Shown: positions 1 through 64,000 of the stretch, one piece after another
Position numbering within the stretch: position 1 is the stretch's first letter
How the letters are laid out: each line of letters opens with the position of its first letter
Source of the DNA: a virus
Taxonomy: Duplodnaviria > Caudoviricetes
Length of the DNA stretch: 64,000 bases
Strand: one strand, 5' to 3'
IMG/VR virus record: IMGVR_UViG_3300028832_000118
Span: 1-64,000 of that record
Translations under genes and position numbers: made by a program
Notes under the pieces: model-generated
Database searches by the model: none
Told to the model about the DNA's origin: nothing
The model's input: the letters and a program-made list of their open reading frames with translations, nothing else

Positions 1-88
1 TACTAAAAACTTCTTTATTTTTTCAATTTCTGCAAGCTCTATGAAAAGATTGCTGCTAAATTTTAATCTCGACATAATTTATTATTTT

Positions 89-1726
89 TTATTCATATTT
101 ACTAATAACTGTAAAAACATTCACATTATTAAACGGGTATAGGTATTTTTCAATAATTTCAATTAACTCATTACGTCTTATGTTATTGTTGTTAGAACGG
201 AAATAGGTGTGAAAAATGTCAGGACTTTGAATAAATCCTAAACTGAACGCATCTACCCTTCCATCATTTTTGGAAGGCAATATATTTTTACCTCTTACCA
301 GCGGTCTGATATTCAAATTTTTGAAAAATAAATCGGTGCCAGCGTCTGCATTAAATTTTATATAGGGACAAAAGTATTTAGTAGTATTATTATTAAATTT
401 CAAATTAACGAAATCTGAATCATCATTAACCTCGTGAACCGCTATACTCTGATATGAACGCAATATGAAAGTAATTTTATACCAAATAGCATCTTCAAAA
501 ATAGATAAATCTTTATTACTAACAAAAGTATCGCTTATCATACTTTCATCAGTAAGGCAAAAAGCATCGTTAAGCGGCTGCCCATTCTCGTCAAATCCTG
601 ATATTTTTGTTTCAAAATTCATAGAACTTGCATTTTGCGCCTTTGTGAATTCAAAGCTAATTTCATAATCAAGGTTATGGTCGCAAACAAAATTACGACA
701 TAAAAGTTCAAAATATCCGTTAGATAAAAAACCTATTTTAATAATATCGTTATTTAATGTATAAGAGCCTCCCGAAACATCTATGGAATAACTATACCAC
801 GGGAATGAATTCATTCCTCTATAAGCCTTGTTTAATTGCTTACTATCTCCCGTGCCTCTATAAAGAGGGGATGAAGTTCCAATACAAAGCCCTAACCTAT
901 ATTTTTCTATATTTTCATACAGCAGTTCATCGCAAATCCTGCTTCTAACCAATCTCAAAAATTCACCATCAACTTGAAGCGTATCGGAATTTGGCAGCTG
1001 ATACCCTTTATGCTTAAAAATTAACTCCGTGCCTCTATTATGAATTTGAACGTAATAATCCTTTATCATATTCTGCAAATCCACAATATCAATGCTGCCA
1101 TCATTAACGTACAAACCCCATTGCTTAACATATTCTAACAGCAACTCTTCATCGTTAAACAAATTCTCAAAACGCTTATTAAAGCAGATGAGGAGAGCGA
1201 AAAATTTAGCAATGGCTGAAGTCAATGCTATATAGTCTTCATCTTCATCATAGTTTCGGTTTTCGCCACGTTCAATATAGTTAGGCACAACCCCACGGAA
1301 ATACAATTTTTTGAATAGGTTTCGTTCCGCTAAAAGAAGCTCCTGACTTCCAACCATCGGTGCTAACGCTGAGCTCATAAGGGTTGGAGCCTTAAATGGA
1401 TTATCCTGCCAAGTTCCGTTAAAGGTTATATCATTAAAGGTTATAACGCCAGTAGCATCGCTTCCAGCTCTTACGTATCTAATCTGAATATGCAGATAAT
1501 TATCAAACAATCTATATGTCTTTGATGAAAGGTTAGTGACGTTAAGCTCTTTCCAATCATCCCAAAGAACGTCATTAACGCTAGCCCTATACTCTTTTTC
1601 CAAATATCTTTGAGCAGTTATGCCCGTAATATTTTCAACAAAAGAGGTTAGATTTACACTACCACTTGCCTGAATATTTACGTTCACGACTAATTCATCG
1701 CCTATGTTATGTAATTCGTTATCCAT
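89..1726 (-). CDS. Putative baseplate/tail structural protein
   Basis: 545 aa ORF directly downstream of baseplate J-like gene in the tail operon; no catalytic motif recognised. Confidence 0.5.
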   Translation of the reverse strand: MDNELHNIGDELVVNVNIQASGSVNLTSFVENITGITAQRYLEKEYRASVNDVLWDDWKELNVTNLSSKTYRLFDNYLHIQIRYVRAGSDATGVITFNDITFNGTWQDNPFKAPTLMSSALAPMVGSQELLLAERNLFKKLYFRGVVPNYIERGENRNYDEDEDYIALTSAIAKFFALLICFNKRFENLFNDEELLLEYVKQWGLYVNDGSIDIVDLQNMIKDYYVQIHNRGTELIFKHKGYQLPNSDTLQVDGEFLRLVRSRICDELLYENIEKYRLGLCIGTSSPLYRGTGDSKQLNKAYRGMNSFPWYSYSIDVSGGSYTLNNDIIKIGFLSNGYFELLCRNFVCDHNLDYEISFEFTKAQNASSMNFETKISGFDENGQPLNDAFCLTDESMISDTFVSNKDLSIFEDAIWYKITFILRSYQSIAVHEVNDDSDFVNLKFNNNTTKYFCPYIKFNADAGTDLFFKNLNIRPLVRGKNILPSKNDGRVDAFSLGFIQSPDIFHTYFRSNNNNIRRNELIEIIEKYLYPFNNVNVFTVISKYE

Positions 1727-2027
1727 TGTACTCTAAATTTTCGTTATTTAATGTGTAATTGCTTTCCAAATCACCTTCTACGGATATTATCAAATCTCCA
1801 TGCGGATTTAATTCAACAGACGACTTTTCAGCGTCATTAGACACTATTAGTTCACCTTCTATACCTCTTATACCATCAATCTCCATATCTTCTTGTAAAA
1901 CGCTTGTTTTATAGATTGAGGGGTTGGTATTATTGTTAGCGTTCAAGTCAGAAAAACACGTGACTGTAATCTGACCGCTCGCCTGCGTTACTTCCGTATA
2001 TGTTTTTACACTAACTTCTGTTACCAT
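1719..2027 (-). CDS. Hypothetical tail-module protein
   Basis: 102 aa ORF tightly packed between baseplate genes. Confidence 0.5.
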   Translation of the reverse strand: MVTEVSVKTYTEVTQASGQITVTCFSDLNANNNTNPSIYKTSVLQEDMEIDGIRGIEGELIVSNDAEKSSVELNPHGDLIISVEGDLESNYTLNNENLEYNG

Positions 2028-2032
2028 AGCTC

Positions 2033-3229
2033 TTAAATATTTCTCAAAACACCCTCTGAATATTCATAATCATACTCGCTCGGATAATAAACATCACCCA
2101 GCACTCCGTTATTATCAATCACTATATTGCCATTTAGGTTTCTCATTATAAAGCTGCGTATTATTGGCAATTGATGTAATTCTACGTTCATATCGCTTCG
2201 TGGAGAAAAATATTCATCGGGACAATATCTAACACCATCCACTGTTTTAACTGAAAATAGCAGATTTTCCCATTCTACCTTATCACCATACCTCCAATAT
2301 CGGTAATCAAAATTACTCGCCATCTGAACTTGGATATTTTTCCGAACTATATCAACGTCATAGGCTGGGTCAATATCAACTCGGAAATCTACATCTACAT
2401 ACTTCCACTCCACGTTATTTAGCTTAACGGAATAATCAGTATTATTCAGCCTCATTAGCTCGTTCAGGGAAAGATATTCAAGAGAACGTGCAAGCATATC
2501 ATCAAACTCTTGCGGAGTGAAATCAACCCCATTATTAGATACAACATAAAGATTTATCTTGCCATCTGCATCGTAACCGCCTTTAATAACACGCAACACT
2601 CTTTCATTGATACGCATAAAAACCTGCTCAATATAGGACAACGTGGTGCGTGCTAATTGATTCACACTTTCTTTGATACGCTTTCTGAAGCTCTCGTCAT
2701 CCTCCTCATCTAAACCTCCAACAGCCCTAAATTCATTAAAGCATTGAATATGTCCGCTCGGTGCAGGGCTTACGCTCGTTATAGTAAGGGGACTAACATT
2801 GGCAGACAACCCAGCTGAATTACTGCTAACTTTAATTAGTGCATACCCGTTAGCATCTATTGTTACATCGTCATTTTGCGTAAATACAACCCCTTCGGTA
2901 CTTGTGTAAGTCGTACCCGTTAAATAGGTCGTTCCAGGCTCTGCAATTACACGTACATAAGTCGTGCTGCCCTGCGCCCCGTGTCTTGGTGATATTCCCC
3001 TTAACTGAGCCAAGGCATCAAGATATTCACCATAAGCCGTATCGGGGAATATATGCCCCTCAACTATACTTTGATTCATAAGACACTTCTGCGCCATTTT
3101 AGCACAACCAAAGGCAATGCCATTCAAAACAGACTCATTGCTTACATCCGTAACCTTATCTGTCTTATTGAGCAGCACCTCTATGAATATCTGCTTCAAA
3201 AAATCGCTGTTATATACTTTCGTTATCAT
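2033..3229 (-). CDS. Baseplate J-like wedge protein
   Basis: AYGEYLDALAQLRGISPR, GGLDEEDDESFRKRI patterns typical of baseplate J; position in myovirus tail module. Confidence 0.85.
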   Translation of the reverse strand: MITKVYNSDFLKQIFIEVLLNKTDKVTDVSNESVLNGIAFGCAKMAQKCLMNQSIVEGHIFPDTAYGEYLDALAQLRGISPRHGAQGSTTYVRVIAEPGTTYLTGTTYTSTEGVVFTQNDDVTIDANGYALIKVSSNSAGLSANVSPLTITSVSPAPSGHIQCFNEFRAVGGLDEEDDESFRKRIKESVNQLARTTLSYIEQVFMRINERVLRVIKGGYDADGKINLYVVSNNGVDFTPQEFDDMLARSLEYLSLNELMRLNNTDYSVKLNNVEWKYVDVDFRVDIDPAYDVDIVRKNIQVQMASNFDYRYWRYGDKVEWENLLFSVKTVDGVRYCPDEYFSPRSDMNVELHQLPIIRSFIMRNLNGNIVIDNNGVLGDVYYPSEYDYEYSEGVLRNI

Positions 3230-4143
3230 ATGTTTAGATTTTGAATTAAAGAATAATCGTACTTTGTTTTTATATTTACTTCAATCTCCAAGCTATCGCC
3301 ATTAAACTTCAAATTGTAAATCTCTATGCCGCTAAATATATCATCCTGCAAAAAGTTATTTTCAATCTGAGTGAAAATTTCATGATACGAAAAAGATTTT
3401 ACATTAGAGCCCAAGAACTTATTATCAACACCAAAATCCACTATTTCAGGGACATCCCCCTTCTTCAAATTCAAAAGCACAAGGCTCTTTTGCTTTATAT
3501 TTTCCAAATACTTAACAATCTCCAAATCGTTTTGCTCAAATGCAATCTTTTTGGATATATCCTTACCATATACGTTATCACCCTTCAAAACATCAATTAT
3601 GGTGTTTACTTGCACGGAAACAGAATTGGTAGTGTACTTAACCTGCTTCAACTCGTCAATCTCCCAATCCGTTTCTTCAATATCGTTATTACGCATAATA
3701 TCAACCCAAGAAGCCTCGTTGTCAAAGTTATCGTATTTTAACTCATTTTCAACATCCTCAAAGGTCTTCATACCCCCTACGCTGCCCGTAATCTCTTTCA
3801 CGGGCTTGTATCCATTTACTGTCTTGGTAACGTGATAATATTTAGGCAGCTTGGCAATTTTATTTATGTTATCGTTAAGGCTCTCTAAATAATCCAGCAG
3901 CTCCCAAAATCCACAATCGTTCATCTTATTGCTAAAATTATTCACCACACTGATTAAATTAGCATTATCTTCAATCAAACTTGATAGCATCTGCAATTTA
4001 TCATTATCTATTGAAGTTGTAGAGCCTGAAAAATATGCCTTCAAATCCGTTAAACAATTTTCATTGAAATACGAATATTTTTCAAGAAAAAATATCAACG
4101 GATATTTCGTTATCTTTTGAAATTCTATTATTTTTCTATACAT
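3226..4143 (-). CDS. Baseplate wedge protein (C-terminal gp25/W-like region)
   Basis: Precedes baseplate J; C-terminal LKKGDVPEIVDFGV segment resembles gp25-like wedge subunits. Confidence 0.55.
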   Translation of the reverse strand: MYRKIIEFQKITKYPLIFFLEKYSYFNENCLTDLKAYFSGSTTSIDNDKLQMLSSLIEDNANLISVVNNFSNKMNDCGFWELLDYLESLNDNINKIAKLPKYYHVTKTVNGYKPVKEITGSVGGMKTFEDVENELKYDNFDNEASWVDIMRNNDIEETDWEIDELKQVKYTTNSVSVQVNTIIDVLKGDNVYGKDISKKIAFEQNDLEIVKYLENIKQKSLVLLNLKKGDVPEIVDFGVDNKFLGSNVKSFSYHEIFTQIENNFLQDDIFSGIEIYNLKFNGDSLEIEVNIKTKYDYSLIQNLNI

Positions 4144-4144
4144 A

Positions 4145-4981
4145 TTATCCTCTATTGCTTATTTTGAAATTCTGCTTCAAACCAACATAACCTTTAACTG
4201 GAGTTTCATCTAAATCGCTATTACGTTCAGACTTGTTATACAAACCATATGTATTCAGGTGCAAGTTTACATCCTTTAACACATTAGTTATCCCGTTATT
4301 AGATATAGTTTTCAAAAAATTATTCACTAAATCTTCAACCTTCTCTTTTTTATCCCTATAATCATACCATTCTCCAATAGCGGTCATATTTACATTATAA
4401 AACCACATAAAATTGTTTTCGGTAGATATATTAAAATCAAACCCCATTATATTAACATAATAGTGCGAATTGAAAGTATAGTTATGAAATATAAGGTGAT
4501 AATATTCCCTATGCGAACACTCTACAATCTTTTGCAGCATCTTAATAGCTCCATACCCCGTCTTAATCAAAATTTCACTATCAAAAAACGCACCGACATT
4601 ACCACTCAAAAGTTTCCTAAAACCAACTTCAGTGTTTATCTCTTTGGAATTAGTAAGAAGCCGCAATTTACGACCAAATGTACCCTGAATAGATATATTG
4701 AACGGATTAAAAGAGTCATTCACAACAGTATAAAAACCACCTATCGTTTTAACATTTGAAATAATAGGCTGCTTTTGCTCAGCAATATTATTTGGCAATA
4801 CATCAAATAAAAGATAGGCAACCATATTATCATTATCATCCCTTAACTCAAAAGCGCATCGGTAATATTCAAAGTTATCAGGCGCAACCATATTCAAAGC
4901 CTCACCGCCTACAGCTGCTAATGACTCCCTTAAAGCTCTGAGCTGCCCTAATCCTAACCGCTTCAAAAATTGTGTTTCCAT
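4145..4981 (-). CDS. Tail/baseplate protein (tube-initiator-like)
   Basis: 278 aa, between spike and wedge genes; NISIQGTFG motif. Confidence 0.45.
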   Translation of the reverse strand: METQFLKRLGLGQLRALRESLAAVGGEALNMVAPDNFEYYRCAFELRDDNDNMVAYLLFDVLPNNIAEQKQPIISNVKTIGGFYTVVNDSFNPFNISIQGTFGRKLRLLTNSKEINTEVGFRKLLSGNVGAFFDSEILIKTGYGAIKMLQKIVECSHREYYHLIFHNYTFNSHYYVNIMGFDFNISTENNFMWFYNVNMTAIGEWYDYRDKKEKVEDLVNNFLKTISNNGITNVLKDVNLHLNTYGLYNKSERNSDLDETPVKGYVGLKQNFKISNRG

Positions 4982-4982
4982 A

Positions 4983-5933
4983 TTACTCTAATTTAGATTT
5001 TTGAGACAGAACATTATCAAGCTGTGCCGCTATCGCTTGAATGCTTGATGCATTAATCGGAATGGATGACGTACCTCCTGAGGGTGGGCACGTTACAGTT
5101 ATAGCGGACACCACATTTATCAAATTGTTTAATAACTGTTTTAACTCATTGCCTAAAACCATAGGGGTGGTGCCTGCGTTATGTATCACCTTACCATCTG
5201 CCTCTAACTTTATATCCTTATCGCTCTTTATTCTTACACCATAATTATTTGCCCGTATTTCGTTTGAAAACTCATCTTTATACGTTAGCCCATCATTTAT
5301 CTTATAGCCTAATTCTGCGCTTGTTTCATCGTCTTTGTATATCGTTACCCTGACTTCATCCCCCGTTATAGCGGTTAATGACTTTTCGGCTTCAATATTC
5401 ACTTCGTTATCGGTATAGATATTTATTTTTGAACCCTTGTTTTTAGATATTACTTTTATGTTATAATTCGCTGGAGTATCGTTATCGCCTGATAATATTA
5501 CACTATACATAGCGTTTTTAGCGTCATACACCACATTTACACTCTTATCCCTATACTCTTTATACACACGTGCCTGAGCTTCCTTTAATTCAAAGAATTC
5601 ACCATCCTCGTTAAATATAGAGGTAATGATTGGGCATTGAGAATAATCGTTCATAACCCAAAACACTGGAGAGCCAAATAAGTCATCATCTACGTTTGTT
5701 GGAAATCTTATTTCCTGAAGCACCCGTTTATCAACAAGCACATCAGGCAAAACCCCATAGAAATGACCGCCCGCTATTGTTACCCTGCTTGTAGAATAGC
5801 AATTTTTTATGTATTCATCCCTATCTACTTCAATAGGCACGATAACAAAGCCTATGCCTGAAATACCAGCTCCAGCTTCTATGCTATTTATCTTTAATCT
5901 TTTATTCCTTATCATATTAAAAATTATTACCAA
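4983..5933 (-). CDS. Baseplate central spike (gpV/gp45-like); start may be a few codons downstream
   Basis: Beta-repeat middle region and C-terminal MVLGNELKQLL...TCPPSGGTSSIPIN tip typical of spikes. Confidence 0.65.
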   Translation of the reverse strand: MVIIFNMIRNKRLKINSIEAGAGISGIGFVIVPIEVDRDEYIKNCYSTSRVTIAGGHFYGVLPDVLVDKRVLQEIRFPTNVDDDLFGSPVFWVMNDYSQCPIITSIFNEDGEFFELKEAQARVYKEYRDKSVNVVYDAKNAMYSVILSGDNDTPANYNIKVISKNKGSKINIYTDNEVNIEAEKSLTAITGDEVRVTIYKDDETSAELGYKINDGLTYKDEFSNEIRANNYGVRIKSDKDIKLEADGKVIHNAGTTPMVLGNELKQLLNNLINVVSAITVTCPPSGGTSSIPINASSIQAIAAQLDNVLSQKSKLE

Positions 5934-7459
5934 AATCTATCGTTATCTTCAGAATGTCTCAGGAAAAAACCAAAGCTATCATAATTTACCTTCCATGAAG
6001 ATAATAGCTCAGGCCAATCGGCAAATTTTATCTTATTTACAAGTTCATCAAAATTACCAAAATCTATGATATTAAAATAGCTAATTCTATCGCCATTAGG
6101 CAACACATTTTCTTCAATATATCTAACGTCCATGCCGTGCGACAACGACAGCTGGGTTGTCATATTTCCGTTAAAATCTAAATTATGCCCAACTCCCTCA
6201 ACATAGAATTTTCTCCCGTTAAACGTAACAAAGGTGCCTCGCTTTATAGGTCTTATTCCAAAAAGCACTACGTCAGCATTGTATAAAAATGGATTATAAG
6301 CATTTGATTCAATTATGTATCTAAAATCCAAAAGAGCGTTACGGATTACAAAATTAGCCTGCCCGCCATCTTTATTATTCTTGCCAGCATAAGCATAAGT
6401 GTAGTAATTACTCTGCACGCTGAGCGGCTTGCTGCCCCACATTTCGGCATACTCTTTGAAAAAAACCGCTGGAACATACTGCTGTAGTTGCGGTGCTACT
6501 AATAATTCCGCTTGCGGTATATATTGATACCAAGAATAGATATTAGCTGTATTTTTAGTGATAGAGTATTTGATAACATCCTTCATTTCTATTTCATACG
6601 CTACTTTTGAAGTTCTAACTCCTACTGAATCAAATGGCGGCTTACGTACAAAAAAATAATATTGACTTCCAATCGTATCTCCAAAAAATTCAACCATAGG
6701 TTTTTGGCAAACTTTATTAAAAAAGTTTGCGAGAGAACCAGTCATAGTAGATATGCTGCTGTCATAAACCTGCTTATCCCTAACATCCTTATCAATCAAA
6801 ACCTTAACTATTTGCCAAATTCCATTAGCATATTTTTTTTCATAAACATACTCATTCTCGGTTTCCCATTCCGTTGCAGAATTATCAATTTGATTACTCG
6901 GTACCAAAAAAGATACTTCCTGTTTATTGAATTCATTCGCCCCTACATTTCCCGTTAAATTTTCATTTAGCCAATTTATAGGGTTAATAGCATGGGTTGA
7001 ATCAGTGTAAGTTATTCCCCTACCGACATTTTTATGAATTTCAAGATGCAGATGCGCCCCCGTACTACTGCCAGCCGTTGGGTCAGTTTTATCACCGCCC
7101 GTATAGCCTAATATAGTGACACCAGCCTTAACCTCCGTACCACTTCTAATGCCATCGGCTTTTTTAGTCAGGTGCATAAATACTATTTGATATTTTTCAC
7201 CACTGCCATTCGTATAAACCATCCATCCATATAAACCAGCTCCAATTACTTTGCCGCTACTATCTTTTTGTATGTTGTAATTCCCCCAAATCCCGTCAAA
7301 AGGGGCATAAATAGGAGTTCCCGAAGCTACGGCAATATCTATGCCATAATGCGGCTTCATTTTATGTGTAATAGGGTGCTCACGCATTCCGTATGGAGAT
7401 GAAATGCGTAAAGATGTTTTACCACCAAGCCAACCTTCTTTGAATTTATTATCGGGCAT
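5927..7459 (-). CDS. Virion-associated M23 peptidase fused to baseplate hub C-terminal region
   Basis: SSPYGMR, HYGIDIA (HxxxD), STGAHLHLE (HxH) M23 motifs in the first ~170 aa; hub-like VRKPPFD and YVEGVGH afterwards. Confidence 0.8.
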   Translation of the reverse strand: MPDNKFKEGWLGGKTSLRISSPYGMREHPITHKMKPHYGIDIAVASGTPIYAPFDGIWGNYNIQKDSSGKVIGAGLYGWMVYTNGSGEKYQIVFMHLTKKADGIRSGTEVKAGVTILGYTGGDKTDPTAGSSTGAHLHLEIHKNVGRGITYTDSTHAINPINWLNENLTGNVGANEFNKQEVSFLVPSNQIDNSATEWETENEYVYEKKYANGIWQIVKVLIDKDVRDKQVYDSSISTMTGSLANFFNKVCQKPMVEFFGDTIGSQYYFFVRKPPFDSVGVRTSKVAYEIEMKDVIKYSITKNTANIYSWYQYIPQAELLVAPQLQQYVPAVFFKEYAEMWGSKPLSVQSNYYTYAYAGKNNKDGGQANFVIRNALLDFRYIIESNAYNPFLYNADVVLFGIRPIKRGTFVTFNGRKFYVEGVGHNLDFNGNMTTQLSLSHGMDVRYIEENVLPNGDRISYFNIIDFGNFDELVNKIKFADWPELLSSWKVNYDSFGFFLRHSEDNDRFW

Positions 7460-7464
7460 AATCT

Positions 7465-8679
7465 TTATTTTTTAGTTTGAAAATCTGTTTTTTTAGTTCT
7501 TTCATCTCCCCAAGGCTCAAATAAAGAGTCAGGCGCCACGCTTATATTAGCCAGCCTGCCTATCGTGCCTAAAATTACAGTAGCAATATCAAGGTACCTT
7601 AAATAAAACATATTCAATTGTCCATAAGGCAAACGCAATCTGTCAAATGGCTTCCCGTTAAAAACATTATCAATATCTTGAACATCACCGCCAGCCCTTC
7701 CCTTTACATTATTAAACATATCGCTATCAACATCGTTTGTTGCAGATACATTAAAGAAAAAAGAGCCGTCATCCCGTATAAGTTTCATAAGGTCGCTGCC
7801 ATTGATAGACACGTTCACATTAGCGTTAGCATCTATACTAACATCAACACTATCTACTAAACCAATCATATCATAACTATTATCCTGCACTTTATACTCA
7901 TCTGATGTATTATAATTGCTTGATAATCTTATTAAAAATATATCATTTATATTAAACAATTTCAAAACATCATCGCGTATAGTTTTTTTATCAATATCAT
8001 ATTTTCTCCCGAAATAATTGAAAAGATAGTAATTAAAATCAGAATAATTAGCAACATTAGAAAAATCCTCACTAATAGTTATTTTATGATTTTCGATTTG
8101 TAAATAAGGGGAAAGTGAAAAACCTATATTTAGATTAAATGTTCCGCCTGAAGCTGATACATTTGTAGATATTGATTTAATAAAATCGTTAGTTAAAAGA
8201 TAAAATTTAATAAATTCATTCAAATTATTGTGAATCAATTTATCTCCATATTTAGACATATACAACGTCTTTTTAGGATAATAAAAAACAGCCGCATCGG
8301 GTGAAAGTTTAACACTATCCTTATCATATTTATACAAATTAGATACGTTATCAACAATAAAATTATCAACTGAATTAGATTTAACATAAGCATTAGTGTT
8401 TTTTATAATCAATTCAATATCTACATTCTTTGCATCTGTTTTTAGCTCACACGGGCATGGCAAAAAAGTATCAAGAGTCAAATCATTTTCAGTGATAGCG
8501 GTATATTTACCTAAATCGCTCTGCACCTTTAATTTTTCGCTAAAAGTAAGCTGGGAAAACACTAACCATCTATTCTCCTCCAAGAATTCATCGGGGTTCA
8601 CTTTAATATTAGTGTTTTTATCTAAAAACTCCCTTAAACTCTTGCAATTACTATCATCATTAAATAGCTTTATATCCAT
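7465..8679 (-). CDS. Baseplate hub N-terminal-like protein
   Basis: MIGLVDSVDVSI...VSINGSDLMKL pattern of hub proteins; follows tape measure. Confidence 0.5.
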   Translation of the reverse strand: MDIKLFNDDSNCKSLREFLDKNTNIKVNPDEFLEENRWLVFSQLTFSEKLKVQSDLGKYTAITENDLTLDTFLPCPCELKTDAKNVDIELIIKNTNAYVKSNSVDNFIVDNVSNLYKYDKDSVKLSPDAAVFYYPKKTLYMSKYGDKLIHNNLNEFIKFYLLTNDFIKSISTNVSASGGTFNLNIGFSLSPYLQIENHKITISEDFSNVANYSDFNYYLFNYFGRKYDIDKKTIRDDVLKLFNINDIFLIRLSSNYNTSDEYKVQDNSYDMIGLVDSVDVSIDANANVNVSINGSDLMKLIRDDGSFFFNVSATNDVDSDMFNNVKGRAGGDVQDIDNVFNGKPFDRLRLPYGQLNMFYLRYLDIATVILGTIGRLANISVAPDSLFEPWGDERTKKTDFQTKK

Positions 8680-8683
8680 AGCA

Positions 8684-10687
8684 TTACATATCTTCTAATT
8701 TTCTCCAAATTCTTGATAACCAGTCTGAAATTTCATTTCCAACCTGCGTAACTTGATTAACGTATAAATCGGCATTACCAACTCTCCATTTCATCCATTC
8801 GTCACCTACATTACCCCAATTGCCGTTACGATTGTAATCAAACTTTGATTCACCCGTTAATATTCTTAAATACTCATCCCTCCTATCGGGCGCCATTCCT
8901 GGCAAAAGCTGCTTAAATGCGAAATAACCCATTTCAGTGTCAGTACCACCATATAAATCGGTTATTTTCTTAACAACTTTTTGCATTATCTCTAATTCGT
9001 TCTCAGGATTTATGATATATCTATCAATTTTAGACAAATCATTAGTCCCCAGTATTTTTCCAACTTCTCCATAAATCAATGCCTGCATTCTATCGTTAGC
9101 AGGATTTTGAATCATATTTTGAATTGTTTGAATATCGCTAATAGTTCTTTCATCAAATAAATTAGATGACCAATTTTCGTCACCATTATAATTAGCGGCT
9201 AATGTCCCAAGCAAATTAGCGGCTGGTACCATATTAGCTAATGAGTTACTTCTACCACTATAAGATTGTAAAATTGATTCATAAGCATTTAATACAGTTT
9301 TTGCATTAGATTTATCTTTTGTCGTAAAACCTTCAAAACTACCAGTCAATCTGCCCATAGCATAAGCAGGCTGAAAAAAATCAGATTTACCAACTGCACC
9401 TCTGCTGTATTTAGTCAATGCCGCCAGCTCTCCTCTTTGAAGCCCAATATCTCTTTCCGTTGCTAATAAGGCTAATGTTTGATTTTTCCAATTTCCACTT
9501 CTAACACCTCCTGCTACGGAATAGTTTATAGCTGCTTGAGAAAAATCTTTTAACTCCATTCCCAAATCTGTATATGATAATCCTACAAACGGCTCTATTG
9601 CCTTTTCATCAACTTGAAATTTTGAATAATCTCCACCAACACCACCAAGAATAGCCCAAAGTTCTGAAACATCATCCCCCTCTCTGACACTATCTAAAAT
9701 ACCCTTCGACACCCCCATCGCTAAACCTATCCAGCCTAACGCTCTACGGGCTGCAACCTTACCCATACCACTTGCTAAAACAGCAGCGTTAGCAAAATTT
9801 CCAACTCCACCAACTAAATCACCTTGTTGTAATGACGAAAAAGCACCGCTTATATTTTGAGTCATCATATAAGTGCGCATTTCATCAAAATCATCCTTTT
9901 TCTTTCCGCTCATAACACGTGAAATCTTGCTGTTCACGTCATTAATTTTCGCTTGAGCAGCAATAGCTTCCTCTTCAGTTGTAGCTGAATCACGTTCTAA
10001 TATCAATTGCTTTCTCTCCTCTTTAAGCTGCCCAAGGTAGGAGCGTGGCGCCCCTGATTCAGCCTCCCGTTCAAAATAAGCGGTTAATTGCCTCATCCGT
10101 TCGGCCAACTCCTTATCTACAGCCAACCTCTCTTCTTCAGCTTTTCTTAACAAATCATCGTTCTTTCCACCCCCCCTTTCAACTCTTGCCTCATCTTCTT
10201 TATTCCTTTGAACCGCCTGAGCATAAAACTGAGAAAATTCAAAATTAGCATCAAGGTCAGGAGTATCAGCAGCAGTGCGTCTGTAATTTATATACGCATT
10301 GGCTAATCGTTGCTTTTTACGTTGCTCCAAAGCCTCTTTTTCACTATTCTTTAATTCACTGCTCAAAGCATCATATTTATCGTTAATGCTTTGATTTGCG
10401 CTTTTACGTTGACTTTGCGTATATTCATCAATAATCTTGTGCATACTTTGAGAGCCTGGCACAAGCATGACGCCTCTTTGCCGCATTTCCCTACGTATAT
10501 CTTCAATCATTCTCTCGTTAGATGGTAGCATTGAAGCTCCACCCGTATTGCCGCCTAATGTAGCTCCAGCACTTATACCAGCATTTTGAGGCTGATTATT
10601 TCCCTGAGGGGTATTTATACCACCCCCGTTATTTCCACCGCCTCCTGACGCTGGAATGCCCTGAATATTTATATTAGTTGTCCCCAT
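8684..10687 (-). CDS. Tape measure-like protein
   Basis: Helical/coiled-coil and Gly/Ala-rich 667 aa ORF after tail chaperone pair. Confidence 0.6.
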   Translation of the reverse strand: MGTTNINIQGIPASGGGGNNGGGINTPQGNNQPQNAGISAGATLGGNTGGASMLPSNERMIEDIRREMRQRGVMLVPGSQSMHKIIDEYTQSQRKSANQSINDKYDALSSELKNSEKEALEQRKKQRLANAYINYRRTAADTPDLDANFEFSQFYAQAVQRNKEDEARVERGGGKNDDLLRKAEEERLAVDKELAERMRQLTAYFEREAESGAPRSYLGQLKEERKQLILERDSATTEEEAIAAQAKINDVNSKISRVMSGKKKDDFDEMRTYMMTQNISGAFSSLQQGDLVGGVGNFANAAVLASGMGKVAARRALGWIGLAMGVSKGILDSVREGDDVSELWAILGGVGGDYSKFQVDEKAIEPFVGLSYTDLGMELKDFSQAAINYSVAGGVRSGNWKNQTLALLATERDIGLQRGELAALTKYSRGAVGKSDFFQPAYAMGRLTGSFEGFTTKDKSNAKTVLNAYESILQSYSGRSNSLANMVPAANLLGTLAANYNGDENWSSNLFDERTISDIQTIQNMIQNPANDRMQALIYGEVGKILGTNDLSKIDRYIINPENELEIMQKVVKKITDLYGGTDTEMGYFAFKQLLPGMAPDRRDEYLRILTGESKFDYNRNGNWGNVGDEWMKWRVGNADLYVNQVTQVGNEISDWLSRIWRKLEDM

Positions 10688-10994
10688 CTTTGCTAAACTT
10701 GCTTAAATCTAAATTATCGTAATCTTCATCAATTTCAGCCTGAGTCATTTTCACTACATTTACCCCCTTCTTACCAATTCCAAAATATCTCTCCTGCATT
10801 TCCTCCTCCTCTCTATCCCTGCCTTCTAATTCTTTGGTAATCTCTATATCTTCACGATATTCAATTGCCATATCTATCCAAGACATTTCCCTATGAGCGG
10901 TAGAATTAAAGGCGACATTATGTTTATGCCGCCACCAGTAATCAATCGGAAATTTATTCCAATCAATCAAAAAATTCTTAATCGCCTTGTTCAT
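10674..10994 (-). CDS. Tail assembly chaperone-like protein
   Basis: Between tube and tape measure genes; overlaps upstream chaperone by 17 nt. Confidence 0.5.
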   Translation of the reverse strand: MNKAIKNFLIDWNKFPIDYWWRHKHNVAFNSTAHREMSWIDMAIEYREDIEITKELEGRDREEEEMQERYFGIGKKGVNVVKMTQAEIDEDYDNLDLSKFSKDGDN

Positions 10995-11352
10995 TGGTAA
11001 TGCTTGATAATGATTTCAAAATACTATCGTACCAAGGTTTTATCTCGTCTCTGTAAATCTGCGTCAGCTCTTTCATCTTTTCATTATTCATATTCGTATA
11101 GTTTTGAATATTGTAATACTGCGCAAATTCAGGGACACAAACCTTAAAGAACGAAATAGCGTCAACCACATCAAGGATTATGTAAGCACTGAAAATTCCA
11201 CTTGCAGCCATAGCACCATATCTTCCATTAGTAAGTGCCTGCTTCATACTTTCAATATCAATCAACTGACCCACATTAGGGAAATTTACAACAAAGGTTT
11301 TTTCTCCAACCTTAAACTTCTTTGCTCTTTCAATTACATTTTCGTTTTCCAT
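10978..11352 (-). CDS. Tail assembly chaperone
   Basis: Immediately after tail tube; VNFPNVGQLIDIE pattern; synteny. Confidence 0.55.
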   Translation of the reverse strand: MENENVIERAKKFKVGEKTFVVNFPNVGQLIDIESMKQALTNGRYGAMAASGIFSAYIILDVVDAISFFKVCVPEFAQYYNIQNYTNMNNEKMKELTQIYRDEIKPWYDSILKSLSSITNEQGD

Positions 11353-11354
11353 AA

Positions 11355-11396
11355 TAAAAAAAAATTAAGGGTAAAATTTTGCATTCTACCCTTAAT
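11355..11396 (-). terminator. Intrinsic terminator after tail tube gene
   Basis: Stem ATTAAGGGTA/TACCCTTAAT followed on minus strand by a long T run. Confidence 0.75.
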
Positions 11397-11425
11397 AATA
11401 ACTGTTCGCTGATAAACGCAAAACA

Positions 11426-11944
11426 TTATCTATCCTCGCTAATATCGGCTGGGTCATAAAGTACGGGTTCAAGATATTCAAATTCACTATCTCGCCCTGA
11501 AATCTGCCCTTCTTGAATATCAAAACCCTCTCTTGTTGCAAACGCTCCCTTTACAGTAGCAAACACCCTATAATCCACGTTTACAAATCCCGTATCGGGG
11601 TCAATACCCTGCGCATCCTTAACCTTTCGCAAAATATCAACCTGAAGCCCATCTTCCTGAAGCAGAATAGCGTGAGCCCAATCCGTTACGTTGCCAAGGT
11701 TTCTGAAAGTGCCTGTTTTTAACTTATTCACCAAGAGGTTGAAATTTATGCTATAAGATGAGCAGGACAAAGAGCCGCTCCATTCTACAGCAGGCAGTTC
11801 AGACGGGCAAAGCCTTCCAATACCCGAAACACGTCCACGTCTGATATTCTCGGTGATGCGCAAATTCTTCATTTTGCCAATCGGAATATCGTTGAATTTA
11901 ATCACCGCAAGCGGTGCTGTCATTACTCTTGTATTATTAGCCAT
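11426..11944 (-). CDS. Tail tube protein
   Basis: 172 aa immediately after sheath; GRVSGIGRLCPSELPAVEWSGSL, SGRDSEFEYLEP. Confidence 0.8.
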   Translation of the reverse strand: MANNTRVMTAPLAVIKFNDIPIGKMKNLRITENIRRGRVSGIGRLCPSELPAVEWSGSLSCSSYSINFNLLVNKLKTGTFRNLGNVTDWAHAILLQEDGLQVDILRKVKDAQGIDPDTGFVNVDYRVFATVKGAFATREGFDIQEGQISGRDSEFEYLEPVLYDPADISEDR

Positions 11945-11967
11945 AACTCTTTATTTTTTAATGTTAA

Positions 11968-13593
11968 TTAAAGTGTGAAATCTAAAATATTACCAATGAA
12001 GAACGTCTTATTCACGGGCACATTCGGCACAAAGTCGTAATAAATAGTATAATCGCTATTATTTACAGTTACAGTCACGTTTCTCCATCTAATGATAAGA
12101 TTATCCGCACCAACCTCAGCTACAAAGCTATTCAATTTAGTTTCGGTGAAAGTCTTAACGGATGCAGGAGAGGCTTGAGCTGCTGTAAGCCCCGTAAATC
12201 TTCTCTGAGCGTCCATGGTAATCTCTTTATTCATCTGAGCCTTTATAAGCTCTATTGAGAGCTCAAATGACTCTGAATTTTGATTCAACGTCTGCAAGTT
12301 ATCGGGATATTGAATAGTGTTTATACCCTGATTCACACACCAATAACCGCTAACATTTCTAACGTGCATAATACCCCATTTCAAAGCATTTTCACGTTCA
12401 GTTCTTGTCAAGTCATAATTAAATGCCTCATACCCAACACGCTTAAAGGTAAGCGGTGTCTGAGGTGCTAAACCAGCGTTCATTCCCATAATGCTTGCAG
12501 TAAGATAAATCGGGTAAAGCGTCTTAGTACCATTACCATCCTTTCTATCAACCTCAGGGGCGCCATGCACCACCACTACTTGATTAGAATTGTAATAAGC
12601 GGCTGTGGACTTGCTTGAATAAGCTGCTGTAGCAAATTCATTTTTATCAGCACCACCAGGCACAAACATAAACTCGGTATATTTAGCACGTGTCTTCAAG
12701 AACGTAAATAATTTACCATTACTATCTGAATCAGTAGCCTTATCAACTTTCAAATTAGTGCATAAAAAGAAAGTGATATCCATTTCTTCAACCGCCTCTA
12801 AAACTTCTGAATAATATTGTGTATCAAATATAGTAACACCACCGCTGCTCAAAGTCTCAGATTGAAGAGAAAGTGGGTTATTATTAGTAAACTCTATTTT
12901 GAATTCAGCAACCATATTCTGATTATGAATCATTTCGTCATAAAGCTCACTTGAATCAGTAAATTCACCGCTTTCATAAATAACAATAGGCTCTGCATCA
13001 CCCCAAGCAATTCCGTTAAACGCTTCGCCATCTTTGTCAGTACCAGCATAAGTGCCTTTGCGAACTTGCAGCTTAAATTTAGCTGGGTCAATCGTGCCTG
13101 CTACGATTTTAGCACTATAACCAACTTGCAGCTTACTATTTACGCTGTCGATTATGCCGTTACCAACTGTACCCTCATTTTTACATTTAAGCAATATGTC
13201 GCCATTATTGATTGAAATTTCAGCTGGGCTTGTTTTTGCTGCTCTCGCATAATAGAGCTTGGGCGCACCTGCAACACCTTCTCTTGGTGTAAAAATCTTA
13301 CGGGCAATATCGGTAACTAAACCACCACCCATAAAGTTCTCAAAATCGGTAATGTTATCAAAGGCATAAACAGATTTAATGCCTGAAGCGTTGACTCCCA
13401 TAACGCCAGCCCCTCCTGCAAACTCCACTTGAGCGTTATCGCTATTGTGGTCGTCAAGGGATAAACCTGTGTCAATAATCATAACATTACCAAATTCCGC
13501 TACGTTTACCACCGAATGAGGAGAATATCTCATAGCGGCATAAGAGCCAGGCTCAATACAGCGTCTGCCGAAAAAATTTACTACTGTTGCCAT
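11968..13593 (-). CDS. Tail sheath protein
   Basis: 541 aa; GLAPQTPLTFKR, LKWGIMHV..VNQGINT and C-terminal sheath pattern. Confidence 0.88.
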   Translation of the reverse strand: MATVVNFFGRRCIEPGSYAAMRYSPHSVVNVAEFGNVMIIDTGLSLDDHNSDNAQVEFAGGAGVMGVNASGIKSVYAFDNITDFENFMGGGLVTDIARKIFTPREGVAGAPKLYYARAAKTSPAEISINNGDILLKCKNEGTVGNGIIDSVNSKLQVGYSAKIVAGTIDPAKFKLQVRKGTYAGTDKDGEAFNGIAWGDAEPIVIYESGEFTDSSELYDEMIHNQNMVAEFKIEFTNNNPLSLQSETLSSGGVTIFDTQYYSEVLEAVEEMDITFFLCTNLKVDKATDSDSNGKLFTFLKTRAKYTEFMFVPGGADKNEFATAAYSSKSTAAYYNSNQVVVVHGAPEVDRKDGNGTKTLYPIYLTASIMGMNAGLAPQTPLTFKRVGYEAFNYDLTRTERENALKWGIMHVRNVSGYWCVNQGINTIQYPDNLQTLNQNSESFELSIELIKAQMNKEITMDAQRRFTGLTAAQASPASVKTFTETKLNSFVAEVGADNLIIRWRNVTVTVNNSDYTIYYDFVPNVPVNKTFFIGNILDFTL

Positions 13594-13626
13594 AATTTTT
13601 ATTTTTTTATTTTATAATATTTGTTT

Positions 13627-14301
13627 TCATTTGTTTTCTATCGGTCGCAATACGATTTTGATATTTTTTGCAATCTTTTCAACCGCAAATTTAGGGACAA
13701 TATGTTCATACTTAAAGGTGATGTTTAATACCTTATGAAATATTGGCACCTCCGCTAAATCATCCTGCATCACTATATCGTTACCTGAAAATGTAGGCAC
13801 TCGCAACCCCATCAATTCTATTTGCGGTACAAGAACTAAAAGCATTGACTTCAAGATATTGTAGATTACATTCACTTCTACGTTATTCATTGAAGTAATC
13901 ATTATTTGGTAGGTGCTTTCAAACATCTGAGACAGATATTGTTGCACCCCTATTTTTTCACCATCCTCATAAACATCCTCCTCTATATATCCTTCATCCT
14001 CCCCTATCGGACTTGTTGCACGTTCATTGGGCAGTAGGATATGCAACGATGCTAATTTAGCCACTTTAATATTGTAGCCAAAATTAACGCTTAAATTCTG
14101 CGGATTTTCAATCATCTTCTTTGCCTGAGTAAAATAGTTATAGAGGTTCATTTTAATAGGCTCTCCAGCCTCATCAACACCTAATATCTTATACAAAAAA
14201 GTATCGGTGTCGGCATTACTGCTCAAATCCTCACGCAAAAATTTTACAATTTTCGTAAGCAAATCATAAATAACAACCTCAGGCAGTAATATTCCACTCA
14301 T
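13627..14301 (-). CDS. Tail completion/terminator-like protein
   Basis: Upstream of sheath; SLHILLPNE motif; synteny. Confidence 0.55.
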   Translation of the reverse strand: MSGILLPEVVIYDLLTKIVKFLREDLSSNADTDTFLYKILGVDEAGEPIKMNLYNYFTQAKKMIENPQNLSVNFGYNIKVAKLASLHILLPNERATSPIGEDEGYIEEDVYEDGEKIGVQQYLSQMFESTYQIMITSMNNVEVNVIYNILKSMLLVLVPQIELMGLRVPTFSGNDIVMQDDLAEVPIFHKVLNITFKYEHIVPKFAVEKIAKNIKIVLRPIENK

Positions 14302-15134
14302 AACACTTCAAATGAAATTCCACGATATTTAGATTTCAAATAAGGCAGGCTATTATTCAGCTCGTCAATATAGGTCTTAACCCTCCCAGCAAACAAGCCG
14401 CCCTGAGCACTGCGTGTAAGAGGTGTAGATTGACTAACTCCATCTAATGATAGCTGAATAGAGGCAAGCCCCACCCCGTATAGAATATCACCAATAATAT
14501 TCAAAACATTTATAGCTGCAAACTTACACACGAAATCAAGCAAATCAGCAGGCACTTTATCCCATCCCGTAATATACCTCATGCGCCAATAGTTTGGTAT
14601 ATAGTTCTGCCCAAACCATCCAAGATGGGGACTAATACCATTATATATCAAAGAATTTTGAGTCATATGCGCCCCCTCTTTGCTTCCCGTGTTAGGTATA
14701 AGGTAAACATTACGATATACGGCTGTTTGCTCCTGTTTTTTTATGCTCAACCATTCTTTCGGGTAGGTAATCTGACAAACGTCATTTATCCAACCTTCAA
14801 GATTATCAATGTAAGCCACTGGATACATTGTCCGTATAAAACCCCACGACATAAAATCCTGACGTTCAAAATCCCTATTCTCTTCAATGACTTGTTTTTT
14901 TAGTTTGATATTTAACAGATTTTCTACGTTACGCTGAGCGGCCAAGATGTGCTGCTGTAGAGCGTTAGTGGAAATCCGTCTGCCGTCATTTGAACAAAGA
15001 GGGATGGCAAAAAGATAGTTTTCTATCAATTCGCTCGGTGATATGATAATCTCCGAATTAATGTTATAGGGTATTTTTAAGGACAGTGTATCCATAGCTA
15101 TACAATGGGTTTTTAGCCTATTCCTCGCTGTCAA
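14298..15134 (-). CDS. Head completion/neck adaptor protein
   Basis: RMRYITGWDKVPADLL and GLASIQLSLDGVSQS adaptor-type motifs; downstream of capsid. Confidence 0.65.
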   Translation of the reverse strand: MTARNRLKTHCIAMDTLSLKIPYNINSEIIISPSELIENYLFAIPLCSNDGRRISTNALQQHILAAQRNVENLLNIKLKKQVIEENRDFERQDFMSWGFIRTMYPVAYIDNLEGWINDVCQITYPKEWLSIKKQEQTAVYRNVYLIPNTGSKEGAHMTQNSLIYNGISPHLGWFGQNYIPNYWRMRYITGWDKVPADLLDFVCKFAAINVLNIIGDILYGVGLASIQLSLDGVSQSTPLTRSAQGGLFAGRVKTYIDELNNSLPYLKSKYRGISFEVL

Positions 15135-15489
15135 ATTTATCCAGCAGGTAATTAACCATAGCTTTTTTAGTAGTAATTGAATTCACCTCGTTTTCATCGC
15201 ATCCTGACTCAATGGCAAACTTTTTCAGCTCGTCAAACTTTTTAAGTCTGATGCTTTTTTCAAATTCAGCTCTTTCATCTACTTCGGTTTCCGCTTCGGC
15301 TTCAGGCTCTGATACCTCTGCTTCGGTTTCTGCTTCAGCTTCTGCGTATTTCCAAGAATTAGTTTTTTCAACCATTATCTTTGCACAATTCTCGCTAACA
15401 TCTGCAATACCATTAGCATCAATTTCAATCAGCCCGTCAATCGGGACTACCAATTTTGCATTTTTAATATTTTCAGTCTTAATTTTCAT
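15118..15489 (-). CDS. Hypothetical protein with acidic EAEAETE linker
   Basis: 123 aa directly after capsid terminator. Confidence 0.55.
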   Translation of the reverse strand: MKIKTENIKNAKLVVPIDGLIEIDANGIADVSENCAKIMVEKTNSWKYAEAEAETEAEVSEPEAEAETEVDERAEFEKSIRLKKFDELKKFAIESGCDENEVNSITTKKAMVNYLLDKFDSEE

Positions 15490-15515
15490 AACTTTATTTT
15501 TTTAGGTTTTTAATT

Positions 15516-15557
15516 AACAAAAATAGGGAGCAGATTTTCCAACCCCCTCCCTATTTT
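15516..15557 (-). terminator. Intrinsic terminator after major capsid gene
   Basis: 11 bp stem AAAATAGGGAG/CTCCCTATTTT then T-rich tail on minus strand. Confidence 0.8.
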
Positions 15558-15574
15558 CAAAATTCGCTTTACAA

Positions 15575-17059
15575 TTAGTTACGGCCAATGTTGATAATAC
15601 GCACCATTTTCTTAGGGGCATACAAGAACGGGGTACCATAAAGCAAAATCATAAAGCGGAAGGCAGGCGACAGCACAGCCAAATCCATCTTCATAAGAGG
15701 AGCAAGCTGAGCAAACTCCACAACCTCGTTGTCAAACTGCAAAAGCATTGCTTGGTCGCAATCGGGCAAAAATCTGTTTCGGTCGCGGACATCGCCAGGA
15801 GTACCTGATTGACCGCCATCGTAACCAGCGGCTACATCAGCTACAGATACCTCAAACAACGGGAAGAATTCAGTGGTATTAGCGGCATCCTTACGGGTGC
15901 GGTAAATTCTATAACCAGTAGCTCCATAAGTACCACCGCCATCGGTAATAGTAATATCAGCAGCACCGCCAGCAACAACTGCAACAGGGCTTGCGGAAAT
16001 TGCCATAGAGCTTTCACCAAAGCGGTTAAGAGCGACTACACCATAGTAATAATTACCAGCATCAATAGAAGCCCATTTAGCGGCTGCATCCGTTGTAACA
16101 GCTGCAACAGTGATAGAAGGAGCGTTGGGGGCTTTCTGCGAGGTAGCGGCTGAACCACTGGTCTTGGAGGGCAGTTTCTTGAAAAAGATGTCGTGATTCA
16201 AACCAATCTGACCGAACTGAGAGTCAAATGCCTGAACACGCTGACCCATAATACCCTTTTCAAGTGAAGGACTATTCGGCACAATGAACTTGTTGCCATA
16301 AAAGTTTTTCACAAAATTGCTTAAAACAGCGGGCGGGGCATAAAGCTGAGTTGCCAAGCCGTAATTCTCTACGATGCTATTAGCACCGCTCTCAATGTGA
16401 GTTTCTGCAAGTTGAGCACCACGGGCGTCAATGACGTTTTCACTATTCATATAGTCGCCATAGTTAGCCCAAGCGTCAGACTGCTGCTGCTGTGCCAAGA
16501 AGCCGTTGAACTGCTCAGGGACAATTTTTTCATTGCCGAAATACAAGCCCTGATTCAAGGCACGCAAAATCCACATTGTACCATCCTTAATAGAACGCTC
16601 CATAATAGAGCCTACCATCGTGTGAACGAGCTGCATCTGATGGGTAACGCTCTTGGTAACACCAAGATACTTAACCAACTGAGCTCTACGCACGAATGTT
16701 GAATCCTCTTCTTCAGGTAGCTCACCCTCTCGGTTCCAACCTCCACGATTGGCACCATATGACGTCTGCTGATTGTACTCTTCAACAGTGTTGTAGGCAG
16801 GCTTTTTCGGGATGTCTTTCCAAAGACGAATATCACTCTCACGGAAGGTGAGGTGCTTGAGGGTTTTTTCCAATGACTCAACTTTCAAAGGCGCACCGCT
16901 GGCAGTCGTAAGGTCGGTGGTATCACGGCCAGTAATCTGCTCAGCTGCGAGAGCCTTGTTAAGTTGGTCAAGATTTTCACTACTGCCAACGCCCATAAAT
17001 GAACCAGGCTGGTCGGCTGCATATCCGTAATCGGATAAATTGATTGATAATCTTTCCAT
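15575..17059 (-). CDS. Major capsid protein (SPO1/Twort/A511-type)
   Basis: GAPLKVESLEKTLKHLTF, IPKKPAYNTVEEY, LAPLMKMDLAV, MILLYGTPFLYAPKK match this capsid family; codon usage distinct, consistent with high expression. Confidence 0.92.
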   Translation of the reverse strand: MERLSINLSDYGYAADQPGSFMGVGSSENLDQLNKALAAEQITGRDTTDLTTASGAPLKVESLEKTLKHLTFRESDIRLWKDIPKKPAYNTVEEYNQQTSYGANRGGWNREGELPEEEDSTFVRRAQLVKYLGVTKSVTHQMQLVHTMVGSIMERSIKDGTMWILRALNQGLYFGNEKIVPEQFNGFLAQQQQSDAWANYGDYMNSENVIDARGAQLAETHIESGANSIVENYGLATQLYAPPAVLSNFVKNFYGNKFIVPNSPSLEKGIMGQRVQAFDSQFGQIGLNHDIFFKKLPSKTSGSAATSQKAPNAPSITVAAVTTDAAAKWASIDAGNYYYGVVALNRFGESSMAISASPVAVVAGGAADITITDGGGTYGATGYRIYRTRKDAANTTEFFPLFEVSVADVAAGYDGGQSGTPGDVRDRNRFLPDCDQAMLLQFDNEVVEFAQLAPLMKMDLAVLSPAFRFMILLYGTPFLYAPKKMVRIINIGRN

Positions 17060-17084
17060 ACTTTTATTGTTTTATAAAGGTTAA

Positions 17085-18503
17085 TTATTTTGTAATTTGG
17101 ATTCCAAACTCGGTCTGCAATCTCTTTGCAACATCAGCAGGCATAATTCCACTGCTTTCAAACTGCGTACAGGCATGGCTGAATTGAGCGTCATAACCCT
17201 TTGCGAATGTTGCTTGGTCAAGGATGTCCACGATTTTGCGCTTATCACGGCTAATGCTCAAAGCGTTTACATTGCCAGCTTCACCGCCCATCGGCTCTGT
17301 GTCATTACCCTTTTGGAATGCACGTTCCACAGGTCTTGCGTGGCTGATAGATTTAGGGGCAGGGACTTCAGCTCCAAAGGCTTCAATCGCACTTCGCAAT
17401 TCACTAATAGTTTCATCCTGAGCCTTAACAAGCTCTTCCAAAGCCGTGAATTTTGAATTATTATCTTTAATTATGCTTCCAATAGCTTTGAAGTATTTTT
17501 CATTAATGGCGTGGGATGTTGCAATAGCCTTTGAAATATTTGAGATTTCAGACTTTTTGATTTTCTTGATGCCACAGCCCTCTTCAATCTCATCGTCTTC
17601 ATCGTCATTATTATCGGTTTTTTTAGGCTCTTTTTCCTCAACCTCCTCTTCCATTTCTTCTTCTACCTCTTCAGCCTTTTCAGCTTCATCGTCATTTTCA
17701 TCATCCTCCGCTTCGGGATTTTTCTTGCCAAAATCATCGTCATCGTCTGCTTTTTCCAAGCCCAAGGCTTCATAAGCCTTTTCGATGTCTTCATTTGTAA
17801 TCATTCTCTTTTTCATACGTGAAAGTTTTGTTATTAAATTTTCTATTTGTATTGCTTTATCAATGCTAATACCTGGAATGTCGTGAAAAATTCTATCGTA
17901 AACCTCGCCTTTGGATAAAAAATTTAACTGCGGCTGAGCTTCTTCGGTTTCATGCTCATCCATATCCTCTATATCTGTATCGGTTTCACCCTTTATAATA
18001 TTTGCAAAAGTTTTAGGATTTTTGGGCATATGGGTAATAGCAACGCCAGTTATCACCGCTTTCTTAACGTGATTGTATCTTGGGTCGTTCTTGTCATCGC
18101 TCTCCCTCTCTAACACCTTACCTTCAATAGAAAAACCAAGCCGCCTCGTTTTGCTATTTTTTTCAAGCGTTTCGGCTAAATTATAAACGTCATTAGCAAT
18201 CTTGCTATCAGGGTAGAGGTCTGCTTCAAGATATAAACCACGTTTATCAATCTTAACATTTATCGGCTCTCCTATAATGGCGCTTGGGTCATTCTTTGCC
18301 TGATGATGCCAATTTACCACTCCCCTTTCTACAAGAGGGGAAATATCAAAACCTGCTGGGTCCAAAAATTCTCCATCGCTATCCTCATCAGCAGTAGAGG
18401 CAATTCCCCCAAGCTTCATTTTTTTAGGCTTTCCCGTCAATGGGTCAAGCTCGGACTTTTGAATTTCAACGGGACACCAAAAATTAAAATTCTTTGCTTC
18501 CAT
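17085..18503 (-). CDS. Prohead protease fused to scaffold
   Basis: GGIASTADEDSDGE, VNWHH, LGFSIEG protease motifs then acidic coiled-coil scaffold; directly upstream of capsid. Confidence 0.85.
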   Translation of the reverse strand: MEAKNFNFWCPVEIQKSELDPLTGKPKKMKLGGIASTADEDSDGEFLDPAGFDISPLVERGVVNWHHQAKNDPSAIIGEPINVKIDKRGLYLEADLYPDSKIANDVYNLAETLEKNSKTRRLGFSIEGKVLERESDDKNDPRYNHVKKAVITGVAITHMPKNPKTFANIIKGETDTDIEDMDEHETEEAQPQLNFLSKGEVYDRIFHDIPGISIDKAIQIENLITKLSRMKKRMITNEDIEKAYEALGLEKADDDDDFGKKNPEAEDDENDDEAEKAEEVEEEMEEEVEEKEPKKTDNNDDEDDEIEEGCGIKKIKKSEISNISKAIATSHAINEKYFKAIGSIIKDNNSKFTALEELVKAQDETISELRSAIEAFGAEVPAPKSISHARPVERAFQKGNDTEPMGGEAGNVNALSISRDKRKIVDILDQATFAKGYDAQFSHACTQFESSGIMPADVAKRLQTEFGIQITK

Positions 18504-18505
18504 TT

Positions 18506-18880
18506 CTAAAAAAGATTATCTATTGATTTAATATTCAAATGTGCCATTGTGATGCAATTCTTATCCATATACCTTGTTAATAGGTCGGCTTTTTTTGAAT
18601 TTTCTAATTTGAAAAAATCACCTAAATAACCGCTATTCTCCAAGTAATCTATAAAACCGCTTTCAATAGCTTCCATATTTTGCGCAATAGCTACTGACTC
18701 CCTGAACCAAAGGGAGCAATCCTCCAGCATCATTTTGCCGTACAATTCTTTATCCCATTCGCTCTGCTGATATTCCTTAACAATTGGGAAATCTCCACTA
18801 AATGGAATATATCTACTCGGTTTTTTCAAAAATAAATATCCTGCTGAATTAGCAGCCGCCTTTGATACAATCTGACTCAT
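18506..18880 (-). CDS. Hypothetical protein
   Basis: 124 aa ORF between cargo gene and protease. Confidence 0.55.
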   Translation of the reverse strand: MSQIVSKAAANSAGYLFLKKPSRYIPFSGDFPIVKEYQQSEWDKELYGKMMLEDCSLWFRESVAIAQNMEAIESGFIDYLENSGYLGDFFKLENSKKADLLTRYMDKNCITMAHLNIKSIDNLF

Positions 18881-18884
18881 AATA

Positions 18885-21353
18885 CTAAATATTCCAATTT
18901 ACATTATCATTAATTATTAACTTGCTTCGGTTTAAGATTACAACAAATCCATTTCCTTCACCATTACCATCTTTTACGTGTATTCCATCGTACCCCTTTA
19001 ATGCCGCATATAAACCCAATCCCTCTTTTCTGTATTTGTTTTTATAAGAGTCATAAATGGCATGATAGATATTTTTCTTTACATCTAAACTTTTAGTCGG
19101 GTTTCTGAGCTCATCAAGTTCATTGCTTTTAGCTGTACGCTCAGAAGTTAATTTGCTTCGTTTGTCCATAAGTTTCTGCATACCGACATTAGAATTTGAC
19201 AACGCATCCTCTTTTGCTTTTTGCGCAAACTTTACATGCACTCTTTCAAACCAATCATTAAATCTGCTAACCGCATAATTATAATGAGGCAACACGTTAT
19301 TTTTTCTCTTTATAGAGCTTGGCCCATCGTACTGATAATTAGATATTGAAAACTCCTCATCGCTATTAGGCAACGTAAATACATATACACCTTTTTTTTG
19401 AGTTATCGTACCTCCGTTAGCTTTAATAAGTCCAGCCATTTCTTTGCCTACAAAATCATCAAACTTCGGGATGTCCCTATCGCCAAACGCATTTACAGCC
19501 CCCCAATCGGTATTTTCTTCAACAATAGAATAAGCCTTCCAAGCTTTTTCGTCATAATGAATATCCTTATAAGTATCTTCAATTACTTTATTGTTGTAAT
19601 TATTTATACTCTTGTTTATGGCATTTAATTTGCTGTCAATAGCATTCAATTCCCCCTCACACTTATTCACCGCTATCTTATCGGTAGCAACTAAATTCAA
19701 AACCTCATTTTTTATATCGTCATATTCCGCCATAGCGAAATCGTCAGGCAGTGCCATTTTAACAATAGCACCTAATCCAACACCTCCGTCATGCGCATAC
19801 TTTATAGCGTGTTTATACGCTCCAGTTTTATCGTAATTAGATTTAGTTTGATTGTTTATATTATCGTTATTATCATTTATATGAGCGTAAACTCCACCAC
19901 CATATACCCCCTGGGTACCATAGTAGCACTTATCTTGATATAAGAGGGAATCAACCGCCTCCTCAATCGTTATTTTGCCCTTGTTGCTATTATTACGATT
20001 ATCGGGGGAAAGTCCACGCAAAATCTGCACAAATTTACCATCTTTAATTCCCTTATCAACTACATCCCAATATTCTTTATCTGAAACAACCTTACCTCTC
20101 GCATTAAAACCTCTCATCTTACATACCTCAGAAATAGCTAACCAGCCAGTTCCAGGCTCAGTTTTCATAATCTTCATAAATGGGTCATCGGTACGGCATA
20201 TTTTCGTAATCTTATCCCAAACATCGTTCAACTCCTGCTCGGTAAATTCACGATACATATCCTTTTCAGGCATCAATTTTCTTGGTAAAACTTTGCGCTT
20301 TCCAAAATTCTTTCTTGCATCAATATCGTTAATAATATCATCTAAATTGTCAATTCTTTGCGCAATAGTTTTAGACAATTCATCTTCACCAACCTCCTTT
20401 AAGTATCCAACTAAATCACCCTTCTTTTTCCTAATCTCTGCTATCTGCTTTTTAACATCGTCATCAGTCAATACGTCTGCAAGTGATTTATTGGCTATCT
20501 GCATGGACTTGAACGTGGATAAAATATCCCCATCAAATACCTTCTGAGCACCATGCGCACGAAAATTCAAAGTACCTCCGTTATCAACATGTACAACATT
20601 GCCCTTTGAATCAATCAAGCAATTATCGTTATTAGCGTAAGCATCCCAATTAGCAAACAAACAATCAATAATAAACGTGTCTTTGAGTTTTTGATAATCG
20701 TTTGAATTAAATGGACGTGCATTATAAATAAATTTGCTCAGAAGCACAGCAGTACCATTATCATCATAAAGTTGATATTTAGGCACTTTTACGCCAGCAA
20801 TGCTATAAAGCTGATTAGCTAAATATTCATTGATTACGTGGTCATTGTTTGTATTTCTGTTAGTACCCTTCTTTTTTATATACTGATTGCCCTTAACATC
20901 CTCTACCAACTCCGCTCCCGTGCTGCCGCCTATATTTTGTTTAATTACTTTAAGGGATTTCAGGTCAATCGGAAACATATCATTAACCTGCTTTTCTAAA
21001 TCAGCAATTACCTTGGGTGGGAGTGTACTGCCCCTGCCTATATTTTTGTTAGCAACGTGCCAAGCGTACTGCGTTTGGGAGCCTGACTTGGTACGTGACC
21101 AAACATAAAGAACTCCATCAATAACTTTCGTATCTCCTGGCACAATAGCCTTACAAAGCTCCGTATCTTGTTCCAAGCCGTTTAATTGGTCATTTAGGGA
21201 CTTGGAGAGTATAAGCTGGTACATATAATCGTCTTCAAATCCAGTGCGCTGTTTATAGGTATTACAAGCCTTAACCAACATATCGGTAGAAACATAGCCC
21301 TCAGAGTGTCCAAGGGCTATCGTGTCTAATGATTTAAGTAAGTTTTCAGACAT
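18885..21353 (-). CDS. Putative virion-packaged effector: Trp module + PI3K/HipA-like kinase + ADP-ribosyltransferase-like domain
   Basis: Kinase: GGSTGA..YIKK, NEYLANQLY, ANWD..NNDN, VHVDNGG; ART-like: LRG, GVYGGGVY, KYA, GYDGI..VVILN. Confidence 0.65.
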   Translation of the reverse strand: MSENLLKSLDTIALGHSEGYVSTDMLVKACNTYKQRTGFEDDYMYQLILSKSLNDQLNGLEQDTELCKAIVPGDTKVIDGVLYVWSRTKSGSQTQYAWHVANKNIGRGSTLPPKVIADLEKQVNDMFPIDLKSLKVIKQNIGGSTGAELVEDVKGNQYIKKKGTNRNTNNDHVINEYLANQLYSIAGVKVPKYQLYDDNGTAVLLSKFIYNARPFNSNDYQKLKDTFIIDCLFANWDAYANNDNCLIDSKGNVVHVDNGGTLNFRAHGAQKVFDGDILSTFKSMQIANKSLADVLTDDDVKKQIAEIRKKKGDLVGYLKEVGEDELSKTIAQRIDNLDDIINDIDARKNFGKRKVLPRKLMPEKDMYREFTEQELNDVWDKITKICRTDDPFMKIMKTEPGTGWLAISEVCKMRGFNARGKVVSDKEYWDVVDKGIKDGKFVQILRGLSPDNRNNSNKGKITIEEAVDSLLYQDKCYYGTQGVYGGGVYAHINDNNDNINNQTKSNYDKTGAYKHAIKYAHDGGVGLGAIVKMALPDDFAMAEYDDIKNEVLNLVATDKIAVNKCEGELNAIDSKLNAINKSINNYNNKVIEDTYKDIHYDEKAWKAYSIVEENTDWGAVNAFGDRDIPKFDDFVGKEMAGLIKANGGTITQKKGVYVFTLPNSDEEFSISNYQYDGPSSIKRKNNVLPHYNYAVSRFNDWFERVHVKFAQKAKEDALSNSNVGMQKLMDKRSKLTSERTAKSNELDELRNPTKSLDVKKNIYHAIYDSYKNKYRKEGLGLYAALKGYDGIHVKDGNGEGNGFVVILNRSKLIINDNVNWNI

Positions 21354-21373
21354 AATCTTAACTTTTATTGTTT

Positions 21374-23269
21374 TTAGAAAAGCAATAATTTTTCTGCATC
21401 CTCTACGCTCATTTCTCCAAAGTCATCAATAATCGCCTTAACCACTTCGTCATCGTCATCGTTATCTAAAAGAGCATCAACTAATTTTTTACCAAACATC
21501 TTTTCAAACTCCTTTGGATTTTTCTTGTAGCGTGTTTTATAGCGTTTCAAATCATCTTTGGATAAATTTTTTATCACCTCTGCGCTGTTAGCTTTTTCAA
21601 AAATATCGTTTTCACCTTTATTAAGTTCACGCAAAGCCATCTTTTTCCAATCCAATGCTTTTGAATTTCTGCTGCCTCCAAACATTGCATCAAAATCAGC
21701 ATTCATAACGCTCTTTTTCTTTCCCTTAACAGTTCTAACGGCTAAATTCATAAGCTCGGTAAACTTTCTGACCGTAAACTTGAACGGGTCAATCTTTTCT
21801 ACGTTATTTATAATCAGATTGTAAACGCTTTCACGCAACTCTTTTTCTTGTTGTGGCGTAAGTTCTTCATATCTGCCGCCCATTTTTTCATATCTATTCT
21901 CAAGCACTTCAAGATTTTCATTCAACGTAAATTGAATGTCGTTTTTATCTGCACGTGAAAAAATAGCCTTCTTGTCTTCATCGGTAATAAGGTCATCAAA
22001 GGTTTTGTTTGTAATGAATATAAGTTTGCCCGTAAATCTTTCAGGCTTGCCATCCTTGCCAGGAATTAAACGCATTTTAGGATTAGAGTCAGCAATATTT
22101 TTCAACGCACTCTTCAATTTGGTAGCGTTACTAACAAGAGCCTTATCCTTATCATCAAAAATAATTATCTTGCCATTATATTTTCTCAGCGTTTCAAAAA
22201 AATCCTTTTCATCATCAATATCGCTTTCCAAAATAACGGCATCAACGTCATCAGCAGTCGGACTTTCATCTTTATCAGGGTCATAAACGTGCTTCGCATC
22301 ACTTTTAAGCAAATCTAATAAAGCGGTTGTTTTACCTGCACCAGCACCACCAGTAGAAACAAACATTGCTGAACCCTTACCCTGAGGCTGTTCAATAAAA
22401 CCATCAAGCTGAATACGTAATGCAGCTAATTGGTCTTCAGTGTTAAAATAATATGGGTCTTCACGTTTCATTAAATCTAACACCGCATCAAACTGCTGTC
22501 TATCGGTAAGCGTTTCAAAGTTATGAAATGTTTTCTTTACACGATTATCGTTTTTATTCATCCAGCCCGTATCACCCTTCGGGAATAACTGCTTATATTT
22601 TTCAACATCAAAATTGCCAATAGCACTATTGTAAGAGCTTCCGAATAAATCATCTATTTCATTTTTTTCGGGGTGCATCTTTTTCCACTTATCGGCTTCA
22701 TTCTCCCATTTGCCCTTCAAAGTGAAGGTTAATTTAATTTTATCTTCGGGAATGCCACGTCCAATAGCCTCTTCCCAAGCAAGCTGCTGAACATTCGGAT
22801 TTTTAAGGTTAGGATTGTTTATAATATCAATAATTTTTTGGTCATCCCATTGCTTTTTATCTGAAAAAAGTTTACGATAATCCTCACGCTTTTGTGTGAT
22901 TTTTTGCCCTTGTCTATTTTTAGCCTCCCATTCCTCAGGTACTTCATAAGCATAACCATACAAATTTTTAGGTGTATTTCTATACACCACCTTCGGTTTC
23001 GGTGCATCATACGGCTTTTTTACGGGAGCGGCTGGCTGCTGAGTAGCGGATGCAGCAGCAGGAGCGGCATCAGCAGCAGGTTTAGTATCGGTTTGTGCAG
23101 CGGTCGGGGCTGCTGGGGCAGCTGGAGCATTCTTCCCCTTCCAATATTTACCATCTTTACTCTTCCAATCGAATTTACCATTACCAAGGTCAGTCCATCT
23201 CCATAAACCATTAGGGTGTAAATCTCCTACGTTGTGTTGTGCTTTTTCTAAAATCTTATCTTTTGCCAT
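21374..23269 (-). CDS. Trp-module protein with C-terminal P-loop (AAA+/SF3-like) ATPase
   Basis: Walker A GGAGAGKT, Walker B IIIFDD, sensor/motif C IFITN; N-terminal EKA..GDLHPNGLWRWTDLGNGKFDWK. Confidence 0.7.
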   Translation of the reverse strand: MAKDKILEKAQHNVGDLHPNGLWRWTDLGNGKFDWKSKDGKYWKGKNAPAAPAAPTAAQTDTKPAADAAPAAASATQQPAAPVKKPYDAPKPKVVYRNTPKNLYGYAYEVPEEWEAKNRQGQKITQKREDYRKLFSDKKQWDDQKIIDIINNPNLKNPNVQQLAWEEAIGRGIPEDKIKLTFTLKGKWENEADKWKKMHPEKNEIDDLFGSSYNSAIGNFDVEKYKQLFPKGDTGWMNKNDNRVKKTFHNFETLTDRQQFDAVLDLMKREDPYYFNTEDQLAALRIQLDGFIEQPQGKGSAMFVSTGGAGAGKTTALLDLLKSDAKHVYDPDKDESPTADDVDAVILESDIDDEKDFFETLRKYNGKIIIFDDKDKALVSNATKLKSALKNIADSNPKMRLIPGKDGKPERFTGKLIFITNKTFDDLITDEDKKAIFSRADKNDIQFTLNENLEVLENRYEKMGGRYEELTPQQEKELRESVYNLIINNVEKIDPFKFTVRKFTELMNLAVRTVKGKKKSVMNADFDAMFGGSRNSKALDWKKMALRELNKGENDIFEKANSAEVIKNLSKDDLKRYKTRYKKNPKEFEKMFGKKLVDALLDNDDDDEVVKAIIDDFGEMSVEDAEKLLLF

Positions 23270-23273
23270 AATA

Positions 23274-24779
23274 CTAAAAATTTACTTTCTTCTTCAATTC
23301 TTTTATAACTGACGGGGTATTTTCTGATACCTTGTATTTTATTTTTAATTCGGTGACACCTTGTATTTTTAATTTTTTTTCGTCAACTGAAACATTATCA
23401 GGCCAACGCTCTAATAGAATTTTATGAGCTTTTTCAATTCTATCAGATTGTTTATAAGTTTCAGACAATCCACCTTTCTGCTTTCCGTCTTTATTCATTT
23501 TCGTATGTTGTACATAACGAATGAACTTTGCATATTTTAAGCCTAAATACATACACTTCAAAGAATAATCGACATCGCCCTTAATACATAACTCCTCATC
23601 TAAATCAAACTCCAATAGTTTAGGGCTGTTAATTATCGTGACTACTACTACACCTGAATAATTTGTCTTGCTTCCAGGATAGGCTATTTTAGTAACGGGG
23701 TGTTCATTATTCCAATCAAACGCACTTTTGCCAAGAGTACCAATATCAAAATCGGTATTGCATATCTCATCGTTCAGTTCTTCAAAAAATCTCGCAATAT
23801 CATCGTGTTTAGTAAGCGTTGGACCAAGTCTTGGGATACCATCTAAATTATAACAGAAATCTAAAATATCGTCATCCATTATAATAAGGGGATTAAAGCC
23901 GTCATACAGGTTTTTAGTGAAATTAACTACGTATGATACCCCTCTATCGTTATCGGGCAATACAAGCACATTTTTATGTCCGAAATCCTTGTATTTAGCT
24001 TCATCCTGCGGTTCTACTACTGCGGTATAGGGGATGCCGCCTTTATTCAGAATATCAAATGTTTTTCCATTCGGTCGGTCTTTTGATATTACATATATCT
24101 TAATATGTTTCTTTTTACTTACCTTAACATAGAACTCTTCAGGATATAACTTTTGAATATTCCCCTGCTCGTAAAAGAAAAAACCGCTTTGAGTCTTATA
24201 GAATTTTTGAGCAATTTTATATTTAATTGAATTTATCTCCGCATCGGAATTTTCGCAAAGCAATTCCATATTAGACATTTCATTTTCAAACTGCTCTTTT
24301 GCCTTACGCTTATATGAATGTGGAAATTCACGATAAAAGATAAAATTGTCTTCTATCGTGCGTAATAAATAACGTACAAAATAATGGTAGGGATGTCCAA
24401 CACCCATAGGGCATAAAATCATATATCCAAAGTCCATATATCGGTTTACTTTGGATAATAATTCATTCCTCAACTTTTCAATATTTTTTTTACCAATTCT
24501 TTTCTCGTAAAACGGAATTACATTTTCATCTGATAAAACAGCACCCTTCCCAAACTCGTTAAAAAAATCGGTATAGCTTTCACATTTAGTTTTTGTTTTT
24601 AAGCTAATTTGTTTTACTTTGATAAAATTGTACAAATTCTCATCTTCCTTTAATCTAACTTCATTATATTCTACAGTCAAAACCTTTGCACTAAAATCTT
24701 TATCAAAAATAAATTTTGAACAACTTAAAATAGCATCATCACTATGCGGTTGAATTATCAGTACTTTCATAACTCCCAA
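23274..24779 (-). CDS. PIG-L/LmbE-family deacetylase fused to TAGT/GREB1-like GT-A glycosyltransferase
   Basis: N-term IIQPHSDDAIL and GHPYH (PIG-L metal ligands); C-term IYVISKDR, VVEPQD, IMDDDI, KGDVDY..GG. Confidence 0.72.
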   Translation of the reverse strand: MGVMKVLIIQPHSDDAILSCSKFIFDKDFSAKVLTVEYNEVRLKEDENLYNFIKVKQISLKTKTKCESYTDFFNEFGKGAVLSDENVIPFYEKRIGKKNIEKLRNELLSKVNRYMDFGYMILCPMGVGHPYHYFVRYLLRTIEDNFIFYREFPHSYKRKAKEQFENEMSNMELLCENSDAEINSIKYKIAQKFYKTQSGFFFYEQGNIQKLYPEEFYVKVSKKKHIKIYVISKDRPNGKTFDILNKGGIPYTAVVEPQDEAKYKDFGHKNVLVLPDNDRGVSYVVNFTKNLYDGFNPLIIMDDDILDFCYNLDGIPRLGPTLTKHDDIARFFEELNDEICNTDFDIGTLGKSAFDWNNEHPVTKIAYPGSKTNYSGVVVVTIINSPKLLEFDLDEELCIKGDVDYSLKCMYLGLKYAKFIRYVQHTKMNKDGKQKGGLSETYKQSDRIEKAHKILLERWPDNVSVDEKKLKIQGVTELKIKYKVSENTPSVIKELKKKVNF

Positions 24780-25735
24780 TCTCTTAAAACAATATCAGAT
24801 AAACCCTTATTATTCTTCAATACATCATTAGCATACTTCAAAACCTCCTCACTCGGTTTCGGCATACTATCCTGACCGCTTGAATCAGGTAGAAAACCAA
24901 CTCTCATACTTATGTTAGTACATCCGTTACAAACTCCAAAATCACGTCTGTAATCATAAAGCATTATTCTTGCTGCCTGAAAATTAGGGTGATTCCAAAT
25001 TTCATCTATCTTCATTGCCCATATATTTGCAATAGGATATTTGCCACGAAAATCATCACAACATATAGCTACATCCCCCGTCCATCTAAAACTCATTTCA
25101 CGAAACGGCATTGTACAACGCTTATTATTATAAGACATATCCAAAGGAGCTGCACACCCCGAATGATTGACAAGACGCATCGTTGTTTTATTCCCACTCA
25201 TTTGTATTGGAGGTAAAAGCAAAATTCTTTTATCGTGCTTATCAGGAAACATTTTTATACCAGTTTCATACATGACAATTTTGCTTCTATTTTTACGATT
25301 TAATTTATTAACAAAATTCCAATCTCCGTTATCTGAATAACAATCTATCATAATATTATCCATACCAACAGAAAATAATTCATCTACATATTTATCCGCA
25401 TCCTGCGCATGATTAAATCCAAACCCGTTTGAATACATATGAAATGAATTGTTTGGCAAAAGCTCTCTAAAAATAGATACTATTTCAAAAAACTTTTTAT
25501 TTAATGTCGGCTCTCCGTGCATAGCAAATATTATCTTGCTTTTCCACTCCACACGTTTAATTTCAGAAGCAATCTTTTTAGCGGTTTCAACACTCATAAA
25601 ATTCCAAGGTGTCTTTCCGTTTTCCTTAACCCCTCTTAAACCGCAAAATTCACAGCCAAGGTTACACCCCTCAGTAGGTTCAACCTGAATAGAAAATGGA
25701 GGCTGCTGTTTGTAGCCATTTAGAAAATCTTTCAT
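24767..25735 (-). CDS. Radical SAM protein with SPASM/twitch domain
   Basis: CNLGCEFC (CxxxCxxC), HGEPTLN, C-terminal RCTMPF..AICCDD..VCNGC. Confidence 0.9.
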   Translation of the reverse strand: MKDFLNGYKQQPPFSIQVEPTEGCNLGCEFCGLRGVKENGKTPWNFMSVETAKKIASEIKRVEWKSKIIFAMHGEPTLNKKFFEIVSIFRELLPNNSFHMYSNGFGFNHAQDADKYVDELFSVGMDNIMIDCYSDNGDWNFVNKLNRKNRSKIVMYETGIKMFPDKHDKRILLLPPIQMSGNKTTMRLVNHSGCAAPLDMSYNNKRCTMPFREMSFRWTGDVAICCDDFRGKYPIANIWAMKIDEIWNHPNFQAARIMLYDYRRDFGVCNGCTNISMRVGFLPDSSGQDSMPKPSEEVLKYANDVLKNNKGLSDIVLRDWEL

Positions 25736-25757
25736 AATCTTACTTTTTTATTTACGT

Positions 25758-26696
25758 TTATCCTTTACTAACTTTGATGTTCAATTTAACTCCCTGCAAC
25801 TTCTTGTTTTTCGGTACATATTTTTTCAGCTTCGTGAAAGAGCGTGTTTCGCTATCCCAATCGGCATTAGGCTTTTTGTAATTGATAGTGCATCTGCAAT
25901 AAGGATGGGTGGGTGAAATAGTTGGCAACCAATCATCCTTCTTCCTGCCTATATTGTTGCCATTAGCTATTATGTCTTTTAGCTTAAAAACTTTGGGCTC
26001 GCTTACTCCTATATCGTGCGGAGGTTCAAGATAAAGCTCCGCACATTTATCACAAGCATTTTCGTAAACGTCAAAATACACTTCCGCATCTTTGCCGTAT
26101 TTTTTCAATATGCTTTGTGCCCTGCCTGAATTAAACGCTTCATGCGTAAGATAATAGGCAATACGCAACCAATCCACCTCCCAATCCTTGCTGGTCTTGA
26201 CAAGTTGAGAGGCTAACTGCCTCGCTCCTTGTCGGTTTTGTATAGCCTGAACTGTTTTTTGCTTTATTACCTGCGCAACCACTGCCGCCTGCTGCTGATT
26301 ATTTCGCAATAACGAATTTTGAAGGCTGTTACGCATCCTTGCACCTAAATTAGTTATATCGGTATAGGCACGCTGTTTTACAGTCTGTAAGGCGAAATTT
26401 TCAGCCTCCGTTAATGGGACAAAGCCGCCTGAAGCTAAAAACTTTTTGAACTGCGAATAAGTCATATTTTTTGCCCTCGCATCGTTAAGGGCTTCAGACA
26501 ATAAGCCAAAAAGAAAAGCGTGTTCAATCACGCCATTCTTATTCTTAAATTTATTTACATCTATCCCAGCGGCTAAAAGCAACGCTTTATCCTGCTGCGT
26601 CAGGAAATCTGCTCCAAGTTGATTAAAGATAAAGTAAATTTCATAACGCTTCAGGATTGATAAGGTGTCCTGTATTTGTGCAAAGGTAAAAATCAT
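25758..26696 (-). CDS. MuF/SPP1 gp7-like minor head protein
   Basis: THEAFNSGR, ACDKC, PTHPYCRC C-terminal signature. Confidence 0.8.
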   Translation of the reverse strand: MIFTFAQIQDTLSILKRYEIYFIFNQLGADFLTQQDKALLLAAGIDVNKFKNKNGVIEHAFLFGLLSEALNDARAKNMTYSQFKKFLASGGFVPLTEAENFALQTVKQRAYTDITNLGARMRNSLQNSLLRNNQQQAAVVAQVIKQKTVQAIQNRQGARQLASQLVKTSKDWEVDWLRIAYYLTHEAFNSGRAQSILKKYGKDAEVYFDVYENACDKCAELYLEPPHDIGVSEPKVFKLKDIIANGNNIGRKKDDWLPTISPTHPYCRCTINYKKPNADWDSETRSFTKLKKYVPKNKKLQGVKLNIKVSKG

Positions 26697-26698
26697 AA

Positions 26699-28114
26699 TT
26701 AAAAATAGTTTTCAATACAACTATTCAACTTCTCAAAACCATCATACTTTTTGTATTTATTGATATTCAGACCATCAACTATTGTTTCCCAACCATTAGT
26801 AGTAATTTTCAAATCGGGATTTTTCTCAACAAATTCAGCGGCTGCCTGCTTAATTGCTTCAATTTTTTTCTTGCTATCTTCATCATCTAATAATCCACCT
26901 TGGTCTGCTTCAAGCGCGGCAATAACATCCTTTTGTGCGTCATCCTTTCTCTTTCTCAATTCTTTTTCAAATTTAAGCTCCTCCCTTTCTTCATCTTCAT
27001 CGCCAGTGTATTCTTGTAACACTTCAAAATATTCTTCCAAAGAATTTTTCAAATCATCCAACCCATTACATTTTCCATAAATATTAACAAACTCATCATT
27101 TTCTAATTCAATCAAATCTTCGGCAACATCAGCATCAATCTTAAAATGAGGATTATTTTTTGCAAAATCTGAAACAGACTTTCTGAGTTTTTTCAATGCG
27201 TTTATTCCCCTTTTTGTTGTGATAAAATCTCCACCATTCCCCTCTCCGTAATTTTTTACAGCAGACATAATATTCAATGAATTTTTAGGGACATTTTCTT
27301 TTATTTCGTGTATTTTATTCACTGCATCAATGGCAGAAAAATCTCCCCTCCTTTTCAATTCATACGCTGCTGATGCAGTATCAATTGAAAAATTGTAAGG
27401 ACTTTTAACCTCTGACCTTAATTCTTTGGTGCTTTTATCCTTATAATATTCATCAGCATTTTTCTTCACTGATTCAATAAAACTCTTATCCTTTAATGCT
27501 TTCTTTGGTAATGTGCTTGTATCCCAACTCAATGCCATCCTTATGAATTCATCGTCATTCATATTAGCATATTTATTATTTGAGCCATCACCACCATTAT
27601 CTCCGCCACCGCTACTACCTTTATTACCATCTTCTTTCAACCAACCTATTTTCTTGGCTGTCTCTTCTGAAATTCTTTTGCCTACATTAGCAATATTTTT
27701 ACCATCGTAATAAAAATCCAAAGTTTTTTCACTTCCATTAAAATCAGATTTTATCTCAATCTTATTTATATCATTAAAACCATTATCTTTTGCAAATTTC
27801 AAAACCTTATTGATTTGTAACTTTTCATCATCACTCATCTTGTCGTAAATACCTGCCTTTGGATTAGCATCGTGATTTTGTTTGCTTCCACCTTTCTGTT
27901 CATCATTCTGCTTCTTTGAACGAGGCTGCCCAGCGGTAGGCTGCTCCTGCTTGCTCCCTCCGTAATGCTGCCCTACACGATTTAATTTGCGGTTTTCAGC
28001 CGTATCTGCATACACACCGCTACGGGCTTTCTCTATATCAATTCCAAACGATTTTTCTATGTTTTCAATCGTTGCACGTCTTTGAACATTCAATTCTTCT
28101 AAAAAGTTTTCCAT
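26699..28114 (-). CDS. Leader-bearing putative virion cargo protein with internally duplicated C-terminal domain
   Basis: N-term NIEKSFGIDIEKAR leader shared with 29347, 40693, 41392 ORFs. Confidence 0.65.
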   Translation of the reverse strand: MENFLEELNVQRRATIENIEKSFGIDIEKARSGVYADTAENRKLNRVGQHYGGSKQEQPTAGQPRSKKQNDEQKGGSKQNHDANPKAGIYDKMSDDEKLQINKVLKFAKDNGFNDINKIEIKSDFNGSEKTLDFYYDGKNIANVGKRISEETAKKIGWLKEDGNKGSSGGGDNGGDGSNNKYANMNDDEFIRMALSWDTSTLPKKALKDKSFIESVKKNADEYYKDKSTKELRSEVKSPYNFSIDTASAAYELKRRGDFSAIDAVNKIHEIKENVPKNSLNIMSAVKNYGEGNGGDFITTKRGINALKKLRKSVSDFAKNNPHFKIDADVAEDLIELENDEFVNIYGKCNGLDDLKNSLEEYFEVLQEYTGDEDEEREELKFEKELRKRKDDAQKDVIAALEADQGGLLDDEDSKKKIEAIKQAAAEFVEKNPDLKITTNGWETIVDGLNINKYKKYDGFEKLNSCIENYF

Positions 28115-28189
28115 AATTATTATATATTTTATGTTGTTAATAACTCTGTTATATTACAAACGCATTTTTTTCATTAATATATTTTATTT

Positions 28190-29347
28190 TTAATATCCTG
28201 CTGTTTCTACGTTAGAATAAAGTACCATCTTAACATCTTCAGACGGATGAACTGTCGCTGCCGTGCCTAAATTCTTGCCTCCGTCAAAATCCTTTAATCC
28301 ATTATAAAAATCACGTATATTTCGGTTGTTTTTATTATTCAGTATAAGGTGCAAACCTCCGCTGGGTGTTTCGTATTTACAAGCTACTTTAATATTGGCA
28401 GCTTTAAGCCTTCTTTCAGTTTCATCCCATACGTTTACTGTCTTACCATTCGTCATCTTCGCCTGAGTATCTCTCGTGGCGTCTATATCAAGAAGCACTT
28501 TGAAACGCTCGTTTTTCCAAGCTGCACCGCTCTTTGGCATACCATACAAAATCGCTTCTGCATTCTTGACTCTTGGGTCATTCGGATTTTTGCCCTGAGT
28601 AAATTTCGGCAAATAAGCCTCAGTTTGACTCTGACTACGGGTATTGATGCTCATATACGCACGGGCATTATTGTATTGACACAACTTTACAATATGATTT
28701 TTCAATGCCTGCAATTCATCGTAAGAATGAACCAAGTAGTGTTGCAGATACTGAGCCCCTGCGTGATAGCTTCCGTCAGCCCGTGCGCCAGCCTTCCACG
28801 CATCGGCATTAGGTTTATCCTTGTTGTCTTTCCATCGTTTGATAATCTGAATAAAGTAAACATCGTCAGGAGAATTAAACTCCATATAGTCTTTTACCAT
28901 ATCAAAATTATCAACTACCATATTAGATTGGTAGCAAACACCATCTTTCTCTAACTCGGATGAGGTGATAACATCGCCATAAATACTCTGCCCCGTATCT
29001 TGATTGTCGTAATGCAGTCGCCAATTTCCATTCGGGGTGCGTTTCAGCATCATCTTATTTTTATCAGTGTAATTTTTATCAATGCTGGTATAAATGCTAT
29101 TCAGACAAGCCATCCCGTGCTTACCATTTACACCCTTTCCAACAACTACGTTTTTAGGACTAAAAACGTGCCAATCAAATTTTCCAGGGGCATACTCAGT
29201 CCAAACATAGGCTTTACCTTCCCAAATAGTAATATCGCCTACCATTCTCGCTTTTTCAATATCAAGCTCATCGTCAACGCCAAACGACTTCTGCAAGTTT
29301 CGTTCAAGCACCCGTCTATGTCTTTTTAATTCTTCCAAACTATCCAT
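28190..29347 (-). CDS. Leader/Trp-module protein with AEP (primase-polymerase)-like C-terminal domain
   Basis: LQKSFG..DIEKAR..VWTEYAPGKFDW leader; C-term VLLDID and ETPSGGLHLI resemble AEP motifs I and II. Confidence 0.6.
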   Translation of the reverse strand: MDSLEELKRHRRVLERNLQKSFGVDDELDIEKARMVGDITIWEGKAYVWTEYAPGKFDWHVFSPKNVVVGKGVNGKHGMACLNSIYTSIDKNYTDKNKMMLKRTPNGNWRLHYDNQDTGQSIYGDVITSSELEKDGVCYQSNMVVDNFDMVKDYMEFNSPDDVYFIQIIKRWKDNKDKPNADAWKAGARADGSYHAGAQYLQHYLVHSYDELQALKNHIVKLCQYNNARAYMSINTRSQSQTEAYLPKFTQGKNPNDPRVKNAEAILYGMPKSGAAWKNERFKVLLDIDATRDTQAKMTNGKTVNVWDETERRLKAANIKVACKYETPSGGLHLILNNKNNRNIRDFYNGLKDFDGGKNLGTAATVHPSEDVKMVLYSNVETAGY

Positions 29348-29516
29348 TTTTCTCTATTTCTTTATTTTCGTCAACAACTAATTTTGCTATAAACTCAACG
29401 ACAGTAACAAGAGCTTCAGAGGTATTTTTATTCCACTGCCTTATAAATTCAGCCTCATACCCGTTTACTACCTTATACGGGGATTTTATGAAATGTTTAT
29501 CTCTCTTTGCCGCCAT
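29340..29516 (-). CDS. Small hypothetical protein (58 aa, not in ORF track)
   Basis: Manual translation MAAKRDKHFIKSPYKVVNG...EIEKNG* fills the gap exactly. Confidence 0.55.
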   Translation of the reverse strand: MAAKRDKHFIKSPYKVVNGYEAEFIRQWNKNTSEALVTVVEFIAKLVVDENKEIEKNG

Positions 29517-29522
29517 ATCCCG

Positions 29523-30107
29523 TTAAAATTTTACACCAAAATCAATCGTATAGTTAAACTCTTTTTTCAACCTTATACCTGTTAATCCAAGCATCCACCT
29601 ATCCTTGATAATAAAACCAAATTCAAGTTTCTGCGTGTTAAATATTAACGATGTACCTGCGAGGGCATAAAATCCCAGCTTTTTCTTATATTCTACATAA
29701 TTAGTTTCGGTTATGGTCTTAATGTAAGGGGTAATCTGAGAAGAGGCTGATATGAGCTGATTTTCGCTTACTAATAAATCAACCTTAAACTCCCCAGCGG
29801 TATCGTTAGAAAAATCAAGATTGTATTTACGCTCGCAATAGTAGTCATCCAGCAGCTCCGTAACTTTTATCGTATCTCTTATTATCTCAATATAGTTTAC
29901 AGTGTCTTTTTTTACGATTTCATAGGGTTTCGGCTTATAAATAGTATCTCTTATCGTTTCTCCCTTTATCCAGCGTATTTCGGTTGTTTTTTTAACTATC
30001 TTTGATTCAAAATTCTTTTTGCTAAAATACCATCCTGCTGCAAAGCTCCCGCCAAGCAGCAGAATTGCTAAACCTACATACACCCAAACCTTATTACTTT
30101 TTTTCAT
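29523..30107 (-). CDS. Membrane-anchored lysis accessory protein (spanin-like)
   Basis: N-terminal TM helix then IRDTIY..VKKDTV repeats and C-terminal beta strands ending in F. Confidence 0.5.
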   Translation of the reverse strand: MKKSNKVWVYVGLAILLLGGSFAAGWYFSKKNFESKIVKKTTEIRWIKGETIRDTIYKPKPYEIVKKDTVNYIEIIRDTIKVTELLDDYYCERKYNLDFSNDTAGEFKVDLLVSENQLISASSQITPYIKTITETNYVEYKKKLGFYALAGTSLIFNTQKLEFGFIIKDRWMLGLTGIRLKKEFNYTIDFGVKF

Positions 30108-30582
30108 CTGAACCTACAATTTTGCGCTCATATTTAGATAACATAAACTCTAATTTAGTGATGCGTGATTTATACTCCTGCTCTTTGCGCTCGCTCTCCC
30201 GTTCAAATTCCCTATATTGATTTAACAATGCATCATATCTTTGCCGCTCGCTATCCCTCTGAGTTTCATAATCGGTGCGCATCTGATTGATTTCAGAGCG
30301 AAAATTTTTAACCATTTCAATATTCGTTCTGCGCTCCTCTTCATAATCCTTATCCAATTTATCATATCTCTCCTTCCACCAATTATCACGGGAGTCAAGC
30401 TCACCCTGAAGTGTGTCGTATCTCTGCTTCCAAAAATTATCCCCCTTCAAATCCGCATCGGCTTTGAGGCTTCGGACTTCTTGGTCAAACTTCTTTTTTG
30501 TTAAAAAGTGGACTATAACTCCATAGGCTATACCACCTGAACCAAATACTAATGAGAAAATTTGAAGCCAATTACTTTCCAT
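30094..30582 (-). CDS. Holin/i-spanin-like membrane coiled-coil protein
   Basis: Single N-terminal TM (LQIFSLVFGSGGIAYGVIVHF) followed by coiled coil. Confidence 0.5.
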   Translation of the reverse strand: MESNWLQIFSLVFGSGGIAYGVIVHFLTKKKFDQEVRSLKADADLKGDNFWKQRYDTLQGELDSRDNWWKERYDKLDKDYEEERRTNIEMVKNFRSEINQMRTDYETQRDSERQRYDALLNQYREFERESERKEQEYKSRITKLEFMLSKYERKIVGSDEKK

Positions 30583-31084
30583 CGCTTTTATTTATTTTAT
30601 CTATTAAATTAGTAATATCTGTAATTTTCTGTCGGTAATTGTTACGCTCTGTAATTATCTTGTCAGCATCCTTTTGAATAGAGGTAACATCTTCACCCAT
30701 TATAACTCTTTCGCAAAAAGCAATTATTTTATCATCGCTCTCTTTTATCTTTTGCTCAATCTCTGCAATTTTATTCTGCATCGTGGAGACATTAGTATTA
30801 TCCTTAATTTCCCAAGTGTTAATAATCTTACCATCCTTTAATTCATATTTAGGTACAAAGGATGTAAATTCTCCATATTGTGTTTTATCAATAGGAGTGA
30901 AATCAAATTCCTTGTATATCTCGGATAATTCATTCAAGGCTTGCTGATAAGCATCTTCAGAAGTAATTTCACTTCCCTCTTTTGCTTTTTTTACAATTTC
31001 GCCTGCTCTATAACTAACTAAATTTTGGAATTTTTCATCCGTAATAATGTCTATTGAATAACTGCTAAAAAATTGCGCTTTCAT
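30572..31084 (-). CDS. Fibre-associated chaperone-like protein
   Basis: Follows fibre gene; C-terminal coiled coil ending ERNNYRQKITD. Confidence 0.4.
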   Translation of the reverse strand: MKAQFFSSYSIDIITDEKFQNLVSYRAGEIVKKAKEGSEITSEDAYQQALNELSEIYKEFDFTPIDKTQYGEFTSFVPKYELKDGKIINTWEIKDNTNVSTMQNKIAEIEQKIKESDDKIIAFCERVIMGEDVTSIQKDADKIITERNNYRQKITDITNLIDKINKSDGK

Positions 31085-31088
31085 AATA

Positions 31089-32942
31089 TTATCCTATATT
31101 TTTAATGTACCAAACTGTGCCGTTATTGTATCTCTTATTAGTAGCCACTATCATATATAAAACACCATTAGATAATTGATATGTTTGTAAATATGAGGGG
31201 GTAGGAGAAACAAAATTATCTACTATATAGCCTCCATTAGATTGAAGGGTTGGAGGTGTGTTTGTTTCGGTAACTATCAAAAAAATTACCCTGCCGCCCG
31301 TGCCTTGTTTATATTGTGATGGCAAATATATATCACCATTACTGATGATATTACTTGGGTCGCTAATATGAACGAATGTTTCATCGCCTATCATATAAAT
31401 AGACAAATTAGGCAATACAAAAGTTGTCTTTAATGACAGCATGTCTGCTCTTAAATCTTGGAAGAAAGCATCGTAAATATCTATATTATTTGTGTAAATA
31501 GTAGCCCATTCTGTTAATGTTTGCGGCTTTTCTAAACGTGCTGAAATTGCAGCTGAGATTTCACCCACAAGTGCCGAATGTTGTTTACAAAGAGCAGCAA
31601 CACCTGATTTAATATTCCTGCCATAAGTACCAGTAGCATTATTTGTTAGAGCCCCTTTATATACAAAAGAACTCGCTCGGTCAAAAATATATGCGCCTTC
31701 ATTATTAGAATTAATTGTAATAAATCCAGGAAATAATGAAGTTGAATCTTTTATCATAATAGTACCTTCACCCAAACCCAAAGTAGTAATACCGCTTTTA
31801 GAGGTTACAACGCCATTTTCAATATCTCCAATCTGATTCAACTTACCCTGCAATTTTCCAAAGGCTAAATCAAAGTTGTCCAAAGCAGCTAAATTGTTTA
31901 TATGCTGCGTATAGTCTTCAGGATGCCAACCAGCGGATAAACAACCTATTGAACTAAAATGCTGCATAATGTATTGCAACTTTTGCAGAGCCGTTTGAAT
32001 AGTATCGTTATTATTTATCCATCCGTGATTATAATTATTATCCCAAGTTGGGTCAATGTCTATTCCCTTTGCGGTCTTAAAATTATTTATCCACCTTTGC
32101 GTTTTATTGACTATGGTCTGAAGCGTATCGTTTGAAATAATGTCGGATGGAGCAATATTAGTGTTTACGTTAGGCACTCGCTTGGAGTAGATATTAACGG
32201 GTGATACAGCGGTGTTTATATAAGAGGTTAATGTTGTAATGGAATTAGATACGGATGAAGCTATATTAGTTATTTGGCTTGAAAGGTTAGTTATATCCTG
32301 AATATAAGTGTCGTAAGCAACAACGCCACCTGCTATATCGTATATGTTGCTAATAGCGGTTGTTAAGTCTAAAAAGAAGCCTCCATCACTACCAAACGCC
32401 AGCGCATTATTATTATCACTGGAAAGTAGGTCGGCAAATTTTATCTTGATAAACCTCAATAAACCGCCAACCTTATCCTCTGCAAGCAGATATTGGTAAG
32501 AAGACAGGGGGGATGGATTATAAGGCTGGAAATCAAAATTTAGCGTGCCTGCATTAAATATGCCGTGTAAGTTATCAATAGTCAGATTATTAGTTGTTAC
32601 AATATATTGCTTGCTATTGCCCAAATCATCTAACACAATATTGCCCGTTATATCGGTATATTGCACGATGGTAGCGGTTAGGGCAATCGCCATCAGGTTT
32701 CCCAAATCGGTAATCTTAAACCACTGCCCAATCGTCAGACTATTCTGAGCTAAAATAACCAAGTTTGCATACGTAATGGATATTACGATATTTTGGTCAA
32801 GCACTACCCACTGACTTGAACCGAAATCGTAAACCTTATGCAAGTTTACACCTGGCGTATTATCAAACCAAATTAAATTAGTGTTAGTTGGGGCGGTGCT
32901 GCCTATATGCAAGCCCGCCACCTGACCTAAATTCAAAGCCAT
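31089..32942 (-). CDS. Fibre-like structural protein
   Basis: GSTAPTNTNLIWFD start; repeated DT(L/I)QT(A/I)xxKxQ trimer-type motifs; beta-rich C-terminus. Confidence 0.6.
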   Translation of the reverse strand: MALNLGQVAGLHIGSTAPTNTNLIWFDNTPGVNLHKVYDFGSSQWVVLDQNIVISITYANLVILAQNSLTIGQWFKITDLGNLMAIALTATIVQYTDITGNIVLDDLGNSKQYIVTTNNLTIDNLHGIFNAGTLNFDFQPYNPSPLSSYQYLLAEDKVGGLLRFIKIKFADLLSSDNNNALAFGSDGGFFLDLTTAISNIYDIAGGVVAYDTYIQDITNLSSQITNIASSVSNSITTLTSYINTAVSPVNIYSKRVPNVNTNIAPSDIISNDTLQTIVNKTQRWINNFKTAKGIDIDPTWDNNYNHGWINNNDTIQTALQKLQYIMQHFSSIGCLSAGWHPEDYTQHINNLAALDNFDLAFGKLQGKLNQIGDIENGVVTSKSGITTLGLGEGTIMIKDSTSLFPGFITINSNNEGAYIFDRASSFVYKGALTNNATGTYGRNIKSGVAALCKQHSALVGEISAAISARLEKPQTLTEWATIYTNNIDIYDAFFQDLRADMLSLKTTFVLPNLSIYMIGDETFVHISDPSNIISNGDIYLPSQYKQGTGGRVIFLIVTETNTPPTLQSNGGYIVDNFVSPTPSYLQTYQLSNGVLYMIVATNKRYNNGTVWYIKNIG

Positions 32943-32954
32943 TTTTATAAGGTT

Positions 32955-33212
32955 TTAACGTGAATAATTATAACTCGTTCTTTGGCTCCAAGCAAATTTG
33001 AATTCCATAGAGCCTTCAGCGTACTCACGTTTGGTGACATTCCCCGTAACGCTTTCACGCATAATTCTCCATCCTTCATCCCCCTCGCCTACTCCAAGAG
33101 GAGCCCAACCATAATATTTAACAGATGCAGAAACGACATCTTCAAAAGGTGCTGGCAGATATTCTTCAAAAGTTTTTACCAGCGGTGCTGCAATTTCATT
33201 CATTGTATTCAT
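32955..33212 (-). CDS. Small structural-type hypothetical protein
   Basis: YYGWAP..GWRIMR..FAWSQRTSYNY aromatic pattern; between portal and fibre. Confidence 0.5.
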   Translation of the reverse strand: MNTMNEIAAPLVKTFEEYLPAPFEDVVSASVKYYGWAPLGVGEGDEGWRIMRESVTGNVTKREYAEGSMEFKFAWSQRTSYNYSR

Positions 33213-34948
33213 TTTACATTATTTTTTAGAAAGTTATCAAATGCTTTTACTAATTCATCATCCTCTGCTTTTTCTTCATCCTCTCCATCCTCCTCATATT
33301 CACCTAAATCGTCAAAGGGGTTGTAGTCGCCTCCATCTTCGGTTTCCTCTCCCCCTTCTCCAACAAAGGGATTATCATAACCACCTTCATCTTCGCCTCC
33401 CCCCATCATACCGCCTCCCTGCTGCTGGGCAAAAGCTGCCTGACTCTTTGCCTGCATATAGGTTGGGTTACTCGGTATATCACCAAACTCCAGCGGCTCT
33501 AAATCGTATTTTTCACGCAATTCGTTTATGGTCATAAATGATTGACCCTTCTTTATATCTATATCAAGTTCTTCACTAATAGTTAATCCGTTAAGCCCAA
33601 CAAAACAAAATTCAAATTCGGGGTTTATCTGCTCTACAATATAGCGGTTAATTTTCTTTTGTATAAATTTCAATAACGGATACAATCCTTTATCCTTACT
33701 ATGTTTCAGTCGCTGCTCCTGACTGCTCTCAAACATTCCCGTGCTGCCTGCTGAGCGTGCAATATCCCATCCTATCTCGGTTGGGTCAATAGCGTAAATT
33801 GAGCAAGCTAATTTTATCAGATACTCTAACCAAGCGTTGTACTCCATATCTCGGTTAGATTTTTGCATATCAATCCAATCAACGTCAGCTTCTACTACGG
33901 GTGTTTTCCAAGCCTGCATAACTCCCGTAATCATTGACTGCCACTGCTGACGGAATTGCTGTAACGCTGATTCATTATTCGTACCCTTGACTCTCAAAAA
34001 TCCCTTCGGGGCTGAACCTTGTGAAAAGAAGCGTCTATTGTATTCATCGCTCCACAACATACTCGTTACTACGTTTATCAGCTCTTCCAGCTCTGAGCAT
34101 CCGTACCCGTTAGAATGAATATTAGAGCTTGGGTTTCTGATACCAAAGCAAAGCTCCCAGGGATAAAAGTCATTAACCTTTACACTCTGATAAACCTGCA
34201 CATAGGAGGGATAATAACCATTTATCTTTTTGCCGTATTCAGCCCTATCATCCCAAACCATAGAGCCGTAACGCTTAAAAAATTCATTCTTGTAATCCTC
34301 GCTGAAATATGAGTCTGCAATTCGGAAAGTAGAAGCATCCACCGCCTTAAATGAATCAATCTCACCCCTTCGGTTTCGGATAATCTCAAAGGTCATCTGG
34401 TCGTAAATAAGTGAATCATTAGTTATCTTTCGGATAAAGGTATCAAAATCATCATTATTCCAATTGCTCGTATTTCCGCCATTCATCAAAAAATTAGTTA
34501 TAGCATCAGCAGTTTTTTCATCCTCCTTCGTCATTTTCTGCTCTTTCCCCATCTTGGGTTTCTTTCGGATAATAAAACCTGTTGAATATCTATTTTCCTG
34601 CGGCTCGGCAAAGTCAGCAATTTGATTTTTTCGTGTTTTAATAATAGCGTTAATCACGGGTACTTTGCTCATTTTCAACAGCGTGGTATAGGTGAGTGAA
34701 TACGGCTTATCCTTATAACCCAAATTAGCATTAAATTGTAATGGGTCAATTAAATAAGCCTTCGTTGGTACGCTATTATTCTTATCCATTTCCTGAAGCA
34801 TCTTACCAGCCCTAATAATATCATCGGGGTTGCTGCTCTTCATCGCTTTCTCAATAGTCAGCATCCGCTTCACGTCCAGCTCTGCCTGCGTTTTGGATAT
34901 ATTATCTAATTCCTTTGAATACGACATCTTAATATTTTTTTTACTCAT
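33209..34948 (-). CDS. Portal protein
   Basis: GYGCSELEEL, NRRFFSQGSAPKGFL, WKTPVV, MQKSNRDMEY, MTINELR motifs. Confidence 0.92.
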   Translation of the reverse strand: MSKKNIKMSYSKELDNISKTQAELDVKRMLTIEKAMKSSNPDDIIRAGKMLQEMDKNNSVPTKAYLIDPLQFNANLGYKDKPYSLTYTTLLKMSKVPVINAIIKTRKNQIADFAEPQENRYSTGFIIRKKPKMGKEQKMTKEDEKTADAITNFLMNGGNTSNWNNDDFDTFIRKITNDSLIYDQMTFEIIRNRRGEIDSFKAVDASTFRIADSYFSEDYKNEFFKRYGSMVWDDRAEYGKKINGYYPSYVQVYQSVKVNDFYPWELCFGIRNPSSNIHSNGYGCSELEELINVVTSMLWSDEYNRRFFSQGSAPKGFLRVKGTNNESALQQFRQQWQSMITGVMQAWKTPVVEADVDWIDMQKSNRDMEYNAWLEYLIKLACSIYAIDPTEIGWDIARSAGSTGMFESSQEQRLKHSKDKGLYPLLKFIQKKINRYIVEQINPEFEFCFVGLNGLTISEELDIDIKKGQSFMTINELREKYDLEPLEFGDIPSNPTYMQAKSQAAFAQQQGGGMMGGGEDEGGYDNPFVGEGGEETEDGGDYNPFDDLGEYEEDGEDEEKAEDDELVKAFDNFLKNNVK

Positions 34949-34955
34949 TATATAA

Positions 34956-34986
34956 CTGAAAAAGCCGATTAACGACTAATCGGCTT
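34956..34986 (-). terminator. Intrinsic terminator between methylase and portal
   Basis: Stem AAGCCGATTA/TAATCGGCTT then TTT on minus strand. Confidence 0.7.
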
Positions 34987-35012
34987 GTATGATTGTAAAA
35001 AGTATGAGTTGA

Positions 35013-35849
35013 TTATCTTTTAGGGATAAAGAGTTTTTCAATTGTCAGATTTGAGTTATTTTTTGCAAAACTACATTCTTTATAAATCTTTTTAACACAT
35101 ACAAAATCATTTGGCATATCATACTCAGAAATAAAAATATTATTCTGATTTTTAGCCCACTTATAAAATTTTTCATAATCAAAATCCATACCATAATCAA
35201 AAGTTCCTTTATACGGAATATCGCAATATATAACACTATTTTCAGGAATTGGCACTAAATCATATTGAGTTGAATAGAATTTAATATTTTTATTTTTCAA
35301 TTCAATGAGATTGTTGAGCCTTCGCAATTTTTCAATGTGCAACATTCTCTTTCCGCTAACACTTCTTATTATTTTCTCCCTATCTTGATAGTTTACAACC
35401 TTATTTAAGGTTTTATTCAGTTTCAAAGATAAACGGATATCAATTTTATTTAGAAGCCTAAAATCATTAAAAAAAAGCACATAATGCAAAGCCCTTTCTA
35501 TTACTTCATAACCTTCTCCATACATATAGTCTTTCCCATTACTACCAAAACTCCATAAATATCTTACAAATGGGTCATAAGTCTTCAATTTATGAAATAC
35601 GTTCCTTGATATATATGCTCTTTTATTTTGATACCTGCCATTAATGGCGTTCTTCAAAAACGATATTGACATTAAATTCAAATCGTTCACAATTACCCTA
35701 TTGTATTTGCCACTTAAAACTGCATAATGCGCTACGCTCCCCCCCCCCGTGAATAAATCTACAAAACAATCGGCTTTCGGAAAAACATCAAATAAATCTT
35801 TCAAAATTTTAGTTTTTCCACCAACCCATTCTATTCCATAACTTTTCAT
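35013..35849 (-). CDS. DNA adenine methyltransferase (Dam/D12-like)
   Basis: WVGGKT, DLFTGGGSV (motif I), YCDIPY (DPPY variant), FISEY. Confidence 0.85.
   Translation of the reverse strand: MKSYGIEWVGGKTKILKDLFDVFPKADCFVDLFTGGGSVAHYAVLSGKYNRVIVNDLNLMSISFLKNAINGRYQNKRAYISRNVFHKLKTYDPFVRYLWSFGSNGKDYMYGEGYEVIERALHYVLFFNDFRLLNKIDIRLSLKLNKTLNKVVNYQDREKIIRSVSGKRMLHIEKLRRLNNLIELKNKNIKFYSTQYDLVPIPENSVIYCDIPYKGTFDYGMDFDYEKFYKWAKNQNNIFISEYDMPNDFVCVKKIYKECSFAKNNSNLTIEKLFIPKR
35739..35748 (-). repeat. G10 homopolymer inside methylase motif I
   Basis: C10 on plus strand; codons ACG GGG GGG GGG AGC. Confidence 0.95.
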
Positions 35850-35852
35850 ATT

Positions 35853-36170
35853 CTAATCCTCCACCTTCAAAATTTTGCGTTCAATCTTCTTTTGCATCGT
35901 TCTATCAAATACAACCATTTTTTCGTCTATTCTGCTAACTAAAATAATCGGCTCGCATAAATATTCATAAAGGGATATTTCATTAGTGAATGACGTTATT
36001 TCACCCCCCTCCGCTATCTCTTCAAATAACTTATCAAAATTCTCTATGCTAATACCATCCTCCAGCTCTTTTCGACTAACGTAACAAAGGCGGTTGACGG
36101 ATGTATCAAGCTCGGTCGCTATTATTTGGATGTCAAAATCTAATTCCTGATAATCTTTCAAAAATTTCAT
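35853..36170 (-). CDS. Hypothetical protein
   Basis: 105 aa, translationally coupled to neighbours. Confidence 0.55.
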   Translation of the reverse strand: MKFLKDYQELDFDIQIIATELDTSVNRLCYVSRKELEDGISIENFDKLFEEIAEGGEITSFTNEISLYEYLCEPIILVSRIDEKMVVFDRTMQKKIERKILKVED

Positions 36171-37252
36171 AACGATAATACTTTTGTTTTTGGTACAAAT
36201 TTACTTCTTTGCTTTCCCTCCCCTATCTGCATTTTCCAATACTTTTGAAATTCACAAAGCCACATTTCAATCTGATGTAACGTAATATTGCAAACCCCCG
36301 TTGTATAATATTCACCATAAACCTTATTCCAATATAAATATGGAAAATTCTCACCCCTTCTATCCGCAATTTCCTTCAGCTCTTTTTTAGCTAAATCTCT
36401 CAACCAATAAATTGCCTGCTTCTGCTCTTTTATGGTATTCAAGCTCGGATAAATCAATCTAATGCCTATGCTGGCGCCTGGCCCAACGTTGGTATAGTCG
36501 TTTTGGTCAAAACGCATAAAGGTACGTTTGGTATATCTTGGTATATAAGTCAAATCCTGATAAAGCTCGTGCGAAATAAAAGACGCTACAGTTGGTATAG
36601 TGTTAAGCTCTTCAATAAGCTCTTCAGCCGTACTGCAATTAGTAATAACATCGTAAATTTCGGGAATTTTATCGTGAAGGGCTGGCAGCGCAATACGTGT
36701 ATATACATAATCCCGTTTCTCGTGGGGAGCGCACGCTGAATTGATTAAATAAGCGTTTGTAAATGGGTTTTGACCGCTCGCTCGCACCCCGTTTATAAAT
36801 TTTTCAAATTCCAGCTCGTCATACTCATCATAATCGGGTATTCCATTTTTCCATCGGTAGGAGGGAATAAACTCAGTGTTTTGATTGAATAAATCCCGTT
36901 TAATATTCTTTGGATGGAATGTAAAGGTTTCGGGATTATTAAACAATCTATAAACCATCATCTTCCAAATAAGATTAAGGTCATCCAACCCGTCATCCAA
37001 AATAATAGTGCTAATTAAAAATTGACTGCTCCTATCTAATTCCCTATACACGTTGGTGAATTTAGAATTACGCAAAATTGGGTCATCCGTCCAAGGTGCT
37101 GGCACTTTATCTAAAAAGCGTTTTTTCCAAATCATCTGCCGCTCGTACATTTTTTCAAAAAACAGTTTCAAGTGCGGCTCGTAAACTTCTAAATTTTCAT
37201 CAGGCAGTTTATCTGCCCAGCTGTAACAATTCCAATTCATAACTTTTACCAA
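36167..37252 (-). CDS. Amino acid:DNA transferase (aGPT-Pplase1 family) for thymidine hypermodification
   Basis: ERQMIW..PWTDDPIL..KFTNVYRELDR; VGPGA; EMWLCEFQKY..G.G..R. Confidence 0.8.
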   Translation of the reverse strand: MVKVMNWNCYSWADKLPDENLEVYEPHLKLFFEKMYERQMIWKKRFLDKVPAPWTDDPILRNSKFTNVYRELDRSSQFLISTIILDDGLDDLNLIWKMMVYRLFNNPETFTFHPKNIKRDLFNQNTEFIPSYRWKNGIPDYDEYDELEFEKFINGVRASGQNPFTNAYLINSACAPHEKRDYVYTRIALPALHDKIPEIYDVITNCSTAEELIEELNTIPTVASFISHELYQDLTYIPRYTKRTFMRFDQNDYTNVGPGASIGIRLIYPSLNTIKEQKQAIYWLRDLAKKELKEIADRRGENFPYLYWNKVYGEYYTTGVCNITLHQIEMWLCEFQKYWKMQIGEGKQRSKFVPKTKVLSL

Positions 37253-37890
37253 TTCATTTTATTAACAAATTCATTTATACCCTTACGATGAATTTCCACA
37301 ATGGCATTCGTTCCCTCCTTGGATAATAAAAACCTTACCTCATCTATACAATCCTGAAACATATTCTCGGTTAGTACGGCTGGGCAGTTTGGAATTTGGC
37401 ACATCGCAAATTTCGCCTCATAGTCATCATCGCCATCACTGCGGTCTTTTCTCGTTTTTTGCCCCAGTGGGGTTAGCACCTCTACAGCGGCATCGTATAA
37501 GCACTGGGCCAGCTTATCAGAATTGTTTTGCCCAGGTGTAGTCCATACTGACCACCCGTATGCCTTTTTCCACTCTTTACCGCTCCCAGCAGCATTATTA
37601 TGTATAGATATGGATAAAGTATGTTTACCAACCTTCTTTGCCTCTTTAACTGCTGCATTTATCCTGCGTCCACGCTCTGCTAATGTTACGTCATTCAATT
37701 CAGGTGTAATAATCTTTACTTCATACCCCTCATCCTTCAATACATCTGCAAGCATTCTAACGATTTCACGACAATACATATATTCACGGAAAGGTAGGGT
37801 TGGTGGTACCTTATTAGCTGACCACGGACTACGCTTTCCAGCTGTATCCTCTCCGTGCCCATTATCAAGACAAATTACTACATTTTTCAT
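37246..37890 (-). CDS. N-acetylmuramoyl-L-alanine amidase (Amidase_3 endolysin)
   Basis: LDNGHG, E of FREY, SIHNNA, AVLTENMF zinc/catalytic motifs. Confidence 0.92.
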   Translation of the reverse strand: MKNVVICLDNGHGEDTAGKRSPWSANKVPPTLPFREYMYCREIVRMLADVLKDEGYEVKIITPELNDVTLAERGRRINAAVKEAKKVGKHTLSISIHNNAAGSGKEWKKAYGWSVWTTPGQNNSDKLAQCLYDAAVEVLTPLGQKTRKDRSDGDDDYEAKFAMCQIPNCPAVLTENMFQDCIDEVRFLLSKEGTNAIVEIHRKGINEFVNKMNW

Positions 37891-37892
37891 AA

Positions 37893-38192
37893 TTATAATT
37901 TTTTCAAGTTTATCCTTATTTTCAACTCCCTACGTGCTTCCACATTCTTTTTAGCTACTAATTTCAAAAGCGTAATTTTATCTAATTTTTTCAAGCTACG
38001 CTTACTCGCCAAAAAGAGTTCAGCCATAGGCTCGTATATATTAACTCTGTTCGCCAAGCCACTATCCCTATCGGAATAATAGCAATGAAGCATGGGACAA
38101 TATTCACTGCCTATTATCGCTAAAACCTTAAACAACTGCCTTCCAAATAGCTTCGGGCATCTTATTACATCACCCTCCTTAAAAAACCTCAT
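37893..38192 (-). CDS. Hypothetical protein
   Basis: 99 aa, FKEGDVIR KOW/SH3-like start. Confidence 0.5.
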   Translation of the reverse strand: MRFFKEGDVIRCPKLFGRQLFKVLAIIGSEYCPMLHCYYSDRDSGLANRVNIYEPMAELFLASKRSLKKLDKITLLKLVAKKNVEARRELKIRINLKKL

Positions 38193-38200
38193 AATGCGTT

Positions 38201-39016
38201 CTATCTATTATAAATTAGTTCATTATCAAAGGTTTGATTATCAAAGATAAAATGCGCCTTACGTGCTAATACGTTAATAGGCATCTGCTTCAGCTTCTCA
38301 TCGTCAAATCCGCAAAATTTACTCTCCCTTACTTTCATCAACTCCCTATTTACGTCAATGACGTGATAGACGGGATAGTGAGAATATCTGATTGTTATAC
38401 TTACGTTAGCAGCTGGGTCATTTACATCCTTCATATCAATATACGTCAAAATGTTCTCGTTAAACACTATCGTATTTTTATCAACTTCATAATCATCCCC
38501 TTCTTTTAACTCTTTTAACGCTGTATTATCGCTAACGAAAAGAGCCATGCGACTAATTTTCAAGGGTTCATAAATCGGATATGCTATCAACTGTCCCTGC
38601 CAAATAACGGGGTTCAAAACCTCGCTATACCACTCTTCCAGCTGCAACAAAATAATCCTATCCATAAACCCAAGTTTATCCGCTCCCTTGGTAGTAATAG
38701 AGGCGGTGCCACGATTTACTTCACTCCAATCCTGATAATGCTTCTTGCTATCCATATGCTGCGCCACTACCCTCGTTTCAGTTCTATCGGTAAACAACCA
38801 GCCTCTTCCAAGACAATTCTTACAAGTGCTCATAGCCTGCCCAGTCGCCTTATCAGTACAAGGGCATCGCATCGCCTTATCAATATACGCATCATAACCA
38901 TGCGCCTGAATTAACTCTTCAAAATCCCTAACTCTCCAACCTATTCTTGGGTCAACCAAGGTAGCTGGAGTTTGATGAATAACGGGTGGATTAGTAACTA
39001 TGCTTTTGCCTTCCAT
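38201..39016 (-). CDS. Neck/head-tail connector protein
   Basis: CPC..TG..CKNCLGRGW zinc motif seen in SPO1/Twort-type neck proteins. Confidence 0.65.
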   Translation of the reverse strand: MEGKSIVTNPPVIHQTPATLVDPRIGWRVRDFEELIQAHGYDAYIDKAMRCPCTDKATGQAMSTCKNCLGRGWLFTDRTETRVVAQHMDSKKHYQDWSEVNRGTASITTKGADKLGFMDRIILLQLEEWYSEVLNPVIWQGQLIAYPIYEPLKISRMALFVSDNTALKELKEGDDYEVDKNTIVFNENILTYIDMKDVNDPAANVSITIRYSHYPVYHVIDVNRELMKVRESKFCGFDDEKLKQMPINVLARKAHFIFDNQTFDNELIYNR

Positions 39017-39017
39017 T

Positions 39018-39818
39018 TTACAAAATTTTATCTAAATACTCACTAACTAAATTTTCAACAATAGTATCAACATCAACCTGCTCATACGCTTTTTCGGCTA
39101 AATGGCGGGCTTCTATGCCTTTATGTATCCAGCTCAATGGGTCTGAATTTTTGCCTGCTCTCCTAAACGTACCATAGGTATTTTGTTGGACGCTGCCATA
39201 GGTAGCAGTCTTTTTAATCATTCCCTCAAAGATAGAATTTTTGTGCCTATATTCTGCATATAAGAGCTGATTATTTTGATAGATAGCCTCCCTTGAACGG
39301 GGTACATCGTGAGGGCTTGGAATTTCTGATTTAAGCAATGGAGAGCCTGCAAACTTACCCTTTATTACATTATAAACACTCATCGGCATTTCAGCCGAAA
39401 AACCAGCTTGTCCCACTATTCCTGGCGTACCTATGCGGAATGGGATAGTAAGATACCAATCTCCACCTGCTGAAATCATATTCCCCTTACGGCTGTATTT
39501 CGGTATAGTGTATTGAACCGCTTGGGATTTTTTGAACCCTTCTTTGAGGTCAAACGGGGCTGCACCCTGCTCAACCATATTTGGTACAACCCCCGTAAGT
39601 ACAATATTTTTTTCTAATTTCCCCTTATCTACGATATTCAGATTTTGCAAGTATTCTGGCAAAGTGGATTTTAATTCCTTCTTTGCCATCGCTTCCCATA
39701 ACGAATAAATTTCACCAGCAACCGCATTTATACAACTTTCGGTCAATACGTCTATTTCGTTTGCCGTAAGTCCAAATTGTTGCTGCAATCTCGTTAAATC
39801 TATCGTTATTGGAGACAT
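39018..39818 (-). CDS. Neck/tail-completion-like protein
   Basis: NMVEQGAAPFDLK, WYLTIPFR, TFRRAG..SWIHKG pattern. Confidence 0.6.
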   Translation of the reverse strand: MSPITIDLTRLQQQFGLTANEIDVLTESCINAVAGEIYSLWEAMAKKELKSTLPEYLQNLNIVDKGKLEKNIVLTGVVPNMVEQGAAPFDLKEGFKKSQAVQYTIPKYSRKGNMISAGGDWYLTIPFRIGTPGIVGQAGFSAEMPMSVYNVIKGKFAGSPLLKSEIPSPHDVPRSREAIYQNNQLLYAEYRHKNSIFEGMIKKTATYGSVQQNTYGTFRRAGKNSDPLSWIHKGIEARHLAEKAYEQVDVDTIVENLVSEYLDKIL

Positions 39819-39821
39819 AAT

Positions 39822-40009
39822 TTACAAATCTTTATATTCATATTTTCCAATTCTAACTTTTTGCCCCAAAAAATTAGTAGTATATTCTTCAAACTCTTCA
39901 ATTTTATCACCCGTAATTAAATAATTACTATTTTTTGCTAATCGGTAGAAAAAGATTTAATTATGTTCTCCTGAACTGATAATCTATGTAATTGTATTAA
40001 ATTTTTCAT
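39822..40009 (-). pseudogene. Leader-only or frameshifted cargo gene remnant
   Basis: ATG at 40009 gives MKNLIQLHRLSVQENIIKSFSTD* (TAG 39938-39940); -1 frame stays open to TAA at 39822. Confidence 0.6.
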
Positions 40010-40015
40010 AAGATT

Positions 40016-40693
40016 TTATTTTGCATAATCCTCTTTTATCATATCAAAATCTACATCAAAACCATAATTCCAATTGGGCGTACTCTTTTTTATTTTGAAA
40101 AACGTATCTTTATCAAGTTTTCCATCTTTAATCAATTTACCAATTTTTTTATAAAATTTAACATCAGCCGCTAATGCCGCATCTTGGTCAAAATTATCGT
40201 CTTTATCATACGCTTTATCATAATCTTTTTCCAATTGAGAAAAAGCAGCTTTCAAGTCATTAACAACCTTATTATCGTCATCGCCATTATCCTTTCTCTC
40301 GTTACCCTCCTTCGGCACAACCATCTTTCCGCCTCCCTTTATATCATAATTGCCATCCTTCTCGTTCCATTTCTCATCGGGGTCAAAACCTAATTCCTCA
40401 AAAAAATCCTCCTTAATTTTCTTACCATTTTTATCGTAAATCTCAACCCAAGCATCCTCATCCTGCAATTGCATACCACGAGGCACTTTTACAGAAGCGG
40501 TTTTTTCTTTCCCCTCTTTTTTCTTAATTACTCTCCAATCAAATTTTCCTGGTGCATATTCAGTCCAAACCTTTTTACCATCGCTGCTAATATCTCCAGC
40601 GACACGGGCTTTTTCAATATCTGCTCCAAAACTCTTTTTCAAACACTCCGCAACCATTCTGCGGTGGCTACTAATAATGTCGTTAATTTCCAT
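40016..40693 (-). CDS. Leader/Trp-module putative cargo protein, unknown acidic payload
   Basis: LKKSFGADIEKARVAGD..VWTEYAPGKFDWRVIKKKEG. Confidence 0.7.
   Translation of the reverse strand: MEINDIISSHRRMVAECLKKSFGADIEKARVAGDISSDGKKVWTEYAPGKFDWRVIKKKEGKEKTASVKVPRGMQLQDEDAWVEIYDKNGKKIKEDFFEELGFDPDEKWNEKDGNYDIKGGGKMVVPKEGNERKDNGDDDNKVVNDLKAAFSQLEKDYDKAYDKDDNFDQDAALAADVKFYKKIGKLIKDGKLDKDTFFKIKKSTPNWNYGFDVDFDMIKEDYAK
40512..40546. repeat. 35 nt exact direct repeat, copy 1
   Basis: CCCTCTTTTTTCTTAATTACTCTCCAATCAAATTT, identical at 41211-41245. Confidence 0.9.
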
Positions 40694-40726
40694 AATGTAT
40701 AAAGTTTTATTATTGTTTTATTTTTA

Positions 40727-41392
40727 TTATATGTACCATCCTACAAGTCTTGCATTTTTTTCACTTATAAAATGCTTGCTTATATTACTAATTACCCTTC
40801 CATCAAGTCTTTTTAATCTCCAACTTCCATTATCATTTTTTTCTAACCGAACATCTTCGGGATTAACTCCACTCTTACCAACTTTATCTAAAACATTTTT
40901 AATAACAGAATTTACCTCCCTCTTTGCTTCTGAACTCAATTTTTCATATTTTTTATCAAAATCAGATTTAGTCTTACCATCTACGTCAGTATATTTATTA
41001 AAATAAATCATATCACCTACTACCTTACCAATTTTTTTATCGCTTACAGAAAGTTTAACATCATCAAATTCCGTAATTTTAACACTTGCGCCAATTATCT
41101 TAACCAAATCATCTTCATTATCGGGATAAGGCATAAAATATTTGAACTGCTTATAACTTGAAGACGTATTTTTCTCAACTCCATACTTTTCATCAATATT
41201 TTCTTTTTCTCCCTCTTTTTTCTTAATTACTCTCCAATCAAATTTATTCGGAGCGTATTCGGTATAAACTAATGTTTTCCCGTTTACCACCTTTGTATCG
41301 CCTGCTACGTGGGCTTTCTCTATATCGCCTTCAAACGATTTTTGAATATTATTTACAACAGCTTTTCTATGTTCTAAAATAAGATTTTCCAT
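40727..41392 (-). CDS. Leader/Trp-module putative cargo protein, unknown payload
   Basis: IQKSFEGDIEKAHVAGD..VYTEYAPNKFDWRVIKKKEG. Confidence 0.7.
   Translation of the reverse strand: MENLILEHRKAVVNNIQKSFEGDIEKAHVAGDTKVVNGKTLVYTEYAPNKFDWRVIKKKEGEKENIDEKYGVEKNTSSSYKQFKYFMPYPDNEDDLVKIIGASVKITEFDDVKLSVSDKKIGKVVGDMIYFNKYTDVDGKTKSDFDKKYEKLSSEAKREVNSVIKNVLDKVGKSGVNPEDVRLEKNDNGSWRLKRLDGRVISNISKHFISEKNARLVGWYI
41211..41245. repeat. 35 nt exact direct repeat, copy 2
   Basis: Identical to 40512-40546. Confidence 0.9.
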
Positions 41393-41430
41393 AATATTAT
41401 AATTTTGATTTTACTAAAAAATAATAGCTG

Positions 41431-43143
41431 TTAAATGAAAGTATATTTAAATCCCGTGGTAATAATGTTAGCACCTAACTTTGCAAGCCAAAAGGAGGAT
41501 GAAATATCATCGTGCTCCCCTACGCTCTCTAACCCCTTATCAGTAAAAGCAACCGAACCCAAATCCGAAAAAATCAAATCTTTTATATCCTGCGAATATC
41601 TATCACCAACGGGAATATGAATTTTAGAACGCTCAAAATCTATTGCAAGTCCAGGCCAACCAGTCTTTAAGTCGTACTTATCAATACCAGTGGTATGTCC
41701 TACAACGGGCAATCCCTGCCTATCTGTTTCCTGCACAAAAATCTGCTGAAATACATTATCTTCCAGCACCATTGTATTTGGTCTAAATCTCACGTTAATG
41801 CCCTTCAATATCTGCACCTGCTCGTGGAATGTTCTGCCTTTGCCCCGTTCTAAATTCAGCAGCCATCTTTCACCGCTTTCGTCATCCACTCCCCAAGTAG
41901 AAAATACATAATAGTCTGAACCAACATTGCCACTTATAGCAAAATCGCATCCCGTAACCACTTTATTAAACTTTATCGGAAAATCATCCCTATTACGCAC
42001 CAAGCAGTAATTTTCCATCCTTACTAACGACTTCTCCAATATCTTTAAGGGGAATATTGATGACTCATTCGTAATCGGTCGGCAAAGATTTTCACGGCTG
42101 AAAATGATATTGCCCTGCGTGGCTCGCTTCTCCATAAGGTCGTGAAAACTCCAACGCTGAGGCCATAGTATTCTGCCGTCAGGAAATATAGCGGGATATT
42201 CAATAACAAACCAACCACGCTTTTTATCACGGCTGGAAATCTCCTCACTTTTACTTTTCAAGTCGCCATAAAGGTCAAGACTATGAAACGGGGTGCCAAC
42301 TACTATTATCTGCCCGCCAGGGACTAACATATTCATAATTACAGAATGAAAATAATCAATGTTTTTCTGACGCTGCAATGACGAATAAATCACGTTATCC
42401 TTTAATCCATCATCTACTATTATCCAATACGGGTGAGCACCACGGACAGAACTGCCAAAACCCTTACACGTCAACCTCGCCCCGTTTTTACAAACAATAT
42501 TCGTACTTGCCCAAGCTCCACTCTTGCTATCAGGCATCAACCTCTCCTTCAAAATATCGTTGCTTTCAATATTAGTTTTCAAAATCTCCATAAGGTCAAC
42601 TGACTGCTGCAAAGAGAATGAAAAGAGGTAGCCACGATTGGAGGTTGATTTTGAAGGTCTGCGTGAATATACCTTTCGGGTTGGCTTGGAGTAGCGGTAA
42701 AGCTGCCAAGCTGGATAGGCATTGGAGAAGTAATATGATTTACCATGGTCGCGTGCCGCCTCTATGCACAATTTGTTATGCTTATGCACTAAATCCCCCC
42801 ATTCCAAGTGATGCCAAGACAACTGAAAATCAGGCAAAACTGAAGTAATAAAGTAAGACAGATTTTTACACCGCAATATCTCTTCCACTGACTCAGCCAG
42901 TCGGTCGGTGTACTTTGGTGCAAAATCTACGCTATTATTGCCCGTAAACATAACATTATAGGTATCTTTCATTAAGTTATCAAGCACGACATCTAAATCT
43001 CCACCATAGCCTGATGCAAGCTCTAAAATACCTGCGTCATCCATATTGTCTATTATGTCATCTATGATATTTAAGCACTCTATTTGGTGCAGGGGACTTT
43101 GTAACGCTATTGCCATAATCTTATAAATAAAAAGATTTTCCAA
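41431..43143 (-). CDS. terL: Terminase large subunit
   Basis: AARDHGKS Walker A, IIVDD Walker B, IVVGTPFH, nuclease GCDFA and HDD. Confidence 0.95.
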   Translation of the reverse strand: MENLFIYKIMAIALQSPLHQIECLNIIDDIIDNMDDAGILELASGYGGDLDVVLDNLMKDTYNVMFTGNNSVDFAPKYTDRLAESVEEILRCKNLSYFITSVLPDFQLSWHHLEWGDLVHKHNKLCIEAARDHGKSYYFSNAYPAWQLYRYSKPTRKVYSRRPSKSTSNRGYLFSFSLQQSVDLMEILKTNIESNDILKERLMPDSKSGAWASTNIVCKNGARLTCKGFGSSVRGAHPYWIIVDDGLKDNVIYSSLQRQKNIDYFHSVIMNMLVPGGQIIVVGTPFHSLDLYGDLKSKSEEISSRDKKRGWFVIEYPAIFPDGRILWPQRWSFHDLMEKRATQGNIIFSRENLCRPITNESSIFPLKILEKSLVRMENYCLVRNRDDFPIKFNKVVTGCDFAISGNVGSDYYVFSTWGVDDESGERWLLNLERGKGRTFHEQVQILKGINVRFRPNTMVLEDNVFQQIFVQETDRQGLPVVGHTTGIDKYDLKTGWPGLAIDFERSKIHIPVGDRYSQDIKDLIFSDLGSVAFTDKGLESVGEHDDISSSFWLAKLGANIITTGFKYTFI

Positions 43144-43187
43144 GCCTAAATAGCGTGGAAAATCGTGTTGTAAACTAATTTAAGGGA

Positions 43188-43946
43188 CTAACCCCGTATT
43201 GACTTTTTCAAATCCTCTATAAACTGTTCTAAAATTTTATCCTTATCTGTCCCATCCTTATTAACGGCTGCGCATTCATATTTCAGATATTGGGCTGCTA
43301 CAACGCTAATATCGCATTCAAGCTCATTCTTCAAATTATCCACAATATCCTGCTCGTCAAAAACAAATCTAAACTCAAAACCCTTGCCGCCCTTATTGCC
43401 AATCTTATCCGTAAATTCAACGTAACCAAATGCGGATAGCATCGCCAAAACATCGGTAGCCTGACTATGGCTCATAGTAGTTAGCTTGACTACCATGGTA
43501 CGTGTAAACACAGGGTATTTCTTTTCCAGCTCAATCGGTGCATTCCGTGTAAGAATATTCCACAGCTTCATCTGATGTTCCTTCGCCATCTTTCGGTTTC
43601 GCTCGTTTCCAAGGAATTGAGAAATGGCGTCAATATTGCTACGCTTCTCACCTCTCTCTTTAAGGTAATCAAATATCACCTTATCATCCAAAGCAACTAC
43701 CTCAACCCCATTTGCACTTGCATATTCAGCAGCTACTTTTTTTACACTCGGATTCAAGCAAGCCATAATCAAGACTTTTTCTTCAGGCTTCTGCTCCGCT
43801 ACTGCTGCCACTTCCTCTTCTACTAATGGTGTTTCAGGTGCTTTTTCTTTTGTTTTAGCCGTTTTGGTCTTTGCGGTCGTACTCTTTTTAGTTTTTTTCT
43901 TTTCAGGCTCTTTAACAGCCTCTTTTACGTTTTTTTCTTTTTCCAT
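43188..43946 (-). CDS. Hypothetical protein, Lys-rich N-terminus, possible winged helix
   Basis: 252 aa; TRTMVVKLTTMSHSQATDVLAMLSAFGYVEF. Confidence 0.5.
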   Translation of the reverse strand: MEKEKNVKEAVKEPEKKKTKKSTTAKTKTAKTKEKAPETPLVEEEVAAVAEQKPEEKVLIMACLNPSVKKVAAEYASANGVEVVALDDKVIFDYLKERGEKRSNIDAISQFLGNERNRKMAKEHQMKLWNILTRNAPIELEKKYPVFTRTMVVKLTTMSHSQATDVLAMLSAFGYVEFTDKIGNKGGKGFEFRFVFDEQDIVDNLKNELECDISVVAAQYLKYECAAVNKDGTDKDKILEQFIEDLKKSIRG

Positions 43947-44037
43947 AATTCTTATTTTTTACAAACTAAACAAACTTCTTTCCCGTTTACGATTTTCACT
44001 GATGCAATACAACAGCACCGCTTGCAGAATTTGAATT

Positions 44038-44370
44038 TCATCCCTTTATAGGTTTTAAGTTATAACGCTGATAAATCTCATTCAACCACTCGCATTTTTC
44101 GCCACGCCTCTCTAACTGACTTATATATGTTTTAATTAAAGGGATTGAAATTCTTTTAGGCTTCTCCCCTCCCTTGATATTGAACTTTTGCTGCGCAATA
44201 GCTATCCCAGCCTTCAGCCCTTCATTATATACCACCACCTCATTTTCCCCTCCGTACACGTAAACATACGCCAGCAGTTTTGCAGCGAAAGAATTATTCA
44301 TCATGCTCGCTCCTATGCAATTAAATGCAGCCTCCATCTGAGCTGCCAGCTGATATGTGTTATCTTGCAT
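44038..44370 (-). CDS. Hypothetical protein
   Basis: 110 aa, overlaps upstream gene. Confidence 0.55.
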   Translation of the reverse strand: MQDNTYQLAAQMEAAFNCIGASMMNNSFAAKLLAYVYVYGGENEVVVYNEGLKAGIAIAQQKFNIKGGEKPKRISIPLIKTYISQLERRGEKCEWLNEIYQRYNLKPIKG

Positions 44371-44917
44371 CCTTAACCCTAATTTGAACTGTTTTCAAAA
44401 ACTCTATAAACTGCAACAAGTAGGGTTCAACCACCTTATAAATTGCAGAGCTTTTATCATCATCCTGATATGGGAATTTGAAGCCGCCCATAAATTTTGC
44501 GACTGCCGCCCGTATAGCGTCAACCCTCCTACAATTTTTTACATCCTCCATAGCCTCCGCAAAGGCACGCCCAGCGGTCAGGAATATATCAAAAACATAA
44601 ACCTTCACACAAAGCTCCAAATCATCCCTCCTTACGTTTTTTGCCATAGCGTTAAACACGTTGGTATAAATATACATAACCTTATCATAAGTCGTATCTA
44701 CAAGCTCACAAATAGCGTCTTCAGTCGTTTTATCGTTATCCCTGCTTACACTACGCCAAAAACTTGAAAACTCTGCATTTACATCACCCCAATAGTAACG
44801 CTTAAAAGCGTCATTTTTCATAGTATAGATATTGACCCAATAATCGTTAGCCAATCGGATAAAGAACATGCTGATGAGCCTTATGCGTGCCTGACTATTT
44901 ATGATATTCGCTTCCAT
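44360..44917 (-). CDS. Hypothetical protein
   Basis: 185 aa helical ORF. Confidence 0.55.
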   Translation of the reverse strand: MEANIINSQARIRLISMFFIRLANDYWVNIYTMKNDAFKRYYWGDVNAEFSSFWRSVSRDNDKTTEDAICELVDTTYDKVMYIYTNVFNAMAKNVRRDDLELCVKVYVFDIFLTAGRAFAEAMEDVKNCRRVDAIRAAVAKFMGGFKFPYQDDDKSSAIYKVVEPYLLQFIEFLKTVQIRVKDAR

Positions 44918-44919
44918 AA

Positions 44920-45582
44920 TTATTTAGCACACTTAAATTCAAAAAACTCATCCCCCTTCTTTCTGCCATCCTCCCCCGCACCTACTACAACCGCCTTATC
45001 CGCTCTCAGCTTCTTAACGTACCAACGCAACAAATCGGCGGTCGCCTCTACATCGTTCATAGCTCCGTGCGCATCCGTCAGTTTCACCCCTGCACGCTTG
45101 CAGCACATTCCAAGATTCAATTTTGCCTCTCTATCCGTACCCCAAGCCAGCTTGCCAATCGCAAACGTGTCTATGAAATTCGGATGGTGGTAGTGAAAAA
45201 ATCCTCCCTTTGCGCCTGCGTATTTCAAAGCACAATCTACAAAACGAATATCAAACGGGACATTATGCCCTACGGCAATCAACCGCCCCAGCTCCCTATT
45301 CTTTGCGCTCGCCTGCCATTCATCCCACCAGCCCGTAACCGCATCAACAAACTCTTTAATATTCACCCCACTATTTATATCAGACATGCTTACCATAGTA
45401 GATTTAAGCGCAATCGGCTCTATGGTAAGATTGTTATATGGCTTTACAAAAGTTTCAAATCTATCCTTAACCTTTAACGTACATCCATCCAGCACCATTG
45501 CCGCATACTGGGTTATAGGGTTTCGGGTTTCGTCAAGCCCTCCCGTTTCAACGTCAAAAACAATATAGTCGCTCTTTATCAT
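44920..45582 (-). CDS. DEDDh 3'-5' exonuclease (DnaQ-like)
   Basis: VFDVETGGL, VGHNVPFD, IDT, AHGAMNDV. Confidence 0.92.
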   Translation of the reverse strand: MIKSDYIVFDVETGGLDETRNPITQYAAMVLDGCTLKVKDRFETFVKPYNNLTIEPIALKSTMVSMSDINSGVNIKEFVDAVTGWWDEWQASAKNRELGRLIAVGHNVPFDIRFVDCALKYAGAKGGFFHYHHPNFIDTFAIGKLAWGTDREAKLNLGMCCKRAGVKLTDAHGAMNDVEATADLLRWYVKKLRADKAVVVGAGEDGRKKGDEFFEFKCAK

Positions 45583-45621
45583 AATTCTCTAAATCTGCAT
45601 TATTAGTAGTAGTAACGATGT

Positions 45622-45858
45622 CTATTTTTTATACATCTTATCCAAATGCTTCCAACCAAGCACCTTATATTTCCAACCACCGCCTCTCTTAACGTAAATT
45701 TTTACATAGTTTTTCAAATCCCATTTTTGCTCATCAGCAGGCGCAACCTTCGCCAGCTCCCCCCGTTTCAAATCCATATATTTAACCATAAATTCAGGTA
45801 AACTCTTGGAAATGTTCAAAAACTTTGGTAAACTCTCTTTTGTTAAAATCGCTTTCAT
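45622..45858 (-). CDS. Hypothetical protein (likely start MKAIL at 45858)
   Basis: Upstream extension in ORF track runs through a terminator. Confidence 0.5.
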   Translation of the reverse strand: MKAILTKESLPKFLNISKSLPEFMVKYMDLKRGELAKVAPADEQKWDLKNYVKIYVKRGGGWKYKVLGWKHLDKMYKK

Positions 45859-45903
45859 ATCTCGTTTTTTAATTATTATTCTACAATAAATAACTTTGGT
45901 AAA

Positions 45904-45935
45904 ATAAAAAAACCCCAATTTTATATTGGGGTTTT
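45904..45935 (-). terminator. Intrinsic terminator after HU gene
   Basis: Stem AAAACCCCAAT/ATTGGGGTTTT with T tail. Confidence 0.8.
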
Positions 45936-45963
45936 CATTTGAAGCAATGGCGTGAAAATAAAC

Positions 45964-46260
45964 TTACTTCTTTGCTTTATTTTTTGTTTCAACCACTGCC
46001 TTAACAGAAGCGGTCGGGGTAAATTTAATAGTATGACTTTCGGGGACATCCATAGGCTTCTTGGTCAATGGATTGATACCCTTCTTGGCTGGATTGACTT
46101 TCTGCTTAAATCTGCCAAGGCTGGGGATGTTTACTTCGCCACCTCTATCTCTGCACTCGGTAATAATTACCTCTGTAAGAGTGTTAATGGCTTCGTTCAC
46201 CTGTGACTGCGACAATGAACATTTTCCTGCAACTTCTTTTAACAATTCATCTTTTTTCAT
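45964..46260 (-). CDS. HU/IHF-like DNA-binding protein
   Basis: MKKDELLKEVA, VNIPSLGRF, GINPLT, IKFTP. Confidence 0.92.
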   Translation of the reverse strand: MKKDELLKEVAGKCSLSQSQVNEAINTLTEVIITECRDRGGEVNIPSLGRFKQKVNPAKKGINPLTKKPMDVPESHTIKFTPTASVKAVVETKNKAKK

Positions 46261-46279
46261 AATTCAAAACTTTTTAAGA

Positions 46280-46555
46280 TTAAACTTCAATTACATTTAT
46301 GCCTAATGCTTCAATTTCAACTAACAATTTTTCAAATCTCTCATCCCTCATCTTCTCACTATCGTATAAACATTCATCGCTCTGCACCTCCTTTCCGTTA
46401 TCTGCACTCCTATTTATAGCTATCCCATATTGGTAGGTCATAACACGCTCATTCAGCCGCTCAAACTTCTCTATCCTATTTATCCCCCTCAGATTTATCG
46501 CCACTCGGAAATCGGGCAAATACACCAGCGTCTTAAAGTAGATTTTTTCATCCAT
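46280..46555 (-). CDS. Hypothetical early protein
   Basis: 91 aa, coupled ORF. Confidence 0.5.
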   Translation of the reverse strand: MDEKIYFKTLVYLPDFRVAINLRGINRIEKFERLNERVMTYQYGIAINRSADNGKEVQSDECLYDSEKMRDERFEKLLVEIEALGINVIEV

Positions 46556-47265
46556 TACATCCCCCCTTCCCTCTTTGCGCTTTCAAAACCTCTAACGGCA
46601 CTATTCATAGCCTCCATAGCCTCATCGGAAATAATGCTGGGAAAGATATTCCAATAGTACGTCTTAACCTCACAACCCATACAGGTGAAAAATCCCAACC
46701 GCAATCCTACAAACTCTTTAACCCCGTTCACCTTCAACCACATTCCCTCTATCTCTTCATCTTTGCGCTTCAAGCCTTCAAACTCCACTATAACGCTTAC
46801 ATCGCCACCTAACTTTTTGAAATTGCAAGTGAGGTTAATACGCTGCAAAGCATCTTCATTTAGCTTCTTGGAGCCGACAAGGTTAGCATCAGGCAAAACG
46901 GAAATCAAAGCACCTAAATCACTTTTTGAAATTATGATGCTCTCTCTATCTAACCTATCTTTCAAAATTCCAATCTCTTTTACAGCATCTAACATTCTAC
47001 CAGCTTCCTCTGCCCGTTCTTTCGTTTCGCTCAAAACGTTGAATGAGATAATGCGCTTAATGGTAAAGGCTCTTTTCAAATCTACCCAGCGTCCATCTGA
47101 AAAATAGACGTTTTTATCATCAACTCTTTCAACCAGGTTAATACCAAGCCCGTGCTGTCTAAATTTAGGTTTAAGCTCACTAACGACAAAAACCAAGTCA
47201 CCCTCTTTTGCCGCCCGTTTTGACAGCAGCAAGATTTTTTTATCAAACTTAACAATTCTTTTCAT
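46555..47265 (-). CDS. Hypothetical early protein
   Basis: 236 aa. Confidence 0.55.
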   Translation of the reverse strand: MKRIVKFDKKILLLSKRAAKEGDLVFVVSELKPKFRQHGLGINLVERVDDKNVYFSDGRWVDLKRAFTIKRIISFNVLSETKERAEEAGRMLDAVKEIGILKDRLDRESIIISKSDLGALISVLPDANLVGSKKLNEDALQRINLTCNFKKLGGDVSVIVEFEGLKRKDEEIEGMWLKVNGVKEFVGLRLGFFTCMGCEVKTYYWNIFPSIISDEAMEAMNSAVRGFESAKREGGM

Positions 47266-47437
47266 TGTACTCTCTAATTTTTAATCCATTAATAACTTTA
47301 TATCCCATACGTTTCAAAGCCACTTCCACTCTATCACGACTTGGAGCATCCACGATGGTCTTTACCTGCTTTATCTGCATACGCTCTTCCATAGAGCCGA
47401 AAAATTTTACACTATACAACATAACTCCTAATGCCAA
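47249..47437 (-). CDS. Small hypothetical protein
   Basis: 62 aa, overlapping neighbours. Confidence 0.4.
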   Translation of the reverse strand: MALGVMLYSVKFFGSMEERMQIKQVKTIVDAPSRDRVEVALKRMGYKVINGLKIREYNEKNC

Positions 47438-47628
47438 AATTTCAAAACAAAGTAAAAAACCAATCTCGCAATCCTATACAAAATATAAACCAAAACTCCA
47501 ATAATGAACGCTGAAGTGATAAATTGAATAAATCCGTAACTTGTATAAGATAAATAGGACAAAAACATCAGCCCTGCCCAAAGCAGCACGCAAACGATGG
47601 CGGCAATAATTTTGAATTTCTTTACCAT
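47428..47628 (-). CDS. Small two-TM membrane protein
   Basis: Two hydrophobic helices. Confidence 0.55.
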   Translation of the reverse strand: MVKKFKIIAAIVCVLLWAGLMFLSYLSYTSYGFIQFITSAFIIGVLVYILYRIARLVFYFVLKFWH

Positions 47629-47810
47629 ACCAAACTATCTACGATTTCAAAAAACTTTTCAAGCACTTTCAAATCCCAAACCTTCTTTCCCATCTCATTC
47701 GCTAACAGAGTCAAATACGGGTTAATCTCCCCAATATTCTTACTCATAATTTCATCTTTGCTGCTAAAATCAGCCTTGAGCATTTCGCTCACTGTTCTTT
47801 TTTCTTCCAT
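47622..47810 (-). CDS. Small hypothetical protein
   Basis: 62 aa. Confidence 0.45.
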   Translation of the reverse strand: MEEKRTVSEMLKADFSSKDEIMSKNIGEINPYLTLLANEMGKKVWDLKVLEKFFEIVDSLVW

Positions 47811-47835
47811 TTTTCTTTTGTTTATAGGTTAATAA

Positions 47836-48048
47836 TTAAAATCCATTCTCTTTATTTAACTCATCAATTTTTTCTGCACTTACGGCAACAAGGTTATAAT
47901 AATCGCCACTTTTTGCCTCTTTCAGATACGATTCAATTTCATCATTACTTTTTCCACACTCCCTCATCGCTCTGCGTACATACGCCATAATGAAATATGC
48001 GTTTCCGTCAACGCCAACCAAGCTATACTCTTTTTTATTTTTTGCCAT
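47836..48048 (-). CDS. Conserved small phage hypothetical protein
   Basis: LVGVDGNAYFIMAYVRRAMR..SGDYYNL, a pattern I recall from mobile elements. Confidence 0.6.
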   Translation of the reverse strand: MAKNKKEYSLVGVDGNAYFIMAYVRRAMRECGKSNDEIESYLKEAKSGDYYNLVAVSAEKIDELNKENGF

Positions 48049-48466
48049 CTTTTCTGCTTTTTTCTAAATCGTTCATCGCTTCTATAAACTTTGGCACGTT
48101 TACAAAGCAAACGCCAACCCCTTTGCGTGGATGGATAAAGGTAAAATTTTTATTCATATACTCAACCGCATCCTTAATAGCCTGCTGCCGTGCCTCGCTC
48201 TCTTTCCCCTCAAATTGCTTATCTTTCCAGCGCGCCATTTTCATCGCTCCAAGATAGGTAGCCATTTTCATCGGGGTACCATACGCCATAGCCTCTGAAA
48301 TCTCCTGAGCCCTCGCCTCGTTCTCTCCCCCGTTATCCAAGATGAACTCATCTTCATTCTTCTGCATTACTCTTATAAATTCATCGACAAAAGTCTTGGC
48401 AACCATAGGGTGGATTTTACCAGCCAGTGCCTCTCTTAAATAATCTGCTGCAACTTTAATATCCAT
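48035..48466 (-). CDS. Hypothetical early protein
   Basis: 143 aa. Confidence 0.55.
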   Translation of the reverse strand: MDIKVAADYLREALAGKIHPMVAKTFVDEFIRVMQKNEDEFILDNGGENEARAQEISEAMAYGTPMKMATYLGAMKMARWKDKQFEGKESEARQQAIKDAVEYMNKNFTFIHPRKGVGVCFVNVPKFIEAMNDLEKSRKDGKK

Positions 48467-48468
48467 TA

Positions 48469-49320
48469 CTAACTCTTTTTATTTTTCAAATTAATTACTT
48501 TTTCCATATCTTTTTCAGCGGCATACCCTATTGACGTTTTTACCTCTTCTGGGTCAGAAGGTTTACCAATTAAAGACACATTATAAATTAAACCATTAGC
48601 AGTTTTTTCAATGCTGTCAATATGATATTTTTCGCCTCTATATCTAATCCTATCTCCAGCTGTAAATTTTGGAATAGGTTTCTGCTCAATAAGTTCGCCC
48701 CATTCATCCATTCGTGATATTTCAATGTTTTTAATATTGTGTTCTTTATTCAAAATGCCTTGTTTTCCATCTGTAAAGATTTCAACCTTATATTCTAAAT
48801 TTCCAAGTTCATTGATGATGCCTACTTCAAGAATTTTGTAGGTTAGCCTACGATTTTTTATACTCACAACCTTGTCACCAACTCTAAATTTAGGGATAAT
48901 GGGCTTCTGCTCTTGCTTTGGCTGTGGAAGTACTCTGTCTTTGAGTAACTTGAGCCATTTAAGTGCTTTATCATAATCAAGTATTCCCGCACAATCATCA
49001 CCTCCATTTTGAATGATTCTGATTGCAATATCTAATGCATCTTCATCCTCTTCACTCCAAGCAGATTTTTGTTCACCTTGCTTTTCGAGCCAAGCAAGTG
49101 CTCCGTCAATATACGCACCAATTACTATACTTCGACCTTGTGGATTAGAACCTTCATAATGTTCTTTATACCACGCTTCCGCATCTTTTTTTATTTCTTT
49201 CCTTATCTGCTCATCCTCACTCTCCTTGAGTTCGGGAAAGATTGTTTCTAACTTTTCTTTCTGTTCCTGTGATAATTCTTTATTATTCAACAGAGTAATT
49301 AATTTTTCTTTGTAGTTCAT
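48469..49320 (-). CDS. Mosaic hypothetical protein with two KOW/SH3-like repeats
   Basis: PELKESEDEQIRKE, WLEKQGEQKSAWSEEDE, then QKPIIPKFRVGDKV and QKPIPKFTAGDRI. Confidence 0.55.
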   Translation of the reverse strand: MNYKEKLITLLNNKELSQEQKEKLETIFPELKESEDEQIRKEIKKDAEAWYKEHYEGSNPQGRSIVIGAYIDGALAWLEKQGEQKSAWSEEDEDALDIAIRIIQNGGDDCAGILDYDKALKWLKLLKDRVLPQPKQEQKPIIPKFRVGDKVVSIKNRRLTYKILEVGIINELGNLEYKVEIFTDGKQGILNKEHNIKNIEISRMDEWGELIEQKPIPKFTAGDRIRYRGEKYHIDSIEKTANGLIYNVSLIGKPSDPEEVKTSIGYAAEKDMEKVINLKNKKS

Positions 49321-49363
49321 ATTATAATATATTTTTTAAAAATCTCCTAATACATAAACTTCA

Positions 49364-49780
49364 TTAAACTAAATTAGTTAAACAATATTTTATTGCATCT
49401 TCAACTGCTTCTTCGTAATTATCAAATACATGAATACTTATTTTTAAGTATTCTGTAGGTTTTTCAGTTTTTTGAATACCCCATCTATATCCAACTTTTT
49501 TATTGTCAGAAATCAATTCATATTCATCATAATCCATTGTTATTATTATTCCTTTTTCTCTTAACCAAGCCATAGCCATTTGGTGAGTAGGGGCTGAAAA
49601 ATAAATATCATCCAGCTCATCACCAAGAGTGTTCCAATTTTCTGCACTTTGATATATAGCAATAGCCGCAGGACAATTAACTAACTTGCTGTGGTCAATC
49701 CATACTGAATGTATAGATACATCAAACCCTTTCTCTTTTAAGAGTTTAGCAACTTCAAAAGATACATAATCTTCTTTCAT
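49364..49780 (-). CDS. Conserved Bacteroidota-phage hypothetical protein
   Basis: EDYVSFEVAKLLKEKGF..APTHQMAMAWLRE..YEEAVEDAIKYCL. Confidence 0.6.
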   Translation of the reverse strand: MKEDYVSFEVAKLLKEKGFDVSIHSVWIDHSKLVNCPAAIAIYQSAENWNTLGDELDDIYFSAPTHQMAMAWLREKGIIITMDYDEYELISDNKKVGYRWGIQKTEKPTEYLKISIHVFDNYEEAVEDAIKYCLTNLV

Positions 49781-49873
49781 AGTTATAATTATTAAAAGTT
49801 ATACATACCTTCTGGTGCTTCAAAAGCCAACCCTTTGCGGCTTCTAAATTTGCATTGTATTTTTCTTTACTCA

Positions 49874-50764
49874 TTATTCGTATTTTTTAATTTCCAAATC
49901 AATTACTTTTTCCATCGCTCTCTTTTTCTCCAAATCCTTTGCGCTACCGCTTTCGTCATACTTCTTTTGCGCCTCTCTCATTTTCTCTACCATCTTAAAA
50001 AAATTCTCAGGTGTCATTCTCTTTACTTTTTTATCGTTTTTATCTTTTTTTTCTTTTCTATCTAATTCAACCCAAAGCCCATTCGCCACCATCTTACTAA
50101 TCCAATCAGCACGCTCTTTATTTACATTTTCAAGGGTGCTATGAGTATATTGCCAATAAGTAGATACCCACCGCCCATCGGGCATTAAAACTCTGTCTAT
50201 CTTATAAAATTTGAAAGTTGATAAATCTAACCTCAGGCTATCACCGCACGACACCGCCCCCCTCGCACTATTATACAAGAGGTTCATCAAACACATACGG
50301 GCTGCGGTGTATGAAATATCATTGCCGTAAATTTCAGGCTCCATCCCCTCGCTTCGGGACTGCTCCAGCCCTGCCAATAGCGTTCTGCCGCTACCACAAC
50401 ACGGGTCATTTATCGTTCCACCATCAGGCTTTATTATCTGCGCCATCATCTTGCAAATGTTATCAGGTGTAAAAAACTGCCCATTCTGCCCGTGCGAAAT
50501 ACGTTCCATAAACATATCCCCTAATGGGTCACGATACCCTTCAGCGGCATCGCTATAAAATTCCAAAGCCTCTAAAAACAGCCTCTTTCGCTCCGCATCC
50601 CCAAATGTCTTTGTTAAAAGCTCTTTTTGCTGAGGGTTAGGGTTATTGCAAAGCAGCCCTAATGATAAGTCAAGAAAATCTGAAAACAAGTCGGAAAAGC
50701 TCAAGCCCCTGCCTAAGCTCATTCTCTCTATCGCTCTCTCCAAACTGCTGCCCGTTTTTTTCAT
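49874..50764 (-). CDS. N6-adenine methylase-like protein lacking the NPPY catalytic motif
   Basis: GQFFTP, DPCCGSG (motif I), GNDI, GDSL present; no NPP(Y/F) downstream. Confidence 0.7.
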   Translation of the reverse strand: MKKTGSSLERAIERMSLGRGLSFSDLFSDFLDLSLGLLCNNPNPQQKELLTKTFGDAERKRLFLEALEFYSDAAEGYRDPLGDMFMERISHGQNGQFFTPDNICKMMAQIIKPDGGTINDPCCGSGRTLLAGLEQSRSEGMEPEIYGNDISYTAARMCLMNLLYNSARGAVSCGDSLRLDLSTFKFYKIDRVLMPDGRWVSTYWQYTHSTLENVNKERADWISKMVANGLWVELDRKEKKDKNDKKVKRMTPENFFKMVEKMREAQKKYDESGSAKDLEKKRAMEKVIDLEIKKYE

Positions 50765-51489
50765 TAGAATATATTTTTCAATTTACAAAATCCATTATTA
50801 TCATAATCCATCCTTCTCCACCATACCCTACATTTTTTTTCAAACCAATCCTCTTTGCCTAAACGCTGAAGATGGGCTTGAATAAGGTTCATTATTATCG
50901 GGATAGGGTAAAAATAGCGTTCCTTGGTAAATAGGTTTATTCCGTCATAATCAAAACCAGCAATACAAATGCACTTTTTACCAATATCGTTTTTTTCGTC
51001 AAATACGGGGTGAAGATGATTTATAGGGATAATCTTACCACCTACGCTATTAAACAGCCTCAAATCGGCTTGTTTTGCCCTCAAACGGGGGTTTTCGCTA
51101 CGTGCAACCTCAAAGAAAAGCACGCTTGGGTCAAATCCCTTATAATGAAGACGGGATAAAACTAATTTCAACCCTACTTTATAGAGGTCATTTCCAATCC
51201 CACTCTCTCGCCAGCTCTCCTCAACCGCAATAGCAGATAACATCAACCCGTTGCACCGCTCAAAATAATCGTAAACCGCCAGCCCTACGGGAATATCAAA
51301 ATTCCAAGCTAAAACAATAAACACTTTCGGCTCATCTGCATGTAGTCGGGTGACAATCTGATAAAAATCCTCTTTTAGAGTATCGGGAATTGAAGATTGA
51401 TAGATGGTGCTGAACCGCTCTAACGGCAAAATATTTTCCAAATGATTTTCACTCGTTATTAGTTTGAATGATAAATTTCGCTGCTCCAT
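50764..51489 (-). CDS. GNAT-family acetyltransferase (likely start MEQRN at 51489)
   Basis: IAVEESWRESGIGNDLY acetyl-CoA-binding motif A. Confidence 0.7.
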   Translation of the reverse strand: MEQRNLSFKLITSENHLENILPLERFSTIYQSSIPDTLKEDFYQIVTRLHADEPKVFIVLAWNFDIPVGLAVYDYFERCNGLMLSAIAVEESWRESGIGNDLYKVGLKLVLSRLHYKGFDPSVLFFEVARSENPRLRAKQADLRLFNSVGGKIIPINHLHPVFDEKNDIGKKCICIAGFDYDGINLFTKERYFYPIPIIMNLIQAHLQRLGKEDWFEKKCRVWWRRMDYDNNGFCKLKNIF

Positions 51490-51493
51490 AATC

Positions 51494-51700
51494 CTATTTG
51501 TTATTTTTTGATAAAAAGATAAAGGCGAAAAGCAACACCCCCATCCAAGACGTAATTGAAAGAATAAGAGCGGCTGGAATAGCCAGCAGGACATCCGCCA
51601 GCCTCTTTGCACAAATTACATACTCAATAAAGGTTAGGGCAAACATCGCCACACATCCCGTAACGTAAACAAGTGCTAACATAATTTTCAATACTAACAT
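51494..51700 (-). CDS. Small membrane protein
   Basis: Two hydrophobic segments. Confidence 0.5.
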   Translation of the reverse strand: MLVLKIMLALVYVTGCVAMFALTFIEYVICAKRLADVLLAIPAALILSITSWMGVLLFAFIFLSKNNK

Positions 51701-51735
51701 AAAACTATTTTATAACAATAAAAACTTTGGTAAAT

Positions 51736-51764
51736 AAAAAAAAGAGGGGATTTTCAACCCCCTC
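51736..51764 (-). terminator. Intrinsic terminator
   Basis: GAGGGG-loop-CCCCTC followed by T7. Confidence 0.8.
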
Positions 51765-51781
51765 TCCCTAACCCCTATTAT

Positions 51782-52204
51782 TTATAAATCTAAAATGCCA
51801 AACTGCTTCACCTCTACATCTGAATAGGCTCTACGGAGCGTAACCGAATAAAAGCATTTGGCAAGCCGCAAAGCGTTGAATGTGCATTCTTTGCCCTCGC
51901 TGCACTGATAAGCGGCACATTGGATAAAATCGTACACCCTCGCCTCCAATGTGTGACGGCTATACGATTTTTTACGGATAACACTCAAAATAGCCTCTTT
52001 TTCATCCCTGCTAATAGGCTTCCAATCCTCTATCGCCATATTATCCTTATAGCGGTAATTCACCGCCTCTACGTTAGTATTATAAAAATCTTTTGCCCAC
52101 TCCTCAATCTTATCCTCATTAGCATAAACATCACCACTATAAAGGTAATTAAACACCACTGCCAGTTTGCGGTACTCTTTTTTCTCAATTACAAATGCGC
52201 TCAT
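51782..52204 (-). CDS. Hypothetical early protein
   Basis: MSAFVI..NVEAVNYRY..AAYQCSEG, 140 aa. Confidence 0.55.
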   Translation of the reverse strand: MSAFVIEKKEYRKLAVVFNYLYSGDVYANEDKIEEWAKDFYNTNVEAVNYRYKDNMAIEDWKPISRDEKEAILSVIRKKSYSRHTLEARVYDFIQCAAYQCSEGKECTFNALRLAKCFYSVTLRRAYSDVEVKQFGILDL

Positions 52205-52224
52205 TTTTTTCGTTTTTAGGTTAA

Positions 52225-52256
52225 TAAAAAAGGCGGCAGCGATTAGGTTGTCGCCC
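52225..52256 (-). terminator. Probable intrinsic terminator
   Basis: GGCGACA/TGCCGCC imperfect stem then T6. Confidence 0.55.
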
Positions 52257-52272
52257 GTTAATTTAATTGCCG

Positions 52273-52890
52273 TTATGCGGTTTTTTTCGCTGTTCTCTTG
52301 GCTCTGCGTGCCGCTCTCTTTGCCTCTGCCTGCGTGCGCGCCAAATACGCTGCATAAAGGGGGCTTTTAATTGACTTCCAATCGAATTTTCCTGGTCTCC
52401 ACTCTAACCAAGCCCACTTGCCATTTTCATGAATGTCGCCTTCGTTATGCTTATTTTCTTTACCCCCGTGCCACTTCCCGTTTTTACTCTTCCAATCGCA
52501 CTTGCCATTCCCAAGGTCAGTCCAAATCCACTTCCCGTTAGGATGCACCTCACCAACCACGTGCTTCGGGGCTGCACCTCTCTTGGCAGGCTGGGCGGTG
52601 GTATCGGTTTTCTTTGCCTTCGGTGCTTCGGCTTTCTTGGTCTGCTTCTTAGCAGGTTTAAGGGCTGCAATGTAAGCCTCTACATACGGGCGCAATTCTG
52701 CCAGCTCGTTAAATTTTTCGCATAAATCCAGCTCACCCTTTAAGGCTTGCAGATTATCTGTTTCAAATAAAATACGGGTGGCAAACTCTTTGCGCATACG
52801 GGCGGCTGGTCTGCGGCTATTGCTAATAGCGGACATTTTCACGTTAGCAACTTCATTGAATTTTGCGGTGGCGGTTTTTTTCGTTTCCAT
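52273..52890 (-). CDS. Basic early protein carrying two copies of the Trp-rich module
   Basis: VVGEVHPNGKWIWTDLGNGKCDWKS and NEGDIHENGKWAWLEWRPGKFDWKS; Lys/Ala-rich flanks. Confidence 0.75.
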   Translation of the reverse strand: METKKTATAKFNEVANVKMSAISNSRRPAARMRKEFATRILFETDNLQALKGELDLCEKFNELAELRPYVEAYIAALKPAKKQTKKAEAPKAKKTDTTAQPAKRGAAPKHVVGEVHPNGKWIWTDLGNGKCDWKSKNGKWHGGKENKHNEGDIHENGKWAWLEWRPGKFDWKSIKSPLYAAYLARTQAEAKRAARRAKRTAKKTA

Positions 52891-52934
52891 AGTTTTGAAT
52901 TTTTAATTGTTAATAATTTTGTTTCGTTTAATTT

Positions 52935-52985
52935 TACGTCGCAAAGATACGGCAAAAAATAATACAAAACGCACTTTTGAAAAAA
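52935..52985 (-). promoter_or_regulatory. Bacteroidota housekeeping-type promoter
   Basis: TATCTTTG (-7 consensus TAnnTTTG) at 52942-52949, upstream TTTG (15 nt spacer, shorter than consensus) and A/T tract. Confidence 0.7.
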
Positions 52986-53057
52986 TTTTTTTTATTTTTT
53001 TTCTCAATGTAAATCAATGAGTTACGGATGTCGTCAAAATTTTTTTAGAAAATGAAT

Positions 53058-53093
53058 AAAAAAAATGCCAAAATTTTCGGAGTGATTTTGGCA
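53058..53093 (-). terminator. Terminator closing the TerS-like gene
   Basis: 9 bp stem TGCCAAAAT/ATTTTGGCA then T-rich tail. Confidence 0.7.
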
Positions 53094-53160
53094 AATTTAG
53101 TAAAAATGGTAAAAATTCTATTCCGCTTTCCAGCCTTATTTCAAGGCTTAAAATGCTTGT

Positions 53161-54399
53161 TTATTTTTCAATTCTGCCCCCATCATAGTAATCCTTCTTT
53201 CCCATGCTTTTATTCTTGCTCATTCGGCTCGGCAACACGTCATCCTTTCTCCTGCCCCTGCCAAGCGTGCTTCTATCAACTGGCTTCATAACATCTGAGG
53301 CTTCATTCTCGTTCTTTGCGCTCAAATCCCAAACTGTCGTTTTCTGCTCCTGCTCTTTTCTCTGACTTCTTATTTTTTCCAAGAATATAGATTTAATTTT
53401 TGCGGCTCTCGCACTCTCCTCAGGTTTTACCTCCTCAGCCTCTACATCCATAACCTCCTCAGCCCTCTCTGCATTACGTTCTATCTCCGCAAAGTCATAC
53501 GCTGAGGATGACGGGTAAACCATAGTGGCGTTTTCATCTGCCATTCCGCTTATATCTATGAATTTAGCGTAATAGCTATTATGAAGACCTGCCACCAGCT
53601 TCTTTACGTCATAATTCATCCGTGCCGCTACTCTCCCCAATATTACCTCTTTCAAGTTAATAGTTCTCAAAATCTCATTCTGAATATGGTCTTGAATAAC
53701 CGCTTCTATATTTACATCAAGTGAGGCATTGATATTCAAAATATCGCCTTCGCTCTCTTTACGTATCTGCTCCAAAGTACGCAACAGACAATTATAAGCG
53801 TCTATTCCATTGAACGCAATAAAGCGGTATTTCATTTTGTTATACAACCACGCCAGCTCCTCTAATCTCGGTCGCTTATTATACAAACGCACATCCACCA
53901 GCTTATTTCTGAACTCCTCCCGTTGTTTTTCTACCTGCACCGCATATTTTCTAATCACCTCTTTAACATCGTCAACGGACACCTGAATACCATTATCATC
54001 GTGCATTATCCTCACCACCTCCTCTATCGTAAACAACCGCCCAAGCAATCCTACTATATCACTTTCAAACGGGCTTATCTTTGGAAATACAGTCCCCTTC
54101 TTTATCCCTTTGCCGCCCGTACATCCTGCCCTGCCAAACGCTTTCGCCTGTGCAACGGATATTTTTCCCCTCATCGCCTGCCATTTAGCTTTCATGTCTA
54201 ATATCTCTTCCTGTTCTTTGGGTGAGAGGTCTGCAATGCGTTCTTTCAGTCTATGAGGCAACATCGCTATATTGATTTCAACCCCGTTTGAAGCGACAAA
54301 TATAGTGTTCTTCATAACGGGGTGATTTTTCAAAACCATCGCCTTTCGGTACTCTTTTTCATCGACAACACCTTCAGGGATTTCAATCCTATTTTCCAT
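53161..54399 (-). CDS. Probable terminase small subunit-like protein
   Basis: HTH-like FTIEEVVRIMHDDNGIQVS then FRNKLVDVRLYNKRPRLEEL, resembling DUF2280-type TerS. Confidence 0.45.
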   Translation of the reverse strand: MENRIEIPEGVVDEKEYRKAMVLKNHPVMKNTIFVASNGVEINIAMLPHRLKERIADLSPKEQEEILDMKAKWQAMRGKISVAQAKAFGRAGCTGGKGIKKGTVFPKISPFESDIVGLLGRLFTIEEVVRIMHDDNGIQVSVDDVKEVIRKYAVQVEKQREEFRNKLVDVRLYNKRPRLEELAWLYNKMKYRFIAFNGIDAYNCLLRTLEQIRKESEGDILNINASLDVNIEAVIQDHIQNEILRTINLKEVILGRVAARMNYDVKKLVAGLHNSYYAKFIDISGMADENATMVYPSSSAYDFAEIERNAERAEEVMDVEAEEVKPEESARAAKIKSIFLEKIRSQRKEQEQKTTVWDLSAKNENEASDVMKPVDRSTLGRGRRKDDVLPSRMSKNKSMGKKDYYDGGRIEK

Positions 54400-54481
54400 T
54401 TACAAAATATTTTGTTATTTATTGCAATTTGTTTTTACATATTATAATTGATAATTGCAGATTGAGAGAGTAGGGGGACTG

Positions 54482-55222
54482 TTATTTGTCCCCTCCCTCC
54501 TTCGGTATGTAGTTTTGGAGCTGCTGTATAGCGTTGAGGATTTTAAGCCACGTTGTATATTGAAATACGCTCTGCGACATAATTATCCACAAACCATTCT
54601 TCTTTCTGCCCATACACTCATAGCTCCCGTCATAGCCCGCTGGGTTGTGCGTGAAGACAGTTGTCGTTACAATATAGCAGTTCTTTTGATTTTCCAACGG
54701 ATGGCGTCTGATACAAATGCGGGACTTATCGCCTGAACTTGTCTCTGACCAAAACTCAGCTGTATTGGGGATGGGCTCTTTTTCATCCTCTTTTCCCTCT
54801 TTTTCTTTCGGCAATCTATAATCAAGATTATTCCAAAAACAAACAATCGGGTAATGTAACCAAATTTCAACGTCATCTACGGCTGCAATCAAACCATTTG
54901 GTGTAATCGTACTCGGAATGGATTTCAACGTGCTTAAACGGGCTGGAAATCCCTCAGGAGTAGCCTCGCACTCATTAATCCCCTTAATCAATGACGTGCC
55001 AATAATGCGCCCGTGGCTAACATACATAATTCTATCCCCTTCCTGAAGCTCGCATGGGATGAGCTTATCGGTATCGCATTCATCAATCAGAATAGTGCCA
55101 CCCTCCGTTGTTTTACAAATCAAGAAATTCTTTTCAGCGCCATTGCTGCTAATCTCTACATTTTCAATCATGCGCTCTGCTAAAACTCTGCGCTCCTTGT
55201 ACCAAAATTCTCTTTTTTCCAT
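54482..55222 (-). CDS. Hypothetical protein
   Basis: 246 aa. Confidence 0.5.
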   Translation of the reverse strand: MEKREFWYKERRVLAERMIENVEISSNGAEKNFLICKTTEGGTILIDECDTDKLIPCELQEGDRIMYVSHGRIIGTSLIKGINECEATPEGFPARLSTLKSIPSTITPNGLIAAVDDVEIWLHYPIVCFWNNLDYRLPKEKEGKEDEKEPIPNTAEFWSETSSGDKSRICIRRHPLENQKNCYIVTTTVFTHNPAGYDGSYECMGRKKNGLWIIMSQSVFQYTTWLKILNAIQQLQNYIPKEGGDK

Positions 55223-55851
55223 AATTAAAGTTTTTTAGAATATTTATAAATTAAACCTTTCTCAACCTTCTCAAAATGCGTCTAAAATAACTCAGCTCCC
55301 ATCCATTGCTCTGTCCACTCTCGCAAACAGCAATGATGAGAACTGTGCGTCTTTTTTGAATTTTCGCTCTTAAACCTAATGTTCTTTGCTTTCATAATTA
55401 AAGTTTTTTTTATGAATGACTTTTTTTCTATAAATAAAAAAACCTTGATAACAAAAATTACCAATGTTTCCCATTTTTTAGGATGAAAAATGAATGCTTC
55501 GACTTTATTCAGTAGTGTGCAACCCACCTTTCAGTCTCCGTTCAATATTTCAGAACTTTTCGATACGGATGCAGAAATCTGCTGGCCAACAGACAATCAT
55601 AGCTGCATTGCATTCACACTTGTAACGGGTTCTTTATAATGGAGGATTTCCAACTCCAGAGGTCTCAATTGCACCGAGACAAAAATAGGGGGGCTACGCC
55701 ACCATCTACAATCGGTATCGGACAACCTCAAATTTTAACATTTTCTTTTTTTGATTATTCGATAGTGACGGGATACGCACACCCACATTGAAAGTCAGCA
55801 ATAGCTAATTTAGGTTGTCGAAACAAACTTTTTCATTTCTATTGTGACTTG

Positions 55852-55944
55852 TGCTCCTTGTAAGGCTCGAACTTACGACTTACTGATTCCTACCACACCA
55901 TATTACTATGAGTCAGTTACTCTAACCGACTGAGTTAAAGGAGC
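55852..55944 (-). tRNA. tRNA anticodon CAU (elongator Met or Ile2) with 19 nt insert at position 37/38
   Basis: Acceptor GCTCCTT/AAGGAGC, D arm ACTC/GAGT, anticodon stem ACTGA/TCAGT, T arm GTAAG-TTCGAGC-CTTAC; no encoded CCA. Confidence 0.88.
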
Positions 55945-55948
55945 ATTA

Positions 55949-56062
55949 GAGGGTGCTGCATGTCTTTATCTTTGCAGCAAGCTGTCCTGGATTCATTACA
56001 CTCTTTTAAGAGTGGGGAGTTTTACGACCTCAACCCAAACGCTACCTGGATTCATTACCCTC
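55949..56062 (-). ncRNA. Candidate structured RNA upstream of tRNA
   Basis: Ends pair (GAGGGT/ACCCTC); internal hairpins; 14 nt GTAATGAATCCAGG twice. Confidence 0.35.
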
Positions 56063-56130
56063 AAATTTTATCATTGACTAATCTTTAATCATCATTTCAA
56101 AGAACTAACACCTTTAATAACTTTGGTAAA

Positions 56131-56343
56131 TTATTTATTCCTTACCCTTACTCTTTTATACCAATTAAAATTCTTGCAGTAGTGTAAATTTGCATCAACT
56201 ATCCTTTCGCCAAGCCTACAAATATTGCTTACCTTATAAAACGCACAAGTTTTACAACAAATATTGCTTTTCATCTGCTGCCTATCTTTTTCAGATAGAC
56301 GCCAAGCCTGCTCTAAACTTGGATAAATATAGTGATACCCCAT
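56131..56343 (-). CDS. Small Cys-rich protein
   Basis: CCKTC..C..C. Confidence 0.5.
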   Translation of the reverse strand: MGYHYIYPSLEQAWRLSEKDRQQMKSNICCKTCAFYKVSNICRLGERIVDANLHYCKNFNWYKRVRVRNK

Positions 56344-56409
56344 TATTCTTCAAACTTAAAATATTTTCATCAACCAATCAAATAATCTTACATACCAAGG
56401 CTCTCTCTT

Positions 56410-56562
56410 TTAGTAAAACGGGCAATGGCGAAAATTACCAGCCAGCCTGCATCTGCCCCAGTGCCCATTAACCATATTGTCTAATCGGGTGCAGGAATAA
56501 TGTATGGAAAATCCATTCTTTTTTATTATCTTGAAATAAAAACAATTTATTTCCCTTCCCAT
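56410..56562 (-). CDS. Small Cys-rich protein (50 aa, manual)
   Basis: MGREINCFYF..SCT..RCRLAGNFRHCPFY*. Confidence 0.5.
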   Translation of the reverse strand: MGREINCFYFKIIKKNGFSIHYSCTRLDNMVNGHWGRCRLAGNFRHCPFY

Positions 56563-56564
56563 AT

Positions 56565-56732
56565 CTAAAATCCCCTATCAATTTTAATCAATTTAACATT
56601 ACGAAAATTAAAAATAAACACCATAGCGTTATTTTTCATAAAGCCAACCGAAAATCTACCAGCGGTTTTAGGTTTTTCACTATTCCGTTTGCACTTCTTT
56701 TTCACTATTCTATAACAGTTAATCTTCTTCAT
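56565..56732 (-). CDS. Small basic protein (55 aa, manual)
   Basis: MKKINCYRIVKKKCKRNSEK..IDRGF*. Confidence 0.45.
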   Translation of the reverse strand: MKKINCYRIVKKKCKRNSEKPKTAGRFSVGFMKNNAMVFIFNFRNVKLIKIDRGF

Positions 56733-56874
56733 ATTGCCAACAAAAATCGTTAAAACTTACAGGCTTCAAAACTTTATCATCGCACTTGGACTTGGTAATT
56801 GAACACTTGCGCCTGAGCCTATGTCCCTTATCCCTCTCAAGAATTACATGCTTACAATTGCCGCAACATTTCAT
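56719..56874 (-). CDS. Small Cys-rich protein (51 aa, manual)
   Basis: MKCCGNCKH..KCSIT..FCWQYEED*. Confidence 0.55.
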   Translation of the reverse strand: MKCCGNCKHVILERDKGHRLRRKCSITKSKCDDKVLKPVSFNDFCWQYEED

Positions 56875-56879
56875 TTTTT

Positions 56880-57029
56880 TCATTCTTCATCATCTTTTAT
56901 ATTATCTTCTGCAAATTCATTCAGTATAAAGTCACCGCATATACTACTATCAGGAGTTACATCATCATAAGGACAATAAAACGTACCAAACAGGTCACAA
57001 TGCCCACAACATTCTAAAAAACTGCTCAT
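56880..57029 (-). CDS. Small Cys-rich protein (49 aa, manual)
   Basis: MSSFLECCGHCDLFGTFYCPY..ICGDF; ATGA overlap with helicase stop. Confidence 0.55.
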   Translation of the reverse strand: MSSFLECCGHCDLFGTFYCPYDDVTPDSSICGDFILNEFAEDNIKDDEE

Positions 57030-58516
57030 AACTTAATCTTTTCTAAAATATTCTTATTGAAATCATCCGTTCTGACATATACCAACTCTCTCCTTGCCCT
57101 CGTTATCGCTACATATTTCAAATTCTGCTCCTGCTCAAATTGCCAATCCTTGGTGCAGTATTTAGAGGGAATAAGCTCAGGACAAATAAAAAATATCCTA
57201 TCATTCTCCAACCCCTTTGCCTTATGAATTGTTGATAATAAAATACCCCTAACCTCATCTGAAAAAATATCAGAAATCATCCTCTTCAACCCCTCTACGC
57301 TTTCAACCTCCTCTATTAAACATTCCAACACCTCTACGCTATTATCCAAAGCCACGTATTTAGGGTGATAAAACGGGCGGTGAACCCCCCTGCCCTTTAA
57401 TTCGTTATACAGCCTTTTCTTCTCCCTGTCCAAAGCCTCCGTAAGCCTCCCTAAATCGGTTTTCACTCCCGTCTTATTAACAAGGCTAATAAGCCCAGCT
57501 CCAATCTCCCTCCCCCTTATCTTGCTTTTTACCTTATTTTTCATCAGCCAAAGATACGTTTGAACCAGCGGTTTTAGGTTTCTGCACAAAATCCAATCGC
57601 CATCCTGCAACTCGGTCAGCTCCCCCTCTCTAACATCCCCATCATCCGCATCCTTCAACGCTCTTATCTCTCCTACTATCTTATTAGCTTCAGCAACTAC
57701 GTTTTTACAACACCTATAACTAATGCTCAATGGCATTCTGAGGCTCGCTCCGTTGATATTAGATAAATTATAATAACTATCTTCATCAGCCCCTGCAAAG
57801 CCGTAAATAGCTTGTCGTGGGTCGCCTACTGTAATCAGCCTCCCCCTTCTGTTAATACACTTCTTGATAAATTCGTGCTGCATCGGGGAAAAATCCTGAC
57901 TCTCATCGCAAAATACATAATCATATTTTTCCAGCTTGATATCATCGCTAACGGCTGGAAAATAAATCATGTCTGTAAAATCATAATGCCATCTATCCTT
58001 TGCAACGTCATTGAATATACGTTTAGCCAGCTCCACTTCTTCAGCACCTATATTCAAATCATACTTATCCGCAATCCTTAAAACATCCTCATCGTTGCCC
58101 GTGCAAAGATTACACCGCATCAAATCTACAATCTTTGAAATTATGTAGTAATAGTAATATCTTTTATTTTCAGAAACATCCTTTGATAAAACTTTATCAA
58201 TCTTACCAATTACCTTATTTTTGTTTACCCTCGCCCTGCCTCCATATCTCTGCCTCACAGCACGCCAGCCGCACGAATGAACGGTCATAATAGACACATT
58301 ATCACCAACCCCTAAATCGCTGCACTTTTTAACAAGCTCAGCAACCACGCTGACGTTGAATGCTAAAAATAGGCAATTTTTTTCAAGAGGCACTTTTTTC
58401 AATAGCTCAAGCAAAACAGTTGTTTTGCCGCTTCCAGCTACGGCTGATATATTTATATTTTTATCCGTTTTTTCAAATGCTGTTAAAATCGCTTTCTGAT
58501 AGCTACTTAATTCCAT
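57026..58516 (-). CDS. SF1 (UvrD/Rep-like) helicase
   Basis: AVAGSGKT, VFCDESQD, VGDPRQAIYGF, LSISYRC, STIHKAKGLE, YVAITRAR. Confidence 0.93.
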   Translation of the reverse strand: MELSSYQKAILTAFEKTDKNINISAVAGSGKTTVLLELLKKVPLEKNCLFLAFNVSVVAELVKKCSDLGVGDNVSIMTVHSCGWRAVRQRYGGRARVNKNKVIGKIDKVLSKDVSENKRYYYYYIISKIVDLMRCNLCTGNDEDVLRIADKYDLNIGAEEVELAKRIFNDVAKDRWHYDFTDMIYFPAVSDDIKLEKYDYVFCDESQDFSPMQHEFIKKCINRRGRLITVGDPRQAIYGFAGADEDSYYNLSNINGASLRMPLSISYRCCKNVVAEANKIVGEIRALKDADDGDVREGELTELQDGDWILCRNLKPLVQTYLWLMKNKVKSKIRGREIGAGLISLVNKTGVKTDLGRLTEALDREKKRLYNELKGRGVHRPFYHPKYVALDNSVEVLECLIEEVESVEGLKRMISDIFSDEVRGILLSTIHKAKGLENDRIFFICPELIPSKYCTKDWQFEQEQNLKYVAITRARRELVYVRTDDFNKNILEKIKL

Positions 58517-58847
58517 TCTTATTTACGTTTGAAGTGGGTGAACCCCATTTATACCATTTTATTCCCTTGGAGAACTCACAGCGGATAATAGGCGCATTAA
58601 CTAACTCATCCTCAAATCTGCTTATGAAATCCCTCGCATTTTTATATAACGATGATTGAGTTCTTAAAAATTTCGTGATGTTTATCCCCTCTATGGTATT
58701 AAAGTCAATTGATTGAGCTGTATTGAAATAACTCTCCTGCCATTTATACACGGCAAAGTACATATATTCATTTCCGCATTCTAACTGCAAAATTACATAT
58801 CCCTGATTCACCAGCTCTTCAATAGCTTCGTAATAATTATTTTCCAT
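58503..58847 (-). CDS. Hypothetical protein
   Basis: 114 aa. Confidence 0.55.
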   Translation of the reverse strand: MENNYYEAIEELVNQGYVILQLECGNEYMYFAVYKWQESYFNTAQSIDFNTIEGINITKFLRTQSSLYKNARDFISRFEDELVNAPIIRCEFSKGIKWYKWGSPTSNVNKNGIK

Positions 58848-58848
58848 T

Positions 58849-59466
58849 TCAATCTAATTTAATATCCTTTATTTTATTTCGTATTGACTTCAAAATCTTA
58901 TTGTAAGTTGAAATCGTTATCCCGTTTTGCTCCACAAAATCACTAACCTTCTTACCCTCCATTTTATGATAACATAGCCGTATCTCTATTGGTGTAAGAT
59001 TATAATTTTTGAAAATTATGTCTATGGTATCTATATTGCAAGTTGAAGAGTAATCGGTATTATTTTTCAAGGCGTCATCATTAGTCATAACGCTGCCATC
59101 CCCGTGCTTCAATTCACGTTTGAAATCTCTGAAAAAATTTCGGGAAAGAGCTTTATTGTAATAAAAATAAAAATTATGCCGCTTGGAAATCTTATACCCC
59201 TTAACGCAATTCATCATTATAATATAACAGTCGCTGACTAACTCGTTGAATTCAGGCACATAGCTATTAGATGACTTAAATGCTAAATTTCGGTAATTGC
59301 TTATATTCTTTTTAACCACATTGTGCATCATTTTGAATAGAAGTACCGAAAAAGCCTGCCGCCTACGCTCTGACTTGGAAAACTTTATAAATGCAATTAC
59401 CTTGTTTACAATCTTTGCGTTGTAAACAAAACCAACATTAAAAAAATTTTCACTAAAATCAATCAT
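58849..59466 (-). CDS. Phage-encoded sigma70-like factor
   Basis: Region 2-like ELVSDCYIIMMNCVKGY..NFYFYY..SRNFFRD and region 4-like LTPIE..C-terminal HTH. Confidence 0.7.
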   Translation of the reverse strand: MIDFSENFFNVGFVYNAKIVNKVIAFIKFSKSERRRQAFSVLLFKMMHNVVKKNISNYRNLAFKSSNSYVPEFNELVSDCYIIMMNCVKGYKISKRHNFYFYYNKALSRNFFRDFKRELKHGDGSVMTNDDALKNNTDYSSTCNIDTIDIIFKNYNLTPIEIRLCYHKMEGKKVSDFVEQNGITISTYNKILKSIRNKIKDIKLD

Positions 59467-59785
59467 TCCTAAAAGTTTTTACAGCGGTTTTAATTTTCTG
59501 CTCTTTTGACTCCCTTATATTCTTTTCAAAATGGTCGTGGGAGCGTTTTTTTAATGAAGCTACCCTCTGCTCTTTCGACAACGATGAAAACTCATTTATT
59601 TCAATATTTTTTTCGCTAATAGGTATATTAGCATTTTCATTAATTTCCACCCTCATTTCACCGCATACGGGGCATTCAACCTTATCGCTAACCAACCTCC
59701 CTCCTACTACCTTATAATTGACTACAAGGTATTCAAATTCTTCGTTGAAGAGCTTACATTTCTCATTCAAACATTTATATTTCAT
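59459..59785 (-). CDS. Zinc-ribbon protein
   Basis: YKCLNEKC..ECPVCG. Confidence 0.65.
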   Translation of the reverse strand: MKYKCLNEKCKLFNEEFEYLVVNYKVVGGRLVSDKVECPVCGEMRVEINENANIPISEKNIEINEFSSLSKEQRVASLKKRSHDHFEKNIRESKEQKIKTAVKTFRND

Positions 59786-60282
59786 TTTTCTTCATTTTTT
59801 GCGTAACTCAATATCAGCAGCGCATCCGCAACTCTCAACCAATCTTTTTTCGTCTTCAGCCCAAACTCCGTTTCCACCTTCGGGAATATGCGTTGAGCAA
59901 CCTCTTTCAATTTAGTTTTCCACTCATTAGTGCTTTTGCCCCCCTTCGTTCCAAGCTGCATCGCCTTCTGCCATTTCTGAGGTGTAACCTCTGTAATCGG
60001 GATATTACGGGCAATTAACGCCATTTCTATATGCCCAAACCCCTTACCAAAATTAAACATCGCACTGCCACCCATTCCTGGCAATCCTCCAACCTTCTCC
60101 AAGTAGCAGATTGAATTTTTCTGAAATTTAGACAAGAATAAAAGCAAATCCCTTGGTGTTTCGGGCATGTGCTGAACGGCTAATAATTTCCCCTTATCCT
60201 TGCTCCAAACCACAATTCCACCCTCTTTTCCTGGGTCTATCGCTATTATTTTTTCGTCATTAAAATACTCTGATGTTTTCAT
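59782..60282 (-). CDS. RuvC-like Holliday junction resolvase
   Basis: IAIDPG, YLEKV, FNFGKGFG, TPQKWQK, ADALLI. Confidence 0.88.
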   Translation of the reverse strand: MKTSEYFNDEKIIAIDPGKEGGIVVWSKDKGKLLAVQHMPETPRDLLLFLSKFQKNSICYLEKVGGLPGMGGSAMFNFGKGFGHIEMALIARNIPITEVTPQKWQKAMQLGTKGGKSTNEWKTKLKEVAQRIFPKVETEFGLKTKKDWLRVADALLILSYAKNEEK

Positions 60283-60293
60283 AATAAAATATA

Positions 60294-62162
60294 TTAACTT
60301 TGGAATTTAGACACTCCGTCAATCTTAACGACTTTCAAATAGTTTTCAAATATCTTTTCAGGCTCTTCAATATTCTGAGTAGTAATCAGGATTGTTATCC
60401 CTATACGCTCCAAAATCCTAATAGCGGACACTGTACCCACATTATCCATCTGCCATAAGGTTTCGTCCATTATCAGCATATTAAGTCCATTTGCACCCAA
60501 AGAGTCATTTATCAATTTCTGAATAGCTAATATGCCTGCTAATATTATTCTTTGTCGCTCTCCCCCCGAAAAAGTCATAAAGTTCTGCCAATCGTAACCA
60601 TTACAGCTAACAAAACAATCTATCTTTTCACGTACATCACCGCTCTTCAAAACCTTATACGGCTCAATCTGCACTCGGTAATCAATTTTCATCTTATCAA
60701 GATAATTATTTATCGTGCCTTCCAGCCTCTTGATAGACTTATTCGCCAAGTAGGTCTGAAATCCGCTCTTACCCATATTGAACTGCCAAAACTTTAACAT
60801 ATTAAGCTCATCATCCGCTACTTTTAACACCTCCCTGCATTCATTATATTTTTTCAATACATCCCTCTTTCTCTGCTTCAGCTCTTCAATCCTCTCCTTT
60901 CTCTGCTTACCGCTTTTCAAATCTTCAATCTCAACTTTTTTCTTTGCTATCTTAACATTCAACGCTTTTATCTCATATTCCTCAACTTCAATCAATTTAT
61001 TCTGCTTATTTATATCATGCTCGCACGCTTCATATTTCAAATTCTGCTCCTTTGCGGCTTTCAACTCCTTATTTGCTTCACTTATTTTTATACTTAAAAC
61101 ATTAACTTCTTCGGCTAACTCTTTCGCCTTACTATCCACTTCCAGCTTTATTTCAAGAGCTTCTTCATAAGTAAGTTTTAACTCATTATCAACCACAAAC
61201 TTCTCACCGCATTTAGGACACTTCAAAACTCCATCAAGTATCAACTCTAACTTCTTTTTCAACTTATTAGCTTCCAGCAGCTCGCTATCGGAATAATCCA
61301 TTGACTTATTTAGCTTATTTATCTTATCACGTGTTTTAGATAAATCTACCAATTTCATCTTTGCTAAATGCTGCTCCATCTTCATTAGCTCTTTCTCCAA
61401 CTTATCTTTTTTCTCCCCCCTGCTAACCAATTCCGCATCCCATCCTACAATTTCCCTCTCTAACTTCTTAACCTCGTATTCAGTATCATCGTTTTCAAGC
61501 AAATCCTTTATCTGTACATCTATCATTTCCATCTTGCCTAATAACTTACCCTCGTTTATTTTTTCAGCCTCTAAATCGGCTTGTTTTGCCTTTACGCTAT
61601 CGGACAAACGCTGAAGCACGCTGTTAATCATATCAGCGTTTGTTATTCGGTTCAATATCTCTTTTTTATCAGAGTCAGAAGCGGTAAAAAAATTGTATCT
61701 ATTATCCTGCCCGACAATAAAGTATCGCACCAAATCATCCTTACAAATACCAATCAGTTCCAATATCCGCTTATTTGCCTCAGCTACAGACACCAGCTGC
61801 TTATTCTGCAATCCATTTTCATAGACAAGGCACGTTGACGACTTACTTGACTTGAAAAATTCCCTCTCTATTCTAATATTCTTTTTTAGAACATCATTAT
61901 AAAGTTCCAAAACTACACTGCAACTGCTAACAGACTTGGATTTATTGATGAAGCTATCCTTCTTTATCGGTCGCAAACAATCACCCGTAATAGCCAACGC
62001 TATCGCTTCAAAAATGGTGCTTTTGCCTGCCCCGTTATTTTCAAAATTCTTGTCTGTATAATTTTTACCCGTAACGACAGTACATACATTATTATTAAAT
62101 TCATATTCCAGTCGCTCAGCTGCAAAAAGATTATTTATTTCAACTTTAATCGGACACCACAT
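60294..62162 (-). CDS. SbcC/Rad50-like (gp46-type) recombination ATPase
   Basis: NGAGKS, central CPKC zinc hook, coiled coils, FSGGE, LIMDE. Confidence 0.93.
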   Translation of the reverse strand: MWCPIKVEINNLFAAERLEYEFNNNVCTVVTGKNYTDKNFENNGAGKSTIFEAIALAITGDCLRPIKKDSFINKSKSVSSCSVVLELYNDVLKKNIRIEREFFKSSKSSTCLVYENGLQNKQLVSVAEANKRILELIGICKDDLVRYFIVGQDNRYNFFTASDSDKKEILNRITNADMINSVLQRLSDSVKAKQADLEAEKINEGKLLGKMEMIDVQIKDLLENDDTEYEVKKLEREIVGWDAELVSRGEKKDKLEKELMKMEQHLAKMKLVDLSKTRDKINKLNKSMDYSDSELLEANKLKKKLELILDGVLKCPKCGEKFVVDNELKLTYEEALEIKLEVDSKAKELAEEVNVLSIKISEANKELKAAKEQNLKYEACEHDINKQNKLIEVEEYEIKALNVKIAKKKVEIEDLKSGKQRKERIEELKQRKRDVLKKYNECREVLKVADDELNMLKFWQFNMGKSGFQTYLANKSIKRLEGTINNYLDKMKIDYRVQIEPYKVLKSGDVREKIDCFVSCNGYDWQNFMTFSGGERQRIILAGILAIQKLINDSLGANGLNMLIMDETLWQMDNVGTVSAIRILERIGITILITTQNIEEPEKIFENYLKVVKIDGVSKFQS

Positions 62163-62163
62163 A

Positions 62164-63213
62164 TTAAATCCCTTTAATTAAATCTAAACCAAATCTAAAT
62201 TCATCGCCCTTTATTCCGTTATCAGAACAGAATTTGATAAAATCTTTTTTAATGCTAACTTTATCAAATTGCAGGGATGCAGTCTGACTAACCTCAATAG
62301 CCTCCACTTCTTCATCCGTCTGCACCTTAACGTCAATTCCATGCTTTCGTATTTCCGCAACATTTATTTTATCGCAATCTGTTTTTTTACCCTTTATTAT
62401 CAACCTCACATTATCCTTACCACCCTCGTATTTTTCAATCAAATTCCGTATGCCTGAAACATCCTCTGCCTGCACCTCCTCTTTTATCCAACGTGGAGAG
62501 TCAGAAGATAGCCTGAAAAAACTCAAATCATCGTTTATCGCTACAAACCCCTTCAAAAAATCCTCGCTGTAATCGTTTTGGTAAAGAGAGCCAGTGTAAT
62601 GGATATTTTCGCCCACCTCTGAGCAATTATGGTAATGACCTACAAACACCTCGTCAAAATCTTTTAGCAAATCGGCACTAACAGCCCCACTAACCAAAGA
62701 GCCGTCATTATTTTTCACACCATTAATCCCTATATGCGTAACTAACATATTTTTTCTACCACTCCTCAACGGCTTATCTCTTAAAAGCTGCGTTAATTTT
62801 TCACACCAAACATCCTCTCTGTAATACGGCATAAAATAAACATCAACACCAATAAAACAATATCGTTTCGGCTCATTTATAACATATATTCCGTTATCTT
62901 CATCAGAAAATATATCTAAATAGCTTCCATCGGCTGTAAGGTCGGTTTTATCGTGATTTCCAGGAATAATATGTAACTCTATGCCGTTTTTAGCTAATAA
63001 GTCAAAACAAGCCTTACAAGCCAGCAAAACGCTGAGAGGCTGCCCTGAGCGGTTAGTGAACATATCCCCTCCTATTATCAAATTTTCAACTTTGAACTTA
63101 TTACAAGCGGCTACCATCTGCGAAAATAAATCCATTACCATAACGCAATTATCCTTGGTAAGATGGACGTCATTCGCTAAAATAAAAATCGGCTTACTCT
63201 TCATCATCTTCAT
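62164..63213 (-). CDS. SbcD/Mre11-like (gp47-type) nuclease
   Basis: NDVHL, GGDMF, PGNHD, THIG, GHYH metallophosphoesterase motifs. Confidence 0.92.
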   Translation of the reverse strand: MKMMKSKPIFILANDVHLTKDNCVMVMDLFSQMVAACNKFKVENLIIGGDMFTNRSGQPLSVLLACKACFDLLAKNGIELHIIPGNHDKTDLTADGSYLDIFSDEDNGIYVINEPKRYCFIGVDVYFMPYYREDVWCEKLTQLLRDKPLRSGRKNMLVTHIGINGVKNNDGSLVSGAVSADLLKDFDEVFVGHYHNCSEVGENIHYTGSLYQNDYSEDFLKGFVAINDDLSFFRLSSDSPRWIKEEVQAEDVSGIRNLIEKYEGGKDNVRLIIKGKKTDCDKINVAEIRKHGIDVKVQTDEEVEAIEVSQTASLQFDKVSIKKDFIKFCSDNGIKGDEFRFGLDLIKGI

Positions 63214-64000
63214 TCTGCATTAAACTTTTGCGCAATTCCATTAAATCATTCTGCATTGACTTATTTATCTTGTTATGCAGTATCGGCATTAACTTATTAT
63301 GTTCGTAATATAGTTTGAAAAATTCTCTCGTTGTACTCCAAGATAATTTCCCGTTCAAAAAACTAACTTTTTTTGCCCCCTCTTTTTTCAATATACCTCT
63401 TTCAATAGCGTAATCAATATCATCTTGGGACAGAATTATTCCATAACCAAGCAAAATCCTGATATCGGTTTTTTGCCTGCTGCCAAAGTCATTCTTAACA
63501 ACCTTAACCTCCGTTATCTGCGCCACCTCTACATCATCAATTTTTTCGTGCTGTTTCAACTTCATAGACAAACGCAAAGTAGGCATCAACGACACCCATT
63601 CTCCCCCCGTGCTTTTCTTGGTAACTATTCCCATATTACTCTGCTCATACTGATGATTCAAAATAACGAAATGAATAATATGGGTGTACATTTCTGACAT
63701 TATGCACTTAACAAACTTTTTTGCCTCTTTCGCAAAAGCCATCATTTTTTCGTTCTTCAACTCAAAACTATCTACCTCACCCCCCTTCTGCAACATCTTC
63801 TCCATCCTATCGGTATTTTCATTCATCGTATCAAGCTCTGACTTTGATAAAGTCGCTCCAAGACTATCCCACATAAAAAAGAACTTGGGTTTCAAATTCT
63901 CCTCAGCCATAATAGCATCGGTATCCATTATCAGCTTCTTCACTTGCAGAAACATCGCTTCAACGTACTTTATTTTCACTATTATTACCCTGCTAACGGG
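63194..64000 (-). CDS. RecA/UvsX-like recombinase, 5' end outside window
   Basis: MWDSLGAT Walker B, VILNHQY, STGGEW, VVKNDFG; frame open to window edge. Confidence 0.85.
   Translation of the reverse strand, partial: PVSRVIIVKIKYVEAMFLQVKKLIMDTDAIMAEENLKPKFFFMWDSLGATLSKSELDTMNENTDRMEKMLQKGGEVDSFELKNEKMMAFAKEAKKFVKCIMSEMYTHIIHFVILNHQYEQSNMGIVTKKSTGGEWVSLMPTLRLSMKLKQHEKIDDVEVAQITEVKVVKNDFGSRQKTDIRILLGYGIILSQDDIDYAIERGILKKEGAKKVSFLNGKLSWSTTREFFKLYYEHNKLMPILHNKINKSMQNDLMELRKSLMQNEDDEE

Follow-up and report, generated by a model that had tools for sequence, protein, structure and literature searches.

Around the head genes of this phage, a Bacteroidota phage of gut type, several proteins begin alike and continue differently, with a short leader and a Trp-rich stretch recurring in front of C-terminal parts that are largely unrelated, and the question is what these shared N-termini do. 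The original prediction, made from the window (the whole 64,000-nt stretch of DNA that was analysed), held that the leader addresses proteins to the prohead and is cut there after Lys, so that an interchangeable set of enzymes is delivered with the DNA. Several independent in silico lines support the core of this view, in which the proteins are associated with the head, have an N-terminus that a protease removes, and differ in payloads that can be exchanged. We propose that they are probably cargo that is built into the prohead, trimmed by the S78 protease with retention of the Trp domain, and present as mature proteins in the head, from which they would be delivered with the DNA.

A leader shared by four genes

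A leader of about 30 aa is common to four genes, all on the minus strand (g28114, 26699-28114; g29347, 28190-29347; g40693, 40016-40693; g41392, 40727-41392), and all four were found where they had been predicted. Each leader scores E 1e-17 to 1e-20 against an HMM that was built from the same four sequences and is therefore partly circular, and a search of the six-frame translation of the 89.5-kb genome with this HMM gave no fifth member (next best match E 0.5). The same residue is often encoded by different codons, so that conservation lies at the protein level. In the lines below and throughout, candidate cuts are given as the two residues that flank the bond.

41315..41392, minus strand: leader of g41392, aa 1-26; candidate cuts K18-S19 and K26-A27
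40610..40693, minus strand: leader of g40693, aa 1-28; candidate cuts K20-S21 and K28-A29
29252..29347, minus strand: leader of g29347, aa 1-32; candidate cuts K20-S21 and K32-A33
28028..28114, minus strand: leader of g28114, aa 1-29; candidate cuts K21-S22 and K29-A30

The g29347 leader is predicted to form a helix (residues 2-21) followed by coil, in an AF2 model of low confidence for both leader and module. A signal peptide or lipoprotein signal was considered and dropped, as the leaders form amphipathic, charged helices that lack a hydrophobic core. With its terminal IEKA the leader fits a short motif, (I/L/V/F)-x-K-(A/S), which we treat as the candidate cutting site.

A Trp-rich mini-domain behind the site

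The second shared element is a Trp-rich mini-domain of about 26 aa, present in seven copies in six genes, one of the copies being diverged. Of these six genes, one is located beyond the span 18885-41392 to which the original prediction referred, and the set is thus larger than that span. An HMM of the module matches g29347, g40693, g41392 and g23269 at E 1e-15 to 1e-18, which bears out these four copies of the original prediction.

41222..41308, minus strand: Trp module of g41392, aa 29-57 (HMM)
40523..40603, minus strand: Trp module of g40693, aa 31-57 (HMM)
29159..29242, minus strand: Trp module of g29347, aa 36-63; three predicted strands (AF2, low confidence)
23162..23245, minus strand: N-terminus of g23269, with ILEK9-A10 and then the Trp module at aa 14-36; no real leader
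21054..21140, minus strand: diverged Trp module of g21353, aa 72-100; three strands, pLDDT 72-77
52366..52578, minus strand: tandem pair of Trp modules, no cutting site, outside the head region (HMM)

The diverged copy in g21353 falls below significance in the HMM search (E 0.8), and the case for it comes from elsewhere: all 41 members of a family alignment have G80, Y83, T88 and W98, and 39 of them have D79, the relative G005 has a canonical KFDW at this position, and the AF2 model shows the same three strands as in g29347. In g28114, on the other hand, the leader is followed by no Trp module, a GVYAD..NRKLNRVG motif standing in its place, and its relatives likewise have leader and site without the module.

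The module had no match in Pfam even at E<=10 and belongs to no named Atlas cluster, PHROGs hold no family for g40693 or g41392, and no fold or family match points to a function. Among 50,697 deposited phage records, tblastn found no near-consensus Trp module and megablast found no match to the 24-kb region. The tandem copies sit inside a Lys/Ala-rich protein of 205 aa (52273-52890). The module is an independent mini-domain and, as these site-less copies in a Lys-rich protein away from the head genes show, not simply part of a packaging tag. Our best guess is that it serves as a tether to DNA or to a common partner. A bolder form of this idea, speculative and rather doubtful, sees in the module a new kind of domain, 'travel-with-the-genome', namely a small hairpin unit that would bind DNA or a partner, tether any protein to the phage chromosome and serve both protease-matured head cargo and an early, Lys-rich, chromatin-like protein. 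If the tether reading were true, site and module would make a portable two-part tag for bringing arbitrary proteins into the capsids of gut Bacteroidota phages.

The variable payloads

Behind the shared N-termini the payloads have no BLAST similarity to one another, with the exception of g28114 and g41392 (33% over 73 aa, E 8e-5), so the unrelated C-termini of the original prediction stand for most genes and fail for this pair.

40727-41221, minus strand: payload of g41392; no function assigned
40016-40522, minus strand: payload of g40693, acidic; no function assigned
28190-29158, minus strand: payload of g29347, possibly AEP/primase-like (structural match)
21374-23161, minus strand: payload of g23269 with Walker-A GAGKT, P-loop ATPase (sequence motif)
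18885..21053, minus strand: payload of g21353, a protein-kinase-like fold (about aa 130-350) and a C-terminal domain (AF2, Foldseek)
21150..21353, minus strand: propeptide of g21353, aa 1-68, a predicted three-helix bundle (41 homologues, AF2)
25758..26696, minus strand: probable MuF-like minor head protein of 312 aa, stand-alone (Pfam, PHROGs)

Of the labels that had been attached to these payloads from sequence, that of kinase held. The AF2 model of g21353 (pLDDT 84.6) gave 70 Foldseek matches in the PDB at E<=1e-3, those listed being protein kinases or kinase-fold enzymes, and modelling thus confirmed a bilobal protein-kinase-like fold. The ART domain proposed for its C-terminus is a weak lead to ART-PolyVal only (Atlas feature score 0.82; a MuF-fused structural neighbour at TM 0.37); across 41 homologues Pfam gave no match to the ART family (PF18760) and a weak HipA_C in five only. 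The primase-like label for g29347 is likewise a lead. Its longest structural match is the primase RepB' (3h20_A, 130 residues, rmsd 3.9) at a middling Z of 6.9, and Foldseek returned nothing for this model at E<=1e-3. A phmmer search of PDB sequences gave no match for either g21353 or g29347. The MuF assignment, which the original prediction took as settled, is best called probable, with a sub-threshold Pfam match (E 0.0016) and a weak one in PHROGs (E 8e-4).

The wider family and its gene neighbourhoods

The Trp domain occurs in 577 protein clusters (50% identity), where it is joined to dozens of mostly uncharacterised payloads. The best 150 representatives contain 60 payload clusters, few of them with any Pfam family, and the payloads of relatives include a zincin peptidase, a NUDIX domain and others. 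At least four unrelated leader types precede the same site and module, ATPase homologues have only 2-10 residues ahead of the site, and in some relatives MuF, site, module and payload are fused in one protein (842 aa in L056; 553 aa in L073, L074 and L102). What is constant across the wider family is the cutting site together with the Trp module, not the leader. Among 79 distinct module proteins on viral contigs, 67 have the site and are also encoded no more than 5 kb from a head marker, homologous loci among them not being independent samples. The 8 site-less module proteins, which form one family, have no head marker nearby. In proteins without a site the module also adjoins Lys-rich, histone-like linkers. 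A placement of the phage in the 'Flandersviridae' was considered and not made, as nothing tested links it to them.

Head association, a cleaved N-terminus and swappable payloads are the parts of the original prediction that gain support in silico, whereas the leader as prohead address is its weakest step, because four or more unrelated leader types exist and the ATPase has almost no leader at all. These same observations favour the alternative that survives best, in which the Trp mini-domain and not the leader sets the destination by binding to the inside of the capsid, to phage DNA or to some partner in common. The leader would then be a disposable propeptide that, for example, keeps an enzyme quiet or soluble until assembly. 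The constancy of site and module behind changing leaders, the internal site and module of the MuF fusions and the histone-like surroundings of the site-less copies all fit this alternative. However, g28114 and its relatives have leader and site but no module, the module alone is no marker of head genes, as the site-less proteins lie away from them, and no structural or family match lends the module a function. We consider it unlikely that the Trp domain is the address.

The candidate cutting site in bona fide head proteins

The motif at the end of the leader recurs, conserved, in three head proteins: once near the start of the portal, three times in the linker of the protease-scaffold, and again in the capsid protein.

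17085..18503, minus strand: S78 prohead protease, with a C-terminal half that resembles a scaffold (Pfam, PHROG)
15575..17059, minus strand: SPO1/phi812-type major capsid protein (E 3e-75 to SPO1 Gp6.1)
33209..34948, minus strand: portal protein, with IEKA at aa 32-35 and ELVKA at aa 566-569

The protease, whose gene adjoins that of the capsid protein, is identified by Pfam Peptidase_S78 (E 9.5e-8) and by the PHROG head maturation protease family (E 2.7e-40). In this phage and five complete relatives h-x-K-A/S is kept in portal, protease-scaffold and capsid while P2 varies. Specifically, all six genomes have I-x-K-A in the protease-scaffold at aa 214-217, at aa 240-243 and at aa 323-326 (LEKA is found at aa 249-252), the portal IEKA is kept as h-E-K-A at aa 26-46 in the five relatives, and the capsid LNK35-A36 is kept in the same five as LNKALA, with LNKAL present in SPO1 Gp6.1 too. 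The cultured Bacteroides phage SJC03 has LQK-A in its capsid protein and IEK-S in its portal at the same positions. For the Staphylococcus phage phi812 the PDB chain sequences give a capsid protein of 463 aa at full length and 439 aa when mature, the mature chain starting with the Ser that follows VVK, and the capsid LNK-A of our phage aligns within about 4 residues of this VVK-SF cut. The Lys-Ser processing that the original prediction invoked for A511-type capsid proteins thus has a precedent, derived from the PDB chain sequences of phi812.

Within the cargo the sites are concentrated in the leaders. Among 41 homologues of g21353, K51-S52 and K68-A69 are invariant in an otherwise variable N-terminus, and K7-A/S8 and K28-A29 are near-invariant. 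In 127 representative leaders, which are partly homologous and hence not independent samples, 248 sites occur in 5,222 aa (4.75 per 100 aa; 27.7 sites expected by shuffling), about 15-fold denser than the 0.31 per 100 aa in the payloads of the same set. Leaders hold one to four sites, the last of which is nearly always h-E-K-A, four residues ahead of the GD of the module, with Ala at P1' in 122 of 125. In the proteome of 28.5k aa, where 2.9 occurrences of [ILVM]EKA would be expected, 9 were observed (P 0.003), and six of them lie no further than 45 aa from the start of their protein (P 0.001); the nine comprise five cargo N-termini, aa 32 of the portal, aa 240 and 249 of the protease-scaffold and one other. 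The looser [IL]xKA is not enriched proteome-wide (26 observed, 22 expected) and is unusual in placement only, 16 of the 26 falling in a group of nine head or cargo proteins with 15% of the residues (P 8e-8), although these nine were partly chosen by the motif; 8 are in just the capsid, protease and portal.

The motif has few residues, and helices rich in E, K and A occur often. This, with the near-expected overall frequency of [IL]xKA, is what could be said for a second alternative, in which paralogous virion or assembly proteins simply have an ordinary N-terminal domain in common that is not cleaved, and EKA is a by-product of helical, charged sequence. Such a domain would hardly keep Lys and Ala invariant between variable flanks in portal, protease-scaffold, capsid and kinase family alike, concentrate sites in leaders over payloads, place the capsid site at the position of the known phi812 cut, or end leaders of unrelated sequence in the same terminal site, and we judge the uncleaved domain to be improbable. 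A complex prediction of the protease-scaffold with the first 62 residues of g40693 scored 0.00 and weighs neither way. It should be noted that trypsin itself cleaves after Lys, so that semi-tryptic peptides at K-S and K-A, put forward earlier as a readout, are uninformative.

A hypothetical mechanism of cargo maturation

In the mechanism that we favour, proteins bearing a leader or a site would be incorporated into the prohead, brought there by the helical leader or by a fused MuF domain, and trimmed by the phage's S78 protease. We infer that its cuts most likely follow the Lys of (I/L/V/F)-x-K-(A/S/G), cuts at successive sites removing the leader in small pieces, so that the mature protein would start with the Trp domain, followed by the variable payload. 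The mature proteins may then remain inside the head and pass into the host together with the DNA, in the manner of Alt and the internal proteins of T4. That the proteins are instead processed in the prohead and then lost, as scaffold-like helpers, or act only in the producing cell without delivery to the next host, is very improbable: scaffold and protease fragments of HK97 and T4 do exit the head after cleavage, and some payloads here are small, acidic and without assigned function, but the kinase fold, the P-loop ATPase and the zincin peptidase and NUDIX payloads of relatives fit host-directed enzymes better than scaffolds, the sites are N-terminal only and spare the payloads, and fusion to MuF is known as a sign that an effector is delivered (PMC5512222).

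If the proposed cargo mechanism is true, leader, h-x-K-(A/S) and Trp domain together form a sequence rule by which proteins delivered from the virion can be picked out in a group of Bacteroidota phages that is widespread and uncultured, turning hundreds of 'hypothetical' genes into ranked candidates for early host-takeover or anti-defence effectors. It would also predict the specificity of SPO1-type prohead proteases beyond phages of Gram-positives, which is testable in cultured Bacteroides phages such as SJC03, and offer microbiome work a small tag with which proteins of choice could be loaded into phage heads.

Comparison with known systems

The proposed cargo resembles the capsid-targeting sequences of T4, the ejection proteins of giant phages and the MuF polyvalent proteins. 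The T4 protease gp21 cuts after Glu in L/I-x-E, whereas here the protease is of the S78 type, not gp21-like, and Lys occupies P1 of the conserved sites. The capsid-targeting sequence of T4 is an N-terminal tag that the prohead protease removes and that can be moved to other proteins (PMC9026906, PMC3012670). As with IPI-III and Alt of T4, unrelated proteins including enzymes would be carried in the head and injected, but the leader is longer, helical and has several sites, the extra Trp mini-domain would be retained and there is no sequence similarity. The cargo set would hence work like the T4 capsid-targeting family and, to judge from its sequences, is not a member of it.

The jumbo phages phiKZ and SPN3US have T4-like proteases, and their cutting motif consists of a small residue, any residue and Glu. 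In both, many head-internal proteins have N-terminal propeptides that the prohead protease removes at a short motif, and proteins are ejected into the host as a bolus (PMC10052503, PMC7411985, PMC5694885). Those phages are not known to have a shared leader family or a Trp module; the genomes considered here are of 90-125 kb and have an SPO1-like capsid.

For the Dar proteins of phage P1 we know of no common cleavable leader or shared mini-domain, and their incorporation runs through a chain of protein partners, unlike the leader, site and module described here. They are several unrelated proteins that enter the head in order, some of them processed, and are injected to protect the DNA (PMC9024508, PMC5512222).

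The likeness to Kayvirus and other Herelleviridae (phi812, SPO1) lies in a homologous capsid protein, an S78 protease and, in phi812, a cut at Lys before a small residue. To our knowledge, no leader-tagged cargo family has been described in the Herelleviridae of Gram-positives.

Variable effector domains linked to MuF in the head module, thought to be packaged and injected, were described by Iyer et al. (2017), who also report that polyvalent proteins in phages and prophages of Bacteroidetes contain a kinase domain of a distinct type, of which stand-alone versions exist too. As in those proteins, some relatives fuse MuF to site, module and payload. The differences are that processing is assigned to the prohead protease and not to a built-in peptidase, that the Trp module is absent from Pfam, and that in this phage the MuF-like protein is unfused and the payloads are separate genes that share leader, site and module instead of forming a single long polypeptide.

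Head genes and candidate cargo genes

The contig that contains the window (G000, 89,580 bases) ends in 127 bases that are a copy of its first 127, and it is therefore a complete genome of ~89.45 kb, assembled as circular or terminally redundant, with nearly all of its genes on the minus strand. Its head genes are:

15575-17059, minus strand, major capsid protein of the SPO1/Herelle type
17085-18503, minus strand, S78 prohead protease fused to a scaffold-like half, adjoining the capsid gene
33209-34948, minus strand, portal
41431-43143, large terminase

The nearest deposited relatives of the capsid protein are those of the Bacteroides phages SJC03 and DAC (44% identity), then those of Chryseobacterium and Bacillus phages, and in the PDB it matches SPO1 Gp6.1 (E 3e-75) and the phi812 capsid (E 1e-25). 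The candidate cargo genes of the original prediction, named here by 5'-end coordinate, occupy two stretches, terminase to portal and portal to protease. Mid head module, a radical-SAM/SPASM enzyme (24767-25735, minus strand) and a TAGT-type glycosyltransferase (23274-24779, minus strand) are encoded between a MuF-like gene and the cargo ATPase, an order kept in several relatives.

Leaders and Trp modules

The four shared leaders and the Trp modules are present as originally described. A leader HMM recovers g28114, g29347, g40693, and g41392 from the genome at E values of 1e-17 to 1e-20 with no fifth match, and the codons for identical shared residues often differ. The module HMM matches g29347, g40693, g41392, and g23269, together with two tandem copies in a Lys/Ala-rich protein of 205 aa beyond the head region (52273-52890, minus strand). 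The latter is histone-like and has no h-x-K-A site (h is I, L, V, or F); relatives of its class are encoded away from head genes and are built from another type of N-terminal region, a Lys-rich linker, and the module at the C-terminus. The diverged module copy suspected in g21353 proved real, its G, Y, T, and W positions being invariant in 41 homologues and its D present in 39 of them, while a relative in genome G005 has a canonical KFDW at that place. AF2 predicts three strands for this module (aa 75-100, pLDDT 72-77) and, at low confidence, three strands for that of g29347.

A common putative cutting motif

In the PDB the full-length phi812 capsid chain has 463 aa, and a second chain of 439 aa starts at Ser right after VVK; the mature protein is therefore made by a cut at VVK|SF, and the Lys-Ser precedent cited in the original prediction holds for a Kayvirus. 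VVK|SF aligns within ~4 residues of LNK|A in the window's capsid protein (LNKA, aa 33-36), SPO1 Gp6.1 has LNKAL as does the window's capsid, and SJC03 has capsid LQK|A and portal IEK|S at positions matching the window's sites. Read in this way, K-S-F and E-K-A of the leader are both putative cases of h-x-K|small residue. The same site layout stands on a longer, predicted three-helix propeptide in g21353, where K51-S52 and K68-A69 are invariant among homologues and K68-A69 lies four residues before the module GD (GQ in most relatives).

The leader-terminal IEKA is also found outside the leader genes. Only nine [ILVM]EKA occur in the whole proteome of 28.5k aa, compared with 2.9 by shuffling (P 0.003), and six of the nine are within the first 45 residues of a protein. 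Five mark the N-termini of cargo proteins, one is in the portal (aa 32), two are in the protease-scaffold (aa 240 and 249), and one is in a glycosyltransferase. This last, the sole case outside head and cargo proteins, has the sequence RIEKAH (aa 445-450 in the 498-aa product counted from the ATG at 24770) and belongs to the deacetylase-TAGT fusion (23274-24779) inside the head cluster; it could be chance or a genuine C-terminal processing site. The broader [IL]xKA shows no overall enrichment across the proteome (26 observed, 22 expected), but nine head or cargo proteins with 15% of all residues account for 16 occurrences, and eight of these are in just three proteins, the capsid, the protease, and the portal. 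Conservation extends to five complete relatives (94-124 kb), where the h-E-K-A of the portal, the LNKALA of the capsid, and the sites of the protease-scaffold are all retained. Three I-x-K-A motifs are invariant in the six-genome protease-scaffold alignment with a freely variable second position, which is how a protease site, rather than a fold element, would be expected to look. The portal carries not only its N-terminal site but also ELVKA, thirteen residues before the C-terminus, and a motif like the first protease-scaffold site, h-EKAE-x-hhh, is seen close to the C-terminus of ATPase homologues in relatives.

The wider module family

A module profile search of 1.84 billion representatives gave 577 clusters at E<=1e-3, and the module matched no family in Pfam or the named Atlas clusters. 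Among the best 150 representatives, the module is near the N-terminus in 133, with h-x-K-[AGS] at most 8 residues upstream in 119, and one and the same site occurs behind leaders of at least four unrelated types; in ATPase homologues the leader is almost nil. The other 17 have a C-terminal module, mostly after Lys-rich linkers, and nearly all lack the site. In 127 leaders (5,222 aa) there are 248 sites, 15 times the payload density and 9 times the shuffled expectation, most leaders having two. The last site has Glu at P2 in 108/125, Ala at P1' in 122/125, and stands four residues before GD in 104/125. On viral contigs, 67 of 79 distinct module proteins have the site and are also encoded within 5 kb of a head marker, and none of the eight without the site is encoded that close to one (Fisher P 7e-8, a value that overstates the strength since these eight are one family). 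Additional N-terminal domains can stand before the site: P0154, P0182, P0214, and similar representatives have a DUF6496 domain before an alternative leader type (..EAEEILKAAGTE..FEKAH), then the module. In several relatives MuF, site, module, and payload are fused in one protein.

Proposed mechanism

Prohead proteases, as established for HK97 and T4, work within assembled proheads. Because of this, and because sites are conserved on the cargo, we argue that the site-bearing proteins are probably prohead residents trimmed in maturation. The leader would be the address to the prohead, the Trp module would remain on the mature protein after trimming, and the mature proteins would be ejected. Such a system would be comparable in operation to the capsid-targeting sequences of T4 and the ejection proteins of giant phages, and its idea is partly shared with the MuF polyvalent proteins. 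It differs in protease type, motif, and the retained mini-domain.

Payloads

The payloads of the best 150 representatives form 60 BLAST clusters, few of which Pfam names (M90/ATLF-like zincin, NUDIX, CotH kinase, AAA, Tudor domain). Within this phage they are in general unrelated, as first noted, except that g28114 and g41392 (40727-41392, minus strand) have a 73-aa stretch in common (E 8e-5, 33% identity). Inspection by eye shows a similar hairpin-like stretch, NG-W-R-L, in g29347 directly after its Trp module, and together these may represent a second small domain in common. For g21353, a protein-kinase-like fold stands; its ART label has just a weak Atlas lead. Among structural matches, g29347 aligns over the greatest length with the primase RepB', at a middling Z of 6.9. 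A Walker A motif is present in g23269, which also gives a weak STAND-NTPase match. The leader and site of g28114 (26699-28114, minus strand) are followed not by a Trp module but by a GVYAD..NRKLNRVG motif in its place. This motif recurs behind a VNK|A site in SJC03_200 (14500-16158 of the SJC03 record, L107), a 552-aa protein adjoining MuF in a cultured Bacteroides phage that infects B. thetaiotaomicron. The motif may represent another type of N-terminal element that is kept on the protein.

Follow-up and report, generated by a model that had tools for sequence, protein, structure and literature searches.

A two-gene unit lies on the minus strand of the window, the term we will use for the whole 64,000-nucleotide stretch analyzed, which belongs to an uncultured phage with a genome of ~90 kb. 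ORF A (positions 24767..25735) encodes a BtrN-like twitch radical SAM enzyme of 322 amino acids. ORF B encodes two fused domains, a predicted LmbE/PIG-L-fold de-N-acetylase (residues 1–220, positions 24111..24770) and a predicted TAGT-family GT-A glycosyltransferase (residues 221–498 with the stop codon, positions 23274..24110). As in the preliminary description of this DNA, the two genes overlap: both were found at these coordinates on the minus strand, and the ORF A stop codon and the ORF B start codon share an ATGA (24767..24770) that is read directly from the sequence. A GGGAG is present a few bases upstream of the ATGA, and together they suggest that the two genes are translationally coupled. 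The TTG start at 24779 listed for ORF B is unlikely to be correct; we favor the ATG at 24770, whose 498-residue product matches all 26 homologues from end to end. The isoelectric points of the domains are 7.2–8.6, and a DNA target and a protein target are not separable by these values. A megablast search of 50,697 phage records with the 8 kb surrounding the locus gave zero matches, and the sole tblastn match of ORF B in the phage records was to Nonlabens phage P12024L, with 26% identity in the glycosyltransferase half. The unit therefore has no close cultured relative.

ORF A matches the Pfam models Radical_SAM (PF04055, 59.1 bits) and SPASM (PF13186, 43 bits). The radical SAM cluster motif CX3CX2C is formed by Cys24, Cys28, and Cys31, which are invariant in 32 sequences. 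The auxiliary-cluster motif consists of C207, C225/C226, C269, and C272, and the cluster cysteines as a whole are invariant or >90% conserved among the 32 homologues. The C-terminal Fe–S domain has the twitch pattern CX12GX4C...CX2C, in which C207-X12-G220-X4-C225/C226 and C269-X2-C272 align with C169, C188, C232, and C235 of BtrN, and residues 204–276 match the NCBIfam model N_Twi_rSAM. The seven-cysteine SPASM motif, which goes with two auxiliary clusters in anSME, PqqE, and the sactisynthases, is not found in ORF A: the CX5CX3C continuation is absent and only four or five C-terminal cysteines are conserved. By its cysteine pattern, ORF A is a twitch enzyme with one auxiliary cluster and not a full SPASM maturase. 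The SPASM model scores well on it because a twitch domain is a truncated SPASM domain. The earlier assignment of a radical SAM–SPASM enzyme is thus correct in its radical SAM part, while the SPASM part has to be narrowed to a twitch domain with the cysteines of a single auxiliary cluster.

BtrN is also the sole PDB sequence match to ORF A (E = 1e-11). The AF2 model of ORF A (pLDDT 85.9) aligns with BtrN (4m7t) with a Z score of 24.2 and an rmsd of 2.7 Å over 237 of 246 residues at 23% identity, and Foldseek gives an E value of 7.5e-13 for the same pair. The second-best structure is ChlB (Z 15.1), and the peptide maturases ChlB, anSME, SuiB, and CteB score in the range of Z 13–15. Judged by the model, ORF A is closest to BtrN, the aminocyclitol dehydrogenase of butirosin biosynthesis, and not to the peptide maturases. 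By analogy with BtrN, the predicted activity of ORF A is that of a secondary-alcohol oxidase acting on an amino sugar or an aminocyclitol.

The N-terminal domain of ORF B required a fold comparison, because profile searches against PDB sequences (queries A1, A3, and A4) gave nothing significant. In the AlphaFold model of ORF B (pLDDT 88.8), residues 1–222 align with Dbv21 (3dfi; Z 17.4, rmsd 3.4, 189 aa) and Orf2* (2x9l; Z 16.9), followed by BshB (Z 14.1), diacetylchitobiose deacetylase (Z 13.6), and MshB (Z 12.5), all by VIA-align. Foldseek matches the domain to 2x9l with an E value of 2.7e-7. The motifs PHSDD at residue 8 and HPYH at residue 126 are present, and a local alignment places PHSDDA of ORF B on PHLDDA of Dbv21. 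Within H9-S-D11-D12 and H126-P-Y-H129, the residues H9, D11, D12, H126, and H129 do not vary among 24 fusion homologues. Pfam gave no match at E ≤ 1 for residues 1–220, the PIG-L model PF02585 included, and none at E ≤ 0.05 for the stand-alone PIG-L copy of the related locus L017. Membership is given by fold and motifs and not by the Pfam model, so the domain represents a divergent branch of the LmbE/PIG-L family. The PIG-L-type de-N-acetylase of the preliminary description is supported by the LmbE fold, the PHSDD motif, and the invariant metal-binding and catalytic residues, and the model and motifs predict a deacetylase with N-acyl-glucosaminide amidase activity. Deacetylation is not universal in the family, since the split PIG-L copy in L019, which represents the commonest split form, has lost D11, H126, and H129.

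The glycosyltransferase domain is recognized by Pfam. Residues 226–437 match TAGT (PF20691) with 37.3 bits against a cut-off of 27.5, covering model positions 1–205 of 205, and no other Pfam family, other glycosyltransferase families included, was found on ORF B at E ≤ 1. The domain also matches phrog_842 (E = 4.6e-20). It carries VVEPQD at residue 251 and MDDDI at residue 298, with the DDD (DxD) at 299–301, and E253, P254, Q255, D256, and D299–D301 are invariant in the 24 fusion homologues. Residues 220–498 of the model have a GT-A fold (TarP, E = 2.8e-7; ppGalNAc-T2, Z 13.4), and the best structure matches, TarP, TarS, B4GALNT1, and the ppGalNAc-Ts, have UDP-HexNAc donors. The top viral structural neighbors in BFVD are TET-associated DNA glycosyltransferases (TAGT). 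The only cultured relative of the domain, gp27 of P12024L, is flanked by a TET/JBP oxygenase and a methyltransferase. The score above the cut-off, the two motifs, and the DNA-type viral neighbors agree with the TAGT domain proposed earlier, and residues 221–498 are predicted to glycosylate hmU or hmC in DNA.

The phage appears, from its gene content, to replace thymine with hydroxymethyluracil. A ThyA homologue encoded outside the window scores only 96 bits against PF00303, does not align with the final ~48 positions of the thymidylate synthase model, and retains the Asn in GLPTN, the uracil-specific motif. In a set of 2,635 phage records, the entries closest to it are the “dUMP hydroxymethylase” of SP-10, SPO1 gp29, SP8, and SP82G. 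Within the window, a 5-hmdU DNA kinase of 361 aa (5-HMUDK; 36167..37252, minus strand; PF18723 HMUDK_hel, 160 bits) is encoded between the terminase and portal genes, and its tblastn matches include the kinases of the thymidine-hypermodified phages SP-10, M6, and the ViI-like Salmonella phages. The 5-HMUDK is a hallmark of post-replicative thymidine hypermodification. It is found in the window and in every related record of sufficient length, and the ThyA homologue accompanies it in both complete related genomes. The pair supplies the linkage to a hydroxymethyl-pyrimidine-making enzyme that is expected of a TAGT in the same genome. A dUTPase and a YfbR-like nucleotidase (HD 5'-deoxynucleotidase) are also encoded. 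TET/JBP (PF12851) was not found in the genome, and control genomes likewise gave no match. The conserved GLPTN Asn and the failure to find TET indicate hmU, not hmC, as the target base, which retains one half of the original hmU/hmC proposal and drops the other; of the enzymes that had been named as possible sources of the modified base, the dUMP-hydroxymethylase-like ThyA homologue was recovered and TET/JBP was not. ADDT was not detected by genome search, by Pfam scans of ~65 ORFs (small ORFs in part), or in a phmmer run that used the L017 ADDT as query; the genome search has low sensitivity for ADDT and missed the one known in genome G012. A DegT-type sugar aminotransferase was not found in the genome by a search with valid controls.

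The cassette occupies a slot with conserved borders. Upstream is a head-module protein of 312 aa (25758..26696, minus strand) with weak Mu-F-like similarity (phrog_115, E = 8e-4; PF04233, E = 1.6e-3, below the cut-off), and in 12 related loci orthologues with 53–70% identity are found immediately upstream of the cassette. Downstream are two large proteins of 631 and 822 aa (18885..23269, minus strand) that have no family matches, and their orthologues are found after the cassette in L004, L006, L008–L012, L015, L018, and L019. The commonest form of the trio is three separate genes, as in L019–L021. The order is swapped in L004, two radical SAM genes are present in L007, and the radical SAM enzyme is fused to PIG-L in L024. 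PIG-L is always partnered by a glycosyltransferase, drawn from at least three unrelated families (TAGT, GT-B-like, and GT8). Three glycosyltransferase families, a methylase, and either one or two radical SAM genes are exchanged in this slot, which suggests a diversifying arms-race locus. The GT-B-like assignment of the ~480-aa partner is only a lead, from ESM-Atlas features that group it with the GT-B Glycos_transf_1 and T4 AGT clusters.

In the window's own clade, the cassette is always a part of the head module, with conserved virion-type genes on both sides. Elsewhere, the gene order is ADDT, PIG-L, radical SAM, TAGT, HMUDK in L017 and PIG-L, GT8, GT-B-like, HMUDK, TAGT in L025, while the L026 set is inside a replication module and the L029 set adjoins PolB. 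A related-locus search with the L017 radical SAM enzyme as the query returned L017 alone. Most of the co-occurrence traces to a single syntenic clade and does not count as independent evidence. The position among head genes had been read as a hint of protein glycosylation. This argument is lost, since the HMUDK and a Dam methylase are also inside the structural module, making the position uninformative, and other lineages carry the genes in replication or modification modules.

We consider it fairly probable (about 0.6) that an N-acetylhexosamine is transferred to 5-hmdU in DNA, de-N-acetylated, and then oxidized by the radical SAM enzyme. Every part of this amino-sugar DNA modification, which was first put forward in the preliminary description, came out in its favor where it could be tested in silico. 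From the sequences and models we infer which sugar is donated, what accepts it, and in which order the steps run. The ThyA-like dUMP hydroxymethylase, aided by the dUTPase and the HD 5'-deoxynucleotidase, would lead to 5-hm-dUTP, and the phage PolIII-alpha would place hmdU into DNA. The TAGT domain of ORF B would then attach the N-acetylhexosamine to the 5-hydroxymethyl group, comparable to JGT in base J formation, with host UDP-GlcNAc as the simplest donor. The fused LmbE/PIG-L domain would strip the N-acetyl group on the spot, giving a protonatable amine. In the least certain step, the coupled BtrN-like enzyme may abstract a hydrogen from a sugar C–H and convert a secondary alcohol to a ketone, or carry out other tailoring. 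The HMUDK beside the glycosyltransferase counts against the pathway, since a phosphate on the 5-CH2OH would block direct O-glycosylation; the kinase may serve a different subset of hmdU or act upstream of sugar attachment. It also counts against the pathway that neither ADDT nor a sugar aminotransferase was found as a user of the keto-sugar product, that the N-terminal domain of ORF B escapes the Pfam PIG-L model, and that the PIG-L copy of the commonest split form lacks three of the motif residues. The likely benefit would be resistance to host restriction and CRISPR nucleases. A more specific version is tentative, with the odds somewhat against it: the new base would be a J-like 5-(hexosaminyl-oxymethyl)uracil, de-N-acetylated on DNA and then subject to BtrN-like tailoring. 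In that case, sugar deacetylation on DNA and a carbohydrate-type radical SAM reaction on a DNA-linked glycan would both be firsts, within a modular and widespread glyco-thymidine toolkit (GT-A, GT-B, or GT8, with or without an FkbM methylase and a radical SAM enzyme).

The proposed pathway shares with base J (JBP1/2 and JGT) and with the phage MT-TET-TAGT clusters a TAGT GT-A enzyme acting on a 5-hydroxymethyl pyrimidine in DNA. The phage clusters add sugars to 5hmC (Burke et al. 2021, PMC8256090; Pyle et al. 2023, bioRxiv 10.1101/2023.12.21.572611), and phage glycosyltransferases are reported to place N-acetylhexosamine on 5hmC (Pyle et al. 2023). The cultured homologue gp27 of P12024L belongs to such a TET cluster. 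Here, in contrast, TET/JBP was not found and hmU would be formed before replication by the ThyA-like hydroxymethylase. The glycosyltransferase also comes with a fused deacetylase and a coupled radical SAM enzyme, neither of which is mentioned by Pyle et al.

With the thymidine hypermodification systems (5-HMUDK and ADDT/aGPT-Pplase) of M6, ViI, PaMx11, and SP-10, the phage shares a dUMP hydroxymethylase homologue and the 5-HMUDK, and the L017 PIG-L, radical SAM, and TAGT genes lie between ADDT and HMUDK. The thymidine hypermodifications known to us are amino-acid or polyamine adducts, not sugars, and ADDT was not found here. A precedent for radical SAM tailoring of a DNA-bound adduct is M6 gp53 (Lee et al. 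2021, PMC8989533), which is spore-photoproduct-lyase-like, whereas ORF A is BtrN/twitch-like. Glycosyltransferases, sugars, and deacetylases are unmentioned by Lee et al.

Butirosin biosynthesis offers BtrM, BtrD, and BtrN, the last being the structure matched by ORF A, but an aminotransferase to act after the dehydrogenase was not found here. Pairs of a GlcNAc-transferase and an LmbE deacetylase recur as MshA/MshB, BshA/BshB, PIG-A/PIG-L, and BtrM/BtrD. The first three pairs and teicoplanin Orf2*/Dbv21 share with ORF B the logic of adding GlcNAc and then removing the N-acetyl group, and the folds match with Z 12.5–17.4. The pairs use GT4 enzymes and acceptors that are small molecules or lipids, whereas here a GT-A TAGT is fused to the deacetylase in a phage with an hmU pathway. 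Phages SP-15, YerA41, and Carin-5 also have thymidine-derived bases with Glc or GlcNAc, with the sugar on a phosphorylated dihydroxypentyl linker, and TAGT, HMUDK, and a radical SAM enzyme are not reported for them (PMC12686479). Carin-5 is reported to have GlcNAc-bearing T hypermodifications and a gene block with glycosyltransferases along with a predicted GlcNAc N-deacetylase, whose annotation is polysaccharide deacetylase and not LmbE-type (PMC12686479). None of these three phages is among the ORF B tblastn matches. Phages DLP3 and DLP5 carry a cluster of PIG-L and a BshA-like glycosyltransferase (PMC7326821), which is undiscussed in a 2026 paper on DLP3 DNA. Literature searches on LmbE/PIG-L or BtrN with phage DNA modification gave no account of the module; the original TAGT/HMUDK paper (Iyer et al. 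2013) may contain PIG-L or radical SAM associations.

The presence of HMUDK in the window and in all sufficiently long related records, directly adjoining TAGT in L017 and L025, raises the question of a different chemistry on DNA. The sugar may be attached via the HMUDK phosphate, through a phosphodiester bridge like that of SP-15/Carin-5-type bases, or via an amino-acid adduct, or PIG-L may deacylate a non-sugar adduct. SP-15-like T modifications are phosphorylated before Glc or GlcNAc is added (PMC12686479), and PaMx11 makes an N-acetylated aminomethyl-dU (PMC8989533). However, PIG-L is coupled, by fusion or adjacency, to glycosyltransferases of at least three families and not to ADDT or acetyltransferases, ADDT was not found in the genome by a search insensitive for it, and GT-A enzymes normally take hydroxyl and not phosphate acceptors. 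To our knowledge, the characterized LmbE-fold amidases all act on N-acyl-glucosaminides, which counts against a non-sugar PIG-L substrate. We regard this other chemistry as unlikely, at about the level of a one-in-five chance.

A protein target is improbable but deserves consideration: a head or ejected protein of the same operon (the 631-aa protein, the 822-aa protein, or the capsid) would receive the amino sugar. The cassette lies upstream of the prohead protease and the major capsid protein, between the weak Mu-F-like protein and two large virion-type proteins, in a slot that is constant across the clade. The position is made uninformative by the HMUDK and Dam genes of the same module, and other lineages place the genes by HMUDK and ADDT, by PolB, or in a replication module. 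GREB1, which transfers O-GlcNAc to protein, belongs to the TAGT family (PMC7968844), and polypeptide GalNAc-transferases are among the GT-A matches (Z about 13), but the nearest viral structures are DNA-type TAGTs. Peptides are frequent substrates of SPASM/twitch radical SAM enzymes, but ORF A is much nearer to BtrN than to the peptide maturases, and the ORF A and ORF B proteins have no capsid-targeting leader. Remodeling of a host envelope glycan, or a small aminoglycoside-like metabolite made during infection, is very improbable. The three activities do parallel BtrM, BtrD, and BtrN, and the glycosyltransferase domain resembles the wall-teichoic-acid GlcNAc-transferases TarP and TarS. Against this, the Pfam family of the domain is TAGT and not GT2 or GT4, the ORF A and ORF B sequences have no membrane or secretion signals, and the genes are consistently linked to HMUDK, ADDT, and PolB. 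The metabolite was rejected because neither 2-deoxy-scyllo-inosose synthase nor a sugar aminotransferase was found in Pfam scans and the genome search.

The sugars known to us on phage DNA are neutral hexoses, arabinose, or HexNAc on hmC/hoC. The two coupled genes most likely put a tailored amino sugar on the phage DNA, and such a base chemistry is not known to have been measured in a virus. The hypothesis is open to direct test using two cloned genes and hmU DNA that can be bought. If it is true, hmU bearing a cationic, further-oxidized amino sugar would constitute a new natural class of DNA base, and radical SAM chemistry would reach DNA-bound glycans. The pathway would also provide new enzymes for 5hmU labeling, as well as substrates to study how restriction, CRISPR, and type IV systems face bulky charged bases.

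The full virus record is 89,580 bp long (CheckV completeness 91%), with the window as its first 64 kb, and every large ORF of the window is carried on the minus strand. A direct repeat of ~73 nt lies near both record ends (window 27–100 and, outside the window, genome 89481–89553), suggesting that the genome is essentially complete and either circularly permuted or terminally redundant; the IMG/VR class is linear. The cassette consists of ORF A (24767–25735, minus strand, 322 aa), a radical SAM (rSAM) gene, and ORF B (minus strand, 498 aa). The ATG at 24770 appears to be the best start for ORF B because all 26 metagenomic homologues (50–99% identical) then align end to end. The ORF A stop and the ORF B start share the sequence ATGA, with GGGAG just upstream, which suggests that the two genes are translationally coupled.

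ORF B had been described as a PIG-L-type deacetylase fused to a TAGT glycosyltransferase, and this reading is borne out in both halves. TAGT (PF20691) matches residues 226–437 with 37.3 bits against a cut-off of 27.5, no further Pfam family is found in ORF B at E ≤ 1, and in PHROGs ORF B matches phrog_842, "beta-glucosyl-HMC-alpha-glucosyltransferase" (E 4.6e-20). The N-terminal half has no match in Pfam, NCBIfam or PDB sequences. The AlphaFold model, obtained with 24 homologues as input (pLDDT 88.8), separates cleanly into two folds. Residues 1–222 match the LmbE/PIG-L deacetylases Dbv21 (Z 17.4), teicoplanin Orf2* (16.9), BshB (14.1), diacetylchitobiose deacetylase (13.6), and MshB (12.5), and residues 220–498 match the GT-A transferases ppGalNAc-T2 (Z 13.4) and TarP (Foldseek E 2.8e-7). 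The top BFVD matches are a 267-aa stand-alone TAGT (40% identity) and a 226-aa stand-alone PIG-L-like protein, followed by many TET-associated glycosyltransferases. The previously noted motifs are confirmed (PHSDD at residue 8, HPYH at 126, VVEPQD at 251, and MDDDI at 298). The LmbE metal and catalytic residues H9, D11, D12, H126, and H129 are unchanged in 24/24 ORF B sequences, as are the glycosyltransferase motif residues E253–D256 and D299–D301. At the sequence level, the identities of both domains and the intactness of their catalytic motifs are clear.

BtrN is the sole sequence match to ORF A in the whole PDB (E 1e-11). The ORF A model (pLDDT 85.9) aligns with BtrN over 237/246 residues (Z 24.2, rmsd 2.7 Å), and the entries ranked next are ChlB (Z 15.1), anSME (13.9), and SpeY (13.2). 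The conserved cysteines of ORF A are C24/C28/C31, C207-X12-G-X4-C225/C226, and C269-X2-C272, and the C-terminal ones align with the four ligands of the single auxiliary cluster in BtrN. This places ORF A among the twitch enzymes and not among the seven-Cys SPASM maturases. Of the earlier rSAM/SPASM assignment, the rSAM part stands (Radical_SAM, 59 bits) and the SPASM part, despite a 43-bit profile match, does not. BtrN oxidises a secondary alcohol of 2-deoxy-scyllo-inosamine, and its pathway, that of butirosin, also employs the GlcNAc-transferase BtrM and the LmbE-type deacetylase BtrD.

By every sequence-level test, the phage is predicted to make a hydroxymethyl pyrimidine, namely hmU. A ThyA homologue (genome 70632–71789, outside the window; minus strand, 385 aa) is located directly downstream of PolIII-alpha and is accompanied by a dUTPase and a YfbR-like HD 5'-deoxynucleotidase. 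It scores just 96 bits against PF00303, with the last ~48 model positions unaligned, and retains the Asn of GLPTN that marks uracil specificity. Its best match among 2,635 phage records is the SP-10 "dUMP hydroxymethylase" (39.8%, E 1e-45), and the other best matches are SPO1 gp29, SP8, and SP82G, from the classic hmU phages. A 5-hmdU DNA kinase (HMUDK; window 36167–37252; PF18723, 160 bits) has homologues in SP-10, M6, and ViI-like phages. An hmU/HMUDK pathway is thus encoded in the genome. The preliminary description had left the target as hmU or hmC and had proposed looking for a dUMP/dCMP hydroxymethylase or TET/JBP gene; the retained Asn and the SP-10/SPO1-type homologue favor hmU over hmC, and the genome search found no TET/JBP gene, with no match in the control genomes either. 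Two DNA N6-adenine methyltransferases (D12 class and N6_Mtase) are located at window 35013–35849 and 49874–50764, and the phage DNA probably also bears m6A.

The cassette sits in a slot whose gene content varies among related viral records of the same clade. The slot is bordered on one side by a conserved 312-aa head-module protein and on the other by two large proteins, also conserved, of ~600 and ~800 aa. The window has rSAM followed by the fused deacetylase-glycosyltransferase (PIGL-TAGT); other loci have PIGL-TAGT, rSAM (L004), rSAM, PIGL-TAGT, rSAM (L007), FkbM methyltransferase, PIGL-TAGT (L006), or FkbM methyltransferase, PIG-L, TAGT (L028). The largest cluster, with 504 members, has rSAM, PIG-L, and TAGT as three genes (L019–L021). 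Seven loci have PIG-L and a ~483-aa protein, L013 and L016 have InPase, rSAM, PIG-L, and a ~478-aa protein, and L024 has an rSAM-PIG-L fusion (534 aa) and a 475-aa protein. This ~480-aa partner has no match in Pfam or PDB sequences; by its ESM-Atlas features it groups with viral clusters of GT-B Glycos_transf_1 proteins and with the family of the T4 DNA alpha-glucosyltransferase (scores 0.98–0.99), a lead, not proof, that it is a GT-B-type glycosyltransferase. The PIG-L-like protein of the commonest split form (L019:6948–7628) has HAGD for HSDD and GQPFN for GHPFH. Its catalytic base and two histidines (D11, H126, and H129) are lost, and a role in binding without catalysis is possible for this module. 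FkbM-family methyltransferases (PF05050; L006:8848–9984, L008:2293–3321, L028:5940–7004) are found in place of rSAM beside PIGL-TAGT or adjoining HMUDK, and may provide an alternative tailoring step, sugar O-methylation. An inorganic pyrophosphatase domain (InPase; PF18823, 161 bits) lies directly upstream of rSAM, PIG-L, and the glycosyltransferase at L013:6543–7115 and is recorded on a 492-aa, C-terminally extended Mu-F-like head protein at L004:8477–9955; the head protein is likewise extended in L014 and L015 (489–495 aa). A 584-aa head-module protein with an ADP-ribosylating exotoxin-like domain (PF03496; L020:2035–3789, L021:1411–3165) is probably an ejected effector.

Outside the clade, the recurring neighbours are DNA-modification or replication genes. 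L017 has an amino acid:DNA transferase (ADDT), PIG-L, a 95-aa protein, rSAM, TAGT, a 117-aa protein, HMUDK, and portal; L025 has PIG-L, GT8, a GT-B-like protein, HMUDK, and TAGT; L026 has PIG-L and TAGT within a clamp-loader/AAA replication module; and L029 has PIG-L and a 354-aa protein directly upstream of PolB. This family-B DNA polymerase spans two called genes (L029:2237–5511) with intein-splicing and DUF559 endonuclease matches. The gene for the sole cultured relative of the glycosyltransferase domain is flanked by genes for a TET/JBP oxygenase and for a methyltransferase. The recurrence of the trio and its fusions is evident from gene content. Across the slot and these other gene sets, the constant is a deacetylase plus a glycosyltransferase of interchangeable family, with rSAM and the FkbM methylase as predicted optional tailoring modules. 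Of 13 related records, 8 have HMUDK, both complete ones among them, and only fragments lack it; the ThyA-like gene occurs in the two complete genomes as well as in the 89%-complete one. This co-occurrence is not independent evidence because most records form one syntenic clade. In the genome search, the ADDT profile PF18724 found nothing in G012, the record holding L017, though hmmscan gives 28.2 bits at L017:9015–10004, so negative ADDT results by that search are unreliable.

We propose that the TAGT domain would attach a HexNAc to the 5-hmdU of the DNA, the LmbE domain fused to it would then strip the N-acetyl group from the sugar, and the BtrN-like enzyme would oxidise or otherwise tailor the resulting amino sugar. 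No aminotransferase that could use up a keto-sugar was found in the genome search. The sugar might instead reach DNA through a different linkage, either by a phosphate bridge of the SP-15/Carin-5 kind (PMC12686479) or by attachment to an amino-acid adduct, which we consider somewhat unlikely.

Glycosylation of virion proteins, raised earlier from the position among head genes, is retained as a rival but seems unlikely. The slot position, the protein-modifying TAGT GREB1, and the ppGalNAc-T structural matches speak for it, whereas the BtrN-type rSAM enzyme and the DNA-module contexts of these genes in other lineages speak against it. The position itself says little, since the genes for HMUDK and a Dam methylase are found between those for terminase and portal, and DNA-modification genes are therefore interspersed in the structural module of this phage. 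A small-molecule or envelope role for the cassette is very unlikely.

Several related elements are known: TAGT glycosylation of hydroxymethyl pyrimidines (PMC8256090), thymidine hypermodification via HMUDK (PMC8989533), and phage DNA with HexNAc (bioRxiv 10.1101/2023.12.21.572611). In the papers covered, no LmbE-type deacetylase or BtrN-like rSAM enzyme is described in such pathways, and the cassette would thus be a variation on known pathways. In the Stenotrophomonas phages DLP3 and DLP5, a PIG-L deacetylase adjoins WcaG, the aminotransferase WecE, a methyltransferase, and a BshA-like glycosyltransferase of 482 aa (PMC7326821), a cluster that the 2026 study of DNA glycosylation in DLP3 does not discuss. 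As cultured phages, DLP3 and DLP5 may offer a model for glycosyltransferase-plus-deacetylase chemistry on DNA.
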